Shown piece after piece: positions 1-49,399 of a stretch of 49,399 bases of DNA. Both the position numbers and the translations under genes were made by a program. The notes under the pieces were generated by a model, which saw only the letters and a program-made list of their open reading frames with translations, did no database searches and had not been told where the DNA came from. Every line of letters starts with the position of its first letter. The first letter of the stretch is position 1. This DNA comes from an uncultured Gemmatimonadales bacterium (GTDB taxonomy: Bacteria > Gemmatimonadota > Gemmatimonadetes > Gemmatimonadales > Gemmatimonadaceae): assembly GCA_963850905.1 (NCBI GenBank), contig CAWKMU010000002.1:1-49399 (forward strand), written 5' to 3'.

Positions 1-267
1 GGCGCAAGAACGCGGCTGCACGTACTGCTACGGCGGATGAGGAGTTGGCGGTGGTGTTACGGAGTGCGAGACCGAACTGCGGGGTAGACGGCCGCACGTC
101 CGTAGCAAAGGCGACGCGGGCGTGGCCCGCGCCGCCCGGTTGGACGCAGTATGTCCGCAACATGCCGACAACACATGGGCTGTAGCCTGACACCCCGCGG
201 GCTCTGATGAGTATAGACTGCACTTCGCATCGCTCGTCTCAGCTGTCGCTGCGGGAGGAGTACGGTA

Positions 268-1617
268 ATGACGACCATCGCCGAATCCAGCCATCGTACT
301 ACCCAGGCGTTTCGCGCCGTCATGGAACCCCTGAGCGGGGATTCAACCGACTTTGACCGACTCCTTGACGCGGCGCGGCATGCGCGACTCGTCCTCATCG
401 GGGAAGCCTCACACGGGACCCACGAGTTCTACCGTGTCCGGGCAGAGATCACGAAGCGGTTGATTCGCGAGCACGGGTTCATCGGCGTTGCCGCGGAAGC
501 GGATTGGCCCGACGCGTACCGAGTCAACCGCTATGTGCGCGGACGCGGGGCGGACCGCGATGCCGGTGAAGCACTCGGCGATTTTCAGCGATTTCCACAA
601 TGGATGTGGCGGAATGCTGACGTCCTGGACTTCGTGGGATGGCTCCGCGAGCACAATGAACACGCGCGTCCCGCCGACCAAGTGGGGTTTTACGGCCTTG
701 ACCTGTACAGCCTTCATGCATCGATCGACGCCGTATTGCGATACCTACAGCGGGTGGACCCTGAAGCGGCGGAGCGAGCCAAGCAGCGCTACGCATGCTT
801 CGATCGGTTTGGCGGTGACCCGCAGACCTACGGCTACGCCACCCGTTTTGACCTGACGCCCACCTGTGAGCGCGAAGTGGTGTCGCAGCTGGTCGAATTG
901 CGGCGCGCCGCCGGCGAGTACGCAACGCGTGACGGAGTGATCGCACCCAATGACCTGTTTTTCGCACAACAAAATGCCCGGGTCGTTCGCAACGCCGAGC
1001 GCTACTATCGCAGCATGTTCGGTAGCCACGTCGAGTCGTGGAACCTGCGCGATGGCCACATGCACGAGACACTCGACACGCTGCGGAGCTTTCTGGAAGA
1101 ACAGCGGCACGGCGCCAGGATCGTCGTTTGGGCGCACAACTCCCATTTGGGGGACGCGAGAGAAACCGAAATGGGCTCGCATGGCGAGCTGAACCTCGGC
1201 CAGCTCGTCCGCCAGCGCTATGGCCGTGAGGTGCTGCTGGTTGGGTTCTCCACGTACGCGGGCACCGTCACTGCCGCATCCGATTGGGGCGAACCGGCTG
1301 AGCGCAGGACGGTCCGCCTGGCACTGCCCGGCAGCTACGAAGCGCTCTTCCACGAATTTGGCGTCGGCAATTGCTTCGCTGATCTCCGCACGGTTGATGA
1401 GGGTATGCCGTCTGTCCAGCATTCCCGCCTCGAGCGTGCGATCGGCGTCATCTATCGCCCGGAAACCGAACGCCAGAGTCACTACTTTCGCGCGATCCTG
1501 AGCCGACAGTTCGATGCGATTCTCCACTACGATTCGAGCCGCGCGGTCGAACCTCTCGAACGGACTACCTCTTGGGAGCGAGGGGAGGTGCCGGAGACGT
1601 ATCCATCGACGCTCTAG
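268..1617 (+). CDS. Erythromycin esterase family protein (Rv2030c C-terminal-domain-like)
   Basis: 449 aa; motifs LIGEASHGTHEFY, EADWPDA, WMWRN, FYGLDLYS, WNLRD-HM, VVWAHNSHLGDAR, ERAIGVIYRPETE; GGAGGAG RBS upstream. Confidence 0.9.
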   Translation: MTTIAESSHRTTQAFRAVMEPLSGDSTDFDRLLDAARHARLVLIGEASHGTHEFYRVRAEITKRLIREHGFIGVAAEADWPDAYRVNRYVRGRGADRDAGEALGDFQRFPQWMWRNADVLDFVGWLREHNEHARPADQVGFYGLDLYSLHASIDAVLRYLQRVDPEAAERAKQRYACFDRFGGDPQTYGYATRFDLTPTCEREVVSQLVELRRAAGEYATRDGVIAPNDLFFAQQNARVVRNAERYYRSMFGSHVESWNLRDGHMHETLDTLRSFLEEQRHGARIVVWAHNSHLGDARETEMGSHGELNLGQLVRQRYGREVLLVGFSTYAGTVTAASDWGEPAERRTVRLALPGSYEALFHEFGVGNCFADLRTVDEGMPSVQHSRLERAIGVIYRPETERQSHYFRAILSRQFDAILHYDSSRAVEPLERTTSWERGEVPETYPSTL

Positions 1618-1671
1618 TCCTGCCAGCGTACTAGGACTTCGGAGTTTGGTTCCAGCGTCTAAGTCCAGCGC

Positions 1672-2901
1672 TTAACGTCCAGCGCCGATCACGTTGCTGG
1701 ACGCAAAGTCATCCAAAGCCTCGACGCCTGGCAGCCTCTTCCCTTCGAGCAACTCGAGTGCGGCGCCGCCGCCAGTTGAGACGTGACTCATCTGGCTCGT
1801 AAGTCCATCCTGGGCAACCGCCGCGATGGTATCGCCACCTCCGACGACCGTGATGGCGCCGGCCTTGGTGGCTGCGGCCATCGCCGACGCAATGGCCACC
1901 GTTCCGGCGCTGAAGGCAGAGGATTCGCAGACACCCATGGGGCCGTTCCAGAAAATGGTTTTGGCGCGGCCGATCTCGCGGCTATACCGCTGCCGCGTGG
2001 CTGGGCCAATGTCATACACAGCCTCGCCCTCGGGTATCGCGGTACACCTGACGGCGTGCGCTTGAGCCGGTGCATCAAGCGAGACGGCGACGATGACGTC
2101 CGATGGGAGCACAAGGCGATTCTGAGCGCGCGCCAGAATCTCCTTGGCCGCCTCCACGCAAGGTAGCTCGGCCAACGATTTCCCGATCCTCAGGCCGCTC
2201 GCCTGATAAAACGTCGACGCCATCGCTCCTCCAATGAGCAGCCTGTCCACCCGCGTGAGGAGCTGGGTCAGGACGTCGATCTTGTCAGAAACCTTGGCGC
2301 CGCCCAATACCGCAACGAACGGTCGTTTCGGATTCGCCAACGCCTGGCCGAGATACGCGAGTTCTTTCTCCATGAGCAGCCCCGCCACGGCCGGGTGGAG
2401 GACGCGGGCGATGCCCTCTGTCGACGCATGGGCCCGATGTGCTGCTCCAAACGCGTCGTTGACAAACAGGTCCCCGAGTGTTGCCAGGTCTCGCGCCAGA
2501 CGCTCGTCGTTCGTCTCTTCACCAGGAAGAAAACGCGTATTCTCCAGCAACAGCACGTCGCCCGGCCCGAGCTCGTGCGTGGCTTTGACGGCTTCGTCGC
2601 TGTCCGTCGAGTCGACGAATCGCACGGCCGCTCCCAACAGCTCGCCCAGGCGTGTCGCGACGACGTCGAGGGAATACCGTGGATCCGGTCGTGCGGCCGG
2701 TCGCCCGAGGTGCGACAGGAGCACAACGCGCGCACCTCGATCGATGAGGAATCGAATCGTGGGGAGCGTAGCGACGATGCGGGTATCGTCGGTGATGCGC
2801 TGCCCAGCATCGAGCGGCACATTGAAGTCAACTCGTACCACGACACGCTTGTCCCGGAGCTGGGCTTCGGGCAGGTCGCGGAGGGTCATTTTGCGTACCA
2901 C
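1672..2901 (-). CDS. pgk: Phosphoglycerate kinase
   Basis: VRVDFNVPL, SHLGRP, LLENTRF, NDAFGAAHRAHAST, GGAKVSDKI, WNGPMG, GGGDT, HVSTGGGA; start set at GTG 2901 (ORF track extends to 2973; ATG 2889 also possible). Confidence 0.96.
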   Translation of the reverse strand: MVRKMTLRDLPEAQLRDKRVVVRVDFNVPLDAGQRITDDTRIVATLPTIRFLIDRGARVVLLSHLGRPAARPDPRYSLDVVATRLGELLGAAVRFVDSTDSDEAVKATHELGPGDVLLLENTRFLPGEETNDERLARDLATLGDLFVNDAFGAAHRAHASTEGIARVLHPAVAGLLMEKELAYLGQALANPKRPFVAVLGGAKVSDKIDVLTQLLTRVDRLLIGGAMASTFYQASGLRIGKSLAELPCVEAAKEILARAQNRLVLPSDVIVAVSLDAPAQAHAVRCTAIPEGEAVYDIGPATRQRYSREIGRAKTIFWNGPMGVCESSAFSAGTVAIASAMAAATKAGAITVVGGGDTIAAVAQDGLTSQMSHVSTGGGAALELLEGKRLPGVEALDDFASSNVIGAGR

Positions 2902-3134
2902 TGGAGGCCTCTCGTCAGGACTACTAAGAAGAACTCGCATCGGCACCAATTTCGGCATGCGAAGCATCCGCAAAGTCGGCCCGGCCGCCCGCCTGAGCCC
3001 TCAGTGGCGACACGGTGATCGGAGCGACGGCCGATCAATGCCTTTAGCTGAAGGGTTGGATCAGTCCGCAAGGGAGCGTTCTCTTATGCTCATCGGCGTG
3101 GGTGACGCCTGCTGGCGCGGTCGAACTGGGAACT

Positions 3135-3159
3135 CTAGCGGCCGCGGAACGGCCGCTAG
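3135..3159. terminator. Perfect 10-bp stem hairpin downstream of the beta-propeller gene; possible terminator
   Basis: CTAGCGGCCG-CGGAA-CGGCCGCTAG; no clear U-tract. Confidence 0.35.
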
Positions 3160-3247
3160 CCTAGAGAGGACAAGTTCAGAACGCAAGACGAGACGAACGG
3201 CGTGACGTCTTGGGAGGAAGGTGCACGCGTCTCGCGCTCAGGCGCCG

Positions 3248-4546
3248 CTACCGCCAGGCGAAAGTGCAAGGGCAGCCTTTTACGGCGACGTAGTTCGTGC
3301 CATCGGCGTTTACGAACCCGCTGTCGACCGCCCACAGCTGGCTGTCGGGCGACCAACTCACGCGGCCATAGCTCGTATTGGAGATGATCTTGAGGTTGTT
3401 GCCGTCGGGGTCGATCACCGCGGTATGCCCGTTGTACGTCAGTGCAATGTGCTGGCCGTCGGGCGACCACGCCGGGTCGCTCGCGTTCGCCAGCACCGCC
3501 GTCGGTGCGCTGGTATTGGTGAGAGGGTAGGTATAGACGCCGAGGGCGACGAGCGGGTTCCCGAGGCTGTCGGTGCAATAGGGGCTCCCGAATACGGTAT
3601 ACACTACCTGGTACCCATCCCCAGAGAACGAGTATTGGGTGGAAACGGCCGGCGAGCCGCTCGTGCACCCAATGGGTGTGGGTATGCCGGCCACGTAGCT
3701 CCCGTACTGATCTGACGACTCCCAGAGATAGGTGGCATCGTCCGGGCTCCACTGCGGATTGTAGAGCGCGCGCTGGCCGGTGATGAATGTGGGCGAGCCG
3801 TTCACAGCCACTTCATACAGGTTGTGGGCCTGGCCGCCGGAAAGCGATTGGACAAACAGGACATGGAGATGATCGGGTGAGAGCGCCGGCTCCGTCGGAC
3901 TGATACGCTCGGGTCCCTCAGCCGACTGTATTGTCGTCTGAATGGCCTTGACGCCCGAGCCATCGGCGTTCATCACGGCCAATCCCGTGGGACCGCTGGT
4001 GGTCACCACGAGCACGTTGTTTGGCGGCGTCCCCGTGGCCGTGAATGCCCCATAGCTCGCGGCCACGCCGCTCCAAGAGTTCACCGCACGCGCGTCGAGC
4101 GTCTGCGGCCCCAGACGCGGCCCGAGCGTCCACTGCTCGTCAGCGTAACCCGAGCTATTGGTCTCCTCCACGCCGCCGAAGACATGGCCCCCACCAGAGG
4201 TGACCACGAAGTTGAGCACGAAGTTGGGCACGGGGCGCCCGCTGTTGTCGAGCACTTGCACGCGCACTGCCTGCGGCAATGTCGTGTTCACCGGCACACG
4301 CTGCGAGTTGCCAGCGACGACGTTGACCGAAACGGGCGAGGTCCCCCCGCTCGGCCCAGTTGCCGACGGCCTCGTCGAGCAGGCTCCGATCGCAAGTGCT
4401 GTTAGAAGTAATGCCACCTGGGCTCTCAGCAGACGCTGGCGAGCGCCTTTGCATCGACGTTCCAGCGCGAGATGTGTACGCTGTCGGCCGCACTGCGTCC
4501 CCGTAGGGCGACAAGAGACGACCTGATGCGTGAAAGGCTTTCTCAT
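3248..4546 (-). CDS. Putative lipoprotein with Ig-like (Big-1-like) domain and TolB/PD40-type beta-propeller
   Basis: Hydrophobic stretch ending LAIGAC; VRVQVLDNSGRPVPNFVLNFVVTSGGG...TNSSGYA...WTLG Ig-like segment; repeated PALSPD/PQWSPD/PAWSPDG/VSWSPD; GGAGG before ATG 4546; exact start uncertain. Confidence 0.75.
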   Translation of the reverse strand: MRKPFTHQVVSCRPTGTQCGRQRTHLALERRCKGARQRLLRAQVALLLTALAIGACSTRPSATGPSGGTSPVSVNVVAGNSQRVPVNTTLPQAVRVQVLDNSGRPVPNFVLNFVVTSGGGHVFGGVEETNSSGYADEQWTLGPRLGPQTLDARAVNSWSGVAASYGAFTATGTPPNNVLVVTTSGPTGLAVMNADGSGVKAIQTTIQSAEGPERISPTEPALSPDHLHVLFVQSLSGGQAHNLYEVAVNGSPTFITGQRALYNPQWSPDDATYLWESSDQYGSYVAGIPTPIGCTSGSPAVSTQYSFSGDGYQVVYTVFGSPYCTDSLGNPLVALGVYTYPLTNTSAPTAVLANASDPAWSPDGQHIALTYNGHTAVIDPDGNNLKIISNTSYGRVSWSPDSQLWAVDSGFVNADGTNYVAVKGCPCTFAWR

Positions 4547-4632
4547 CCGGACCTCCAGGCAAGGTTGAGCTTGCACGCGTGCGAGAGAGAGTCACACGCG
4601 CGGCCAAGCTAGCCCGTGCATCCCCGCGCGCA

Positions 4633-4649
4633 GTCAGGATACACCTGAC
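4633..4649. promoter_or_regulatory. Palindromic candidate transcription-factor site GTCAGG-N5-CCTGAC
   Basis: Perfect inverted repeat GTCAGG ATACA CCTGAC in intergenic DNA upstream of the 4546 start; same motif at 4970, 8924 and 29447. Confidence 0.55.
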
Positions 4650-4795
4650 GATCATCAGGTGTCGCTCGGAGCGTATCGTCGGCGGATCAGGTCGCGAAAC
4701 CGTGGCTCGTTGCCGGCTGACATAATGCGCCCGAACTCGTCGAAATCCAGCACGTGCCCAGATAGTTGCCGGCGTAGCTCGGTCTCGAGAATGGT

Positions 4796-4894
4796 CCCGA
4801 CAGCCAGCCGTGGGCCGTGGACAGCGGGTTCGTCAACGCGCGCAGGACCACCTACGTCCGTGTGAAAGGGTGTCCCTGCCGTTTCGCCTGGAGA
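4796..4894 (+). pseudogene. Remnant of a paralog of the C-terminus of the 3248..4546 gene, in inverted orientation
   Basis: Translates PDSQPWAVDSGFVNARRTTYVRVKGCPCRFAWR versus PDSQLWAVDSGFVNADGTNYVAVKGCPCTFAWR at 3251..3349(-); 27/33 aa and 76/99 nt identical by manual count. Confidence 0.8.
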
Positions 4895-4969
4895 CAGAAA
4901 GCGCCTCACCCGGTCTCACCGCATCCGACCGGGTCCCCACAGCCTCCGAGTCATTCTCCCTTCGACCAA

Positions 4970-4986
4970 ATCAGGCATTACCCGAC
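4970..4986. promoter_or_regulatory. Candidate site of the same palindromic motif (one mismatch)
   Basis: ATCAGG CATTA CCCGAC upstream of the 5012..6466 ORF. Confidence 0.45.
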
Positions 4987-5011
4987 AGCTGCGTGATGAC
5001 CGGGCGGCATC

Positions 5012-6466
5012 TTGACTAGAGCTAATATCCGACCTCGAGATGTCACACTTGCAGCAGATGCGCCCGATTGGGGATCCGCACTTCCCGATGTTCCCAGTTT
5101 GGCGTCGGGGGCGTTCCACGACACGTTCGATACCGGTTTGCGGTCGGCGAACCTCAATGCGGCGCGAGTGGTCCTCTTGGCCAGTATGATGGCGGCGGCG
5201 TGCACGCTTGCACCGGCGGCAGTGGGTCCGACACCAGCTGAGGGCGGACGGAAGCTGGATGAATTCCTCGCGAGCATCGAACGGACGTACACCGACGTGG
5301 CATTCAGCCCTGCTGTCGTCGCGGCAAGCGAGAAGCTCGATCGATCGACTCTCGTGCCGTCAGGCGTCTACGCAGATTCTTCAACGTGGACGGGTGGCGA
5401 GGCGCAGGCGCGGCGATTCACAGTCACCGGTCGTTTTCTGGGCGATCACTACGTCGTGATGCCGGACACGGCCGCACCCGTCGAACTCGGGGCGTCCCGC
5501 CGCGATATCCGCTTGGAACGTCTGACGAGACGGGACTTCCGCTGGACCACGTTGATCGAGCAAAACCTCGGTTCTATCGCCACAACGGATCTCGATCGGG
5601 CCGTCACCGCGATACTTGCCGGGGCGGCTAGCACTCCCGGTCGCACCATTCGTGCAGCGACTCACACTCGGTATCCACGCGCGGGAGTGGTGCTGGGACG
5701 GCTGGTTTCTCTGGACAGTGTCGACACCAGGCAGATGCGGCGTGTGCCGACGCGCATACGGCTCGTCATGGGGCTGCATGTCGACCGGCTGGCGGTTGCG
5801 TATCCGGCATACGCACAAGCCTTGTCACGAGTTGTCACGCCAACGCGTATTCATTGTGTCGTCACTGACGCTGACAATGTGGTCTGGGCGCGGATCGATT
5901 TCGACGGCGCGCGCCTCTCAATGGACGTCGCTGCTACGCGGGACGGACACTTTGCCCCGTTGATCGGGGCGGCGCGGCCGATGCCGGATTCGCTCGTCCT
6001 TCATGCCAATGTGTCGACAAAGGTCTTCATGTTTTCGCTTGGCGCTCGCGAGATCTCCAGTCGGATCCAGCTCCTGCGCGCAGAGCACAGGCGCGTGTGG
6101 CGGTTCACGCTCCGGGACGAGCCCACATGGGATTTTCCCCTGGCACTGGATCGACTGGTCAAGTCGTCACTTGCTCGCCCATTCGCCGACAGCGGTGCGC
6201 GCTACGAGATTGTTGTCAGCGACACCGTCGGGCCTCAGACGACCCTGCAGAGACGCGGGGAGCTGACTGTGCAAGAGAGCCCGATCGTGCGCTCAATAGC
6301 CGGGTTCGCAAGCGCCATCACGGCCACCTTCTCCGGCGATGCCCTGTCGGAGGAGAACGCATTCTTCGCCTCCGTCCTCGCGGCTATCCGGGCCGACGTG
6401 CAGCGGCAAAGCACCAAAGGCGAGGACAACACATACGCAACTCCGCCGCTCGCTCTAGATCAGTAA
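5012..6466 (+). CDS. Hypothetical protein, possibly exported or a lipoprotein
   Basis: 484-aa ORF with normal composition; VVLLASMMAAAC segment suggests a true start near 5170-5190; no family recognised. Confidence 0.6.
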   Translation: MTRANIRPRDVTLAADAPDWGSALPDVPSLASGAFHDTFDTGLRSANLNAARVVLLASMMAAACTLAPAAVGPTPAEGGRKLDEFLASIERTYTDVAFSPAVVAASEKLDRSTLVPSGVYADSSTWTGGEAQARRFTVTGRFLGDHYVVMPDTAAPVELGASRRDIRLERLTRRDFRWTTLIEQNLGSIATTDLDRAVTAILAGAASTPGRTIRAATHTRYPRAGVVLGRLVSLDSVDTRQMRRVPTRIRLVMGLHVDRLAVAYPAYAQALSRVVTPTRIHCVVTDADNVVWARIDFDGARLSMDVAATRDGHFAPLIGAARPMPDSLVLHANVSTKVFMFSLGAREISSRIQLLRAEHRRVWRFTLRDEPTWDFPLALDRLVKSSLARPFADSGARYEIVVSDTVGPQTTLQRRGELTVQESPIVRSIAGFASAITATFSGDALSEENAFFASVLAAIRADVQRQSTKGEDNTYATPPLALDQ

Positions 6467-6543
6467 CCGGCGAACGCCGCGATTCCGATTGTCCGTGGCG
6501 CTTCTCGGAGCGCGCTCGCGACAACCCGGTTGCGAAAGCTGCA

Positions 6544-6580
6544 AACGGGATCGGAAGTGGCCCTCGCTCCCGATCCCGTT
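6544..6580. terminator. Long hairpin between convergent genes; candidate bidirectional terminator
   Basis: AACGGGATCGGAAGTG-GCCCT-CGCTCCCGATCCCGTT, 16-bp stem with 2 non-Watson-Crick positions, between stops at 6466(+) and 6627(-). Confidence 0.55.
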
Positions 6581-6626
6581 GCCCTGACAAACCAGAAACG
6601 ACCTAGGGCCAAGCTGTTACAGGCCC

Positions 6627-7284
6627 TTAGATCTTTACAACCAACTCGTCCTTCACGAACCACACGCCGGGTGCGTTCCACGCGGCCCACTCCGCGCCGT
6701 CGCGCTCGGCCCACGATCGCACCGTGCCTTTCAGTGTGACCGTAGCTCCACTGGCTGACACCTGGATCTTCTGCGCGTCGAGCTCCACGTTGCGCCTAAG
6801 CGCGGCTTCGATGGCCGTTTTCACCTTGGTTGCGTCAAGGGTGGCCGGCTGAACGACCTCGATCAGATTCGTCACGCCGCGCACGCCCGCGAGAGAGCGA
6901 ACGGCGCGCCCAGCGGCGACGCTTTCGAAATACCAATTCACCTTCCCTTCGAGCGTCAGCCAACCCTGCCGGACGACGACCTTCACCCCATCGGGAACTT
7001 CGATATTGGCGGCAAGTGCATTGGCAGCTGCACGTGCAACCTCGGTATCATCCCCTCCTGTAGTCGCCGGGCAGCGCCACCGTCAACTCGTCGGCGATCG
7101 CTGCGACGCCGGCTACGCGTTCGACGGCACGCTCAGCCGCAACCTTCTGCGGATAGGTGGCTACAGTGCCATCGAGGGTGACCACTCCGTCTTCGACCCT
7201 CACGCCAATGGCCGCCGCATCCACGCCGGGCTCCCACCGCAGTTCGGCGATGACATTCTGCTGCAGTTGCAGATCGGTCAGCAT
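6627..7284 (-). pseudogene. Triple BON-domain (OsmY-like) protein interrupted by a one-base frameshift
   Basis: ORF 7048..7284 (DLQLQQNVIAELRWEP...GVVTLDGTV) continues in another frame as DDTEVARAAANAL...GWLTLEGKV...VTLKGTVRSWAER; removing one base from CCCC at 7052-7055 gives 218 aa; may be a sequencing error. Confidence 0.85.
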
Positions 7285-7621
7285 ATAACCTCCCTTGATT
7301 TCCCTGGTTCACGATCTGTGTCGCTGGACCAACCTGGTCCACCCTCGGGTTGAAGATGGAGGCCTCAGCAGCCGGCGAGTGTCGGCGATCATCCCGCTCC
7401 GTGTGCGGGATCTGCTGACTGATCGGCGCGGCCTGGGCGGCGCGCGGTAGCGACGCAAAGGAAAGCCACTACGCGTTGTCCACCGATCCCCGACAGACGG
7501 TTGCCGCCAATTATCTACTCTTGCGACATATGCAGCGCGGCCTGCGGCTTGGCGGGTACCAAGCCCGATGGCAGGGTCGGCGCTGACTCAACTTCGCGAT
7601 GCGACGACACGAGGGCGCCCA

Positions 7622-8614
7622 ATGACGACGATGACAACACCCGTGGGAACGCCGGCTGAGGGGGAGACGACCCCTCGCTCGCTTGGGCCAAGCGCGAACA
7701 CCGCTGTGCCTGGCACCGGACCCATTCTGGTGGCGATCGATGGGCGAGCCGGGGATGCGTGTGCCTGCCAAGTCGCCAGCATGCTCGCCGATCGACTTGG
7801 AGCGGAGGTCCGAGTGCTGGGCGTGCTCGAGCCGTTGCCGACAGTGAGCTTCGACGTCCCGGTTCCCGTCCCCCCGGAGATAACGGAAGCGATGCGCGCA
7901 GAGCTTCACGAACGTGCCTCGACACAAGTGGCCGACTTCTCGCCACGGGGGCGAACGTGGCCGATCGAGATCCGCGGGGGCTTGCCGCCCGTCATGATCG
8001 CCGCCCGGGGACACGAGCTCGACGCTCGAGTGATCGTGCTAGGACTCGGTCGACACGACCTGGCACATCGGTTTCTTGGAAGTGAAACCGCGCTGAAAGT
8101 CCTCCGGCTGGCGGATGTGCCAGTGCTGGCTGTTCCGCCGGAGCTACCGAAGACAGCCGGCCGTGCGGTGATCGGCGTCGACTTCAGCCCGGCCAGCCTC
8201 CGCGCAACTCAATTAGCATTGACGCTCTTTCCCGATCTCATCGCGGTCGATCTCGTCCACGTCGCTCCTCCTGTTGGACCTGCCGTCGTGGCAACACCGT
8301 GGGAGTCGGCGTACGGCACTGAGCTTCGTGAGGCATGGCCACGGTTCGTGGATGCCCTTCGAGCGCCGTCGTCCGTGGTGCTTCAGACGATCACGATGAA
8401 GGGCTACCCTGCCGAGTCGCTCGTTGCGCGCGCCTCCGAGGTACAGGCGGACCTCATCGTTGTTGGTAGCCACGGGCGAGGGTTCTTCAGTCGTATGATC
8501 GTGGGCAGCGTCGCGACGGGTGTGCTGCACGCTGCCCGCACGAAGGTCCTCGCCGTGCCGGTTGTTGAGAGGGTCGCCGCTACTCGCCAGTCGTCGGATC
8601 GATCACCTCTTTGA
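7622..8614 (+). CDS. Universal stress protein (tandem USP domains)
   Basis: PILVAIDG...VIVLGLGRH...FLGSETA and AVIGVDFS...ADLIVVGSHGRGFFSRMIVGSVATGVL. Confidence 0.9.
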   Translation: MTTMTTPVGTPAEGETTPRSLGPSANTAVPGTGPILVAIDGRAGDACACQVASMLADRLGAEVRVLGVLEPLPTVSFDVPVPVPPEITEAMRAELHERASTQVADFSPRGRTWPIEIRGGLPPVMIAARGHELDARVIVLGLGRHDLAHRFLGSETALKVLRLADVPVLAVPPELPKTAGRAVIGVDFSPASLRATQLALTLFPDLIAVDLVHVAPPVGPAVVATPWESAYGTELREAWPRFVDALRAPSSVVLQTITMKGYPAESLVARASEVQADLIVVGSHGRGFFSRMIVGSVATGVLHAARTKVLAVPVVERVAATRQSSDRSPL

Positions 8615-8861
8615 CTTCGGAGATGCGATCAGCCGGAAACCCACCCCGTTTGGCGTGCTCCCGCACGACTTGCTCGTTGGGTGCCCGATAGACGCAATAC
8701 AGCTTGTCAGGCGTCACGTAGCTCTCGACCCACTGTAAGTCCTGGCCCTCCGACCGCATTTGTCGAATGACATTGTTTGACTTGACCGAGACATCGTGGA
8801 TGTCGGCTGGCGACAGCTTACCAGCGCCCGGGATGGTCCGCTCGATCACATACTTTGGCAT
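8580..8861 (-). CDS. DUF4242 / SCO4226-like small protein
   Basis: 93 aa: MPKYVIER.IPGAGKLS...QWVESYVT.DK.YCVY.APNE..VREHA..GGFPADRISEV, typical of DUF4242. Confidence 0.85.
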   Translation of the reverse strand: MPKYVIERTIPGAGKLSPADIHDVSVKSNNVIRQMRSEGQDLQWVESYVTPDKLYCVYRAPNEQVVREHAKRGGFPADRISEVKEVIDPTTGE

Positions 8862-8923
8862 AGAGACACTAGTGTTGGGGGAAAGACTTGTCGCGATAGT
8901 GGCCTATCGTCGAGGCCTGGACT

Positions 8924-8940
8924 GTCGGGGCACGCCCGAC
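8924..8940. promoter_or_regulatory. Palindromic candidate transcription-factor site
   Basis: Perfect inverted repeat GTCGGG GCACG CCCGAC about 60 bp upstream of the DUF4242 start. Confidence 0.55.
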
Positions 8941-9005
8941 GCATTGTAATCTCGTGATAAATGGGACAGCGCCATCACCGAGGGGCGTTAACCAGTGAGC
9001 CCGAC

Positions 9006-9986
9006 TCATGGCACCACGAGCAACACTGGCTGCCGCGATTCCGCGGCCCCACCGAGCGCTGCCTGAAGCAGCCCTTTGGTGACCGATCGCAGGATTGGTT
9101 CCATGAGCTTGGAGAATTTTTCCATCCCGACGGCGATCACATCGGCGTTCCAGCGAAGGGCGGCCGTCCACAGTGCCGCCAGCGGTTCGCCCGACAAAAC
9201 CTCAGTCTCAATGGTGGCCGGCGCGAATCCGCTTCGGCTCGCGAGCGACGTCCTCGCCCGCATGAACTGCGCGGGGAGTGCCGCCCGATATGCTGCGGTG
9301 TGACGGTCGGGATCGCCAAGCACTGGCGAGATCGCCGGTGGCTCCACGTGTGCGAGGAGGAGCGCCGCCGGCCGGGCAACGATGTCGACCACCGCCTGGC
9401 CGGCTCGCTCCGCCACCTGCCCGAAGTCGGTCGCAACGACGGCGCGCGTTAGGTCGCGGCCCCCATCGTGTCCGGCGATAGTGCCGCCAGCTGGAGGGAC
9501 CACAAGCACCGGCACTCGCGTGTCACGAAGCACCGTGAGCATCTTCTCGAGCCCGAGTTCCCGCTCCGTGCTCGCCGGTCCCGCTGCAGAGACGACGAGG
9601 AGGTCTGGCTGATGGTGGCGGAGTTCCACCGCAATAGCGGCTTCGAAGTCCGTCTCGAGTATTTCCCCCGACCAACAGGCAGAATCGGAGGCGACCTCGC
9701 GCAGTTCCTCAGCGAGCTCGCCGCGGAGCTTCCCCAACCTGGCTTCTGGAGCGGATGGATGGACCATCGGTGCGCCCGGAGAGTAATGCGGCGTACGCGG
9801 ACCACGCTGCGGAACGCCAGCGCCCACCACGGTTACGATCGCCCCCCACCGGGACGCGATCGCATCGGTGAGAGCAACCGCACGACGCCCGGTCTCGCCC
9901 ACAGAGGCCGCGAGGAGAATCCTCTTCCCGGCCTGGCGGTGTTCGACCATTCGGGGCGGAACGAAAACAGGTGCCATATCCGACAT
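9006..9986 (-). CDS. Universal stress protein (tandem, divergent USP domains)
   Basis: RILLAAS...PDLLVV...VPVLVVPP and RAVVATDFG...ADVIAVG...ILRSVTKGLL...PVLLVVP; start set at ATG 9986 (ORF track extends to 10151). Confidence 0.8.
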   Translation of the reverse strand: MSDMAPVFVPPRMVEHRQAGKRILLAASVGETGRRAVALTDAIASRWGAIVTVVGAGVPQRGPRTPHYSPGAPMVHPSAPEARLGKLRGELAEELREVASDSACWSGEILETDFEAAIAVELRHHQPDLLVVSAAGPASTERELGLEKMLTVLRDTRVPVLVVPPAGGTIAGHDGGRDLTRAVVATDFGQVAERAGQAVVDIVARPAALLLAHVEPPAISPVLGDPDRHTAAYRAALPAQFMRARTSLASRSGFAPATIETEVLSGEPLAALWTAALRWNADVIAVGMEKFSKLMEPILRSVTKGLLQAALGGAAESRQPVLLVVP

Positions 9987-10286
9987 AACACCCCCAGTCC
10001 TGAAGATCGATACGAGTGGCCCAGGCCGTAACACGGCGCCGGATAGGACGTTCAGCGCGACGCCTGCGATGAGGCAGTCTATGGTCTCGCTCACCCGCTG
10101 CCGCCAGGCTTTTCCCGAGCCCGTGTAGGGTTTCGGCGCAGGCGAGGACATCGACGCTGTTTACTCTCGTCGGTGCTCCTCTCTCCACCAGGGGGTGCGC
10201 GCGAAGGCAATCACCGCTTTGTCTCACACCGCGTGGTTCCACCGAACGATACAGCTTGAGCCCGCCGAGCGACCAACGACCGATTC

Positions 10287-10329
10287 TTGCACCGGCCGAC
10301 ACCCAGGTGTAGTATAGTGAGTGCTCACT
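10287..10329 (+). promoter_or_regulatory. Sigma70-type promoter with adjacent palindromic operator (probable TetR site)
   Basis: TTGCAC (10287-10292), 17 bp, TAGTAT (10310-10315), immediately followed by AGTGAG-TG-CTCACT (10316-10329), upstream of the membrane protein-TetR pair. Confidence 0.65.
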
Positions 10330-10386
10330 TCACTCCCCCACTCCGTTGCGGGGCGGCGGCCTCCCTCGCAGAGAAGGACGGGAACC

Positions 10387-10770
10387 ATGAGAGCCTTTGT
10401 ATCGGCCGCGGCCGTGGCGAATTTTGTCGTCACACTCTGGCACCTCAATTTGGCCGAAAAGCTCAACCCCGCCCTGGCGCCCACCGCATTTGTGCGAATC
10501 GCGGCCTTCGCCGGCGCGCTCACGCTTGCGGGCGTCGCCTTGCTATGGATGCAGCGACAGAAGATCGGATCGCTGATCCTCATTGCCGTGTTCACTGTGG
10601 GGCTCGTCATCGGCAGCGTCGAGCACTTTGTTGTGGCGGGGCCGAACAATGTGTTCGACGTTGGCACCGGCGACTGGACCGTCCCGTTCAAGATCAGCGT
10701 CGCGATTCTGGTCTTCCTCGAGGTTGCGGGGCTATCGGCCGCCGGTCGGGTGCTGACGACTCGCGCCTGA
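10387..10770 (+). CDS. Small integral membrane protein (about 4 TM helices)
   Basis: 127 aa with four hydrophobic segments; AAGGA upstream of ATG 10387. Confidence 0.7.
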   Translation: MRAFVSAAAVANFVVTLWHLNLAEKLNPALAPTAFVRIAAFAGALTLAGVALLWMQRQKIGSLILIAVFTVGLVIGSVEHFVVAGPNNVFDVGTGDWTVPFKISVAILVFLEVAGLSAAGRVLTTRA

Positions 10771-10842
10771 AGGCGAGCTGGGAATGTCGGCACAGGCGCC
10801 GGCCCAATGTCGCCACGGCGTAGAGAGGTCTTTCGGGCGTCC

Positions 10843-11430
10843 ATGACTGCGAGCGGGACACGCCAAAGGATTCTCGACGCGGCACAGCGCCTGCTCGAGA
10901 CAGGCGGACTCGCGCGGCTGACGACAAAGGAGCTCGCACACACCGCCGACTGCGCCGAAGGCACGCTGTTCAAGCATTTCCGAAGCAAGGAAGACATCGT
11001 CCTCGCGGTCGTGATGGAGAACGCTCCGCGATTCCGCGATGCCGTGTCGCAATCACGTCGCGCCAGCCGGCCCGTCGAGAAAAACCTCGCAGAGATCGCA
11101 CTCGCGTGCATTCGATTCTCGGAGAAACTCATTCCCCTCGGTGCGTCCCTGCTCGGCGACGCGGGGCTGCTTGAACGCCACCGGGGGCTCGAGCCGGGGC
11201 GCGGGCCCAAGGAGGCGTTCCAGCTCATCGCCGATTACGTAGCGCAAGAGCAGGCTGCCGGCCGTATCGCCGCGAGGGCTGCGCCAGCGAGCGTCGCGCT
11301 GCTTCTCTTCGGGCCATGCTTCCAGCGCGTCTTCATTCGTCAGGTCGTCGGCAAGAACCCCGCACCCACGAACGATCGGCAATTCATCGCCGGCATTGTA
11401 AGTACGATCATGCAGGGACTCAAGCCGTGA
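10843..11430 (+). CDS. TetR/AcrR family transcriptional regulator
   Basis: TRQRILDAAQRLL...LTTKELAHTADCAEGTLFKHFRSKEDI helix-turn-helix. Confidence 0.93.
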   Translation: MTASGTRQRILDAAQRLLETGGLARLTTKELAHTADCAEGTLFKHFRSKEDIVLAVVMENAPRFRDAVSQSRRASRPVEKNLAEIALACIRFSEKLIPLGASLLGDAGLLERHRGLEPGRGPKEAFQLIADYVAQEQAAGRIAARAAPASVALLLFGPCFQRVFIRQVVGKNPAPTNDRQFIAGIVSTIMQGLKP

Positions 11431-11523
11431 CCAGCCCCGCTGACGAGGAACTATGATAGGGGATCACGACTGCGCTCCGATGACACGTATTCAGAGATGA
11501 TTTCTATTTGTGCACCGGGCGGC

Positions 11524-12255
11524 TCACCCGCCGCCTCTCGCGATCGCCATATACAGGCCAAGCCCGATCAGCAGGAGCGCGATCACGCGTCGGAACATGC
11601 GTTGCGGGAGACGCCCTAGCAGGCGGGTGCCGAGCGAGGTGCCGATCACCACGCCGAGCGTCGCTGCGAGGAGGAGCGGCCACACGTGGGCGATGGCGCG
11701 CGCTTCCGTGGCCAGATACACCGGCAACCGTGCCACATCGACAAAGAGCCCGATCGCCGTCGCGGTCGCGACGAACGACTCTTTTGGCACGTCGAAGCCG
11801 AGCATCGCCGCCGAGCGTATGCCGCCTTGATTGCCGACCAGACCTCCGAACGTCCCCGAGAGCAATCCGGCGAACCATGCTGCTCGCCGCCCCCAGTGAA
11901 CTCGCTCGACCCACCCCGTGAGCTGTGATATACCCGCGAAGATGAGCAAGCAACCAAAGACAACGGCCAGCCCGCGGCTCGGGATCCGTGTGTGCAGGAG
12001 TGCGCCGGCGAGCCCGCCGACCGCGCTCGCGATGCCGAATCCGAGGAGGACGCGCCGATCGACATGGCGTCGCAGCAGCCAGAATCGTTGCGCGGTACCG
12101 ACGAAATGCGGGAATGCGACCGCGGCTACCGCGAGCTTCGTCCCGGTTGTGAGCGCCAGAACCGGGGTGAGCAGACTCCCAATGCCGAAGCCAGTGACGG
12201 CAGCAATGCCGCCAGCAACAATCGCAGTCAGCGCGAGCAGTGCGCCGAATAGCAC
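11524..12255 (-). CDS. TauE/SafE (TSUP) family membrane transporter
   Basis: 243 aa; AGGIAAVTGFGIGSLLTP, GLLSGTFGGLVGNQGG, GTSLGTRLL...FRRVIALLL. Confidence 0.88.
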   Translation of the reverse strand: MLFGALLALTAIVAGGIAAVTGFGIGSLLTPVLALTTGTKLAVAAVAFPHFVGTAQRFWLLRRHVDRRVLLGFGIASAVGGLAGALLHTRIPSRGLAVVFGCLLIFAGISQLTGWVERVHWGRRAAWFAGLLSGTFGGLVGNQGGIRSAAMLGFDVPKESFVATATAIGLFVDVARLPVYLATEARAIAHVWPLLLAATLGVVIGTSLGTRLLGRLPQRMFRRVIALLLIGLGLYMAIARGGG

Positions 12256-12626
12256 GCGCGGGCGATCCTACCGAGGACGAGTGCCCTTCGCGTGCTCCCG
12301 GGATGCGGAGCGGATCCCGGGCGCGCGACCTGGACGCGGGGGCTCGACGAAGAGCTCGGCAACCACGTGTTGCACAGTTCAATAATATATCGACCTTCCG
12401 CTATCGGCTTTGGGAGGCAATCGCCGATTTCGTGGACTAGGCGCGCGGTCGTCGTGGCCAACGTCCGTCGGGGAAACCACGCACAGGCCTGTCAAGCGAT
12501 CGCCGACGGCAGGTTGGTACATCCGCCGACGCTGCCCCCGCACCAACTGCTCTAGGTTGTACTCGTGTGGGATGGATCCTTGGGCGCCATCACGATAGCG
12601 GCGTCGGCATGTGAGAGGAGGCCCCA

Positions 12627-12974
12627 ATGTCACCGGTCACCCTGCAGCAGACCTTGCCGCTGTATCAAGCCCGCTGCTCACTGGTGCGCGCCATCAGGCG
12701 CGCGCACATCGGGCGCGGATACGACGCATTCCTGCTCCGAGTCGCCGTGTCGGAATTCACTGAGAGGCTCCGCCGGGCTCGGATCCCACTAAATCGTACG
12801 CTCACCGCGCTCACCGATGCGATAGATGACGGTCTGCTCAGTGGCGGAGGAGAAGCGCTGCGCGCGACCATGCTCGATCGTGCAACGTCGTGGGCGACGG
12901 AGGTGTACGTCGATTGCGCGTCTCGGGCGCGATGCAATACGTGGTCCGCGGGGGTTGGCCTGCTAGCATCGTAG
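12627..12974 (+). CDS. Hypothetical protein
   Basis: 115-aa helical-looking ORF with strong GAGGAGG RBS. Confidence 0.5.
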   Translation: MSPVTLQQTLPLYQARCSLVRAIRRAHIGRGYDAFLLRVAVSEFTERLRRARIPLNRTLTALTDAIDDGLLSGGGEALRATMLDRATSWATEVYVDCASRARCNTWSAGVGLLAS

Positions 12975-13183
12975 CACCGCTTGCAACCAACTCCTTGGAT
13001 AGGCATCACGGGCGATGGCGAACCGACTATCTCGTTTCGAGAGCACTTGAAGGGATTGCGGTCCGGGTGCATCATGTCTTGTGGCCATCCAGCTGTCCTT
13101 GACGCTTTACGCGCCTCTGGCTTGTCGACTTGGAGCTCTTCAGCCGACAGCCCTCACACAGCGGACCCGAAGTGCCCACCCTT

Positions 13184-14092
13184 ATGGGTACGGCCAACGG
13201 AACTGACAGCCTCGTGAGTGGCTCTCATAACGGTCGACGGTCAGGAGCTGCGCCATTCTACGAGAGGCTTTTTGCCTGTTCGCCCGATGCGATCGTCGTA
13301 GTCGATGCTGAGGGACGCATGATCGAACTCAATCCCCAAACCGAATCGCTCTTTGGTTACAGCCACAGCGAGTTGCTGGGTGGCACTGTCGAGCTTCTCA
13401 TCCCGGAGCGGCTTCGCCCGGTACATATTGCGCATCGCGCCCAGTACACCAGTCAACCTCTACTGCGGCCAATGGGCAACGGTCTCGCACTTTATGGTAG
13501 ACGCCGAGACGGGCGTGAGTTTCCAGTCGATGTCATGCTCAGTCCTGTCAAAGGAGAGGATGGGCAGCAGCTTGTGCTGTGTGTCGTCCGGGACATCACC
13601 GAGCGCATGCGACTCGAAGAAGCCGTGCGCGAACTGGCCTTGAGCGATGCGCTCACTGGCCTGGGCAACTACCGCCGACTGCAGGACGGATTTGAAACGG
13701 AAGCGAAGTGGGCCCAGCGCACTGGTCGCTCGTCCGCACTGCTTCTTCTCGACCTCGATGGATTGAAAAAGATCAATGATGGCCAGGGACACGCCGTCGG
13801 CAGCCGCGCCCTGTGCCGTGTGGCGCGCGCGCTTCGCCTCGAATGTCGGGCAGTCGACGTCGCCGCGCGCCAAGGAGGCGATGAATTCGCCGTTATCTTG
13901 CCCGGTACGAACGCCGAAGGCGCTCGAAGCTTCGCTCGTCGGGCTGCTAGCCGACTCGCAGCCGATGGCGAAGATCCGCCCCTCTCCTTCAGCTATGGCG
14001 TGGCAGTCTATCCAGAGGATGGGTCGACACTGCATCAACTTCTCGAGTCTGCCGACCGTCCGCTTTACGAGATGAAGCGATCAAAACACTAA
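13184..14092 (+). CDS. PAS-GGDEF diguanylate cyclase
   Basis: PAS (SPDAIVVVD...RRRDGREFPVDVMLSP...VRDITER), DALTGLGN, DLDGLKKIND.QGH.VG, RAVD I-site five residues before GGDEF; start uncertain (13130-13184). Confidence 0.92.
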   Translation: MGTANGTDSLVSGSHNGRRSGAAPFYERLFACSPDAIVVVDAEGRMIELNPQTESLFGYSHSELLGGTVELLIPERLRPVHIAHRAQYTSQPLLRPMGNGLALYGRRRDGREFPVDVMLSPVKGEDGQQLVLCVVRDITERMRLEEAVRELALSDALTGLGNYRRLQDGFETEAKWAQRTGRSSALLLLDLDGLKKINDGQGHAVGSRALCRVARALRLECRAVDVAARQGGDEFAVILPGTNAEGARSFARRAASRLAADGEDPPLSFSYGVAVYPEDGSTLHQLLESADRPLYEMKRSKH

Positions 14093-14186
14093 GAGTGCTG
14101 GCGCAGACCCCCTGTACTTCCCCCAATGGTACTGTTCGACGTCACTGTTTGTCGGCAATCGACCGCACACCGAAGAGACACTCCCA

Positions 14187-14675
14187 ATGAACAAACGGCG
14201 CGAGGTACGCTGCTACGACTACGTGAACCATCCGTACGATCGCGTCAGCAGTGCTTTGAGACAGGACGCCCTCAGCGTTTTCCGGTCAGCTACGAAGGCC
14301 GCGGCTGCCCGTGCGCAATCAGTAGCTGCCGAATTGCACGTCGACATTGGCGGCGTGGGGGTGAAGACGGATATAAACATTGCTGTGCAGAGCGTCCAAG
14401 AGACGATTGATGCAACCTCGGGTCCCACCACGCGTTTGATTCTCGAGTGGGAAGCCACAACGGCGCCGCGGCTGTTCCCGCTGATGAGGGGCGAGCTCGC
14501 GATCTACCCGCTGACACGGACGGAAACGCAGCTGGATTTCTCGGGGATGTACGAACCGCCGTTCGGAGCCTTGGGAAAGACTCTAGACGCAATCGCCGGT
14601 CATCGCATCGCCGAGGTGTCAGTTCATCGCTTCATTGACGACGTGGCCGCGTATCTCCGACAGACCCTCGTGTAA
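14187..14675 (+). CDS. Conserved-looking hypothetical protein
   Basis: 162 aa globular ORF (LFPLMRGEL.IYPL...TQLDF.G.YEPPFGALG); function not recognised. Confidence 0.65.
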   Translation: MNKRREVRCYDYVNHPYDRVSSALRQDALSVFRSATKAAAARAQSVAAELHVDIGGVGVKTDINIAVQSVQETIDATSGPTTRLILEWEATTAPRLFPLMRGELAIYPLTRTETQLDFSGMYEPPFGALGKTLDAIAGHRIAEVSVHRFIDDVAAYLRQTLV

Positions 14676-14843
14676 TCGACGGCTGATCCCCACCCCCGCT
14701 GGCTATTAGGGCGTCACGCCTACGGGTGCAAGCAATCGAGCCACGCCGGCGCGGGCTGATCACGCAATCCGCGCTGTCGCGCCTGCGCCGCCCTCACCAA
14801 GGGCCGCCAGAAACTCGCGGTGCGTCAAGATACGCGGCGTCGG

Positions 14844-16877
14844 TCAGCGCGCGACGGACGCCCCGGCCGCGGCCGCTGGCGCGAGCGGGGCAGCGTAGCC
14901 GCTCTGAGACCGGGCCCGATCGGCCTGCGGCCACATGACGACGAGACCACCCAATGCCATGATCATCCCGCCATACCACACCCACCACACCAGCGGATTG
15001 AACGTAATCCGCATCTCTGCCGTCTCGCTGGGCAACACGCCGGTCAGCACCACGTACACATCTTCGCTCGGCTGCGAGTAGATACCGACCGCCGTCGACG
15101 GCTCGAACGAAGGCTCCCCGCGACTGTCGACGTGCTGCCGTTTCTCGCTTTCGATGATCGGCATCGGCCGTCCATCTCGCGTCGGCTTGAGAGAGACCGC
15201 GGTGACCTGGCGGTTGAGGGCGTCGAATCGAGACACGCCCTGACTCACGAATTGCCAGCGTTGACCGTACGGGTCAGTGGCCCCGAACGACTCGCCTGCT
15301 CGCAGCGTGATGTCGAATTCTCGTTTGAACACCAGCCCCGCAAAAGCACAGAACAACACAACGACGCCGGCATGCACGATGTAACCACCGTAACGGCGCC
15401 GATTCCGGGCGATCAGGCGGAACAACGCGACCCCCGCGTTCTCTCCGTGCATGCGCATGCGTGCTGCGACACCCTTGTAGAATTCCTGGAGGATCGTCGT
15501 AGCCACGAAGCCGGCGAGCGTGTACGCGATGAGCGCGTGTGGCTCTCGCAGTCCGAACGCCGCGAGCAGCGATCCGACGGCGACGGCTCCGAACGCCGGA
15601 GCGGCAAACTGCCGCCGTACGTTGGCGATCGACGCCCGCCGCCACGCAACGAGCGGCCCAATTCCCGTGAGCGCCAGCAATAACAGGCCGAGCGGGACGT
15701 TGACGGCGTTGAAGAACGGTGGACCGACCGTGATCTTCGTGCCGCGCACGGCCTCGCTGAGAATGGGAAACAGCGTTCCCCACAGGACGGAGAAGGCGAT
15801 GCCAACTAGTAAGACGTTGTTGTAGAGGAACGCCGCCTCGCGGCTCACCATGCTCTCGAGCTCGGCTCTCGCCTCCAGGTCCTTGAGGCGGGTCGCGACC
15901 AGATACGCCGTCAGGACCGTCGCGCTCACCAGCAGCCCGGCGAACCAGACACCGACTGGCGACTGCGCGAAGGAGTGAACGCTCGAGATGACGCCACTGC
16001 GCGTGATGAACGTCCCAAGAATCGCGAGCAGAAAGGTCGACACCACCAACACGACGTTCCATTTGCGCAACATCCCCCGCTTCTCCTGCACCATGATGGA
16101 GTGCAAGAAAGCGGTGCCGGTCAACCACGGCAGGAGCGACGCGTTCTCGACGGGGTCCCAGGCCCAGTAGCCGCCCCACCCCAGCTCGACATACGCCCAC
16201 CACATCCCCAGCGTGATGCCGATCGTGAGGAAGAACCACGAGACGAGTGACCATCGCCGGACGGCCGCCAACCATTCGCCATCCAGGCGCCGCGTGATCA
16301 GCGCCGCAATGGCAAACGCGAAGGGGATCGTCGTGGCGACGTACCCCAGATACAGGTTCGGTGGGTGGAAGGCCATCCCCGGATTCTGCAATTGGGGATT
16401 GAGGCCGTTCCCATCGATCACCTCATACGGCAGGCGCCCGTAGGGACTCGCGCCAAAGCAGAGCACTGCAAGAAAGAAGACCAGAACCGCCGACAGCGTC
16501 CCGACGACATAGGGCATGAGCGCGCGATTGTGCCCACGATTCGCCCACACGGCGATCGCGCTGTACGTCGACAGAATGAGCGCCCAGAACAACATCGAGC
16601 CCTCTTGGCCAGCCCAGAATGCGGTCAGCGTGTAGAGAGTCGGCAGATTGGCGCTCGTGTATGACGCAACGTACCGCAGCGTGAAATTATGCCGGACGAG
16701 GGCGGTCCACAGGCCGAGGGAAGCCAGGCCGACGAAGCCCCACGTCATGTAGAGCGCGCGTTCCGCCGTCTCCGCCAGATCCGCACGCCGGAAGACGCCA
16801 CCGCTAAACGACATCGCGCAAGCCCAGGCGGCAAACAGCAACGCGACCCACATCGACAGCTCGCCAATGACGATCAT
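14844..16877 (-). CDS. ccmF: Cytochrome c heme lyase CcmF/NrfE family
   Basis: 677 aa; FWAGQEGS, GLNPQLQN, FHPP.LYLGY, WAYVELGWGGYWAWDPVENASLLPW, TRSG..SSVHSFA. Confidence 0.96.
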   Translation of the reverse strand: MIVIGELSMWVALLFAAWACAMSFSGGVFRRADLAETAERALYMTWGFVGLASLGLWTALVRHNFTLRYVASYTSANLPTLYTLTAFWAGQEGSMLFWALILSTYSAIAVWANRGHNRALMPYVVGTLSAVLVFFLAVLCFGASPYGRLPYEVIDGNGLNPQLQNPGMAFHPPNLYLGYVATTIPFAFAIAALITRRLDGEWLAAVRRWSLVSWFFLTIGITLGMWWAYVELGWGGYWAWDPVENASLLPWLTGTAFLHSIMVQEKRGMLRKWNVVLVVSTFLLAILGTFITRSGVISSVHSFAQSPVGVWFAGLLVSATVLTAYLVATRLKDLEARAELESMVSREAAFLYNNVLLVGIAFSVLWGTLFPILSEAVRGTKITVGPPFFNAVNVPLGLLLLALTGIGPLVAWRRASIANVRRQFAAPAFGAVAVGSLLAAFGLREPHALIAYTLAGFVATTILQEFYKGVAARMRMHGENAGVALFRLIARNRRRYGGYIVHAGVVVLFCAFAGLVFKREFDITLRAGESFGATDPYGQRWQFVSQGVSRFDALNRQVTAVSLKPTRDGRPMPIIESEKRQHVDSRGEPSFEPSTAVGIYSQPSEDVYVVLTGVLPSETAEMRITFNPLVWWVWYGGMIMALGGLVVMWPQADRARSQSGYAAPLAPAAAAGASVAR

Positions 16878-16883
16878 TGTGCT

Positions 16884-17333
16884 TTAGCTACGGCGAGCCA
16901 CTGCGTGCTGATAGCCCGGTGTCGTGCGGTACTTGTCAGGTGCATTCTCATAGCGAGACGCGCACTTCGCGAGCAACGTCGTCGCATGAAATGTCCCGTC
17001 CGCGCCTAACCGTCCATCCACCACGACATCGGCACTGTCGGTGAACGTGTCGGGAATGATTCCTCGATACACGACGGGATAGCTCTGGTCCCCGTCGGAT
17101 ACCCGGAACGCCACCTCGCGACCACCAGGGTCGCGGCGAATGGAGCCGGGTATGACGCGCGCGCCCATCTTCACCCCCGAACCGGCCATCGACGGATCGC
17201 TCGCCACGCGCTGGGCGAGTTCTTGCGGGGTGACGTAGTAGACGCCAGTGCTCTTGATCGACGACGTCATGAGATAGGCAGCGACCCCCAGGATCACCGC
17301 TCCGCCAACGAGGAACTTGATTCGTGGCCTCAT
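16884..17333 (-). CDS. ccmE: Cytochrome c maturation heme chaperone CcmE, CxxxY variant
   Basis: N-terminal TM, YYVTP, VVYRGIIPDTF, F.ATTLLAKCASRY (Cys replaces the His of HxxxY). Confidence 0.92.
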   Translation of the reverse strand: MRPRIKFLVGGAVILGVAAYLMTSSIKSTGVYYVTPQELAQRVASDPSMAGSGVKMGARVIPGSIRRDPGGREVAFRVSDGDQSYPVVYRGIIPDTFTDSADVVVDGRLGADGTFHATTLLAKCASRYENAPDKYRTTPGYQHAVARRS

Positions 17334-17914
17334 CGTCCTACGCGTCTCGCTGGCACCGCGCGCAGTTCATGGTTCGACCGTCGTTCAGTGGAGGGGGGTT
17401 CCGCCTGAGTCGGCATGGAGCGGATAATAAGGGCGACCCCCTGCGGACGCGAGAACCCGAGGTCACAGATGCGTAGTGGTCTGCTATCTACTTTCTGCAA
17501 GAGCGACTTCCTCGGCGCGAAGCGCCGTGCCCGACAGGCCAATGGACGTTGACTCTCCGCTCGCTAAGGTAGCGCTGCCACGACGGCGCTGGTGTCAGGG
17601 AATCTCTCTCGATTCGTAACTATTGCGGCCCGATTCGAAGGGAGTTGATAGCACCCGCCGCGCGCGACCTCCGCGAAGCCAGGTCACATCGTCCCACGCG
17701 ACGCCGGCGTCCGTGGCGCTGACCCCCGATGAACGCCGAGGCATTGTCGGGTTCCTCCGGGAGAACGTCCTAGGCCCCGCGACCGTGGCGGCCGTCGGCA
17801 TCCCGCTCAGTCATGGCGCCCGGTCGGCAGCAGCGACCATAATTCCTGAGCGACAGGCACCAAACCATCGACCAACAACCCAGTAACTCACACTCACCCA
17901 CTTCTCTCACCCAT

Positions 17915-18331
17915 ATGAATCGCCGTGTATTGCTCGACACACTGGTGACGGCAGGAGTACGGGCATTCCTTTCTCCGCTGATCGCGAAGGCCGCGAACGC
18001 TGCGGGCGCTCCCAGGCACATACTCGAACAAGACCTGCCCCAGGTCATGCTCGACAACTGGAAAATGACCGCGCTGGAGGTGACGTACGCGCCAGGGGAG
18101 ATGGACGAAGCGCATCGTCATCCAGGTTTCGTGTTTGGATACGTGCTCGACGGTAGTCTTCGGTTCCAGCTCGAAGGTCAAACTGCTACGATCTACTACG
18201 CGGGCCAGATGTTCTACGAGTTTCCGGGCAGCGTACACCGACTGTCGGGCAACGCCAGCTCGACGCAGCCCGCGCGCCTGCTGGCGATGATCTTCGCCCC
18301 GCACGACCAACCGTTGAGCGTGCGTGTGTGA
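17915..18331 (+). CDS. Cupin domain protein, possible Tat-like leader
   Basis: VTYAPG...AHRHPG.VFGYVLDG...AGQMFYE.PGSVH; N-terminus MNRRVLL...AKAANA. Confidence 0.85.
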   Translation: MNRRVLLDTLVTAGVRAFLSPLIAKAANAAGAPRHILEQDLPQVMLDNWKMTALEVTYAPGEMDEAHRHPGFVFGYVLDGSLRFQLEGQTATIYYAGQMFYEFPGSVHRLSGNASSTQPARLLAMIFAPHDQPLSVRV

Positions 18332-18355
18332 ACCCGGTCGAGCGATTCTCGCTTC

Positions 18356-19234
18356 CTACTTCTTCCCCCCGAAGAGCGGCGGCCGCTTCTCGAAAAAAGC
18401 GGTTAGCCCTTCGGCAAAGGCCGGCCCGTCAGCGATGCGCGCAAGCTCCTGCAACTCGCGATCGAGGTGATAATCGAGCTGGTCCACGCCCGCGGCCTGA
18501 TTCAGGAGTGCCTTCGCGATGCCCTGTGCCTGCGTTGGGCCCGCCGCTACGCGCTGGGCGATCTCGAGGACGTCGTCCAGGAACCCGGCTGTCGGCAGCA
18601 CGCCTGTGATGAGTCCCCTGCAGAGCGCCTCGCCAGCCGAGAGCCTCGGATTGAGCAGTACCAACTCCATCGCTTGGCGGAGTCCGATCAGCCTCGGCAG
18701 GAAGAACGTGGAGCTCTCGGCACCGGTCAGGCCGGTCTTGTGGTAGGCCCACTCGAAGGTCGCGCGCTCCGACGCAAAGACGAGATCGCAGCACATGGCA
18801 AGTCCGAACCCGCCCGCCGCGGCGACGCCGTCCACCGCGGCGATGAACGGCTTGGGCGCTCGCTTGATCTCCGAAATCGTGCTGTGGATGTACTCGAGAA
18901 TCTCCTTGAAGCTCTCGCCGTAGCCACCAGTCGTCGGCGTCCCGTCCGGATGCAGGTACGCGAAGTCGGCCGCGTTCCCGCGTTGCCGTACGTATTTCAG
19001 ATCGGCTCCGCTGCAGAACACGCCGCCCGACCCGGTGAGCACAACACATCGAATGTCCGGTGCGCGGGCCAACTCGAGCCCCGCGCGGCGGAGCTCTTGC
19101 GCCGTCGCGACGTCCAGAGAATTGAACCGTTCCGGCCGGTCAATGGTGATCGTGCCTACCGGCCCAGCTCGCGAGATCTGGACGTGGCGCATCGGGGGTC
19201 GTTCCGCCCGTGGCGGCGCAGCGCTGGATTCCAC
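18356..19234 (-). CDS. Enoyl-CoA hydratase/isomerase (crotonase) family protein
   Basis: ITIDRPERFNSL, FCSGADL, KPFIAAVDGVAAAGGFGLAMCCDL, EGLTAFFEKRPP; begins 21 bp after the hypE stop. Confidence 0.92.
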   Translation of the reverse strand: MESSAAPPRAERPPMRHVQISRAGPVGTITIDRPERFNSLDVATAQELRRAGLELARAPDIRCVVLTGSGGVFCSGADLKYVRQRGNAADFAYLHPDGTPTTGGYGESFKEILEYIHSTISEIKRAPKPFIAAVDGVAAAGGFGLAMCCDLVFASERATFEWAYHKTGLTGAESSTFFLPRLIGLRQAMELVLLNPRLSAGEALCRGLITGVLPTAGFLDDVLEIAQRVAAGPTQAQGIAKALLNQAAGVDQLDYHLDRELQELARIADGPAFAEGLTAFFEKRPPLFGGKK

Positions 19235-19255
19235 CGAACAGTGCTCCAGCCGCGC

Positions 19256-20329
19256 TCAGCAAATGCGTGGCAACGGGTCGCCTTCCACTTCGGTCATGAG
19301 CCGCCGTCCGATCCCCGTGTCGAGCACGACCCGTCCGGCGGGGCCGGCAGTGCACTCGCCGATGAGCGCTGCGTCCTTGCCCAGGGGATGCGCACGCAAC
19401 GCCGCTAGCACACGCTCGACCACGAGATCGTCTCCGCGCACCACTACGATCGCTTTGCCCTCGTTGGCGATCTGGAATGGGTCGAGCCCCAGCAGCTCGG
19501 CGGCTGAGCGCACCGCTGCATGGATTGGCACGGTCTGTTCGTGGATCATGATGCACACACCTGCCTTTTCTGCCATCTCGTGGAGGCAACTGGCGACGCC
19601 GCCACGCGTGGGATCCTTCATCGCGACGATGGCGCCATCGGCTGCTGCGAGCGCGGACCGAACGAGCCCGTTCAGAGGTGCCACGTCGGAGCGCAACTCC
19701 TGTTCGAACGAGAGACCGTGCCGCTTGACCATGAGGGCGATCCCGTGGTCGCCGACTGTGCCCGTGACGATGAGCCGGTCACCGAGTTGAAGCCCGGCAT
19801 CGGAGACCACGGCGCGCGCGAGCCCGACGCCGGTCGTCACCAGGACCAACCCGTCGACTTCCCCGCGGCCCATGACCTTGGTGTCTCCCGTGACGACTGT
19901 CGTCTCCGCTTCCGCGCACGCCTCTACCATCGAACGGTGCACGCGCTCGAGCTCGGACCGCGGGAACCCATCTTCCACGATGACGGCGCAGGTGAGGCCG
20001 AGTGGATCGGTCGCACCCATCATGGCCAGATCGTTGACCGTCCCACAGATCGCGAGGCGCCCGATGTCGCCCCCAGGGAACACGATGGGATGAATGACGT
20101 GGGCGTCCGTTGTCACCACGAGCCATCCGTCCGGCACCGGGATGGCCGCCCCGTCATCCATGGCGGCGAGTCCGATCACGCGCCCACCGTTCAGATTCCG
20201 GATCGCTGGATAGCCTGTCGCGAGCGTCTCCTCAATGAGGCGACGCATCGCACGCCCCCCGGCACCATGCCTCAACGTGACAGCACGGTCCGCCATCGGG
20301 ATCGGTGGGACCTTCACCGCGCTGGTCAT
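19256..20329 (-). CDS. hypE: Hydrogenase maturation carbamoyl dehydratase HypE
   Basis: HGAGG, FPGGDIGRLA.CGTVNDLAMMGA, GDTKV, DPTRGG, ANEGK, C-terminal LPRIC; ATGA overlap with hypD stop. Confidence 0.96.
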   Translation of the reverse strand: MTSAVKVPPIPMADRAVTLRHGAGGRAMRRLIEETLATGYPAIRNLNGGRVIGLAAMDDGAAIPVPDGWLVVTTDAHVIHPIVFPGGDIGRLAICGTVNDLAMMGATDPLGLTCAVIVEDGFPRSELERVHRSMVEACAEAETTVVTGDTKVMGRGEVDGLVLVTTGVGLARAVVSDAGLQLGDRLIVTGTVGDHGIALMVKRHGLSFEQELRSDVAPLNGLVRSALAAADGAIVAMKDPTRGGVASCLHEMAEKAGVCIMIHEQTVPIHAAVRSAAELLGLDPFQIANEGKAIVVVRGDDLVVERVLAALRAHPLGKDAALIGECTAGPAGRVVLDTGIGRRLMTEVEGDPLPRIC

Positions 20330-21459
20330 AGCTCGGGATGCCCGCCGTACTGATGCCAAATGCGGCACGTCCCTTCACTACTCACCATGCACGCGCCGAC
20401 CGGACTGTCGGGCACGCATTCGCGGCCGAACAGGGAGCAGTTCGACGGAGAGGCAATGCCGGCCATGATGTCGCCGCAGACGCACAGTTGCGTGAGCGCA
20501 GCTGGCGCGTGTCGCCACAATCGCTGCAGGTCGATGGAAAATCGGTGTCGCGCGTCGAGATGCGCGAACTCGTCACGCAGTCGCAAGTTTCCATTGGGCA
20601 CGTGCGCAATGCCACGCCAGCGGCCGCCAGTAGTCCGAAAGACACGCCAGAGCTGGGCTTGCGCGTTTCGATTGCCCGCCGCAGTGACACATCGCGGAAA
20701 CATGTTCACCACGCGCGGCGTGCGATCCCGCACGAGCTCGACCAGCTTGACGAGGCCCGCCAGAATGTCGAGCGGCTCGAACCCGGCTACGACGACGGGG
20801 ATCTGATGTCGCTCGACGAATCGCTCGAAGATTGCCCACCCCGTGATCGTGGCCGCGTGGCCGGCGGCGAGGAAGCCCTCGACCCGCGTGCCGGGCATCT
20901 CCGCAACGATCTCCATGACCGGTGGGATGTACTTGTGGGCAGAGAGAACGGAGAAATTCGGAGGGGGATCGTCCAGAATGACCGCGGCAGTCGCGACGGC
21001 TGTCGTCTCGAACCCGCTGGCGAAAAAGACGACCTCCTCGCTCGTGTCTCGTGCGAGCTCGACGGCCTGCGTCGCACTGTACACCACGTCGACACGCGCA
21101 CCAGCACCCAGCACGTCGGCGAGTGAGTACGCGCTGCCCGGGACCTTGAGCATGTCCCCGTACGTCGCGATCCGCACGCCGTCTTGCGCGAGCACGACGG
21201 CTTCATCGACCTCTGGCAGGTCTGTGACGCACACTGGGCAGCCCGGGCCCATAATGACGTCGAGCGCGCGCGGTAGCACCGCGCGAAGACCGAACTTGGC
21301 GATGGCCTGCTCGTGGCTCCCGCAGACGTGCATCAGGGAGATGGGCGAGCGACCAGTTTCGGTGCAGAGCCGTTCGAGCGCTTGCGCGAGGGCGTGCGCG
21401 CGTGTGGAATCTCGGAACTTGAGCTCACTGCCTGCTTGGAGCGTCACAAGGTCGGACAT
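20326..21459 (-). CDS. hypD: Hydrogenase maturation protein HypD
   Basis: MHVCGSHE, GPGCPVCVT, GFETT, GFEPLDIL, PVGACMVSSEGTC. Confidence 0.96.
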   Translation of the reverse strand: MSDLVTLQAGSELKFRDSTRAHALAQALERLCTETGRSPISLMHVCGSHEQAIAKFGLRAVLPRALDVIMGPGCPVCVTDLPEVDEAVVLAQDGVRIATYGDMLKVPGSAYSLADVLGAGARVDVVYSATQAVELARDTSEEVVFFASGFETTAVATAAVILDDPPPNFSVLSAHKYIPPVMEIVAEMPGTRVEGFLAAGHAATITGWAIFERFVERHQIPVVVAGFEPLDILAGLVKLVELVRDRTPRVVNMFPRCVTAAGNRNAQAQLWRVFRTTGGRWRGIAHVPNGNLRLRDEFAHLDARHRFSIDLQRLWRHAPAALTQLCVCGDIMAGIASPSNCSLFGRECVPDSPVGACMVSSEGTCRIWHQYGGHPEL

Positions 21460-21743
21460 TGGCTGCCTCCCACGCCGCTTGCATTGATCTCGCCACGGAC
21501 GTCGCTCGCCATCAGGTCTGCGTCCGAGTCCGCGAGCAACCGCTCATACAGTGCCAGCGTCTCACCAATCTCAGAGGCGGGAATTTTCCGGATCGCGAAC
21601 CCGACGTGGTTGAGGATGTAGTCACCCGGGATGACCGGTTCGTCGATCACGTCGAGCCGGGTCTCGCGACGGACACCCCAGAAATCGACGATCGCCACTC
21701 GGTCGTTGACCTGGACGACTTGGCCCGGCACACCTAAGCACAT
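21444..21743 (-). CDS. hypC: Hydrogenase maturation chaperone HypC
   Basis: MCLGVPG...PGDYILNHVGFAI. Confidence 0.96.
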   Translation of the reverse strand: MCLGVPGQVVQVNDRVAIVDFWGVRRETRLDVIDEPVIPGDYILNHVGFAIRKIPASEIGETLALYERLLADSDADLMASDVRGEINASGVGGSQCPTL

Positions 21744-24085
21744 TGGTCCGCTCCTCGCCCCACCCAGGGCTGATCGAGCCCCGCGGCGCGCACCGCGGCC
21801 GCAACGGCAACCTGGCCATAACTCACGCCACCGTCATTGGCCGGCAGTCCGCACGGCACCAGCACGCGGAGGCGGCGACGCGTCAGCTCCTCGGCCAAGC
21901 CGGACAAGAGGCGAGCGTTCTGAAATACGCCGCCGCCCAGCGCGACAGTCGTTACGCCAGCGACGTCGCATGCGCGGACGACCGCCGCTGCGGTGACCGA
22001 GACAATGGTGTCGTGCCAGGACGCGGCGAGCACTGCGCGATCGTCCCCCCGTTGGGCACGCTCGCCCAATGCGACCAATGGCGGCACCGGATCGAACAGG
22101 ATCTCCGGTGGTGACTCGGCGGCGAGCGGGAAGACCGCTCCAGCGTGTCGGCCAGCCAGCGCCTCCAGCTCCATCGCTGCCTGCCCCTCGAATTGCGCTC
22201 GTTGTCGAAGGCCAAGCACGGCCGCGGCCGCGTCGAACAGGCGCCCCATTGACGAGGCGAGTGGCGCGTTCAGTCCGCGTCGGGCTTGGAGGAGCACCAG
22301 CTCTTGTTCGCGCAGCGAGATGCCACAGAACGCGAGGCGGAAGCTGGGAGCTGCATGCGGCGCACCCGCCAGATAACCCACGACCGTGCGCCACGGGTTC
22401 GCGATAGCGAGCTCGCCGCCCGGGAGCGGGACGTAGGGCAGATGTGCGACGCGCGTGTACCCCGCGAGATCGGCCAGCAGCAACTCGGCACCCCACAGGT
22501 GCCCGTCGGCCCCGTAGCCGGTGCCGTCCCAGGCGACGCCGAGGGCCGGTTCGGTGAATCCATGCTCGGCGAGGACGGCCGCAATGTGCGCGTGGTGGTG
22601 CTGCACGACGACGACCTCGCTCGTGCCGAGCTCGTGGGCGAGCTGGTCCGCGACCTCTGTCGACGCGTAGCCTGGGTGTGCGTCGCGGGCGATCGTGGAC
22701 GGGTGGATGCGATAGAGTCGACATTGATCGGCAATCACCCACCTGTAACGTTCGATCGACTCGACCGTATCGAGATCGCCAATATGCTGGCTCACCCACA
22801 CCGAGCGGCCTGCCCCCACCGCGATCGTGGATTTCTGCTGGGCGCCGAGTCCAATGATGCTGCCCGGAGCTGCGACCGGCAGTTCGATCGGCAGTGACGT
22901 ATACCCACGCGAGCGTCGGATGAACTGCAGGCCGCCGGCAGCGCTGCGGACGACAGAGTCGTCGACAGGCCGCACGATCTCGCGGTCATGCAGCAGGAAA
23001 CCATCAGCAATGCGAGCGAGGTCGCGACGTGCGGCGCCCAGATCCGTGATGATGGGTGCGCCACGCCAGTTGCCGCTCGTCATGACGAGGGGTCTACGCA
23101 CCGCGTCGAGCAACAGGCAGTGTAGCGGCGTGTACGGGAGCATGATGCCGATCGTGCGCATTCCCGGCGCGACAAACGGGGCCAGCCCGGGATTGGCGCC
23201 CGCGCTCAAGAGGACGATGGGCCGCTCGGCACTCGCGAGGAGGCGAGCTTCGTCCGGGGATACGCGCGCCAGCTGCCGCGCCTCCTCCACCGTTCGGACC
23301 ATGATGGCCAACGGCTTCGCTTCCCGCCCCTTCCGCTCCCGCAAGCGAGCGACCGCCCCCTCGTGTGTGGCCAGCACGGCAAGGTGAAATCCGCCCAGGC
23401 CGCGGAGTGCCAGGACTCCGCCGGCAGCCACGGTTGCCGCGGCCGCGCGGAGTGCAGCCTCCGTGCCGACGACGCGCGCGGCGGGGAGAGCAGCTTCGTA
23501 CCACAGCTCTGGCCCACACGCGGGGCAACTGTTCGTTTGGCTATGATACCGGCGATCGGTGGGCGATCGGTACTCCGCCGCGCATCGCCGACATGCGACA
23601 AAAGCACGCATGCTCGTGCGGGTGCGATCATATGGCAATGCGTCAATCAGGGAGTAGCGCGGCCCGCAGTCGGTGCACGTGATGAATGGATAACGGAACC
23701 GCACGTTCGACGGGTCAAACAGCTCCGCCTCGCACGACGTACAGATTGCGACATCGGGAGGCAGCGGCGACCGGGTGTCGCGCGCGTCCTCGCTCTCCAG
23801 AATGGAGAACGCGGGCGCGTGGACCGGCGGCGCGTCGGCCAAATCCAGTGACACGATGCGTGCACGCGGCGGCGCGTGGCGCTCGAGCTGGCGGAGAAAG
23901 TCGCTCACCGCGACGCCGTCGCCATCAACGAGGATCTCGACCTCACCCGCGCAGTTGCGGACCCAGCCTCGCAGGCCAAGGCCAGTCGCGAGCCGATAGA
24001 CAAATGGACGGAACCCCACGCCCTGAACGATGCCGGTGACCCGCACGCGTCTGGCGGCTGATGCTCGTTCAGCAGTGCCCGTCAT
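21734..24085 (-). CDS. hypF: Carbamoyltransferase HypF
   Basis: GIVQGVGFRPFVY acylphosphatase domain, two CxxC-X18-CxxC zinc fingers, GLGGFHLA, SQHIGDL, QHHHAH, DGTGYG, SSMGRLFD, NDGGVSYGQ; ATGA overlap with hypB stop. Confidence 0.96.
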   Translation of the reverse strand: MTGTAERASAARRVRVTGIVQGVGFRPFVYRLATGLGLRGWVRNCAGEVEILVDGDGVAVSDFLRQLERHAPPRARIVSLDLADAPPVHAPAFSILESEDARDTRSPLPPDVAICTSCEAELFDPSNVRFRYPFITCTDCGPRYSLIDALPYDRTRTSMRAFVACRRCAAEYRSPTDRRYHSQTNSCPACGPELWYEAALPAARVVGTEAALRAAAATVAAGGVLALRGLGGFHLAVLATHEGAVARLRERKGREAKPLAIMVRTVEEARQLARVSPDEARLLASAERPIVLLSAGANPGLAPFVAPGMRTIGIMLPYTPLHCLLLDAVRRPLVMTSGNWRGAPIITDLGAARRDLARIADGFLLHDREIVRPVDDSVVRSAAGGLQFIRRSRGYTSLPIELPVAAPGSIIGLGAQQKSTIAVGAGRSVWVSQHIGDLDTVESIERYRWVIADQCRLYRIHPSTIARDAHPGYASTEVADQLAHELGTSEVVVVQHHHAHIAAVLAEHGFTEPALGVAWDGTGYGADGHLWGAELLLADLAGYTRVAHLPYVPLPGGELAIANPWRTVVGYLAGAPHAAPSFRLAFCGISLREQELVLLQARRGLNAPLASSMGRLFDAAAAVLGLRQRAQFEGQAAMELEALAGRHAGAVFPLAAESPPEILFDPVPPLVALGERAQRGDDRAVLAASWHDTIVSVTAAAVVRACDVAGVTTVALGGGVFQNARLLSGLAEELTRRRLRVLVPCGLPANDGGVSYGQVAVAAAVRAAGLDQPWVGRGADQCA

Positions 24086-24771
24086 GCGACGACCGCCTGA
24101 GTGGCAACCCGCGCCTCGCACACTAGGCGCCGAAGCAGCGCGTACCACTCATTCAGGCCCTCGCCGGTCAGCGCCGACGTGGTGACGCACGCGAGGTTCG
24201 GATTGACGTCTCGCGCACATCGCGTCGCTGCCTCGAGGTCGAACGGCACGTAGGGGAGCAAATCGATCTTCGTAAACACTGCGTATTGCGCGCGCTGGAA
24301 CACCGACGGGTACTTCTCTGGTTTATCCTCGCCCTCGGTCACGGAGAACAGCACCACTTTCGCCGATTCCCCGAGATCCCACGCGGCGGGACAAACGAGA
24401 TTGCCGACATTCTCGATGAACACGAGTTGGACATCTCGGAGCGTGATCGCGTCCAGTGCGGTGTCGACCTGCCGAGCGTCGAGGTGGCACGCGCCCCCGG
24501 TGACGACGGCATGGACCAACTGCGCGGTATGCCGCTCGAGGCGTCGGGCGTCGTTCTCCGTCTGCACGTCTCCTACGATCACCGCTGTCGCTATCTCGTT
24601 GCCCAGCGCATCGAGCGTACGTTCGAGCAGAGTCGTCTTACCAGCTCCCGGCGACGAGACGAGATTGATGGCGACGGTCCCGCTGGCGTGGAGTCTTTCC
24701 CTGATCCCGCGGGCGATGTCGTCGTTGCGCGCCATGACGCGCTCGCGCAGCTCAATGCGCCGGATGGTCAT
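24082..24771 (-). CDS. hypB: Hydrogenase nickel-insertion GTPase HypB
   Basis: SSPGAGKTTLLE, TGGACHLDA, ENVGNLVCPA, SVTEGEDKP.KYP, TKIDL; short form without His-rich N-terminus. Confidence 0.95.
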   Translation of the reverse strand: MTIRRIELRERVMARNDDIARGIRERLHASGTVAINLVSSPGAGKTTLLERTLDALGNEIATAVIVGDVQTENDARRLERHTAQLVHAVVTGGACHLDARQVDTALDAITLRDVQLVFIENVGNLVCPAAWDLGESAKVVLFSVTEGEDKPEKYPSVFQRAQYAVFTKIDLLPYVPFDLEAATRCARDVNPNLACVTTSALTGEGLNEWYALLRRLVCEARVATQAVVA

Positions 24772-25012
24772 CGTCGAGCTCGAAGTACCGCACGCGGAGG
24801 ATATCACCAGGACAGCGTACAAGGACGGGCTGGGCCCGAGCAAAGGGCGGCCCGGCGAGGACCGCGTGCAGACAGAAATCCAGGCTAGTCAGGTCGACCC
24901 CGGCGTCGTCTCCCACATCCACGGCGACCGTCACGACATTGGGCAGCGCCTCCGCCCCCACGTGCGCTTCCGCGATGCGGCAGATCTCGAGCGCGATGCT
25001 CATCTCATGCAC
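24752..25012 (-). CDS. hypA: Hydrogenase nickel metallochaperone HypA, short form lacking zinc finger
   Basis: GTG start gives MHEMSIA...VG..AGVD..SLDFC...GDILRVRYFEL (86 aa); located between the protease and hypB; no CxxC pairs. Confidence 0.85.
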   Translation of the reverse strand: MHEMSIALEICRIAEAHVGAEALPNVVTVAVDVGDDAGVDLTSLDFCLHAVLAGPPFARAQPVLVRCPGDILRVRYFELDDDHPAH

Positions 25013-25517
25013 ACGCCGACTCCGGCCGCTCAGACGCGTGGTGGCCCCAGGCCGCCAGCTGCGAGGCACTTAGTGCAATGACGCCGTCGACCGCCGCCGC
25101 GACCGGTACCGACAGCGGCTCGCCAAACACGACCCGTCCCGGCTGCGCGCCGATCGCCGTGATCGCGCTCGGATACGTGCCTCGCAACTCGGCGAGTGCG
25201 AGCACATCGCGCAAGCCCACCTGATGCGGCGAGATCGACAGATCGAGGCGCCGTGGCAGCTCGTTGGCATCGAGCGTGATGATCGTCCCGGGTGCGGCAC
25301 CCACGTCGATCGCGTCGATGACCAGCAACCGATCCGCCGCCTCCACAGTCGGCAGCAGTCTGAGCCCCCACGTCTCGCCATCGACGATCGTCACGTCGTG
25401 TCCCCAGTCCCAACGTTGGAGGCGGCGCAGCACTATCGCACCCAGCCCGTCATCCCCCATGAGCGGATTGCCGAGGGCCAGGACGACGGTGCCGCCGGTC
25501 GGATCACTCGTCCGCAT
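25005..25517 (-). CDS. Hydrogenase maturation endopeptidase (HyaD/HybD family)
   Basis: VLALGNPLMGDDGLG, VDGETWG, LLVIDAI, SPHQVGL. Confidence 0.93.
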   Translation of the reverse strand: MRTSDPTGGTVVLALGNPLMGDDGLGAIVLRRLQRWDWGHDVTIVDGETWGLRLLPTVEAADRLLVIDAIDVGAAPGTIITLDANELPRRLDLSISPHQVGLRDVLALAELRGTYPSAITAIGAQPGRVVFGEPLSVPVAAAVDGVIALSASQLAAWGHHASERPESACA

Positions 25518-26286
25518 ACCGCTCGTCGGCCTCGACGAATCGCCCGCCGCTCACGATCGACGTGATGGCGCTAGAGCGCTCGATGACATCCGAGCGGACC
25601 GCGAGGTATATGTGGAACGGGATGAAGATGAGAAAGAACCACGTGGTCACGTGATGCACGAACCGGACGACCTGCAGGCCCCCAAGCAGGTGCGGGACCC
25701 AGGCGAACGCGACGTAGATCACGCCACCAGGATTCGACTGCCCATAGAGCGCGAAGCCGGTCAGCACCATCACGAGCGTCAGGACATAGACCAGCGTGTA
25801 CGACAGCTGCTGCAGCGGATTGTGTCCCAAATAATGCGGCGCACGCTCCGGATGGATCATGAGATAGTACTTGACCATGCGGTACAAATTGACCCAGTCC
25901 CGCCTTCGGACTGGGAAGAGCGCGGGGAGGCGCTCGAATTTGTCGCCGGCGATCAGCCAGTACAGGCGGACGATCCCTGTCGCGACCAGCACGCCCGCCG
26001 CCAGGAAGTGGGTGAGTCGGATCCAGCCCATGAGGTAGGGCGTGCTCGTGCTCTCTGGCGGAGCAAAGTACGGCGCGCCTATGTAGAAACCGGTCACGAT
26101 CAGCACCACGATCGACACCGCCGCCGCCCAATGCATTGCGCGAATGGGCCAGTGCCAGAGATAGACCCAGCGGTAGGACCCCTGCGGCGCTCCAACCTCG
26201 TGCCGCAGCGAAAACGGCGGCCTCGCGTGGGGGTTCCTGCCGAAGGCGGGGGTTCCTGGGCCCGTGGCGGACGGCATTGATGTCAT
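25504..26286 (-). CDS. Ni/Fe-hydrogenase b-type cytochrome subunit (HyaC/CybH family)
   Basis: YLWHWPIRAMHW, TGFYIG.P, RLTHF, GHNPLQQLSY, RFVHHV.TW...HIYL; TGATG coupling to the large-subunit stop. Confidence 0.93.
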   Translation of the reverse strand: MTSMPSATGPGTPAFGRNPHARPPFSLRHEVGAPQGSYRWVYLWHWPIRAMHWAAAVSIVVLIVTGFYIGAPYFAPPESTSTPYLMGWIRLTHFLAAGVLVATGIVRLYWLIAGDKFERLPALFPVRRRDWVNLYRMVKYYLMIHPERAPHYLGHNPLQQLSYTLVYVLTLVMVLTGFALYGQSNPGGVIYVAFAWVPHLLGGLQVVRFVHHVTTWFFLIFIPFHIYLAVRSDVIERSSAITSIVSGGRFVEADERYADE

Positions 26287-28001
26287 CAGTGCACCGTGAT
26301 GCGCGTGATGACGTCTCCCTTGGCGTCGAGCACATGCACCCCACACGCCATGCAGGGATCGAACGAGTGGATCGTCCGAAGGATCTCGAGCGGTTGCTCG
26401 GGGTTGCGGAGCGGATGATTGTCGACCAAGGCCGCTTCGTACGGCCCCATCTGCCCCTTCTCGTCCCGGGGCGAACAGTTCCAGGTGCTCGGCACGACGC
26501 ACTGGTACCGAGTGATCTTCCCATCGCCAATCTCGACCCAGTGCCCGAGCGCGCCGCGCGGCGCATCCACATAGCCGTAGCCCCGCGTCGTCCGCGGCCA
26601 GGCCGCGGGATCCCATTTCGAGTCATCGAAGGTGCGCACGTCGCCCGAGCCGATGCGCTTCACAAGGGCGTCGTACCACGTATTGAGCCGTCGAGCGATG
26701 AGAATCGTTTCGATGCCACGGGCGGCGGTGCGACCGAGCGTCGAGAACAACGCCTCGGGACTGACGCCGAGCTTGGCCAGCGTCTCGGTCACGAGGGGCT
26801 TCACATCGGGGTGGCCGGACCCGTACGCGACGAGCATGCGGGCGAGCGGTCCCACCTGCATCGGCACGCCGTTGTACCGCGGCGCCTTCATCCAGGAGTA
26901 CTTCGACTCGTCTTGCAGGTATTTCCAGGGCGTCGGCGGTCCCGTGTACTTGGGCTTGGTCTGCCCGTCGTACGGATGGAGCCCCTTCTCGTCGCCGCCA
27001 TCGTACGTGTACCAGGAGCTGTGGATGTACTCGGCGACGCCGTTGTGATCGTAGGGCTCGACATGGCTCAGATCACCGTTGGTGATGACGCCGCGTGGAA
27101 AATAGAGCGAGGTGACGTCCCGGACGTCGCTCTCCGGGAACTCGCCGCAGGCGAGAAAATTCTTGGTACCCCCGCCGATCTTCGCCCAATCCTTGTAGTA
27201 ACCCGCAATGGCCACGAGATCGGGCCAATAGACCTGCTCCGCAAATTGCTGCGCCTTCGCGATGAGATCGTGGATTTCGGTGAGGCGCGCGGCATTGATC
27301 GTCGTCAACCCGTCGAGCGAGATCGCCGACGCCATCCCACCGACCAGGAAATTGGGGTGCGGGTTTTTCCCACCGAAGATCGTGTGCAACCGAACCACGT
27401 CACGCTGCCAGTCGAGGGCATCGAGGTAATGCACGACCGCGAGCAGGTTCACCTCTGGCGGCAAGACATACGCCGGATGCCCCCAGTACCCGTTCGCAAA
27501 GATGCCCAGCTGGCCACTGCCGACAAACTTCTTGAGGCGGTCCTGCACCTCACGGAAGTGTGCCACTGAGTTCCCTGGATATGGCGAGAGCGACGCGGCG
27601 ATCCCCGCGGCCTTCGCGGGGTCGGCCTTGAGCGCTGAGACGACGTCCACCCAGTCGAGCGCGTGCAGATGGTAGAAGTGCATCACGTGGTCGTGCACGA
27701 ACTGCATCCCGGTGACAAGATTCCGAATGAGGTTCGCGTTCGCCGGGATATGGATGTCGAGCGCGTCCTCCACGGCGCGCAACGAGGCGACGGCGTGGAC
27801 GACCGTGCAGACGCCGCAGATGCGCTGTGCAAAAGCCCACGCGTCGCGGGGATCGCGACCCTGCATCACGAGCTCGATGCCGCGAAACTGCGTCGAGGAC
27901 GCCCAGGCGTTGGCGATGCGGCCGTTCTCCGCCTGCGCTTCGATGCGCAGGTGCCCTTCGATACGCGTGATCGGATCGACGACGACTTTAGTCGGAGCCA
28001 T
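26286..28001 (-). CDS. Group 1 [NiFe] uptake hydrogenase large subunit
   Basis: DPITRIEGHLR, L1 QRICGVCTVVH, L2 SFDPCMACGVH followed by a 15-aa cleavable extension. Confidence 0.97.
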   Translation of the reverse strand: MAPTKVVVDPITRIEGHLRIEAQAENGRIANAWASSTQFRGIELVMQGRDPRDAWAFAQRICGVCTVVHAVASLRAVEDALDIHIPANANLIRNLVTGMQFVHDHVMHFYHLHALDWVDVVSALKADPAKAAGIAASLSPYPGNSVAHFREVQDRLKKFVGSGQLGIFANGYWGHPAYVLPPEVNLLAVVHYLDALDWQRDVVRLHTIFGGKNPHPNFLVGGMASAISLDGLTTINAARLTEIHDLIAKAQQFAEQVYWPDLVAIAGYYKDWAKIGGGTKNFLACGEFPESDVRDVTSLYFPRGVITNGDLSHVEPYDHNGVAEYIHSSWYTYDGGDEKGLHPYDGQTKPKYTGPPTPWKYLQDESKYSWMKAPRYNGVPMQVGPLARMLVAYGSGHPDVKPLVTETLAKLGVSPEALFSTLGRTAARGIETILIARRLNTWYDALVKRIGSGDVRTFDDSKWDPAAWPRTTRGYGYVDAPRGALGHWVEIGDGKITRYQCVVPSTWNCSPRDEKGQMGPYEAALVDNHPLRNPEQPLEILRTIHSFDPCMACGVHVLDAKGDVITRITVH

Positions 28002-29169
28002 GGCTCGGTCCGGAGGACGGGGAGGAAGGATTGTCCGGCATCACCGGCAACTCACGGGCACGATTCCGCTCGCGGACCTGGTGGATCCCGGTCGCTGCGG
28101 CATGCGCGATGACACCGCCGACTGCACCGACGGCCAGCGCCGCGCCCATGATGTCGGCTGTGCGCTCGACGCCGAGGCCCGTCACATTTGGCAATCGACC
28201 ATAGAACGGCGTCATCACATCCCAGAACGATCGCTCGGTACACCCGAGGCACGGGTGGCCAGCGCCGATCGGCCAACTCGTGTGGTCGTTCCACATGAAG
28301 ACCGGGCACGGTGAAAACGTCGCCGGCCCTTTGCACCCGACCTTGTAGAGGCACCACCCCTTGCGCGCCGCGTCATCGTCGAATGCGTCGACGAACTGAC
28401 CGGCATCATAGTGGGCGCGCCGTGAGCAGACATCGTGGATGCGCTGGCCGTAGGCGAAGAGCGGACGCCCTTCACTGTCGACCGCGGGAAGGCGTCCAAA
28501 AGTCAGGTAGTTCACGATCGTCGCCGTAATGACGTCGGCGATCGGAGGACAGCCTGCGATGTTGACGACATCGCGCCCCTTGAGCACGTCGGCCACGCCC
28601 ACTGCGCCCGTCGGATTCGGTCGGGACGCCTGAATGTTGCCCCAGTGGGCGCAAGCGCCCACCGCGACGATCGCCGCAGCACCCTCCGCCGCCTCCACCA
28701 AAATCTCGCGCGCGGTTCGGCCTCCGATCGTCGTGTAAATCCCGTTCTCATTGAGTGGGATCGATCCGGTGACGACGAGCACGTACTTGCCATGGTTCTC
28801 GGCCATCGCGCTGTGGAGTGCCCGCTCGGCAGCCGACCCGGCAGCCGCCATCAGGTTCTCCTGGAAATCGAGCGAGATGAGATCGAGAACGAGCGTGCCG
28901 ATCGTCGGGTCCGCGCTGCGCAAGACGGACTCGGTGCAACCCGTGCACTCTTGCAGCGACAGCCACACGACGCTGGGCCGGCGCTGCTCCTCCAGCGCCC
29001 GGGCGATCCGCGCCCCGCCGAGGCTCCCGAGGCCGAGCATGACTGCCATCTGCGAGCAGAAGCTCAGAAACTCGCGCCGACTGACGCCGCGCTGCGTCAG
29101 TTGCTCCGTCAGCGGCGCCGTGTCAGACCAGGGAACGGCTGGAGGCGTGTACACAATGCGCTCCGGCAT
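27988..29169 (-). CDS. Group 1 [NiFe] hydrogenase small subunit with Tat signal and C-terminal membrane anchor
   Basis: SRREFL Tat motif, QECTGCTES, GACAHWG, GCPP, HDVC...CLYKVGCKGP, WPIGAGHPCLGC, hydrophobic C-tail; start uncertain (29169-29253). Confidence 0.96.
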   Translation of the reverse strand: MPERIVYTPPAVPWSDTAPLTEQLTQRGVSRREFLSFCSQMAVMLGLGSLGGARIARALEEQRRPSVVWLSLQECTGCTESVLRSADPTIGTLVLDLISLDFQENLMAAAGSAAERALHSAMAENHGKYVLVVTGSIPLNENGIYTTIGGRTAREILVEAAEGAAAIVAVGACAHWGNIQASRPNPTGAVGVADVLKGRDVVNIAGCPPIADVITATIVNYLTFGRLPAVDSEGRPLFAYGQRIHDVCSRRAHYDAGQFVDAFDDDAARKGWCLYKVGCKGPATFSPCPVFMWNDHTSWPIGAGHPCLGCTERSFWDVMTPFYGRLPNVTGLGVERTADIMGAALAVGAVGGVIAHAAATGIHQVRERNRARELPVMPDNPSSPSSGPSHGSD

Positions 29170-29446
29170 GGGTGAGACGCCGCATTGGCCGAGCGTCTTC
29201 GCCGCGGCGTCGTACGAGGCATTGAGCGGTGTCAGCACCGCGCAGTCGCCCAACGCGCGCTAAGTGACCATCACACGGCCGACCGCGCCAGAGGCGATTC
29301 CCCTACACGGCGTGCCAGCGCCGAAGAGCTCGTTCACCGATCGGAGACCAACCGGCGGGGTCGCACCAGCATCCTGTTCGGTACACCCAGGGGTCCGTGC
29401 TGGCCGCGTGCGAGTGCGTTACGGAATCGAGACTCGGTGACGAAGT

Positions 29447-29463
29447 GTCAGGTAATTCCCGAC
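29447..29463. promoter_or_regulatory. Palindromic candidate transcription-factor site in the divergent hydrogenase/cytochrome control region
   Basis: GTCAGG TAATT CCCGAC, about 100 bp upstream of the 29565 start. Confidence 0.55.
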
Positions 29464-29564
29464 TTGCCGCAGGTGGGCCGAATACAGACGTTCCACCTCT
29501 GATCATTTCAGCAGCACCTCGACGGTGCTGGACGCAGTCGGTCACCTGAAGCGAGCACACGGAC

Positions 29565-31115
29565 ATGCAGCCGATCGTGCGCAGGTGGATTATTGCGGCC
29601 GTAGTGACCGTGGCCACGGTGGCCGGGGTCGTGGCGTGCGTCAGTGATCACATTATCTACAAGAGCACGCAGTTCCCCGCCCCGCCGTCGGGCGCCGCTG
29701 ACTACGTCGGGTATGCGGAGGTCTCAGCGAAGATGACGGTGTGCGGCAACTGCCACATCGATCGGCAGACGGAGTGGCTGGCTACCAAGCATGCAAGCGC
29801 ATGGGCGGACCTGATCGCGACGGGCGAGAACCCAGCGCCCTGCGCGATGTGCCACACGGTGAACAACAACGGCAATCAGCCCGCTGGCGCCGACACCGCG
29901 GTCGGGTATCGATCGACGCTCGCGGCGCGTTACCAAGATGTGCAGTGCGAATCATGCCACGGCCCAGGCTTGACGCACGTCACGAGTCCCTCGATCACCA
30001 ACCGGCCGCTCGCGTCCCTCGACGTCGGTTCGGTGGCTACCACCATCAAGGCGTGCGGTCAATGCCACCATGGCGCGCACGAGCCCTTCGAGGACGAGTG
30101 GTCGATGTCGCGCCATGCGACCGTGCCCGTCTGGAAGACCGGCGCACATCCCGAGGCCAACCCCGCCTGCCAGTCATGTCACACGGGGCAAGGCGCTCTC
30201 CTCGCCTGGGGCGTGAGCACGAATTACAAGGAAGCGGGCTTCGCCGGGGGTGACACGCTCAACATCACGTGCGGTGTGTGTCACGACCCGCACCCGATCA
30301 ACCTCTATCCGGCGCAGCTGCGGTTCCCCGACTCCGTCCCGGACGTCCAGACCAACCTCTGCATGAAGTGCCACCAAAACGGCAGCGGGTTGGACCCCGA
30401 GACGGTGAAGTATGGGCCGCACTCGCCCGAAGGCCCGCTGCTCTTGGGAATCGCCGGCTGGTGGCCGCCCAACCTCCAGGTGGCAGGTGGGCTGGATACG
30501 ATCGTGAGCACCCACGGGACCACGGCCAATCCCAGGCTCTGCGCGACGTGCCACGTCAACCCGTTCACCGTGACCGATTCCTCGGGCAAGTTCGTGCTCA
30601 GTGTGACGGGCCATCTGTTCGAGGCCGCGCCGTGCGTAAACTCGCAGGGCATCCCAACAGGAGATACGATCTGCGTGACGTCTCAGCGGAGTTTCGCTGC
30701 CTGCGCCGCGAGCGGGTGTCATGGCAACGCCGCAGCGGCCGCGTCCGCATTCACCTCCGAGCAGGCCCTCGTGGCGTCGCTGGACACGACGCTCCGGGCG
30801 CAGCTCACGACGGTGCTGACTGCTACGCCGGCTGAGACCGCGTCGGCGAACACGACGTTCACGGTTGCACAAGGCTCGCTGTTTAACGCCAAGCTGGCAG
30901 AGTTCCGTGGATCGTTCGTTCACAATCCGTTCTTGATTCAGGCGCTGCTCACGGCGAGCATCGAGGAGATGACGGCACAGTACGGGGTGATGGCCGCTCG
31001 CGTGCGGTCCTTGCCCGAGATCATGGCGCGGTATCGCGCGTACAAGCTCCATCATCTCGCTCCGGCCGGCATTCCAAGAGTGAGTCCGACCATCATCCGT
31101 CTCGGGCAGCGTTAG
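29565..31115 (+). CDS. Multiheme c-type cytochrome lipoprotein (8 CxxCH + 1 CX4CH)
   Basis: Signal ending VVAC; CGNCH, CAMCH, CESCH, CGQCH, CQSCH, CGVCH, CMKCH, CATCH, CAASGCH; helical C-terminal region. Confidence 0.9.
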   Translation: MQPIVRRWIIAAVVTVATVAGVVACVSDHIIYKSTQFPAPPSGAADYVGYAEVSAKMTVCGNCHIDRQTEWLATKHASAWADLIATGENPAPCAMCHTVNNNGNQPAGADTAVGYRSTLAARYQDVQCESCHGPGLTHVTSPSITNRPLASLDVGSVATTIKACGQCHHGAHEPFEDEWSMSRHATVPVWKTGAHPEANPACQSCHTGQGALLAWGVSTNYKEAGFAGGDTLNITCGVCHDPHPINLYPAQLRFPDSVPDVQTNLCMKCHQNGSGLDPETVKYGPHSPEGPLLLGIAGWWPPNLQVAGGLDTIVSTHGTTANPRLCATCHVNPFTVTDSSGKFVLSVTGHLFEAAPCVNSQGIPTGDTICVTSQRSFAACAASGCHGNAAAAASAFTSEQALVASLDTTLRAQLTTVLTATPAETASANTTFTVAQGSLFNAKLAEFRGSFVHNPFLIQALLTASIEEMTAQYGVMAARVRSLPEIMARYRAYKLHHLAPAGIPRVSPTIIRLGQR

Positions 31116-31222
31116 CAGCTGGGATGGCGCGGCCACGGCACATCGTCCGCGCAGCCCGCCGCCTGCATGGGCGCTTGCGCGTGATGATGGCCAGCGAGCC
31201 CGCACACGTCGTGGTCTGACCA

Positions 31223-33265
31223 ATGCTATGGCCTGCGGCGTCGGGGGTGATGCTCGCCCGTTCGATTACCGGTGGATGGCAGGCGGTCGAGCGGATCAAA
31301 GGCGACACCGCCGAGCTCGACTCGGTCGTGGTCCGCTCCCCATTGCCTGGCGGCGTCGCGCGCGTCGTCCGCTTCCTTTTCAACCTGCCCGCCTGGTTTC
31401 AGATCGCCGGCTTCATTGCCGGGCTGATCATCGCGGGGGTCGTGGTGGTGCTGCTGTGGCACCGGCGACGGCGCATTGTGGCGTGGTTTCTCCATCGCTC
31501 ACGTGCGGCGCTGGTTGGGCTGGGCGCCGCTGCCGTGGTCGTTCTAACGGCCGCAGCACTCGCCGCGAATGTGAGTTGGAACTACACGCAGCACAACAAC
31601 AATTTTTGCGTGGCGTGCCACGTTATGACGGATGCGTACACGCGCTTCCAGACGAGTGCGCATTGCACATTGCAGTGCCACGACTGCCACGAGCAGTCGA
31701 TCTTCGCCAGCATGATGCAGGTGTACTACTGGGTGGCCGAGCGCCCGCAATCGATTCCGGCTCACGCCAAAGTCCCCACCGCCGTTTGCGCTCGATGTCA
31801 TATCCAGGGCCCGGCGAGCAAGACCTGGCAGCGCGTCATCGCGACCGCCGGGCACAGCGTCCACCTGCGCTCCGACGACCCGCGGCTGCGCAACGTGCAG
31901 TGCGTAACCTGCCACGGGACGGAGCTGCACCGATTTCTCCCGGTCGAAAGCACGTGCGGGCAATCCGGATGCCATGCCGGGATCACGGTCGAGCTGGGCA
32001 AAATGAGGAATCAGACGACCCTCCACTGCGTCACCTGTCATCCGTTCACGACGCCAGTTGTCGAACACCTTTCGCCCGATTCCGCAGCGCGAGCGCTCGC
32101 GCCGGCTATGCAGCAGTGCCTGGACTGCCACGCGATGCGACAGGCTATGGCCTCGTTCAATCCAGTCGCGGACCCACATAAGGGCCAGTGTGGATGGTGT
32201 CACGATCCGCATGTCCAGACCACGCCGGCGGCGGCCTTCACGACCTGTACGAACGCCGGCTGTCACGCGAGCGCGGACACCCTCACCGCAATGCACCGCG
32301 GCCTGCCGCACCACACATTGGCCAACTGCGGCGCATGTCATGCCGCGCACACGTGGAAGGTCGAGGCGACCGCCTGCCTGCGATGTCACAGCAATATTTT
32401 CCGCACCCCTGCCCATCCCGCGGTTCCCGCGCCCGCGCGGACTGCTCGGGCCGCTGGCGCGGCGAGTGACGTCGCTGCCATCCCCGTTGCGAGGCGACCG
32501 GCTGGCCGGGCCAACCCATGGTGGTGGCGGTCGATCGTCTGGGTCGCGCGCCGCGTAATACCACGCGGTGCCCCGCCCCTGATGATGGTGGCCACCACCG
32601 CGCCCGACGACACAGTTCGACGAGGGCTACCGGGGGGGGCCATAGTGCGGGTCGCGATGGCCGCGACGGATACGCTTCCACCATTCTCACATCAGGTCCA
32701 TCGGTCCATTGCGTGTGCTGCCTGTCACAACAGCACGGAGCAACACGGGTCGATCACTGTGCGCTCGCTGCACGACTGCCAGGCGTGCCACCACGCAGTG
32801 ACCCAGCAACGGACCTGCGCGCAGTGCCATGCCAGCGACTCCGTCGCCCGGCGCGCAATGGTTGCCGTGATGATGCGGACATCAGTGCGATCCGTCACCG
32901 AGACCCGGCGGCTACCCTTTCTCCACCAGCAGCACGAGGCCATTGAATGTCGCACCTGTCACACGCAACCGGTGACGCTGGCCGCACGGTCGTGTAGCAA
33001 CTGCCACGCCGATCACCACCGAGTCGAAGCCAGGTGCCTGGACTGCCACGACCCCGCGCCGACATGGCACGATCGCGCCGCGCACACGGGCTGTGGCGGC
33101 TCGGGGTGTCACACCAATGCGGCGGTGCTCGCGCTGCCACCGACGCGCAACGTGTGTCTCGTGTGCCACGCGCAGCAGGTGACACATTATCCGGCACGGG
33201 AATGCACGACGTGTCACGGCGCCTCGTGGACGGTCGCACAGGAGCCAGAGGGAGGTCGGTCATGA
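31223..33265 (+). CDS. Membrane-anchored multiheme cytochrome c with NapC/NirT-like N-terminal module (17 CxxCH + 3 CX4CH)
   Basis: Two N-terminal hydrophobic helices, WNYTQHNNNFCVACHVM (CxxCHxM as in NapC/NrfH), then 19 further heme motifs; start uncertain. Confidence 0.88.
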   Translation: MLWPAASGVMLARSITGGWQAVERIKGDTAELDSVVVRSPLPGGVARVVRFLFNLPAWFQIAGFIAGLIIAGVVVVLLWHRRRRIVAWFLHRSRAALVGLGAAAVVVLTAAALAANVSWNYTQHNNNFCVACHVMTDAYTRFQTSAHCTLQCHDCHEQSIFASMMQVYYWVAERPQSIPAHAKVPTAVCARCHIQGPASKTWQRVIATAGHSVHLRSDDPRLRNVQCVTCHGTELHRFLPVESTCGQSGCHAGITVELGKMRNQTTLHCVTCHPFTTPVVEHLSPDSAARALAPAMQQCLDCHAMRQAMASFNPVADPHKGQCGWCHDPHVQTTPAAAFTTCTNAGCHASADTLTAMHRGLPHHTLANCGACHAAHTWKVEATACLRCHSNIFRTPAHPAVPAPARTARAAGAASDVAAIPVARRPAGRANPWWWRSIVWVARRVIPRGAPPLMMVATTAPDDTVRRGLPGGAIVRVAMAATDTLPPFSHQVHRSIACAACHNSTEQHGSITVRSLHDCQACHHAVTQQRTCAQCHASDSVARRAMVAVMMRTSVRSVTETRRLPFLHQQHEAIECRTCHTQPVTLAARSCSNCHADHHRVEARCLDCHDPAPTWHDRAAHTGCGGSGCHTNAAVLALPPTRNVCLVCHAQQVTHYPARECTTCHGASWTVAQEPEGGRS

Positions 33266-34737
33266 CCATCGGCGGCTACCGCGTAGCCGCCGTCGCCCTC
33301 ATCGGCCTGGGTCTTTCGGCACATTCCTCGTGCGCGCAGGGCGTGCGCATCACCGGGACGACCACCGTGGACTACGAGGAGTTACAACCGCTCGTAGTCG
33401 ACAGCGTACCGCTATCGGCCGCGACAACCGACACCGGACTGCTGCGTCAAACCGCCAACGGCACCATCGTGGAGTGCGTCGGCGTCGACCAGTATTGCAG
33501 CTATTACCGGTCCGCGAGCACTCTCAGCACCGTCCCGATCCTCCAGGATGTGACGCTGGCGGGCTGGGGCTTGGGAGAGGGCGTCAGCATCTACGCCGAT
33601 GCGGAGGTGCGAACGTCAGTCGGCAGCGCGCCCGACGTCCTGCCGCTCGCCAGTCAACACTTCGATCTCATTGCCGCCTATGCGGAGCTCGACCGCAGCA
33701 TCGTGCGAGCGCGGCTCGGCCGACAGTGGATCACCTCTCCACTCGGCTACTACGCCTTCGACGGCGGCTCGGTGCTCGTCGCACCGGCTCGTGGCCTCAC
33801 GACTCAAGTCTACGGCGGCTGGGGCTTGGCTCAGGCGCTCACATACGAGCGCACGAGCCCCGTGATATCCGCCGTCGAGAGTCTCGCGCCCACTGACCCT
33901 GGATATATTCTCGGCGCCAGCGTGGACTACCACCCCACGGGGGTGGCCGGCGTAAGCGTGCAATACCAGCGTGAGATCGAGACGAATTTCGAGGGACTCT
34001 ACTCCGAGCGGGTCGCGGGCAGCGGGGACCTCCGAATCGGACGGACGCTGTTCGACGCCCAGATCATCTACGACATCGCGACTGGTGACGTCAATAACGC
34101 AGACCTGCGCGCGCAGCTCCCGCTGGGCACGCAGTGGACGCTGACCGGCCAGATCCGACACTATGTCCCCTTCTTCGAGCTGTGGACGATCTGGGGCGCG
34201 TTCTCACCCGTCGGCTACAACCAGGGCCTGCTCTCCGCGTCCTGGGGCAGGACCGACCAGCGCTTTCGCATCGACGCGAGCGCGGACTACCGCCAGTACG
34301 AGAACACCGATGCGGGCCTCAGTTTCCTTCCGCTCAGGTCCAATGGCTTCGATGTGGGTCTCGACGGCACGTGGCGGGTCACCCCGGTGTGGAGCGTGCT
34401 CGGGGGGTACCACCTGCTCGTCGGCGTGGGTTCCTCGCGCAGCGACGGAGACGCTGGGGTTCGCTGGGGAGTCGGCAGGCGCGGATCCATCGGGCTCACG
34501 GGCTCGGCTTTCCAGAGCATCGACGAATTCACCATTGGCACGGGACTCGTCCTGGGACTCGCGGCAAACGGCTCATATCGCCTCATGGACGTGCTCCGCC
34601 TGCAGGCGGACTTCGGGGCCTATCACCATGTGGGGACCGACACGCCACAAATTGCGAACTGGGACCAGCGGCGAGCCTCGGTACAGCTCATGTGGACCGT
34701 CGGGCGAGACCCGGGTCTGTCATGGATGCATCAATGA
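33262..34737 (+). CDS. Putative outer-membrane beta-barrel (porin-like) protein
   Basis: 491 aa; Sec-like leader; alternating amphipathic strands rich in G/Y/W (AYAELD, RARLGRQW, DGGSVLV, VGLDGTWRV, ASVQLMWTV); ATGA-coupled to cytochrome genes on both sides. Confidence 0.75.
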   Translation: MTIGGYRVAAVALIGLGLSAHSSCAQGVRITGTTTVDYEELQPLVVDSVPLSAATTDTGLLRQTANGTIVECVGVDQYCSYYRSASTLSTVPILQDVTLAGWGLGEGVSIYADAEVRTSVGSAPDVLPLASQHFDLIAAYAELDRSIVRARLGRQWITSPLGYYAFDGGSVLVAPARGLTTQVYGGWGLAQALTYERTSPVISAVESLAPTDPGYILGASVDYHPTGVAGVSVQYQREIETNFEGLYSERVAGSGDLRIGRTLFDAQIIYDIATGDVNNADLRAQLPLGTQWTLTGQIRHYVPFFELWTIWGAFSPVGYNQGLLSASWGRTDQRFRIDASADYRQYENTDAGLSFLPLRSNGFDVGLDGTWRVTPVWSVLGGYHLLVGVGSSRSDGDAGVRWGVGRRGSIGLTGSAFQSIDEFTIGTGLVLGLAANGSYRLMDVLRLQADFGAYHHVGTDTPQIANWDQRRASVQLMWTVGRDPGLSWMHQ

Positions 34738-36305
34738 GGCTGCGCGTGGTTCTAATGCTCCTCGCCTCGGGCTCAGTCGCAGGAGCCCAGCCGCAGGTGC
34801 AGGACTCCTTCCCTCATGTTCGCCACGCGAAGATGTTCCCCACCTGTGAGGCGTGTCACGCCGGCATCGCCACTGGCAACACCGCGACCAGCTACCCCGC
34901 CCCCGCGCTATGCGCCAATTGCCACGACGGCCGCGTCGCACGTGTCGTCACGTGGAATGGTCCGGCACTCCACCCGACCAATCTCGCGTTTTCTCACCAG
35001 CGGCACGCGCAGGCAGAGGCTCGAGCCGGCAGCACGATTATCCCGTGTGCGAGTTGTCACGCGCGGCCCGACAGCGCGCGAATATGGATGGCCGTCGGGC
35101 GCGCACCCCCCGTAGCGTGCCTTGCGTGCCATGCGCACGCGGCCAGCGGCCATCTCGCGGACGACAACGGGTGTACCACGTGCCATGTGCCACTGACCCG
35201 CGCCACCACCTTGACGACGGCAACAATCGCTGCGTTTCCGCGTCCACCATCCCACGACCAACCTGGGTTTTTGTCCGCGCACGCCCCCAGAACCGCACCA
35301 GATGAGGCGCGGTGCGCGACGTGCCACACCCGGGAAAGCTGTGAACGGTGCCACGTGAATGCTGACAAACTCGCCACCATTATCGAGCTCGGATCCGACG
35401 CGCGCGTCGCACGCATAGTTGCAGGCCGGGCAGGAGTCTACCCGGTCCCGACCGACCACCAAACATCGCGGTGGGCGACGGACCACGCAGATGCCGCGCG
35501 GCGCTCCATTGCGACATGTGCAAATTGTCACGCCCAGTCGAGCTGCAAGGCCTGTCACATTGGAGTCGGCCCGATCGCGTCCATAGCTGCGCTCCCCGTT
35601 GCTGTCCCCGGCAAGGCCCAGGGGGTCGTGGTCCGACACACGCCGACCGGCGCGCCACCCATACCCACGCCGGGGATCAACCCGGCGCCTCCACAAGCGG
35701 CGCGCACCCCGGATTCGGGAAATGCACGCGCCAGCGTCCGGGGTCCGGGTGGCTCCGCGCCCGTTGCGGCGCGCGATAGCGGTGGCCTCTACCTGGTGCA
35801 GGTTCACTGGCCCGGCTTCCTCACATCGCACGCCCCGATTGCCGCGACCGGTCAGCTCGCCTGCGCGAGCTGCCACACCCAGCGCTTCTGTACCGACTGT
35901 CACGCCGGAGAGCAGCGCCGCAATTTCCACCCCGCGAACTTCATCGCACGACATGCCAACGAATCGTACAACCGCCAGATCGACTGCACGAATTGTCATA
36001 ACCCTGAGGCATTTTGTCGCACGTGCCACTTCAATGTCGGCGTAGGCACGCGCAATCCGCGGAATGCCGCGTTCCATACCGGCCAACCGCTGTGGCTGCT
36101 CCAACACGGACAAGCGGCTCGCCAGTCACTCGAGAGCTGCACGACCTGCCATCAACAACAGGACTGCATGCGCTGCCACTCAACACTCGGGTGGGGTGTC
36201 AATCCGCACGGGCCTGGCTTTGATCCGCGACGCATGGCCGCTCGCAACCTCCAGGTCTGCCTCGAGTGCCACCTGACGAATCCGTTGACCAGCCCGGGGC
36301 AATAG
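34734..36305 (+). CDS. Secreted 16-heme c-type cytochrome
   Basis: 523 aa; leader MRLRVVLMLLASGSVAGA; 16 CxxCH; FPH..H and FSH..H cytochrome c3/c7-like distal His motifs; five doubled CxxCH pairs. Confidence 0.9.
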   Translation: MRLRVVLMLLASGSVAGAQPQVQDSFPHVRHAKMFPTCEACHAGIATGNTATSYPAPALCANCHDGRVARVVTWNGPALHPTNLAFSHQRHAQAEARAGSTIIPCASCHARPDSARIWMAVGRAPPVACLACHAHAASGHLADDNGCTTCHVPLTRATTLTTATIAAFPRPPSHDQPGFLSAHAPRTAPDEARCATCHTRESCERCHVNADKLATIIELGSDARVARIVAGRAGVYPVPTDHQTSRWATDHADAARRSIATCANCHAQSSCKACHIGVGPIASIAALPVAVPGKAQGVVVRHTPTGAPPIPTPGINPAPPQAARTPDSGNARASVRGPGGSAPVAARDSGGLYLVQVHWPGFLTSHAPIAATGQLACASCHTQRFCTDCHAGEQRRNFHPANFIARHANESYNRQIDCTNCHNPEAFCRTCHFNVGVGTRNPRNAAFHTGQPLWLLQHGQAARQSLESCTTCHQQQDCMRCHSTLGWGVNPHGPGFDPRRMAARNLQVCLECHLTNPLTSPGQ

Positions 36306-36473
36306 GAAGTATGGCGACGATGGTACGCGCGCCGCGGCGTCGCCAGTTCGGGTACAGGGCGTCCGGCCGGCTGCCAGCTTTTCCCGCACTTCCATTGAGG
36401 CATCCCCCCGACGCTCGAGCCGTACGCACTCCGATAAACTAACCTCGTCGTCGGGTTCGCCCGCGCGGCGGGA

Positions 36474-37352
36474 GTGGATGACATCCATCTCACCATAGGT
36501 CCATGCGCAACCATCTCTGTGGCTCTCGCGTTTAGTCTGACGGTCGCCGGCTGTCAATCGAAGCAGTCCCCCGCGTCTGCGCCGCCACCGCCGCCCCCGG
36601 CGTCCGTGACCATACACGCCAGAGACTACGCGTTCGATGCTCCGGACGAGATACCTGCAGGCGTCACCACATTCCACCTCGTGAACGATGGGCCGGGCTT
36701 GCACCACGCCCTGTTCGTGCGCCTCGACAGCGGCAAAGCGGTTGGTGACCTGCTGGCGTCGCTCAAGAAGCACAGCCCCCTGCCTGGCTGGGCGACATTC
36801 GTCGGCGGTCCCAACGTGCCCGATCCAGGCAAAGAGTCGGTCGCCACGCTCGACCTTACGCCCGGCAACTACGTGATCATTTGCATCCTCGACATGCCGG
36901 GCGGTGTGCCGCACTACATGAGGGGAATGTTTCGCCCGCTAACCGTGACGGCTGCTGCTGCCACGACCGCCGCGGCGCCCAAGGCGGTCATACCGGTCGC
37001 CGACAACGCGATTCAGCTCAGCGACTTCCGGTTCGTGCTCGTGGACTCGATCACAGCAGGTACGCACACGATCCAAGTCGTGACCGCCCCCGGGCAGCCA
37101 CACGAGGTGCTCGTCGTACAGCTCGACAGCGGCAAGACGGGGCAGGATTATGTCAATTGGACTCAGGCGATGAAGGGCCCCGCGCCCGGCCACGCGATCG
37201 GCGGGACGGCCGCTGCCGGCCCAGGGGTCGTCCAAGTGTTCACTGCGACGTTCACGCCTGGCAATTACCTGCTGATCTGCTTCGTCCCGGACATGAAGAC
37301 CGGAAAGCCCCACTTCATGGAGGGGCATATGCGCACGATCAAGGTGAATTGA
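36474..37352 (+). CDS. Lipoprotein with two cupredoxin-like domains
   Basis: Signal ending VAGC; duplicated H...PGNY(V/L)(I/L)IC-X9/10-H-x-M-x-G-(H)M copper-ligand pattern. Confidence 0.75.
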   Translation: MDDIHLTIGPCATISVALAFSLTVAGCQSKQSPASAPPPPPPASVTIHARDYAFDAPDEIPAGVTTFHLVNDGPGLHHALFVRLDSGKAVGDLLASLKKHSPLPGWATFVGGPNVPDPGKESVATLDLTPGNYVIICILDMPGGVPHYMRGMFRPLTVTAAAATTAAAPKAVIPVADNAIQLSDFRFVLVDSITAGTHTIQVVTAPGQPHEVLVVQLDSGKTGQDYVNWTQAMKGPAPGHAIGGTAAAGPGVVQVFTATFTPGNYLLICFVPDMKTGKPHFMEGHMRTIKVN

Positions 37353-37397
37353 GCTGAAAGGGAGCGAGGCCGCGAATCAGCAACACCCGGGGGAGGA

Positions 37398-37967
37398 GTG
37401 TCTGACCACGAATTTCCGCTCGGCCAGAGTGCAGAAGCGTCAAGCCCGATGACCGACTCCCCGGTTGGACGGCGCCGCTTCCTGCAATGGGTGAGTGGCA
37501 TCGGCGCCACACTGGGCGCTGTGTTGATTGGCGTACCGGTGCTTCGCGCGTTCTTTTCCCCAGCGCTCCCGAGGGCGCGATCCGATAGCTGGGTGAAGGT
37601 CGCCGACGACGTAGCCGTCATCGATACCGGTGTCCCGGTGCGCGTGACCTTCGTCGAGAACCGCGTCGATGCGTGGCTCGAAGTTCAGCAGATCAACAGC
37701 GTGTGGCTCTACACGGAAGACGGAAAGACCTTCAAGGCGTACAATCCGCATTGCACGCACCTGGGGTGCGCGTATGGATACAACAGCGAAACCAAGAACT
37801 TCGCCTGCCCGTGCCACCGCGGACAGTTCGACGTCAAGACAGGACGCGTGCTGGCGGGCCCCCCGCCACGTGGGCTGGACGAGTTGAGAACGGACGTGCG
37901 CGATGACGCCGTCTGGGTAGAGTATAAGGACTTTCGCCTCGGCGTCTCGCACCAGATCGAGGCGTGA
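37398..37967 (+). CDS. Rieske [2Fe-2S] subunit of a quinol:cytochrome c reductase
   Basis: GRRRFL Tat motif plus TM, CTHLGC and CPCH boxes, GPPPRGL. Confidence 0.94.
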   Translation: MSDHEFPLGQSAEASSPMTDSPVGRRRFLQWVSGIGATLGAVLIGVPVLRAFFSPALPRARSDSWVKVADDVAVIDTGVPVRVTFVENRVDAWLEVQQINSVWLYTEDGKTFKAYNPHCTHLGCAYGYNSETKNFACPCHRGQFDVKTGRVLAGPPPRGLDELRTDVRDDAVWVEYKDFRLGVSHQIEA

Positions 37968-39472
37968 TGTTCCAGGCCGCGCGCCTCTGGATCGACGAGC
38001 GCGTAGACCTCACCGGCCTGCGCCGGACGCTGCTCGAGCGCAAGGTGCCGGCGGGGCTCACATGGTGGCACACGCTCGGCAGCGCCACACTGACGGTGCT
38101 CGTGGTGCAGGTCGTGACGGGAGTTGTCCTCGCCATGTACTACGCGCCCTCGCCGGATCACGCCTACGATAGCATTCGCTATATCGACCACACGGTCGCT
38201 AGCGGAGCAGTGCTCCGAGGCATCCATCACTGGGGTGCGTCGGCGATGGTTGTGCTCGTCTGCGCCCACATGGTACGGGTCTTCACGATGGGCGCCTACA
38301 AGTATCCGCGTGAGATCAATTGGCTCCTCGGCGTGTGCCTGTTGTTCGTCGTGTTGGGTTTCGGATTTACCGGGTACCTGCTGCCATGGGACCAGAAGGC
38401 CTACTGGGCGACGCAGGTCGGCACGAACATCGCCGGCACGACGCCGGTCATCGGCGGAGTCTTGGTCGAGCTCCTCCGCGGCGGAAGCCAACTCGGTGCC
38501 GCCACGCTCACACGATTCTACTCGCTGCACGTGCTCGTCCTGCCGATCTTGATCGGGATTGTCGTGTTACTGCACCTCGCCCTCGTCGTCCGCCAGGGCA
38601 TCGCATCGGCACCCGCGGTGCTCGAGCGGGACGCGCCGCCACGGACGGACGACGGGGCCTACGCCAATTTCTATCGCGAGACCTACACAAAGTCGAAGGC
38701 CGACGGCGTTCGGTTCTGGCCCGACATCATCACGAAGGACATTGTGGTCGCGACGGGTGTCGTCGCGGTGCTCGTCCTGTTGGGGTGGCTGCAGGGAGCC
38801 GGTCTCGAGCCCGCCGCTGATCCGACCGACACTGGGTACGTGCCGCGACCCGAGTGGTATTTCCTGCCGTTCTTTCAATTGCTGAAGCTCGTGCCCGGCT
38901 CCATCGAGAGCTTGATCGCTGTGGGCGTGCCTGGGCTGATCGCGTTGGTGTTGCTCCTGCTCCCGTTCTTCGATCGGCGCAGCATCCGCTCGCTCAATCG
39001 GCGCCCGGTGGCGCTGCTCTCGCTCGCCGGGACGGCCGCGGCGGCGGCGCTCCTCTTCGGTTCGTCGGTCCGTGGTGCCCCGTCCCCGCCGAGTGTGCCG
39101 GAAGTGGGGCGGCCACTGACCTACGTCGAGCGCACGGGTCGAACGTTGTATGTGCAGCAGCAATGCGGCGGTTGCCACGAGATCAAGGGCCAGCCAGTGC
39201 AAGAGAGACTGAGTGGAGCCCCGAATGCGCCAGAGCTCACGGAGATCGGCCTCTTGCACTCAACCAATTGGTTGCACAGCTTCATCGAGGAGCCGAGGCG
39301 CTTTCATCCGGACTCGAAGATGCCAGCGTTCGGGCCACCGACGCTCAGCCACCAGGAAATCGAGGAACTGGCACAGTATCTCTCCTCGTTGCGTGGCCCG
39401 AACTGGGCGACCCAGCAACCCGAGTTCCGCGACACCTTCCCCGAACTGGTGAAATCCAAGGGCACACCATGA
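37964..39472 (+). CDS. Cytochrome b fused to a C-terminal monoheme cytochrome c
   Basis: RGIHHWGAS...HMVRVF, FTGYLLPWDQKAYWAT, RFYSLH...LLHL, PRPEWYFL, then CGGCH...MPAF. Confidence 0.94.
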   Translation: MMFQAARLWIDERVDLTGLRRTLLERKVPAGLTWWHTLGSATLTVLVVQVVTGVVLAMYYAPSPDHAYDSIRYIDHTVASGAVLRGIHHWGASAMVVLVCAHMVRVFTMGAYKYPREINWLLGVCLLFVVLGFGFTGYLLPWDQKAYWATQVGTNIAGTTPVIGGVLVELLRGGSQLGAATLTRFYSLHVLVLPILIGIVVLLHLALVVRQGIASAPAVLERDAPPRTDDGAYANFYRETYTKSKADGVRFWPDIITKDIVVATGVVAVLVLLGWLQGAGLEPAADPTDTGYVPRPEWYFLPFFQLLKLVPGSIESLIAVGVPGLIALVLLLLPFFDRRSIRSLNRRPVALLSLAGTAAAAALLFGSSVRGAPSPPSVPEVGRPLTYVERTGRTLYVQQQCGGCHEIKGQPVQERLSGAPNAPELTEIGLLHSTNWLHSFIEEPRRFHPDSKMPAFGPPTLSHQEIEELAQYLSSLRGPNWATQQPEFRDTFPELVKSKGTP

Positions 39473-39813
39473 CCGTGCATGTGGTGACGATCCTCCTACT
39501 ACTGCTCGCACCGCATGCGGGGGGCGTTCTGGGGCGCGACGTCGCTTCGCAAGGCGATAGTGCCAAGATCCTCTATAGCCAGAACTGCCTACAATGTCAC
39601 GGCGTGCGAGGACTCGCGCCGAAGGGCATCAAGGCAACATTTCCCAAGATCCCCACGTTTGACTCGGCGTTTAGCGCGTCGCACACACAGGACTCGATCG
39701 TGAAAGTGCTCACGCACGGGAAGAGTACAGACATGCCGTCGTTCAGCGGCAAGCTCACGCCGGCAGAGATGGCGACCGTCGCCAAGTACGTTCGGGGACT
39801 CGCATCGAAATGA
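39469..39813 (+). CDS. Monoheme class I cytochrome c
   Basis: 114 aa; hydrophobic leader, YSQNCLQCHG, MPSFSGKLT; ATGA-coupled to cytochrome b. Confidence 0.88.
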   Translation: MTVHVVTILLLLLAPHAGGVLGRDVASQGDSAKILYSQNCLQCHGVRGLAPKGIKATFPKIPTFDSAFSASHTQDSIVKVLTHGKSTDMPSFSGKLTPAEMATVAKYVRGLASK

Positions 39814-39855
39814 CGTGGGTAGGAGACTACCCTCGTCGAATGGTCGGACTGTCCG

Positions 39856-40257
39856 ATGATGACCGCCGAAATGCGTGGCGCCACCGCCGCGTTGAACGCG
39901 CGGGCCGCGCTCCAACTCACAGCGGCCCAGGTGAGCCAGCTCGCAACCGTCAAGGCGAAACTGGATCAATGGCACAAGGCCGCCATGGACACCATGCAAG
40001 GGTTGCACCGGCAGATCAACGCGCTCGCGACGGCGCGCCAGGTCGATGAGCGTGCGGTGCGCGCGACCTTCGATCGGATGGGGCAGCTCCACGGGGATAT
40101 TGGCTTTGAGATGTTCCGCGCGCAGCAGGAGGTGGCCGGGATCCTCACCGCGCAGCAGAGCGACTCACTGGCGGCAGCGGGTCGAGCACAGATGAAGTCG
40201 GGCAAGATGGATGGCGATGGGCATGTGCTCCTAGCGGCGAGTTGGCCGCACGCCTGA
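39856..40257 (+). CDS. Spy/CpxP-like LTxxQ helical protein, apparently lacking a signal peptide
   Basis: LQLTAAQ and ILTAQQ motifs flanking a Met-rich helical hairpin. Confidence 0.6.
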   Translation: MMTAEMRGATAALNARAALQLTAAQVSQLATVKAKLDQWHKAAMDTMQGLHRQINALATARQVDERAVRATFDRMGQLHGDIGFEMFRAQQEVAGILTAQQSDSLAAAGRAQMKSGKMDGDGHVLLAASWPHA

Positions 40258-40265
40258 GGACCTCC

Positions 40266-42569
40266 GTGTTCACCACGCAAGACGCCCTTGAGTATCACGC
40301 TCGTGGTCGGCCCGGTAAGATCGCGGTCGTACCCACCAAGCCGCTGACCAACCAGCGGGATCTGTCGCTCGCCTACTCACCAGGCGTTGCCGACCCTTGC
40401 CTGGCGATTCAGCAGAACCCAGAAGCGGCCGATCGCTACACCGCCAAGCGCAATCTCGTCGCCGTCGTGACGAACGGCACCGCCGTGCTCGGTCTCGGCA
40501 ACATTGGCGCTCTCGCCAGCAAACCCGTCATGGAGGGCAAAGCAAATCTGTTCAAGCGGTTTGCCGACATTGATGTCTTTGACCTGGAGGTGGGGTCGGA
40601 GGACCCTGAAGATGTGATCCGATTCTGTCAGCTGCTCGAGCCCACGGTGGGCGGCATTAATCTCGAGGACATCCGTGCGCCGGCGTGCTTCCAGATCGAG
40701 CAGGCGCTGCGTCGATCACTCAAGATCCCCGTTTTTCACGATGACCAGCACGGCACCGCGATCATTGTGGGCGCCGCCCTCCTAAACGCGGTCGAGCTCG
40801 TCGACAAAGCAATCGAGGATGTCCGCGTCGTCTTCTGCGGCGCCGGCGCTGCGGCCGTGGCCACCGCCGAGCACCTCGTGCGCTTGGGGATCGCGCGGGA
40901 ACATGTCGTCTTGTGCGATCGGAACGGGGTAGTCACTCGCGACCGCACGGAAGGAATGGATCCCTACAAGGCGCGTTTCGCCACGACGCCGGGCGCGCGG
41001 ACGATCACCGACGCACTCGTGGGAGCCGACGTGTTCATTGGGCTTTCCGCCTCCGGCGCTATCGCTCCGGCCTCGCTCCGGGCGATGGCGCGCGATCCGA
41101 TCATCTTCGCGTTGGCGAACCCAGTGCCAGAGATCATGCCGGACCAGGCGCGTGAGATCCGGCCGGACGCCATCCTGGCGACCGGCCGGAGCGACTTTCC
41201 GAACCAGGTGAACAATGTCCTCGGGTTCCCCTCCATCTTTCGTGGGGCCTTGGATGCCCGCGCGACGGCGATCAACGAAGAGATGAAAATGGCCGCCACC
41301 CGGGCGCTGGCGAGCCTCGCGCGGGAAGAGGTACCTGACGCTGTGGCGCGGCTCTATGGTGTCCCGGACATGCACTTCGGCCGGTCATATCTCATCCCGG
41401 TCCCGTTCGACCCACGGATCCTGATTACGGTCGCGCCGGCGGTCGCGTGGGCGGCCGTGGCCAGCGGCGCGGCATTGGGCATGATTGATGTTGACGAGTA
41501 CCGAGACCGCCTGCGGGCCCGATTCGACCGGGCGCAGGGGATCATGCACGGTCTCGTGCAGCGCGCTCGGCGCGAGCCGAAGCGGGTGGTGTTTCCCGAG
41601 GGCACCAACCACACCATTCTACGCGCGGCGCGAGCCGTCGCTGACGATGACCTCGCGCACCCGATCCTGCTCGGCTCGCTGGCATCCGTCGAGCGAGAGG
41701 CTGTGGCGGCGGGTGTCGTCCTCGATGGCATCGATGTACAGGATCCGGCGACCTCACCCCAACGGGCTACGCTCGCACATGCGCTCTGGACGCGGCGCCA
41801 GCGCAAAGGGCTGAGCCTCGCCGAGGCCACTCACCGCGTCTATAACGCCAACTATTTCGGCGCGCTGCTCGTCGCCACCGGGTACGCCGACGCACTGGTC
41901 TCGGGTGCTACGCTGCACTACCCCGAAACGCTCCGGCCGGCACTCGAAGCGGTGGGGCCGCAGGAGGGTGTCGACATCGTGAGTGGGATGTATATCCTGG
42001 CATTCGACCAGCAGGTCGTCTTCTGCGCTGACACGACGGTGAACATCGACCCGTCGGCTTCGCAGTTGGCCCAGATCGCACTCGCGACCGCCCGAGTGGT
42101 CCGCAGCTTCGGGATCGAGCCACGCATAGCGATGCTCTCGTTCGCGAATTTCGGGTCCGTCAGGCATCCCGCAGCGAGCCGGGTCGCCGAGGCTGTGGCG
42201 CTCGTGCGGCAGACCGACAGCACGCTCATGATCGACGGTGAGCTGCAAGCCGATACGGCGCTAGACGAGGAAAAGCTCCGCGCAATGTACCCGTTCAGCG
42301 CGCTTCGCGAGCCGGCAAACGTGCTCATTTTTCCGGACCTCAACGCGGGCAATATCGGCTATAAGCTGCTGCACCGGTTGGGCGGTGCGACCGCCATCGG
42401 ACCAATCCTGCTTGGGATGGCTAAGCCGATCCACATCCTGGAAGCCGGCGCCGATGTCGGCGACATTGTGAACATGACGGCGATCGCGGTGGTCGACGCG
42501 CAAGAGCGAACAGCCGTCGTGGGAGGGACGCCCTCAGTGGCGACTCGACAATCCAAGCGCTCCGGGTGA
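40266..42569 (+). CDS. maeB: NADP-dependent malic enzyme with phosphotransacetylase-like domain
   Basis: [83 protein letters not shown] before GTG 40266. Confidence 0.96.
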
Positions 42570-42580
42570 CGTCGGATCGA

Positions 42581-43198
42581 TTAGGATCGCTGGACCGAAA
42601 GGCGTGTCGGCGCCTCGTCAAGACGAACGGTCTCTGCCCGCGCGAGGATCGGATGCCCGCCAAGACACTCACCAGACTTCGGGCATTCCTGGCAGCGAGC
42701 TGACGGCAGCGACTGCGGCGCGAGCCGCGGCTCGGCGCCCAGCCAATACAGCCCATTCGCCATGATGCAATAGCCGGTCGCGGCGAACCACACCATTGCA
42801 CCACCGACAAACGCCGTGAACAGAGTCACCCACGGACTGTACACGAGCACCAGCACCGACGCGATCGAGATGTTGATGCCAACCGCGAGGTAGATCCGGC
42901 GCTCGAGATACCACCGGTCGGTCTGCATGAAGTACAGGTTCCAGCGCGTGGGTTTGCTCGACGCGAGCATGGGAGTGAAGCCAAGCCGGCGCAGCACATT
43001 GCCCACGGGACAAAAACCCGTGAACGCGACATTGATGGAGACGAGCCCGGTCGCGATGACTCCCAAGATCCACAGCCGGTTCACCAACAGCGCCATCGCC
43101 GTGCTTGCCAGCAGAACCACGCCGGCGATCAACCAGACCGTCCGCTCGATATACCAACGGTTCGTCGGGACGATATATACGCCGGAGCGGAGCGGCAT
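42581..43198 (-). CDS. Membrane protein with tandem DUF2892 (YgaP-like TM) domains
   Basis: Internal repeat TNRWYIER..WLIAG...FTGFCP / TDRWYLER..YLAVG...ATGYCI. Confidence 0.8.
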   Translation of the reverse strand: MPLRSGVYIVPTNRWYIERTVWLIAGVVLLASTAMALLVNRLWILGVIATGLVSINVAFTGFCPVGNVLRRLGFTPMLASSKPTRWNLYFMQTDRWYLERRIYLAVGINISIASVLVLVYSPWVTLFTAFVGGAMVWFAATGYCIMANGLYWLGAEPRLAPQSLPSARCQECPKSGECLGGHPILARAETVRLDEAPTRLSVQRS

Positions 43199-43412
43199 GC
43201 GCGAAAATGTATCCCCGCCAGAACTCAACGCAAGCCTGCCGCAGACATCACGATCTGCACGGAACCGGCCATCCGACGGAGCGACGACGTGCGAGCCACG
43301 GTGTGGCAGCAAGTTCACCCGAGCTTAGCCGAGCACGCAGCAATCGGCGCCGCTCGACGTACCCCGTGCACGTCCATTGGACCGAGCAGACGAACGGTGT
43401 GCCGACCATCCG

Positions 43413-43919
43413 TCAGGTCTGCGGGTGAGCTCCCGAAGGCAAAGGCGGATGGCCACGCGGCGCAGTATGCAAGTGGCGCAACGCGCTGTCCGAAAGCATC
43501 TGGCCGCCCGACTGGGTCAGCGTGCGAATGACGGCGCTCGCGCTGTCGGCGACGGCAGACTCGTGCAACGCCGTCGCCGCCATCACGATGCCGAAGTAGG
43601 GTGCGGCCTCGTTTGGCGCCGCCGCTGCCGCCGCCCGGTATTCTGCGAGAGCCAACGGGTACGCCTTGGCCCTGTACGCGGCGTTCGCACTGTCGAGTGC
43701 CTCACGGGCCGCGGCGGGCAGAGGCGGTGCGTTAACCGAGCCGTCGCCTGCCCCGGAGACGGGTCCCGGCAGCGCTCGCGTTGCCAAACGTTGGCGCGAC
43801 CGATACCCGATCGTGGCGAAAAGGGCGATAACACCGACGATGAGGAGCGTCACAAGGACCGTGGTGACGATCGTGCGCCTGAGACTCGGTTTTTCGGAAG
43901 GGTAGGTCGTCGACGACAT
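43413..43919 (-). CDS. Hypothetical membrane-anchored protein with a TPR-like segment
   Basis: N-terminal TM; ALDSANAAYRAKAYPLALAEYRAA...PNEAAPYFG. Confidence 0.6.
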   Translation of the reverse strand: MSSTTYPSEKPSLRRTIVTTVLVTLLIVGVIALFATIGYRSRQRLATRALPGPVSGAGDGSVNAPPLPAAAREALDSANAAYRAKAYPLALAEYRAAAAAAPNEAAPYFGIVMAATALHESAVADSASAVIRTLTQSGGQMLSDSALRHLHTAPRGHPPLPSGAHPQT

Positions 43920-44091
43920 CGCTGTCTCACTGCCCGAGCATCAGCGCGACCTTCGCGACCGCACCGCGCCGGACCACAATGTAGAATGAGTCCATCGTCC
44001 AGCAAGAGCGAGGTCGGTGTAGGGCTTTACCTGGCATCCTGCCTCAGAGCCACGAAGGTTGGGCAGCGATCGATCGCACACGGGCAACGCC

Positions 44092-45210
44092 TTATTGGAT
44101 CGACCGTCGAAATAACCAGGTCGCCGCACCGAGAGTGACGGTGGCGATCGCAGCCATTGGCCAGAGGTCGGATGCGATCAACCGAAGGTCGGCGCCCTCC
44201 AGGTACACGCGCCTGGCCAGGTCAATAGCGTATCGCAGGGGGTTGACCAACGTCACGTACTGCAGGCTGGCGGGCATACTCGAGACAGGTGTCGTGAGGC
44301 CGGACAGGAGCGAAAACGGCATGATCGCGACCATCGAATAAATCATGGCCTGCTGCATTGTTGTCGCCAGGGAAGAGATGAGCAGCCCGATGCCAACCGT
44401 GGCCAGAAGAAACATGACGATCCCGATGTAGAGCGTGACAAATGATCCGGCGAACGGGATGCGGAACCAGAACTGCGCTACGAGCAATGCGTTGGTAGCC
44501 TGTATCGTCGCCACGATCATGGAGGGCACGGTCTTGCCGACCATGATCTCGACCGGGCTATAGGGCGTGACCAGCAGCTGATCCAACGTCCCGTCCTCGC
44601 GCTCGCGGACGACTGACATCGCCGTCAGCAGCAAGCCCTGGTTCAACGTCAGCGTCACGATGAGGCTGGGAATGAACGCCCATCGTGTTTCCAGGTTGGG
44701 GTTGTACCAATCCCGGGTCACCACTTGTATCGGGGGCGCCCGCCCGCCGTGCTGCGCCACCCAATCAGCGTTGAACTTCGCCACCACCGCCCCGACGTAG
44801 CTCGTCGCGATGCCAGCGGTGTTGGAATTCCGCCCGTCGGCGATGACCTGGACGACAGCGGGCGCGCCGGCGACCAGATGCCGTTCGAAGTTCTGCTCCA
44901 CTTGCAGAGCGAGGACGACTCGTTGCTCGTTGATGTACGTCGTGAGATCCTCAGGGCGATCGAGGTTGGCAACGCGATGAAAAACACCCGACCCATCCAA
45001 ACCGGCGAGCAGCTGTCGCGACGCTGGATCGCGAGACTGATCCAGAACCGCGTACGGCACGTTGGTCAGGTCGTACGTGGCCGCATAGCCGAAAATCAGG
45101 CACTGGATGATCGGCGGTAGGATGAGACTCAATCGGCTGCGCGGGTCCTTGAGGACGGCAAGCAGCTCCTTGCGCGTCAGAGCAAGTATTCTGTAGAGCG
45201 CGTCGATCAT
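44092..45210 (-). CDS. ABC-2 type exporter permease (YbhR-like)
   Basis: ALTRKELL, DGRNSN, WYNPNL, VREREDGTLDQLLVTP, NPLRY. Confidence 0.92.
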   Translation of the reverse strand: MIDALYRILALTRKELLAVLKDPRSRLSLILPPIIQCLIFGYAATYDLTNVPYAVLDQSRDPASRQLLAGLDGSGVFHRVANLDRPEDLTTYINEQRVVLALQVEQNFERHLVAGAPAVVQVIADGRNSNTAGIATSYVGAVVAKFNADWVAQHGGRAPPIQVVTRDWYNPNLETRWAFIPSLIVTLTLNQGLLLTAMSVVREREDGTLDQLLVTPYSPVEIMVGKTVPSMIVATIQATNALLVAQFWFRIPFAGSFVTLYIGIVMFLLATVGIGLLISSLATTMQQAMIYSMVAIMPFSLLSGLTTPVSSMPASLQYVTLVNPLRYAIDLARRVYLEGADLRLIASDLWPMAAIATVTLGAATWLFRRSIQ

Positions 45211-45220
45211 GCTGCCGCCA

Positions 45221-46372
45221 TTATCCAAGAGTCTTCCGCGTCAGCGAGCGCGCCACCCAGAGTAGCACTGCGGCTGCCGTCGCGAGCACGATGATATTGG
45301 GGATCACAATACCCCACACGTTCCCGGCCAGGAACAAGGTCTGAAGCAACGTGACGAAGTACCGAGCCGGTAAGATGTACGTGAGCAACCGTACGGCGAC
45401 GGGCACGCTGCGGAGGTCGAACAGGAAGCCCGATAGCAGGAACGCGGGCAGAAACGTCGCGATGAGTGTGATTTGACTGGCCACGAACTGGCTCTTCGTG
45501 GCCGAGGAGATCGAGAGGCCCGCGGCAAGCGCGACCAGCAGATAGACCGCCGACACCGTGGCCAGCAGCCAGACCGAGCCGCGGAACGGCACGTGAAAGA
45601 GAAACTTGGCGGACAGGAGGCAGAGCGCGAGGCCGATCATGCCGAGGGCGAAGTATGGAATGATCTTGCCAAGCAGGATCTCTCCCGGCCGCACCGGCGT
45701 CACGAACAACGCCTCCAATGTCCCGCGCTCCCACTCCCGCGCCATGACCATCGATGTGAGCATCGCGCCAATGAGGGTCATCACCAACACAATGAGGCCC
45801 GGCACCAGGAAATAGTGACTGTCATTGGCCTCGTTGAACCACATCCGGTCTCGCACGACAACCAGCCCTGCAGCCGCGGGCTGGCCCTCAGCTACCTGCC
45901 GCCCCGCCCACTCGGCGACCGCACCGCTGGCATAGCCCTCAATAATGCGGGCCCGGTTCGCGTCGACCGCGTTGACGACCAACTGCACAGGTGCCTGACC
46001 GTCGGCCACCCGCCGTGCAAAATTGGATTGGATCTGCACGATTCCGTCGACGCCACCCGTTTGCAGCAGCCGCTCCGCCGCCGGCATGGAGGTGAAAACG
46101 AACGTCCTGAAGTACCGGGACAGCTGAAAACCCGACGCCAACTGTGCAGCCTCGGGACCGGGATCCTCCAGCACCAGGGCGACATTGACGTCCTGGACGT
46201 CCAGCGACAGCCCGTAACCAAACAGAAGGATCAGAATCAATGGCAGCACGATCCCGATCGCGATGCTGCTCGGATCACGAATGACCTGACGGCCCTCCTT
46301 GCGAACGAGTGCCGCAATCCGCCGGAGTGCGCCGCTCCGCGGGTCGGGAGAGGCCTCACCCCTGTCATTCAC
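45221..46372 (-). CDS. ABC-2 type exporter permease (YbhS-like)
   Basis: RKEGRQVIRDP, LFGYGLSLD, LVPGLI, AREWERGTLEALFVTP, LSGFLF, PARYFV. Confidence 0.92.
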   Translation of the reverse strand: MNDRGEASPDPRSGALRRIAALVRKEGRQVIRDPSSIAIGIVLPLILILLFGYGLSLDVQDVNVALVLEDPGPEAAQLASGFQLSRYFRTFVFTSMPAAERLLQTGGVDGIVQIQSNFARRVADGQAPVQLVVNAVDANRARIIEGYASGAVAEWAGRQVAEGQPAAAGLVVVRDRMWFNEANDSHYFLVPGLIVLVMTLIGAMLTSMVMAREWERGTLEALFVTPVRPGEILLGKIIPYFALGMIGLALCLLSAKFLFHVPFRGSVWLLATVSAVYLLVALAAGLSISSATKSQFVASQITLIATFLPAFLLSGFLFDLRSVPVAVRLLTYILPARYFVTLLQTLFLAGNVWGIVIPNIIVLATAAAVLLWVARSLTRKTLG

Positions 46373-48153
46373 GACGCCTCCGAGGACACTCGATCAGGCA
46401 CCGAGCCGGCGGACCGTGCCGTCTCCACAATGGCGATGAAGGCATCCTCCATGCTCGCGTGGTGCCCCAGCGCCGTGCGCGCGCGACCACGGATTTCCGC
46501 CGGCGTCCCATCCGCCAGCACGCGACCGGCATCCATCACCGCGATCCGGTCGCAGTACTCGGCCTCTTCCATGAAGTGCGTCGTGACGATCGCGGTGACG
46601 CCCGCCGCCGACAGCATGGTGATACGTCGCCAAAAATCCCGTCGCGCGTGCGGGTCAGCACCGCTCGTCGGCTCGTCGAGGAACAACATCTCGGGCTCGT
46701 GGAGGAGAGCTGCGGCCATCGCGAGGCGTTGTCGAAACCCTCCCGGGAGCCGTCCACTCGGCAGGTTGGCGAGCGATTCGAGATCGAACTGATCGAGCGC
46801 CCAACGTACACGATCGTTTCTCTTGTCGCCTCGAAGGCCGTAAGCCCCGGCAAAAAACTCGAGATTCTCGGTCACCGAGAGTTGCCCGTAGAGCGAGAAT
46901 TTCTGCGCCACGTATCCGATCCGGCGACGGGCCGACGCCCGACCTCGACGCACGTCGGCGCCGGCGACACGGAGTGTTCCCGCCGTCGCCGGCAACAGCC
47001 CGCAGAGCATGCGAAAAGTCGTCGTCTTTCCCGCGCCATTCGGTCCCAACAGACCGAAGATCTCGCCGCGACGCACACTGAAGCTGATGTGGTCGACGGC
47101 CGTAAACGCGCCGAACTGGCGGACCAGATCACGCACCTCGACAGCAATATCGGTTGTACCGCGCCAGGTCGATTGCTCGACCGGCGCAATGGACTGAGGT
47201 TGGTCGGGTCCTCTCGCGCCGCGCAGGAGGATCATGAAGCCATCTTCGAAATGCGGCGCGGTGGCAGTCATCGCCGCGCGGGGAACCGGCGCGCTGCCTT
47301 TCTCGGACTCCACGCGGTCAAACACAACACGGACCTGACCGCCCTCGGGCACCGCGTCGATCACCGTCGGGTCGGCAAGAAGATGTGCCTGCAGGTCACG
47401 AGCCTTTGTCCCCGATGGCGGCTCCGCCAGATACACGCGCCCGTCGGCCAGCTCGCTCACTTCGCGTGGCGCACCGTGCGCCAGGACGCGGCCCTCGTGC
47501 ATCACGACGACGTGACTGCATCGATGTGCCTCGTCGAGGTAGGATGTGCTTAGGAGGACCGTCAGACGTTCGTCTCCTACGAGGTGGAGCAGAATCTGCC
47601 AGAGCTCGCGCCGTGACAGTGGATCCACGCCGACCGTTGGCTCGTCGAGCAGCAAGAGCTCGGGTGTACGAATTAGCGTGCACGCGAGGCCGAGCTTCTG
47701 CTTCATCCCCCCGGACAAGTGGCCGGCCAAACGACGTGTAAACGGGCCAAGGGCCGTCATGTCCATGAGATACGGATATCGGGCACGTCGCTCCTCGTTC
47801 GGGACGCCGCCCAAATCAGCGTACAAGTCGAGGTTTTCCTGCACTGTGAGGTCTTCGTACAAGCCAAAGCGTTGGGGCATATACGCGATGCGCGACTGTA
47901 CCGCTTGCGGGTTGTTGGCGACGTCCAGATCCAGCACCCGGAGCTGACCCGCGTCTGAGGTCATTAAGCCTGCGGCCAGGCGGAGCAGCGTGGTCTTCCC
48001 CGCGCCGTCGGGTCCCACGAGAGCGGCCAACGCGCCCGGGGCAATCTCGAGCGAAACGCCGTCCAGCGCGTGAACGATCTCGCCCTTCTCTCGCACGAAT
48101 TGCTTCTTGATGTCACGGGCCCAGAGCACGGGCTCCGGTGGCAAGGCCGTCAC
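46369..48153 (-). CDS. ABC transporter ATPase with two nucleotide-binding domains (YbhF-like)
   Basis: GPDGAGKTT / LSGGMKQK / LLLDEPT and GPNGAGKTT / LPGGFRQR / FLDEPT. Confidence 0.95.
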   Translation of the reverse strand: MTALPPEPVLWARDIKKQFVREKGEIVHALDGVSLEIAPGALAALVGPDGAGKTTLLRLAAGLMTSDAGQLRVLDLDVANNPQAVQSRIAYMPQRFGLYEDLTVQENLDLYADLGGVPNEERRARYPYLMDMTALGPFTRRLAGHLSGGMKQKLGLACTLIRTPELLLLDEPTVGVDPLSRRELWQILLHLVGDERLTVLLSTSYLDEAHRCSHVVVMHEGRVLAHGAPREVSELADGRVYLAEPPSGTKARDLQAHLLADPTVIDAVPEGGQVRVVFDRVESEKGSAPVPRAAMTATAPHFEDGFMILLRGARGPDQPQSIAPVEQSTWRGTTDIAVEVRDLVRQFGAFTAVDHISFSVRRGEIFGLLGPNGAGKTTTFRMLCGLLPATAGTLRVAGADVRRGRASARRRIGYVAQKFSLYGQLSVTENLEFFAGAYGLRGDKRNDRVRWALDQFDLESLANLPSGRLPGGFRQRLAMAAALLHEPEMLFLDEPTSGADPHARRDFWRRITMLSAAGVTAIVTTHFMEEAEYCDRIAVMDAGRVLADGTPAEIRGRARTALGHHASMEDAFIAIVETARSAGSVPDRVSSEAS

Positions 48154-49215
48154 GGACGAGACGACGGCGCCGGCTCCGGGATCGCCGGTACGGTGAGCGA
48201 GCGGCCCGTGTCATGCTCCGGGATGGTGGCCTCAGTCGACACGCTGACCGTAGCAGGCATTCCAAGGCGAAGCACATCGGCCGTGTCTCGCACGAAGACA
48301 CGCACCTCGTAGACTAGGCTCGGGCGGAGTGCCTCGGTTTGGACTTCCTTGGGCGTGAACTCGGCGACAGACGAGATGAACCCCACCCATCCGGGGAAGC
48401 GCTGCCGTGGAAAAGCATCGACGGTGATGAATGCTTGGGCACCCGGGTGGACTTTGCCGAGATCGGGCTCGGACACATACGTGCGCACCCACTTTGGGTC
48501 GGTAATGGCCAACGAGAATGACGGGCTTGTCCGGAGAGGCCATCTCGCCTGGCTCCATCAGGCGCGCTTGCACGACTCCGTTCGATGGCGCCAGGAGCAC
48601 AGCGTCGGCCACATGTTGTCGCAGGAGCGCAAGCTGCGCCTCGTCGGCACGGAGTTGATTTTCGGCCTGGGCAACGTCTTCGCTGCGGGGGCCCACCCGT
48701 TCAAGCTCGTATGCTTTTTCGCTGACGGCGAGCTTCGCTTGTGCGACGTCCATGGCGTCTTTGGCGTTGTCCACATCCTGTTCACTCACGATGTGGTTCG
48801 CGGCCAATGAACGAAGTCGCTCGTAGTGGTCGCGGGCCGTCTCCGCATCTGCCCGCGCTGACTCGACAGTCGCCTGGGCCTCCGCGACTTCCTCAGGGCG
48901 ATTCCCGTGGTGGAACCGGTCCACGGCATCGCGTTGAGCAGCCGTCAACGCCGCCGCTTGTGCCGCCTGTGGCGCGAGCCGCGCCGTATCCAGCCTGGCG
49001 ATGACCTGGCCTGCACGGACACGATCTCCCTCTTGCACGAGGACGGCGACGAGGCGTTCAGTTTCGTTGAAAGGCAGATCCACTTCCCGGAGGTCGATGT
49101 TGCCGTGCAGGATCAGCTCCGTGTCGGGTACGGGGCGGTCTGTGCGTTGCCATGCAAAGACAATCACTGCAGCCAGCGCGACCAGCAGTCCAACCGCGAT
49201 CACCCACCGCCGCAT
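48150..49215 (-). pseudogene. HlyD-family membrane fusion protein (YbhG-like) interrupted by a one-base frameshift
   Basis: LHGNIDLREV...VQEGDRV...APSNGVV...EPGE in one frame; AITDPKWVRTYVSE...AEFTPK.VQT...LRLGMP in another; deleting one base near 48519 restores PVFSLAIT and gives 354 aa; may be a sequencing error. Confidence 0.85.
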
Positions 49216-49399
49216 TCCACCCCCGGGGACGACGACCAGTTCACCCGTGCCCGCCGATCACGTTCGCAAGGCGGCCTTCGAGAAAATAAGGCCGTTCAAG
49301 GGGCCTCTGGCATGGAGCCAAGCGGGCGCCGTCACAAGACGGCCACTCGCGGGCTCAAGAGACCGGGTGCACCTTCGGGATTCATGATTCATCATATAG

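Follow-up and report, generated by a model that had tools for sequence, protein, structure and literature searches.

A [NiFe] hydrogenase operon paired with a predicted porin-cytochrome conduit in Gemmatimonadota, a candidate route for electrons from H2 to the cell surface

We analysed a window of 49,399 nucleotides from an uncultured Gemmatimonadales bacterium (contig CAWKMU010000002.1) in which two runs of redox genes are divergently oriented (Table 1). An earlier note on this DNA had described a full [NiFe] hydrogenase/hyp operon and a run of cytochrome genes sharing a divergent region of about 400 bp. Every gene it named was found where it had been placed, as judged from Pfam and NCBIfam matches, motifs and translations, and the distance between the ATG of hyaA (29169) and that of the first cytochrome gene (29565) was measured as 395 bp. 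The minus-strand run reads hyaA, hyaB, hyaC, hyaD, hypA, hypB, hypF, hypC, hypD, hypE, a crotonase-family gene, ccmE and ccmF, with the complete hydrogenase and maturation set at one end and, as claimed, ccmEF at the far end. The three multiheme cytochrome genes around the barrel-like gene agree with the proposed 9, 20 and 16 hemes, 45 in total: the first contains eight CxxCH motifs and one Cx4CH, the second 17 and three (an extra Cx4CH overlapping a CxxCH was left uncounted) and the third 16. The Rieske protein, the cytochrome b-c (a fusion), the cytochrome c (monoheme) and maeB are likewise present. Two genes were missing from the earlier list, a cupin gene between the crotonase-family gene and ccmE and the CpxP/Spy-like ORF upstream of maeB. 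In the 4.49-Mb assembly (82% complete), genes for large multiheme cytochromes are clustered at this locus alone.

Table 1. Features of the locus, with positions in the window.
Feature	Position	Strand	Evidence or size
ccmF heme lyase	14844..16877	-	Pfam CcmF_C, Cytochrom_C_asm
ccmE heme chaperone, CxxxY motif (KCASRY)	16884..17333	-	Pfam CcmE
Crotonase-family gene, end of hyp run	18356..19234	-	Pfam ECH_1
hypA, hypB, hypF, hypC, hypD, hypE maturation genes	19256..25069	-	Pfam and NCBIfam
hyaD maturation protease	25005..25517	-	TIGR00072, PF01750
hyaC, di-heme cytochrome b anchor	25504..26286	-	TIGR02125, 188.6 bits (cut-off 121.5)
hyaB, group 1 [NiFe] hydrogenase large subunit	26286..28001	-	PF00374, E 2.7e-231
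hyaA, small subunit with Tat signal and C-terminal membrane helix	27988..29169	-	TIGR00391
Divergent intergenic region	29170..29564	.	395 bp
Nonaheme lipoprotein, predicted OcwA/OmhA fold	29565..31115	+	9 heme motifs
20-heme cytochrome, two N-terminal membrane helices, NrfH/NapC-like start	31223..33265	+	NrfH 2j7a, E 1.1e-8
Predicted outer-membrane beta-barrel, 22 strands, no plug	33262..34737	+	AlphaFold2, pLDDT 89.8
16-heme exported cytochrome	34734..36305	+	16 motifs
Lipoprotein, two putative type 1 copper sites	36474..37352	+	motifs read from sequence
Rieske protein	37398..37967	+	PF00355
Fused cytochrome b - subunit IV - cytochrome c, PEWY motif	37964..39472	+	Pfam
Monoheme cytochrome c	39469..39813	+	PF13442, PF00034
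CpxP/Spy-like helical protein	39856..40257	+	weak matches below cut-off
maeB malic enzyme	40242..42569	+	profile matches

The hydrogenase has the Tat-dependent small subunit, the L1 and L2 cysteines, the cytochrome b anchor and the maturation genes of a group 1 membrane-bound [NiFe] uptake hydrogenase. HyaA carries the Tat motif SRREFL and the cluster motifs ECTGC and GACAHWGN, and HyaB the motifs QRICGVC (L1) and DPCMAC (L2). HypA is short, and its translation lacks the zinc cysteines. The crotonase-family gene also lies 3' of hypE in other genera, at about 70% identity. The O2-tolerant group 1d hydrogenases are characterized by a further pair of cysteines at the proximal cluster, the absence of which marks the O2-sensitive type. 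No extra cysteines are present at the proximal cluster of HyaA or in its homologs (ECTGC in 38/38 matches, GACAxxG[NS] in 39/39). By this rule the hydrogenase does not fit group 1d and appears to be O2-sensitive, which favours an anoxic acceptor.

The barrel proposed from the sequence was borne out by the structure model, whose best structural matches are generic barrels with 7-14% identity. Searches with 105 members of the barrel family returned no curated family and no match to the MtrB or PioB models of Pfam or NCBIfam at E 0.01; a single member weakly matched the Geobacter family GSU2204 (E 0.0086). As expected for a porin-cytochrome system, the barrel gene adjoins a gene for an exported multiheme cytochrome, and the two are adjacent in 78 of 80 loci. 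All 16 heme motifs of this cytochrome are invariant in the 105 rows of its alignment. Its N-terminal hemes are c3/c7-like (HmcA/c7 matches), its match to MtrA is weak (E 0.004 over 52 positions), and no NCBIfam match was found. Complex prediction placed the 16-heme cytochrome inside the barrel with a score of 0.88, compared to 0.00 for the best of three controls, a score that may reflect likeness to the solved MtrAB arrangement. Of 157 solved complexes, 116 attained this mark, as did 2 of 215 mismatched pairs; the calibration holds only roughly because our own alignments were used. Runs shared at least 63% of the contacts, with a partner pLDDT of at least 71. The predicted interface comprises residues 336-494 of the cytochrome, which contact 21 of the 22 strands as well as the long loops of one face, with the last seven hemes (10-16) lodged in the barrel. 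This C-terminal part has no significant relative by sequence among solved structures.

Modelling of the nonaheme lipoprotein (pLDDT 87) suggests that it is a candidate surface reductase. Its closest structural matches are OcwA (Z 17.9, rmsd 3.2, 333 aligned residues, 25% identity) and OmhA (Z 16.7), followed at a distance by the next best match (Z 11.8), and sequence searches pointed to the same two proteins. Like these, it has a c554-like and NrfA-like heme core with a C-terminal helix bundle, and PMC6703420 describes OcwA as a terminal reductase at the cell surface. Together with the 22-strand barrel and the complex score, this fold supports, as a predicted architecture, the porin-cytochrome conduit of the earlier note. 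The lipobox cysteine (Cys25) is invariant in 120/120 sequences; a lipobox is compatible with either face of the outer membrane, between which sequence does not discriminate. The nonaheme protein may instead be a periplasm-facing enzyme of the NrfA family that passes electrons from H2 to a soluble acceptor, the barrel-bound cytochrome being scaffolding or of minor importance. Its fold family includes nitrite, sulfite and hydroxylamine enzymes (Z 8.6-11.8), among them octaheme nitrite reductase, NrfA, HAO and MccA, OcwA itself reduces nitrite slowly (PMC6703420), and no NrfA match was found in this 82% complete assembly. This alternative is nevertheless quite improbable in our judgement: nine non-motif histidines, conserved at 86-100%, could suffice to cap all nine hemes if they act as ligands, the barrel and 16-heme genes hardly ever separate, and the predicted interface extends to the long loops of the outer face. 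A conserved non-motif His-His pair was not seen in the nonaheme alignment; the structure model contains no hemes.

The 20-heme cytochrome is a candidate quinol dehydrogenase and periplasmic wire. Its two hydrophobic N-terminal helices are followed by a CxxCHxM first heme, a trait of NapC/NirT proteins that is also present in 48 of 62 homologs (the Met is missing in the other 14), and all 20 motifs are kept in 60 of the 62. The match to PF03264 (21.7 bits) falls below the cut-off of 24.1. The quinol site of NapC/NirT proteins contains Lys and Asp/Glu. At the likely equivalent position, placed approximately by sequence alignment, most homologs have RQ or KE and the protein described here has MQ. 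The 14 homologs without the Met speak against the proposed role, as do four genomes without this gene at the locus that were checked, a full-length copy being found nowhere in any of them; all four do carry a cytochrome b, 9-heme and 22-heme module at a distance of a few tens of kb.

To determine how widely the two arms occur together, 401 Gemmatimonadota genomes were surveyed, of which 182 contain the barrel. It was found in 106 of 110 genomes with this hydrogenase compared to 76 of 291 without it, so that only four genomes have the hydrogenase alone; since the genomes are related, these counts overstate independence. The excess persists within five families (for example 17/20 versus 10/75, and 75/75 versus 42/91). 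hyaB and hyaC were each found in 17 of the 80 loci compared. Where both arms lie on the same contig, they are at most 30 kb apart in 40 of 46 cases, and in well-assembled genomes in 18 of 28, compared to about 2% expected by chance. A back-to-back layout, with the barrel at most 8 kb from hyaB, occurs in 15 genomes from seven genera. Co-oriented and nested layouts also occur besides the divergent one, the conduit lying between hypCDE and hyaABCD-hypABF in three genomes (G011, G241 and G302). The absence of linkage in relatives, which the earlier note had named as evidence against its proposal, was thus not observed. Clustering could also arise if both arms answered to a common low-oxygen regulator and drew on the same costly assembly of cofactors (hyp, ccm), with neither arm feeding the other. 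The arms are apart in 10 of the 28 well-assembled genomes, 34 of 80 loci have a ccmF-like gene close to the barrel, and 8 of 16 divergent regions contain the palindrome TGAA-N6-TTCA, for which shuffling gave a mean of 0.11, a post hoc finding from three genera that is absent from this window. We give this explanation very little credence: NrfA, another anaerobic respiratory cytochrome used as control, co-occurs with the barrel far less (21/35), the dependence is one-way, and linked arms are found in a number of different gene orders.

The remaining genes of the proposed island are kept to different degrees. The hydrogenase-conduit pair is conserved, the bc module partly, and the copper protein and maeB are rarely adjacent. 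The label di-cupredoxin is based on two His...Cys-x-His-x-Met sets visible in the sequence and a weak EfeO N-terminal match (E 5.8e-4); a Pfam cupredoxin match was not obtained. This gene adjoins the conduit in one of 80 other loci (L065, 69% identity, same context) and is a remnant in the nearest relative (G004), suggesting that it is accessory and dispensable. maeB, adjacent in one of 80 loci and otherwise only in G004, is probably an incidental neighbour, and the CpxP/Spy-like protein probably lies outside the redox path. ccmF and ccmE are 93% and 89% identical to second copies in the genome, both on C3 (ccmF at C3:227533-229515), and ccmF is missing at the corresponding place in G004; the pair is a recent, accessory duplicate. 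The Rieske box II reads CPCHRGQF, without the Ser and the Tyr that are typical of high-potential Rieske proteins. The close clade of the fused cytochrome b-c is present in 39 of 401 genomes, 32 of these with the barrel, and of 25 genomes in which the distance could be assessed, 12 have it at most 17 kb from the barrel; hydrogenase, conduit and bc modules are all together in seven. The bc module thus recurs next to the conduit in a minority of genomes, and other Rieske/cytochrome b modules adjoin or interrupt the conduit operon elsewhere.

These modules bear on electron uptake, the main rival to a path from H2 to the surface. The same conduit would then run in reverse, hydrogenase and conduit being parallel inputs that reduce menaquinone, the former with electrons from H2 and the latter with electrons taken from reduced humics, minerals or partner cells, and the bc complex, cytochrome c and copper protein would lead on to O2. 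The position of the bc module in the same gene run fits this, as do the two heme-copper oxidases and the bd oxidase encoded by the genome, with which H2 could be burned with O2, and the PCC3/PCC4 clusters of similar plan, proposed for uptake in PMC5566968. We still consider uptake unlikely, as it leaves the asymmetry between hydrogenase alone (4 genomes) and conduit alone (76) unexplained, the close bc clade accompanies only 32 of 182 barrels, the proximal cluster appears O2-sensitive, and the nearest structural relatives of the nonaheme protein are described as reductases.

Our preferred reading, held with moderate confidence, is that the uptake hydrogenase and a four-protein conduit work in series through the menaquinone pool, from H2 to the cell surface. 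We infer quinol activity, surface exposure, direction of flow and acceptor from observed genes, motifs, co-occurrence and linkage together with modelled folds and a modelled barrel-cytochrome fit. The hydrogenase would reduce menaquinone, the quinone of the phylum (PMC9426454), with electrons from H2, likely at HyaC, and the membrane-anchored 20-heme cytochrome would re-oxidise menaquinol. The 16-heme cytochrome is predicted to carry the electrons through the barrel, and the OcwA-like lipoprotein would pass them to extracellular acceptors, with Fe(III) or Mn(IV) oxides, humics or another cell as candidates. A redox loop formed by the hydrogenase and its cytochrome b would conserve energy. Because the hydrogenase is missing from 76 of the 182 genomes with the barrel, the conduit is not dedicated to H2 and may be a general exit from the quinol pool, H2 being one donor that apparently needs it. 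The Rieske/cytochrome b-c, cytochrome c and copper proteins would form an optional second quinol-oxidising branch. The pairing recurs across the phylum and probably enables its carriers to transfer electrons from H2 to acceptors outside the cell.

A literature search found no description of this hydrogenase-conduit arrangement, and several known systems resemble parts of it. Desulfovibrio HmcA, which is linked to a periplasmic hydrogenase, shares sixteen hemes and c3-like domains with the 16-heme protein; the similarity is confined to profile positions 14-135, and Hmc membrane subunits were not seen at this locus. The group of Shewanella MtrCAB with CymA (PDB 6R2Q), MtoAB and PioAB resembles the locus in a multiheme cytochrome (here predicted to lie in a plug-less barrel), a surface lipoprotein cytochrome (a candidate here) and a NapC/NirT-type quinol partner. 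MtrB is just one of the generic matches to the barrel (Z 16.1, rmsd 4.5, 352 aligned, 8% identity) and has 28 predicted strands (PMC4245776) against 22 here, the wire has 16 hemes instead of 10, and OcwA, whose fold the lipoprotein adopts in the model, is called unrelated to MtrC/OmcA in PMC6703420. Membership of MtrCAB/MtoAB/PioAB was rejected, as neither an MtrB/PioB match nor a decaheme MtrA/DmsE-type cytochrome was found (16 motifs). OcwA of Thermincola potens (6I5B), which likewise has nine hemes, and OmhA of Carboxydothermus ferrireducens (6QVM) share the fold over most of the chain and the helix bundle. Both come from Gram-positive hosts, whereas here the host is a diderm and the nonaheme gene accompanies a barrel gene; OmhA is stated to be separate from porin-cytochrome complexes (PMC7829351). 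In OcwA, His-His motifs lie over two open hemes; no conserved His-His pair outside the heme motifs was seen here. PCC3/PCC4 are likewise genome-defined, with a porin, heme-rich cytochromes and a proposed inner-membrane quinone link (PMC5566968). They differ in a five-helix cytochrome b-like inner-membrane protein (SGxxG and WX3HX13H), absent among the four core genes here, and in mostly larger PCC3 porins of up to 42 predicted strands; their hosts are mostly Proteobacteria, and the relevant passages of PMC5566968 do not mention Gemmatimonadota. The Geobacter Pcc complexes (OmbB-OmaB-OmcB and relatives) are similar in predicted porin size (18-22 strands there) and in combining a periplasmic multiheme cytochrome next to the porin with an outer-membrane multiheme lipoprotein (PMC4245776). 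Their periplasmic cytochrome has 5-14 hemes (PMC4245776) compared to 16 here, and they differ from the locus in the latter's own 20-heme membrane-anchored cytochrome, OcwA-like surface candidate and tie to a hydrogenase; the likeness to OmbB/OmbC is one of strand count. The models indicate a porin-cytochrome conduit of known general kind whose barrel is without a named family. We see an even chance that nearly half of Gemmatimonadota genomes encode such an unrecognised conduit, in which a barrel of a new family is combined with a 16-heme wire and a surface reductase of OcwA type, and that their group 1 hydrogenase serves mainly to feed it; if so, the phylum would be a large overlooked group of H2-oxidising mineral, humic or electrode reducers.

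The arrangement of this locus is real, conserved and structurally coherent. The assembly comprises 4.49 Mb in six contigs and is 82% complete, and the window is contig C2 in its entirety (49,399 bp). Reading of the genes bore out the order described in the earlier note, a hydrogenase/hyp run divergent from a run encoding 9-, 20- and 16-heme cytochromes. The ATG of hyaA lies 395 bp from the first plus-strand ATG, the stop and start codons of the last three conduit genes overlap, and only two ORFs with at least three heme-type motifs occur in the assembly outside C2. Recent lateral transfer was considered and is unsupported by base composition (GC flat at 0.62-0.68 over the window). Promoters and terminators were sought, with counts at about chance level.

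Features of the locus and of related regions (positions in the window unless a contig or locus is named)
Feature	Coordinates	Strand	Observation
Hydrogenase and maturation run		-	hyaA, hyaB, hyaC, hyaD, hypA, B, F, C, D, E, crotonase-family gene, then ccmE, ccmF
Conduit		+	cytochromes with 9, 20 and 16 heme motifs; among them a 491-aa protein with none
Genes after the conduit		+	putative copper lipoprotein, Rieske, fused cytochrome b-c, monoheme cytochrome c, CpxP-like ORF, maeB
CcmE	16884-17333	-	heme site CxxxY, not HxxxY
Crotonase	18356-19234	-	stand-alone, after hypE; about 70% identity, several genera
HypA	24752-25012	-	short (about 85 aa), zinc-binding CxxC pairs missing; similarly short matches in other loci
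YgaP-like (DUF2892) membrane protein	42581-43318	-	adjoins conduit or hydrogenase in G004, G144, G183, G232, G057, L065; 68-96% identical
Membrane-anchored helical protein	43413-43919	-	168 aa, no family match; near barrel in 21/80 best loci, often between 16-heme gene and hyaA
HlyD + ABC-2 type exporter operon	44092-49215	-	downstream; kept in G004
Heme-copper oxidase subunit I genes	C3:1394433-1395723; C5:40305-41657		matches in several frames
Second multiheme cluster	L143:5060-15232		also L144, L145, L146; genomes without 20-heme gene; cytochrome b, 9-heme, 22-heme NapC-like, 14- or 22-heme, 11-heme
Interrupted conduit operon	L059:5206-15565		Rieske, cytochrome b and two 9-heme genes inserted; divergent from hydrogenase

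Some of the smaller genes deserve comment. The repeated occurrence of a short HypA in other loci gives it the look of a natural variant. The crotonase presumably resembles the C-terminal domain of HypX, and no HypX model was among its best 25 matches. The 168-aa helical protein may be an assembly factor.

The 491-aa protein is predicted to be a large outer-membrane barrel. No family was found in Pfam or NCBIfam for it or for 105 homologs, and no PDB sequence matched at E 10. Its ESM Atlas clusters hold unnamed Gemmatimonadota proteins, and none of the 589 matches among 1.84 billion representatives bears a name. The AlphaFold2 model (pLDDT 89.8, 119 sequences) has 22 antiparallel strands; the turns of one face are short, and the loops of the opposite face reach 46 residues. 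The strands begin directly after the signal peptide, so that the barrel would have no plug. The fold is matched best by TonB-dependent receptors in their barrel parts (Z 18.1, rmsd 5.0, 361 residues aligned), by ushers and by MtrB (Z 16.1), at 7-14% identity throughout. Foldseek gave a similar outcome, generic barrels without a standout, and the model shows no specific kinship.

The 16-heme cytochrome has a cleavable-type signal and 16 of 16 motifs invariant across 105 aligned rows, and its gene adjoins the barrel gene in 78 of the 80 best loci, many of which are cut by contig ends. Prediction of the pair as a complex scored 0.88 (best control 0.00), a mark attained by 116/157 solved complexes and 2/215 mismatched pairs, with the reservation that this pass may stem from likeness to MtrAB and that the calibration is only rough for the alignments used. 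Runs agreed in at least 63% of contacts, with partner pLDDT of at least 71. Confident barrel contacts come from residues 336-494 (hemes 10-16) only and touch 21 of the 22 strands as well as the long loops; the predicted geometry is one in which the cytochrome runs through a porin like a wire. No PDB entry is significantly related to this segment in sequence. Membership of an Hmc complex was rejected, the similarity being confined to the N-terminal part.

The lipobox cysteine of the nonaheme protein is invariant in 120/120 sequences, and its nearest relatives by both sequence and fold are OcwA (Z 17.9) and OmhA (Z 16.7; next 11.8). OcwA is described as a terminal reductase of the cell surface, its nine-heme fold being related to that of NrfA (PMC6703420). 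OmhA is reported to take part in ferrihydrite reduction and to lack association with porin complexes, and the same paper groups OcwA with Gram-negative nonahemes (PMC7829351). Nine non-motif histidines, conserved at 86-100%, would suffice for full bis-His ligation, which would favour electron transfer over catalysis; that the nonaheme is instead a periplasmic enzyme seems improbable to us.

The 20-heme protein starts with two hydrophobic helices followed by an NrfH-like region (E 1.1e-8); exactly 20 motifs are present in 60 of 62 homologs and CxxCHxM is kept in 48 of 62, from which we infer that it is quinol-active. Against this role, the Met of CxxCHxM is missing in 14 homologs, and no full-length copy occurs in G011, G241, G302 and G405. 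These four genomes carry a module of cytochrome b, 9-heme and 22-heme proteins a few tens of kb off, and in G049, G089 and G111 this module lies inside the conduit operon, suggesting that the link to the quinone pool is kept by different means.

Co-occurrence of conduit and hydrogenase was surveyed in 401 evenly drawn genomes, with hyaB counted as a close relative at E 1e-60 or better. The barrel was found in 182 genomes and hyaB in 110: both in 106, hyaB alone in 4, the barrel alone in 76 and neither in 215. Because kin are not independent, the Fisher value for this co-occurrence is too strong. Within families, barrel frequencies with versus without hydrogenase were 17/20 vs 10/75, 75/75 vs 42/91, 6/6 vs 4/24, 3/3 vs 2/4 and 2/2 vs 10/68. 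As a control, the barrel was present in 21/35 NrfA genomes (base rate 45%).

Gene placement was assessed in 86 of the 106 genomes with both genes. In 40 the genes were on separate contigs and in 46 on one. The linkage of the two arms in relatives, on which the earlier note had staked its proposal, held, with 40 of these 46 within 30 kb (27 divergent, 8 co-oriented, 5 convergent; G353 was tallied as linked via a weaker second hydrogenase match). As a shared short contig forces closeness, genomes assembled in no more than 30 contigs were counted separately: of these 28, 18 were linked and 10 unlinked (chance about 2%). The tight back-to-back layout of the window is present in 15 genomes from 7 genera and 2 families; in G011, G241 and G302 the conduit sits between hypCDE and hyaABCD-hypABF, and in G405 the hya-hyp run extends into the conduit. 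A tie by shared regulation alone, without a common electron path, we regard as very unlikely. Within the genus of the window either arm was found only in this genome and its nearest relative (G004), each with both arms, out of 10 genomes, the other eight being 66-98% complete; the 61-genome tallies behind this count list one unpublished genome, G016, among those without the barrel, and no other result draws on it. This patchy presence could reflect gain or loss. The best 80 loci come mostly from Gemmatimonadaceae or Gemmatimonadales MAGs, and none from a cultured isolate.

An exact TGAA-N6-TTCA palindrome is present in 8 of 16 divergent regions (L044, L045, L046, L047, L048, L049, L050, L053), from three genera, and is a candidate regulator site, chosen post hoc (shuffle mean 0.11, maximum 1). 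The window itself has only a one-mismatch N7 version. GATTCC-GAAGA failed as a motif (2/16).

In group 1 enzymes it is a HyaC-type cytochrome b that passes electrons to the quinone pool. The proximal-cluster motifs of the hydrogenase are without the extra cysteines that mark O2-tolerant hydrogenases. The quinone of Gemmatimonadota is menaquinone, according to the available text of PMC9426454. An O2-sensitive uptake hydrogenase would need an anoxic acceptor, and the conduit could also take electrons from donors other than H2. Since the hydrogenase, presumably O2-sensitive, is nearly always accompanied by the conduit, and the conduit would be fed by other donors too, we favour outward flow from H2 through menaquinone and periplasm to the cell surface as the probable direction. 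Inward flow via the conduit, for which the bc module and three terminal oxidases in the genome speak, is rather unlikely and leaves the one-way dependence of hydrogenase on conduit unexplained. The conduit may be reversible, in which case outward flow and uptake are compatible. The multi-frame matches of two oxidase subunit I genes suggest assembly frameshift errors or broken genes.

The wider island proposed in the earlier note stands in part. The close cytochrome b-c clade occurs in 39/401 genomes, 32 of them with the barrel; among 25 assessable genomes it lies within 17 kb of the barrel in 12, far in 1 and on other contigs in 12. Hydrogenase, conduit and bc module come together in 7 genomes of 4 genera, and locus L065 arranges these parts differently, starting with ccmF and the copper protein, followed by Rieske, cytochrome b-c and cytochrome c, then the conduit and hyaABCD. 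The copper protein looks dispensable and maeB is probably incidental: the former is otherwise missing from the viewed loci (present in 1/80), with a 39-residue remnant at the matching place in G004 and noise only in a structure search, and maeB, adjacent in the nearest relative only, was rejected on synteny. The case for ccmEF as dedicated parts is weakened, as both are near-identical to a second pair on C3 (ccmF 93%, ccmE 89%) and missing at the matching place in G004; ccmF-like genes flank the barrel in 34/80 best loci. The CxxxY form of CcmE is the variant associated with System I of the Desulfovibrio type; cytochromes of that system likewise contain Cx4CH motifs, the form of four of the 45 heme motifs in the window.

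Gemmatimonadota are widespread, and if the conduit works, 45% of the sampled genomes could pass electrons to and from the outside. If the reading is true, a reductase of the OcwA type, known from the cell walls of Gram-positives, would be part of a porin complex in a diderm. As the hydrogenase depends on the conduit in a nearly one-way manner, members of this mostly uncultured phylum could be enriched directly with H2 plus either an anode or ferrihydrite.

In the parts available, phylum surveys report Hya hydrogenase and only scattered iron-cycling matches. One, in its accessible text, describes Hya as widespread and takes it as O2-linked, and lists three MtrABC operons as well as DFE_461-465 homologs that are "widely annotated" (PMC11316326); the latter may be generic matches to cytochromes such as those of this conduit. 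Available excerpts of other papers give DFE-type matches in a MAG group including one Gemmatimonadota MAG (PMC13055281), and one CbcL-type and two ImcH homologs in Gemmatimonadota (PMC6295460); the phylum is not mentioned in the available portions of PMC4245776 and PMC5566968. The earlier note had not recognised the arrangement as a described system, and neither the cassette nor its hydrogenase link was described in the literature searched, which covered a minority of subscription journals. Lacking a family model for its barrel, the conduit escapes MtrB/PioB-type models. The locus would work like a porin-cytochrome conduit and falls outside Mtr, and it is not assigned to Pcc; the DFE cluster, as far as its report is accessible, features beta-propeller proteins in place of a barrel (PMC5815863), and the available part of PMC13264449 describes PCC groups whose heme count exceeds 20. 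The conduit is linked to an uptake hydrogenase with unusual tightness.

Follow-up and report, generated by a model that had tools for sequence, protein, structure and literature searches.

MtrCAB of Shewanella (PDB 6R2Q; with CymA) and MtoAB/PioAB share with the locus described here a common plan, a barrel and a co-translated cytochrome predicted inside it, and the barrels of the MtrB_PioB family have 28 predicted strands (PMC4245776). In the Geobacter Pcc clusters (OmbB-OmaB-OmcB, Ext), a porin of 18-22 predicted strands is always paired with a periplasmic cytochrome, and the outer cytochrome is variable and often bears atypical CX3-5CH motifs (Shi et al. 2014, PMC4245776); the main text of that paper names no Gemmatimonadota. 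PCC3 and PCC4 (He et al. 2017, PMC5566968) likewise cluster a predicted porin with several multiheme cytochromes and redox neighbours. OcwA (Thermincola, 6I5B) and OmhA (Carboxydothermus, 6QVM) are cell-wall proteins of Gram-positive bacteria without a porin, and PMC7096707 describes OcwA as a cell-surface reductase of iron oxides.

We analysed a window of 49,399 nucleotides from an uncultured Gemmatimonadales bacterium (assembly GCA_963850905.1, contig CAWKMU010000002.1), in which a sequence-only reading had proposed a four-gene porin-cytochrome module (genes A to D, Table 1). Motif counts agreed with the cytochromes of 9, 20 and 16 hemes and the 491-aa protein that it had listed, and the two ATGA overlaps it had reported, B/C at 33262-33265 and C/D at 34734-34737, were both real. 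A and B are separated by 107 bp, and GC3 across the four genes is 0.73-0.82. Beyond A, B and D, the entire 4.49-Mb assembly holds a single ORF with at least three CXXCH motifs, so the clustering of heme motifs in these genes is not due to chance. The gene order of the module was kept in relatives whose barrels are 27-90% identical.

Table 1. Genes of the module and of the adjoining redox island.
Feature	Position	Strand	Length	Heme motifs	Description
Gene A	29565..31115	+	516 aa	8 CXXCH + 1 CX4CH = 9	lipoprotein (Cys25); OcwA/OmhA-like fold; C-terminal helical bundle
Gene B	31223..33265	+	680 aa	17 CXXCH + 3 CX4CH = 20	two N-terminal TM helices; NrfH/NapC-like start; optional in relatives
Gene C	33262..34737	+	491 aa	0	predicted outer-membrane beta-barrel, unnamed family; conserved Cys72/Cys79 pair (loop 1); conserved Trp-rich loop 7
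Gene D	34734..36305	+	523 aa	16 CXXCH	secreted cytochrome; 15 conserved non-motif His
Accessory redox genes	36474..39813	+			lipoprotein; Rieske protein; cytochrome b fused to cytochrome c; monoheme cytochrome c
Uptake [NiFe]-hydrogenase operon, group-1 membrane-bound, divergent	21734..29253	-			small subunit with Tat motif; large subunit; cytochrome b; protease; hypA/B/F
Maturation genes, same island	14844..21459	-			ccmF; probable ccmE (by eye); enoyl-CoA hydratase-like gene; hypE; hypD

Structure modelling of C gave a plug-less 22-strand beta-barrel (pLDDT 89.2), in line with its nomination as a transmembrane barrel candidate. Strand 1 starts at residue 27, directly past the signal peptide, and the long loops come after odd-numbered strands. 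The missing C-terminal aromatic residue had been raised as a caveat; it does not speak against a barrel, since a Trp is conserved in the last strand (469-481) and the tail beyond that strand varies. Pfam and NCBIfam assigned C to no family, and nothing in the profile libraries matched its family above a curated cut-off, with OMP_b-brl weakly matched by 9/87 members (best E 1.6e-4). None of the 87 members matched PF11854 (MtrB_PioB) at E<=0.5, with that model present in the library searched, which fits the claim that the system is not of the Mtr type. The barrel profile found no match at E<=10 among solved structures. By structure, C came closest to generic barrels, those of TonB receptors and of ushers (Z 15-18), and MtrB (Z 15.5, 8% identity) was no better than other large barrels; no Geobacter porin appeared among the best 50 VIA matches or the Foldseek matches listed, though C may yet be kin to one. 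The 30 ESM Atlas matches were all unnamed clusters, the three listed being commonest in Gemmatimonadota, and the closest named clusters were generic barrels. TonB-dependent receptors align to C by the barrel part alone, and this identity was rejected because C lacks the N-terminal plug domain.

D lies directly after C in 116/116 testable loci, with the 4-nt overlap in 110 of them. The two proteins were folded together, heme-free and with custom-built alignments. The complex scored 0.85, as against 0.00 for the best of three controls, at a score mark reached by 116/157 solved pairs and 2/215 mismatched pairs; runs had at least 75% of contacts in common, and the pLDDT of the partner was at least 71. 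In this heme-free model the cytochrome fills the barrel lumen. D reaches 21 of the 22 strands, with 55/68 contacts on the polar (lumen) face and 71/72 of its loop contacts on loops following odd strands; its contact zone (359-512) packs against the most conserved loop of C. Hemes 10-16 of D are predicted within the lumen and hemes 1-9 outside it, likely in the periplasm. The score of C with D may partly reflect likeness to MtrAB, a complex of similar architecture whose structure has been solved. TIGR03508 (MtrA/DmsE-type) was matched by 9/86 members of the D family, with a best E of 0.0037.

The locus thus shows the general marks of a porin-cytochrome system, namely a large outer-membrane barrel gene (as modelled) adjoining a periplasmic multiheme cytochrome gene and, in the heme-free model, a cytochrome in the lumen. 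Our results supported the proposal of a conduit family distinct from MtrCAB, and also from PCC3 and PCC4, Geobacter Pcc and PCC3/PCC4 being compared by description only. A lipoprotein cytochrome, likely at the outer face, and a candidate inner-membrane feeder with a NapC-like start recall MtrCAB. However, C has 491 aa and 22 strands where MtrB is a 649-residue chain, D carries 16 hemes where the MtrA/DmsE-type periplasmic partner carries 10, A has nine motifs and is OcwA-like instead of a decaheme lipoprotein of the MtrC/OmcA type, and the 20-heme feeder is encoded in the operon, unlike in MtrCAB with CymA. The strand number of C falls in the Geobacter Pcc porin range of 18-22, but the periplasmic cytochrome there has 5-14 hemes versus 16 in D, and the membrane-anchored 20-heme protein sets this module apart. 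The conserved 5-TM di-heme-b inner-membrane protein of PCC3/PCC4 is not among the four genes, and those systems differ in heme counts (medians 34/21 in PCC3 and 4/5/10 in PCC4, versus 9/20/16) and in porins of up to 42 strands versus 22 (PMC5566968). Literature searches returned no description of this cluster; the supplements of PMC13264449, PMC5566968 and PMC11495043 could list members, and the term Gemmatimonadota is absent from those of PMC11475568.

A lipoprotein-type Cys, which alone is no proof of surface exposure, was found in 92/92 A orthologues. A matched OmhA (6QVM) at E 3.8e-22 and OcwA (6I5B) at E 9.6e-17, the two were the sole Foldseek entries at E<=0.001, and VIA ranked OcwA and OmhA at Z 17.0 and 15.5 with the next entry at 11.2. 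Superposition on OcwA (Z 17.0, rmsd 3.1, 331 aligned, 25% identity) indicated that A has the same overall fold, a nine-heme c554+NrfA-type core with C-terminal helices. A differs from both proteins in being a lipoprotein within an outer-membrane conduit cluster, and apparently in lacking one of the His-His pairs. In OcwA/OmhA a non-bonding His is conserved near each of the two open hemes (H282 and H381 in OcwA, according to PMC9250108); near one open heme A seems to have His/Met-Ser instead of His-His. H172 of A was found in 72/80 sequences, and position 286 is His in 66 and Met in 14, with mostly Ser at 287, in an uncertain alignment register. From the conserved lipoprotein Cys and the fold kinship to OcwA/OmhA, we infer that A faces outward, likely as a surface terminal reductase.

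B consists of an 11-heme N-half, a poorly conserved linker of ~95 aa and a 9-heme c3/c7-like C-half. Among 57 orthologues, two TM helices were found in 46 and a CXXCHxM Met in 41. The match of B to NrfH (2J7A; E 1.5e-12) spans the anchor and the first two hemes only, and that to PF03264 (21.7 bits, under the cut-off of 24.1) stops after heme 2; the residues of the NrfH quinol site were not evident. B is likely the inner-membrane feeder.

The barrel family was present in 182/401 Gemmatimonadota genomes, and the one of ten distant barrel representatives that bears a taxon name belongs to Gemmatimonadales. Of the 101 testable loci, 61 had a full-length B and 40 an absent or truncated one, while A was present in 87 and missing in 14; some of these cases were frameshifted assemblies. 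The notion of a four-gene module therefore held for C and D, which form its fixed core, but not for the set as a whole, B being optional.

Of the 109 hydrogenase-positive genomes, 105 had the barrel, and hydrogenase was found in 4/219 barrel-negative genomes; 44 hydrogenase-barrel pairs shared a contig, 38 of them within 30 kb. No match for this hydrogenase was found in 77/182 barrel-positive genomes. The control gene nosZ was less nested (barrel in 118/164 nosZ genomes, nosZ in 46/219 barrel-negative ones). Since nosZ was also enriched with the barrel, part of the hydrogenase link reflects a general low-oxygen lifestyle, and all of these counts include kin and are not independent. On a FastTree tree of 110/111 barrels, linkage to the hydrogenase was spread over several clades and changed 13 times, with 10 of these changes required by strong branches; the absences are unreliable because of short flanks. 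The adjoining hydrogenase is likely the electron donor side. The accessory redox genes 3' of the module were linked only sometimes in relatives, and their lipoprotein has two copper-site-like motifs, read by eye, with no confident family match.

We consider it probable that the four genes encode a wire carrying electrons across the cell envelope. It would belong to a family typical of Gemmatimonadota and likely exports electrons from respiration, in this case probably those of H2, to an outside acceptor. The hydrogenase, whose enzyme identity is clear, would reduce the quinone pool via its cytochrome b. B would then oxidise quinol at its two-helix anchor with the NrfH-like start and ferry electrons over the periplasm on its tethered 9-heme arm; in relatives without B, other inner-membrane partners such as a Rieske/cytochrome b pair could substitute. 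D is predicted to take electrons on hemes 1-9 and to relay them via hemes 10-16 inside the barrel, and A, presumably at the outer face, may take them over and hand them to Fe(III)/Mn(IV) minerals, to humic substances or to partner cells.

The outward direction is itself inferred, and the same conduit could run mainly inward. It would then take up electrons from Fe(II), from reduced humics or from partner cells, in the manner of MtoAB/PioAB or as proposed for PCC4, and pass them on to the Rieske/cytochrome b pair and to respiration with oxygen. The accessory genes fit such a route, Rieske-like and cytochrome b-like genes occurred in 19 and 25 of the fetched flanks of 120 loci, the phylum is described as mostly aerobic in PMC10581226, and porin-cytochrome clusters adjoining bc1 subunits are likened to PCC4 in PMC13264449. 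We regard inward flow as unlikely, given that the uptake hydrogenase, almost confined to barrel-positive genomes, yields low-potential electrons that require a sink, that A resembles known terminal reductases, and that oxidative MtoAB/PioAB clusters are without the outer cytochrome that most loci here possess.

It is also rather improbable that C and D form a conduit while A stays in the periplasm and, fed by B, reduces nitrite, hydroxylamine or sulfur oxyanions, so that one operon would bundle two functions. A does belong to the wider fold group of NrfA/ONR/HAO/MccA (Z 8-11), the start of B resembles NrfH, with which NrfA usually pairs, nitrite and hydroxylamine are reduced by OcwA too (PMC7096707), and A or B can each drop out while C and D persist. 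Yet the surface proteins OcwA and OmhA score well above the NrfA-type enzymes, the conserved motifs of A are CXXCH and CX4CH, without the lysine-ligated motif given as typical of NrfA/ONR in PMC9250108, and some relatives have a duplicated A or another multiheme protein in its place, much as the outer cytochromes of Pcc clusters vary. That C is no conduit at all and instead exports or anchors D, or that the cytochromes are a periplasmic electron store beside a barrel in another role, we judge very unlikely. The generic structural matches of C would suit it, and 45 hemes could serve as a capacitor; against it, the model fills the lumen with seven hemes' worth of D, and C and D are strictly coupled in translation, which points to assembly at a 1:1 ratio.

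Gemmatimonadota, regarded as mostly aerobic heterotrophs, are among the dominant soil phyla and very abundant in soil and sediment. If the export reading is right, this phylum joins the respirers of minerals, humics or electrodes with genes still labelled hypothetical, estimates of which organisms drive the redox cycling of iron and carbon in soils with fluctuating oxygen would shift, Mtr and Pcc would be joined by a further structural solution for crossing the outer membrane, and a function would be suggested for a group-1 hydrogenase whose role is unclear. A bolder version, which we hold tentatively and as somewhat more apt to fail than to stand, is that almost half of Gemmatimonadota species may own an independently built wire, in which a chain of seven hemes threads a plug-less 22-strand barrel and the end point is a lipoprotein akin to OcwA. 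This wire would serve a group-1 uptake hydrogenase as its dedicated sink, in an unrecognised H2-to-mineral/humics respiration missed by standard marker tools. Enrichment with H2 plus Fe(III), AQDS or an anode is offered as a strategy.

Promoter and terminator scans were at chance level, and no FNR/CRP/Rex-type box was conserved among 93 upstream regions; a loose palindrome, missing from the window itself, was found in 5 of these regions (shuffle maximum 2). A plasmid collection gave zero matches, and a plasmid origin of the locus is not favoured, since a 90%-identical relative bears the same region on a 3.98-Mb contig.

The module comprised genes for a lipoprotein cytochrome (A), a membrane-anchored cytochrome (B), a predicted 491-aa barrel (C), and a secreted cytochrome (D). 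ATGA overlaps were present at both the B/C and C/D junctions, and A, B, and D together carried 45 heme motifs; ORF coordinates and motif counts thus agreed with the sequence-only reading on all four ORFs, their heme counts, and the overlaps. The 49-kb contig belongs to a 4.49-Mb assembly (82% complete), in which none of the four genes had a paralogue elsewhere, a single further ORF outside the module carried at least three CXXCH motifs, and MtrB_PioB found no match.

Features of the module and its neighbours in the window
Feature	Position	Strand	Remark
Erythromycin esterase family protein	268-1617	+	PF05139, E 9.7e-133
A	29565-31115	+	9 heme motifs
B	31223-33265	+	20 heme motifs
C	33262-34737	+	no heme motifs
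D	34734-36305	+	16 heme motifs
Predicted lipoprotein, two repeats with copper-site-like His/Cys/His/Met motifs	36474-37352	+	read by eye
Rieske protein, fused cytochrome b, monoheme cytochrome c	37398-39813	+	compact bc-type complex beside conduit

A word-indexed search returned 578 homologues of C, all taxon-named ones from Gemmatimonadota, and an exhaustive profile search returned relatives in 573 clusters at 50% identity. C relatives were encoded in 412 stretches of GTDB genomes, and the barrel occurred in 182/401 sampled Gemmatimonadota genomes, representing 80 of 146 genera. We compared 120 loci, namely the best 80 of the 412 stretches and 40 more distant picks from the 401-genome survey. 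D directly followed C in all 116 loci with enough flank, with a 4-nt overlap in 110. Among the 101 loci with sufficient upstream DNA, A was accompanied by full B (58) or short B (13), or B was missing beside two A (8) or one A (8), while A was missing from loci with full B (3), short B (1), or neither gene (10), some of these absences being frameshifted assemblies. Judged by eye in 11 cases, short B looked like the C-terminal half of ~9 hemes, equipped with a separate signal peptide or lipoprotein Cys, and several loci lacking A and B bore other multiheme genes in their place. Since D stayed constant behind C while the A/B arrangement varied, C+D forms the invariant core, like MtrAB in Mtr systems. 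A second cluster type (loci L115, L127, L134, L139, L146, L147, and L148, also L005 and L027) shared this barrel and D, and its other cytochromes, which replaced A/B or accompanied them, carried roughly 9, 21-24, 11, and 19 heme motifs. In loci L120, L122, L125, L129, and L132, another pair of large cytochromes, with 23 and at least 16 motifs, followed D at a distance of a few kb.

The proposal that C is a transmembrane barrel was upheld by an AlphaFold2 model (pLDDT 89.2, pTM 0.82) in which 22 membrane strands were counted. Hydropathy alternated along them in the family alignment, and odd strands were followed by long loops, even strands by turns of 2-5 residues. Because strand 1 lies directly behind the signal peptide, C has no plug. 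The non-aromatic C-terminal end, earlier raised as a caveat, was indeed there, but it is a variable tail beyond the last strand. The closest folds were large barrels of generic type (Z 15-18 for ushers and the barrels of TonB receptors); MtrB aligned at Z 15.5 (rmsd 5.2, 360 aligned, 8% identity), and no fitting family was found in Pfam or NCBIfam.

When C was modelled with D (ESMFold2), the pair scored 0.85 (runs 0.83-0.86) versus 0.00 for the best control, with at least 75% of contacts agreeing between runs and a partner pLDDT of at least 71. This mark was reached by 116/157 solved complexes and 2/215 mismatched pairs, counts that apply only roughly here because own alignments were used; MtrAB being a solved complex of similar design, likeness may contribute to the score. 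In the predicted complex, modelled without hemes, D residues 359-512 (hemes 10-16) contacted 21 of the 22 C strands, mainly on the polar face (55/68 strand contacts). Nearly all loop contacts (71/72) involved the loops that follow odd strands, which usual barrel topology would place outside the cell, and the conserved Trp-rich loop 7 was among the best-resolved contacts. Hemes 1-9 of D made no confident contact with C and would sit in the periplasm. Fifteen non-motif His of D were kept at 94-100% in an alignment of rows selected for having 16 motifs, consistent with bis-His electron-carrier hemes. C+D is very probably a trans-outer-membrane heme wire.

In all 92 full-length A orthologues a hydrophobic stretch led into a Cys, which lay 32-40 residues ahead of heme 1. 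The top profile matches of A were OmhA (E 3.8e-22) and OcwA (E 9.6e-17), and its model (pLDDT 85.4) matched the folds of OcwA (Z 17.0, rmsd 3.1, 331 aligned) and OmhA (Z 15.5) above those of octaheme nitrite reductase (Z 11.2) and NrfA (Z 9-10). OcwA is described as a nine-heme cell-surface iron-oxide reductase with additional activity on nitrite and hydroxylamine (PMC7096707; PMC9250108, both seen in part). We infer that A is exposed at the cell surface. Right behind the lipoprotein Cys of most orthologues lay a conserved short motif (29637-29666, +; acidic, basic, two aliphatic, aromatic, Arg), which could be a surface-export signal or docking strand. B had two hydrophobic helices ahead of the first heme in 46/57 orthologues, and in its N-terminus the anchor and two hemes resembled NrfH (E 1.5e-12). 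A Met two residues past the first motif, the NrfH/NapC signature, stood in 41/57; quinol oxidation by B is plausible. The remainder of B consisted of c3/c7-like repeats divided by a poorly conserved ~95-residue linker, within which the window has a Trp/Arg-rich, amphipathic-looking segment (32500-32560, +) missing from the family consensus.

A group-1 membrane-bound hydrogenase operon lies upstream of the module, divergent from it. Two extra small-subunit Cys mark oxygen-tolerant hydrogenases; they were absent from the window's enzyme and from 22/22 copies among the loci. In the part seen of one preprint (10.1101/2020.11.15.383943), the function of groups 1c and 1f is called enigmatic. The hydrogenase occurred in 109/401 genomes, 105 of them barrel-positive, and in just 4/219 barrel-negative genomes, related genomes not being independent in such counts. 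Within the window's family it was found in 18/28 barrel-positive versus 3/68 barrel-negative genomes, and none of the 75 hydrogenase-positive genomes in the largest family lacked the barrel. Where both positions were listed (84 of the 105 genomes), the two shared a contig in 44, lay within 30 kb in 38 and within 10 kb in 20; the linkage appeared in several clades of the barrel tree. Clade II nosZ, the control, was also enriched with the barrel (118/164 positive genomes) but nested less, being present in 46/219 barrel-negative genomes. Seventy-seven barrel-positive genomes had no such hydrogenase. An electron-supplying hydrogenase so closely tied to the module favours, without proving, outward electron flow, and we consider the complete model, in which A sits at the surface and electrons leave the cell, reasonably likely.

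The module would work like a porin-cytochrome conduit. The claim that it is not MtrCAB held, as all three subunits mismatched. From the portions of the sources available, it differs from PCC3/PCC4 in inner-membrane protein and heme counts (PMC5566968), and compared by description it shares strand number (18-22) with Geobacter Pcc but differs in heme count (PMC4245776). Baker et al., in the part seen, report true MtrCAB, a different system, in a single Gemmatimonadetes genome (PMC8805035). The main text of a phylum-wide genomic study (PMC10581226) contains no word starting 'extracellular electron', 'hydrogenase', or 'iron'; for MAGs of the phylum, the available parts of PMC9769843 and PMC13055281 mention multiheme or iron-reduction genes only generically. 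The cluster is undescribed in those of PMC13264449, PMC6295460, PMC12133095, and PMC11495043, and in the available text and supplement of PMC11475568. No published description was found in the literature searched, whose reach left out most subscription papers. The module is a real, conserved, undescribed family inside a known system type.

The flanks of the 120 loci held ccmF homologues (38), Rieske-like genes (19), and cytochrome b-like genes (25). In the window, the copper-motif lipoprotein gene sits between D and the Rieske gene; the relative L001 (90% identical) lacks it there, and it was seen near the module only in locus L003, with a homologue on contig C4. Cytochrome b, subunit IV, and a c-type heme domain form a single fusion protein, which matched NCBIfam ExtP at 227 bits, below cut-off. 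Stretches of 10545-16877 were 88-97% identical to C4, and the ccmF of that region had 83% DNA identity to a copy on contig C3, pointing to a recent duplication or a close-strain contig. An enoyl-CoA hydratase-like gene (18356-19234, -) lay immediately behind hypE, a pairing that recurred at ~70% identity in 7 loci adjoining the conduit.
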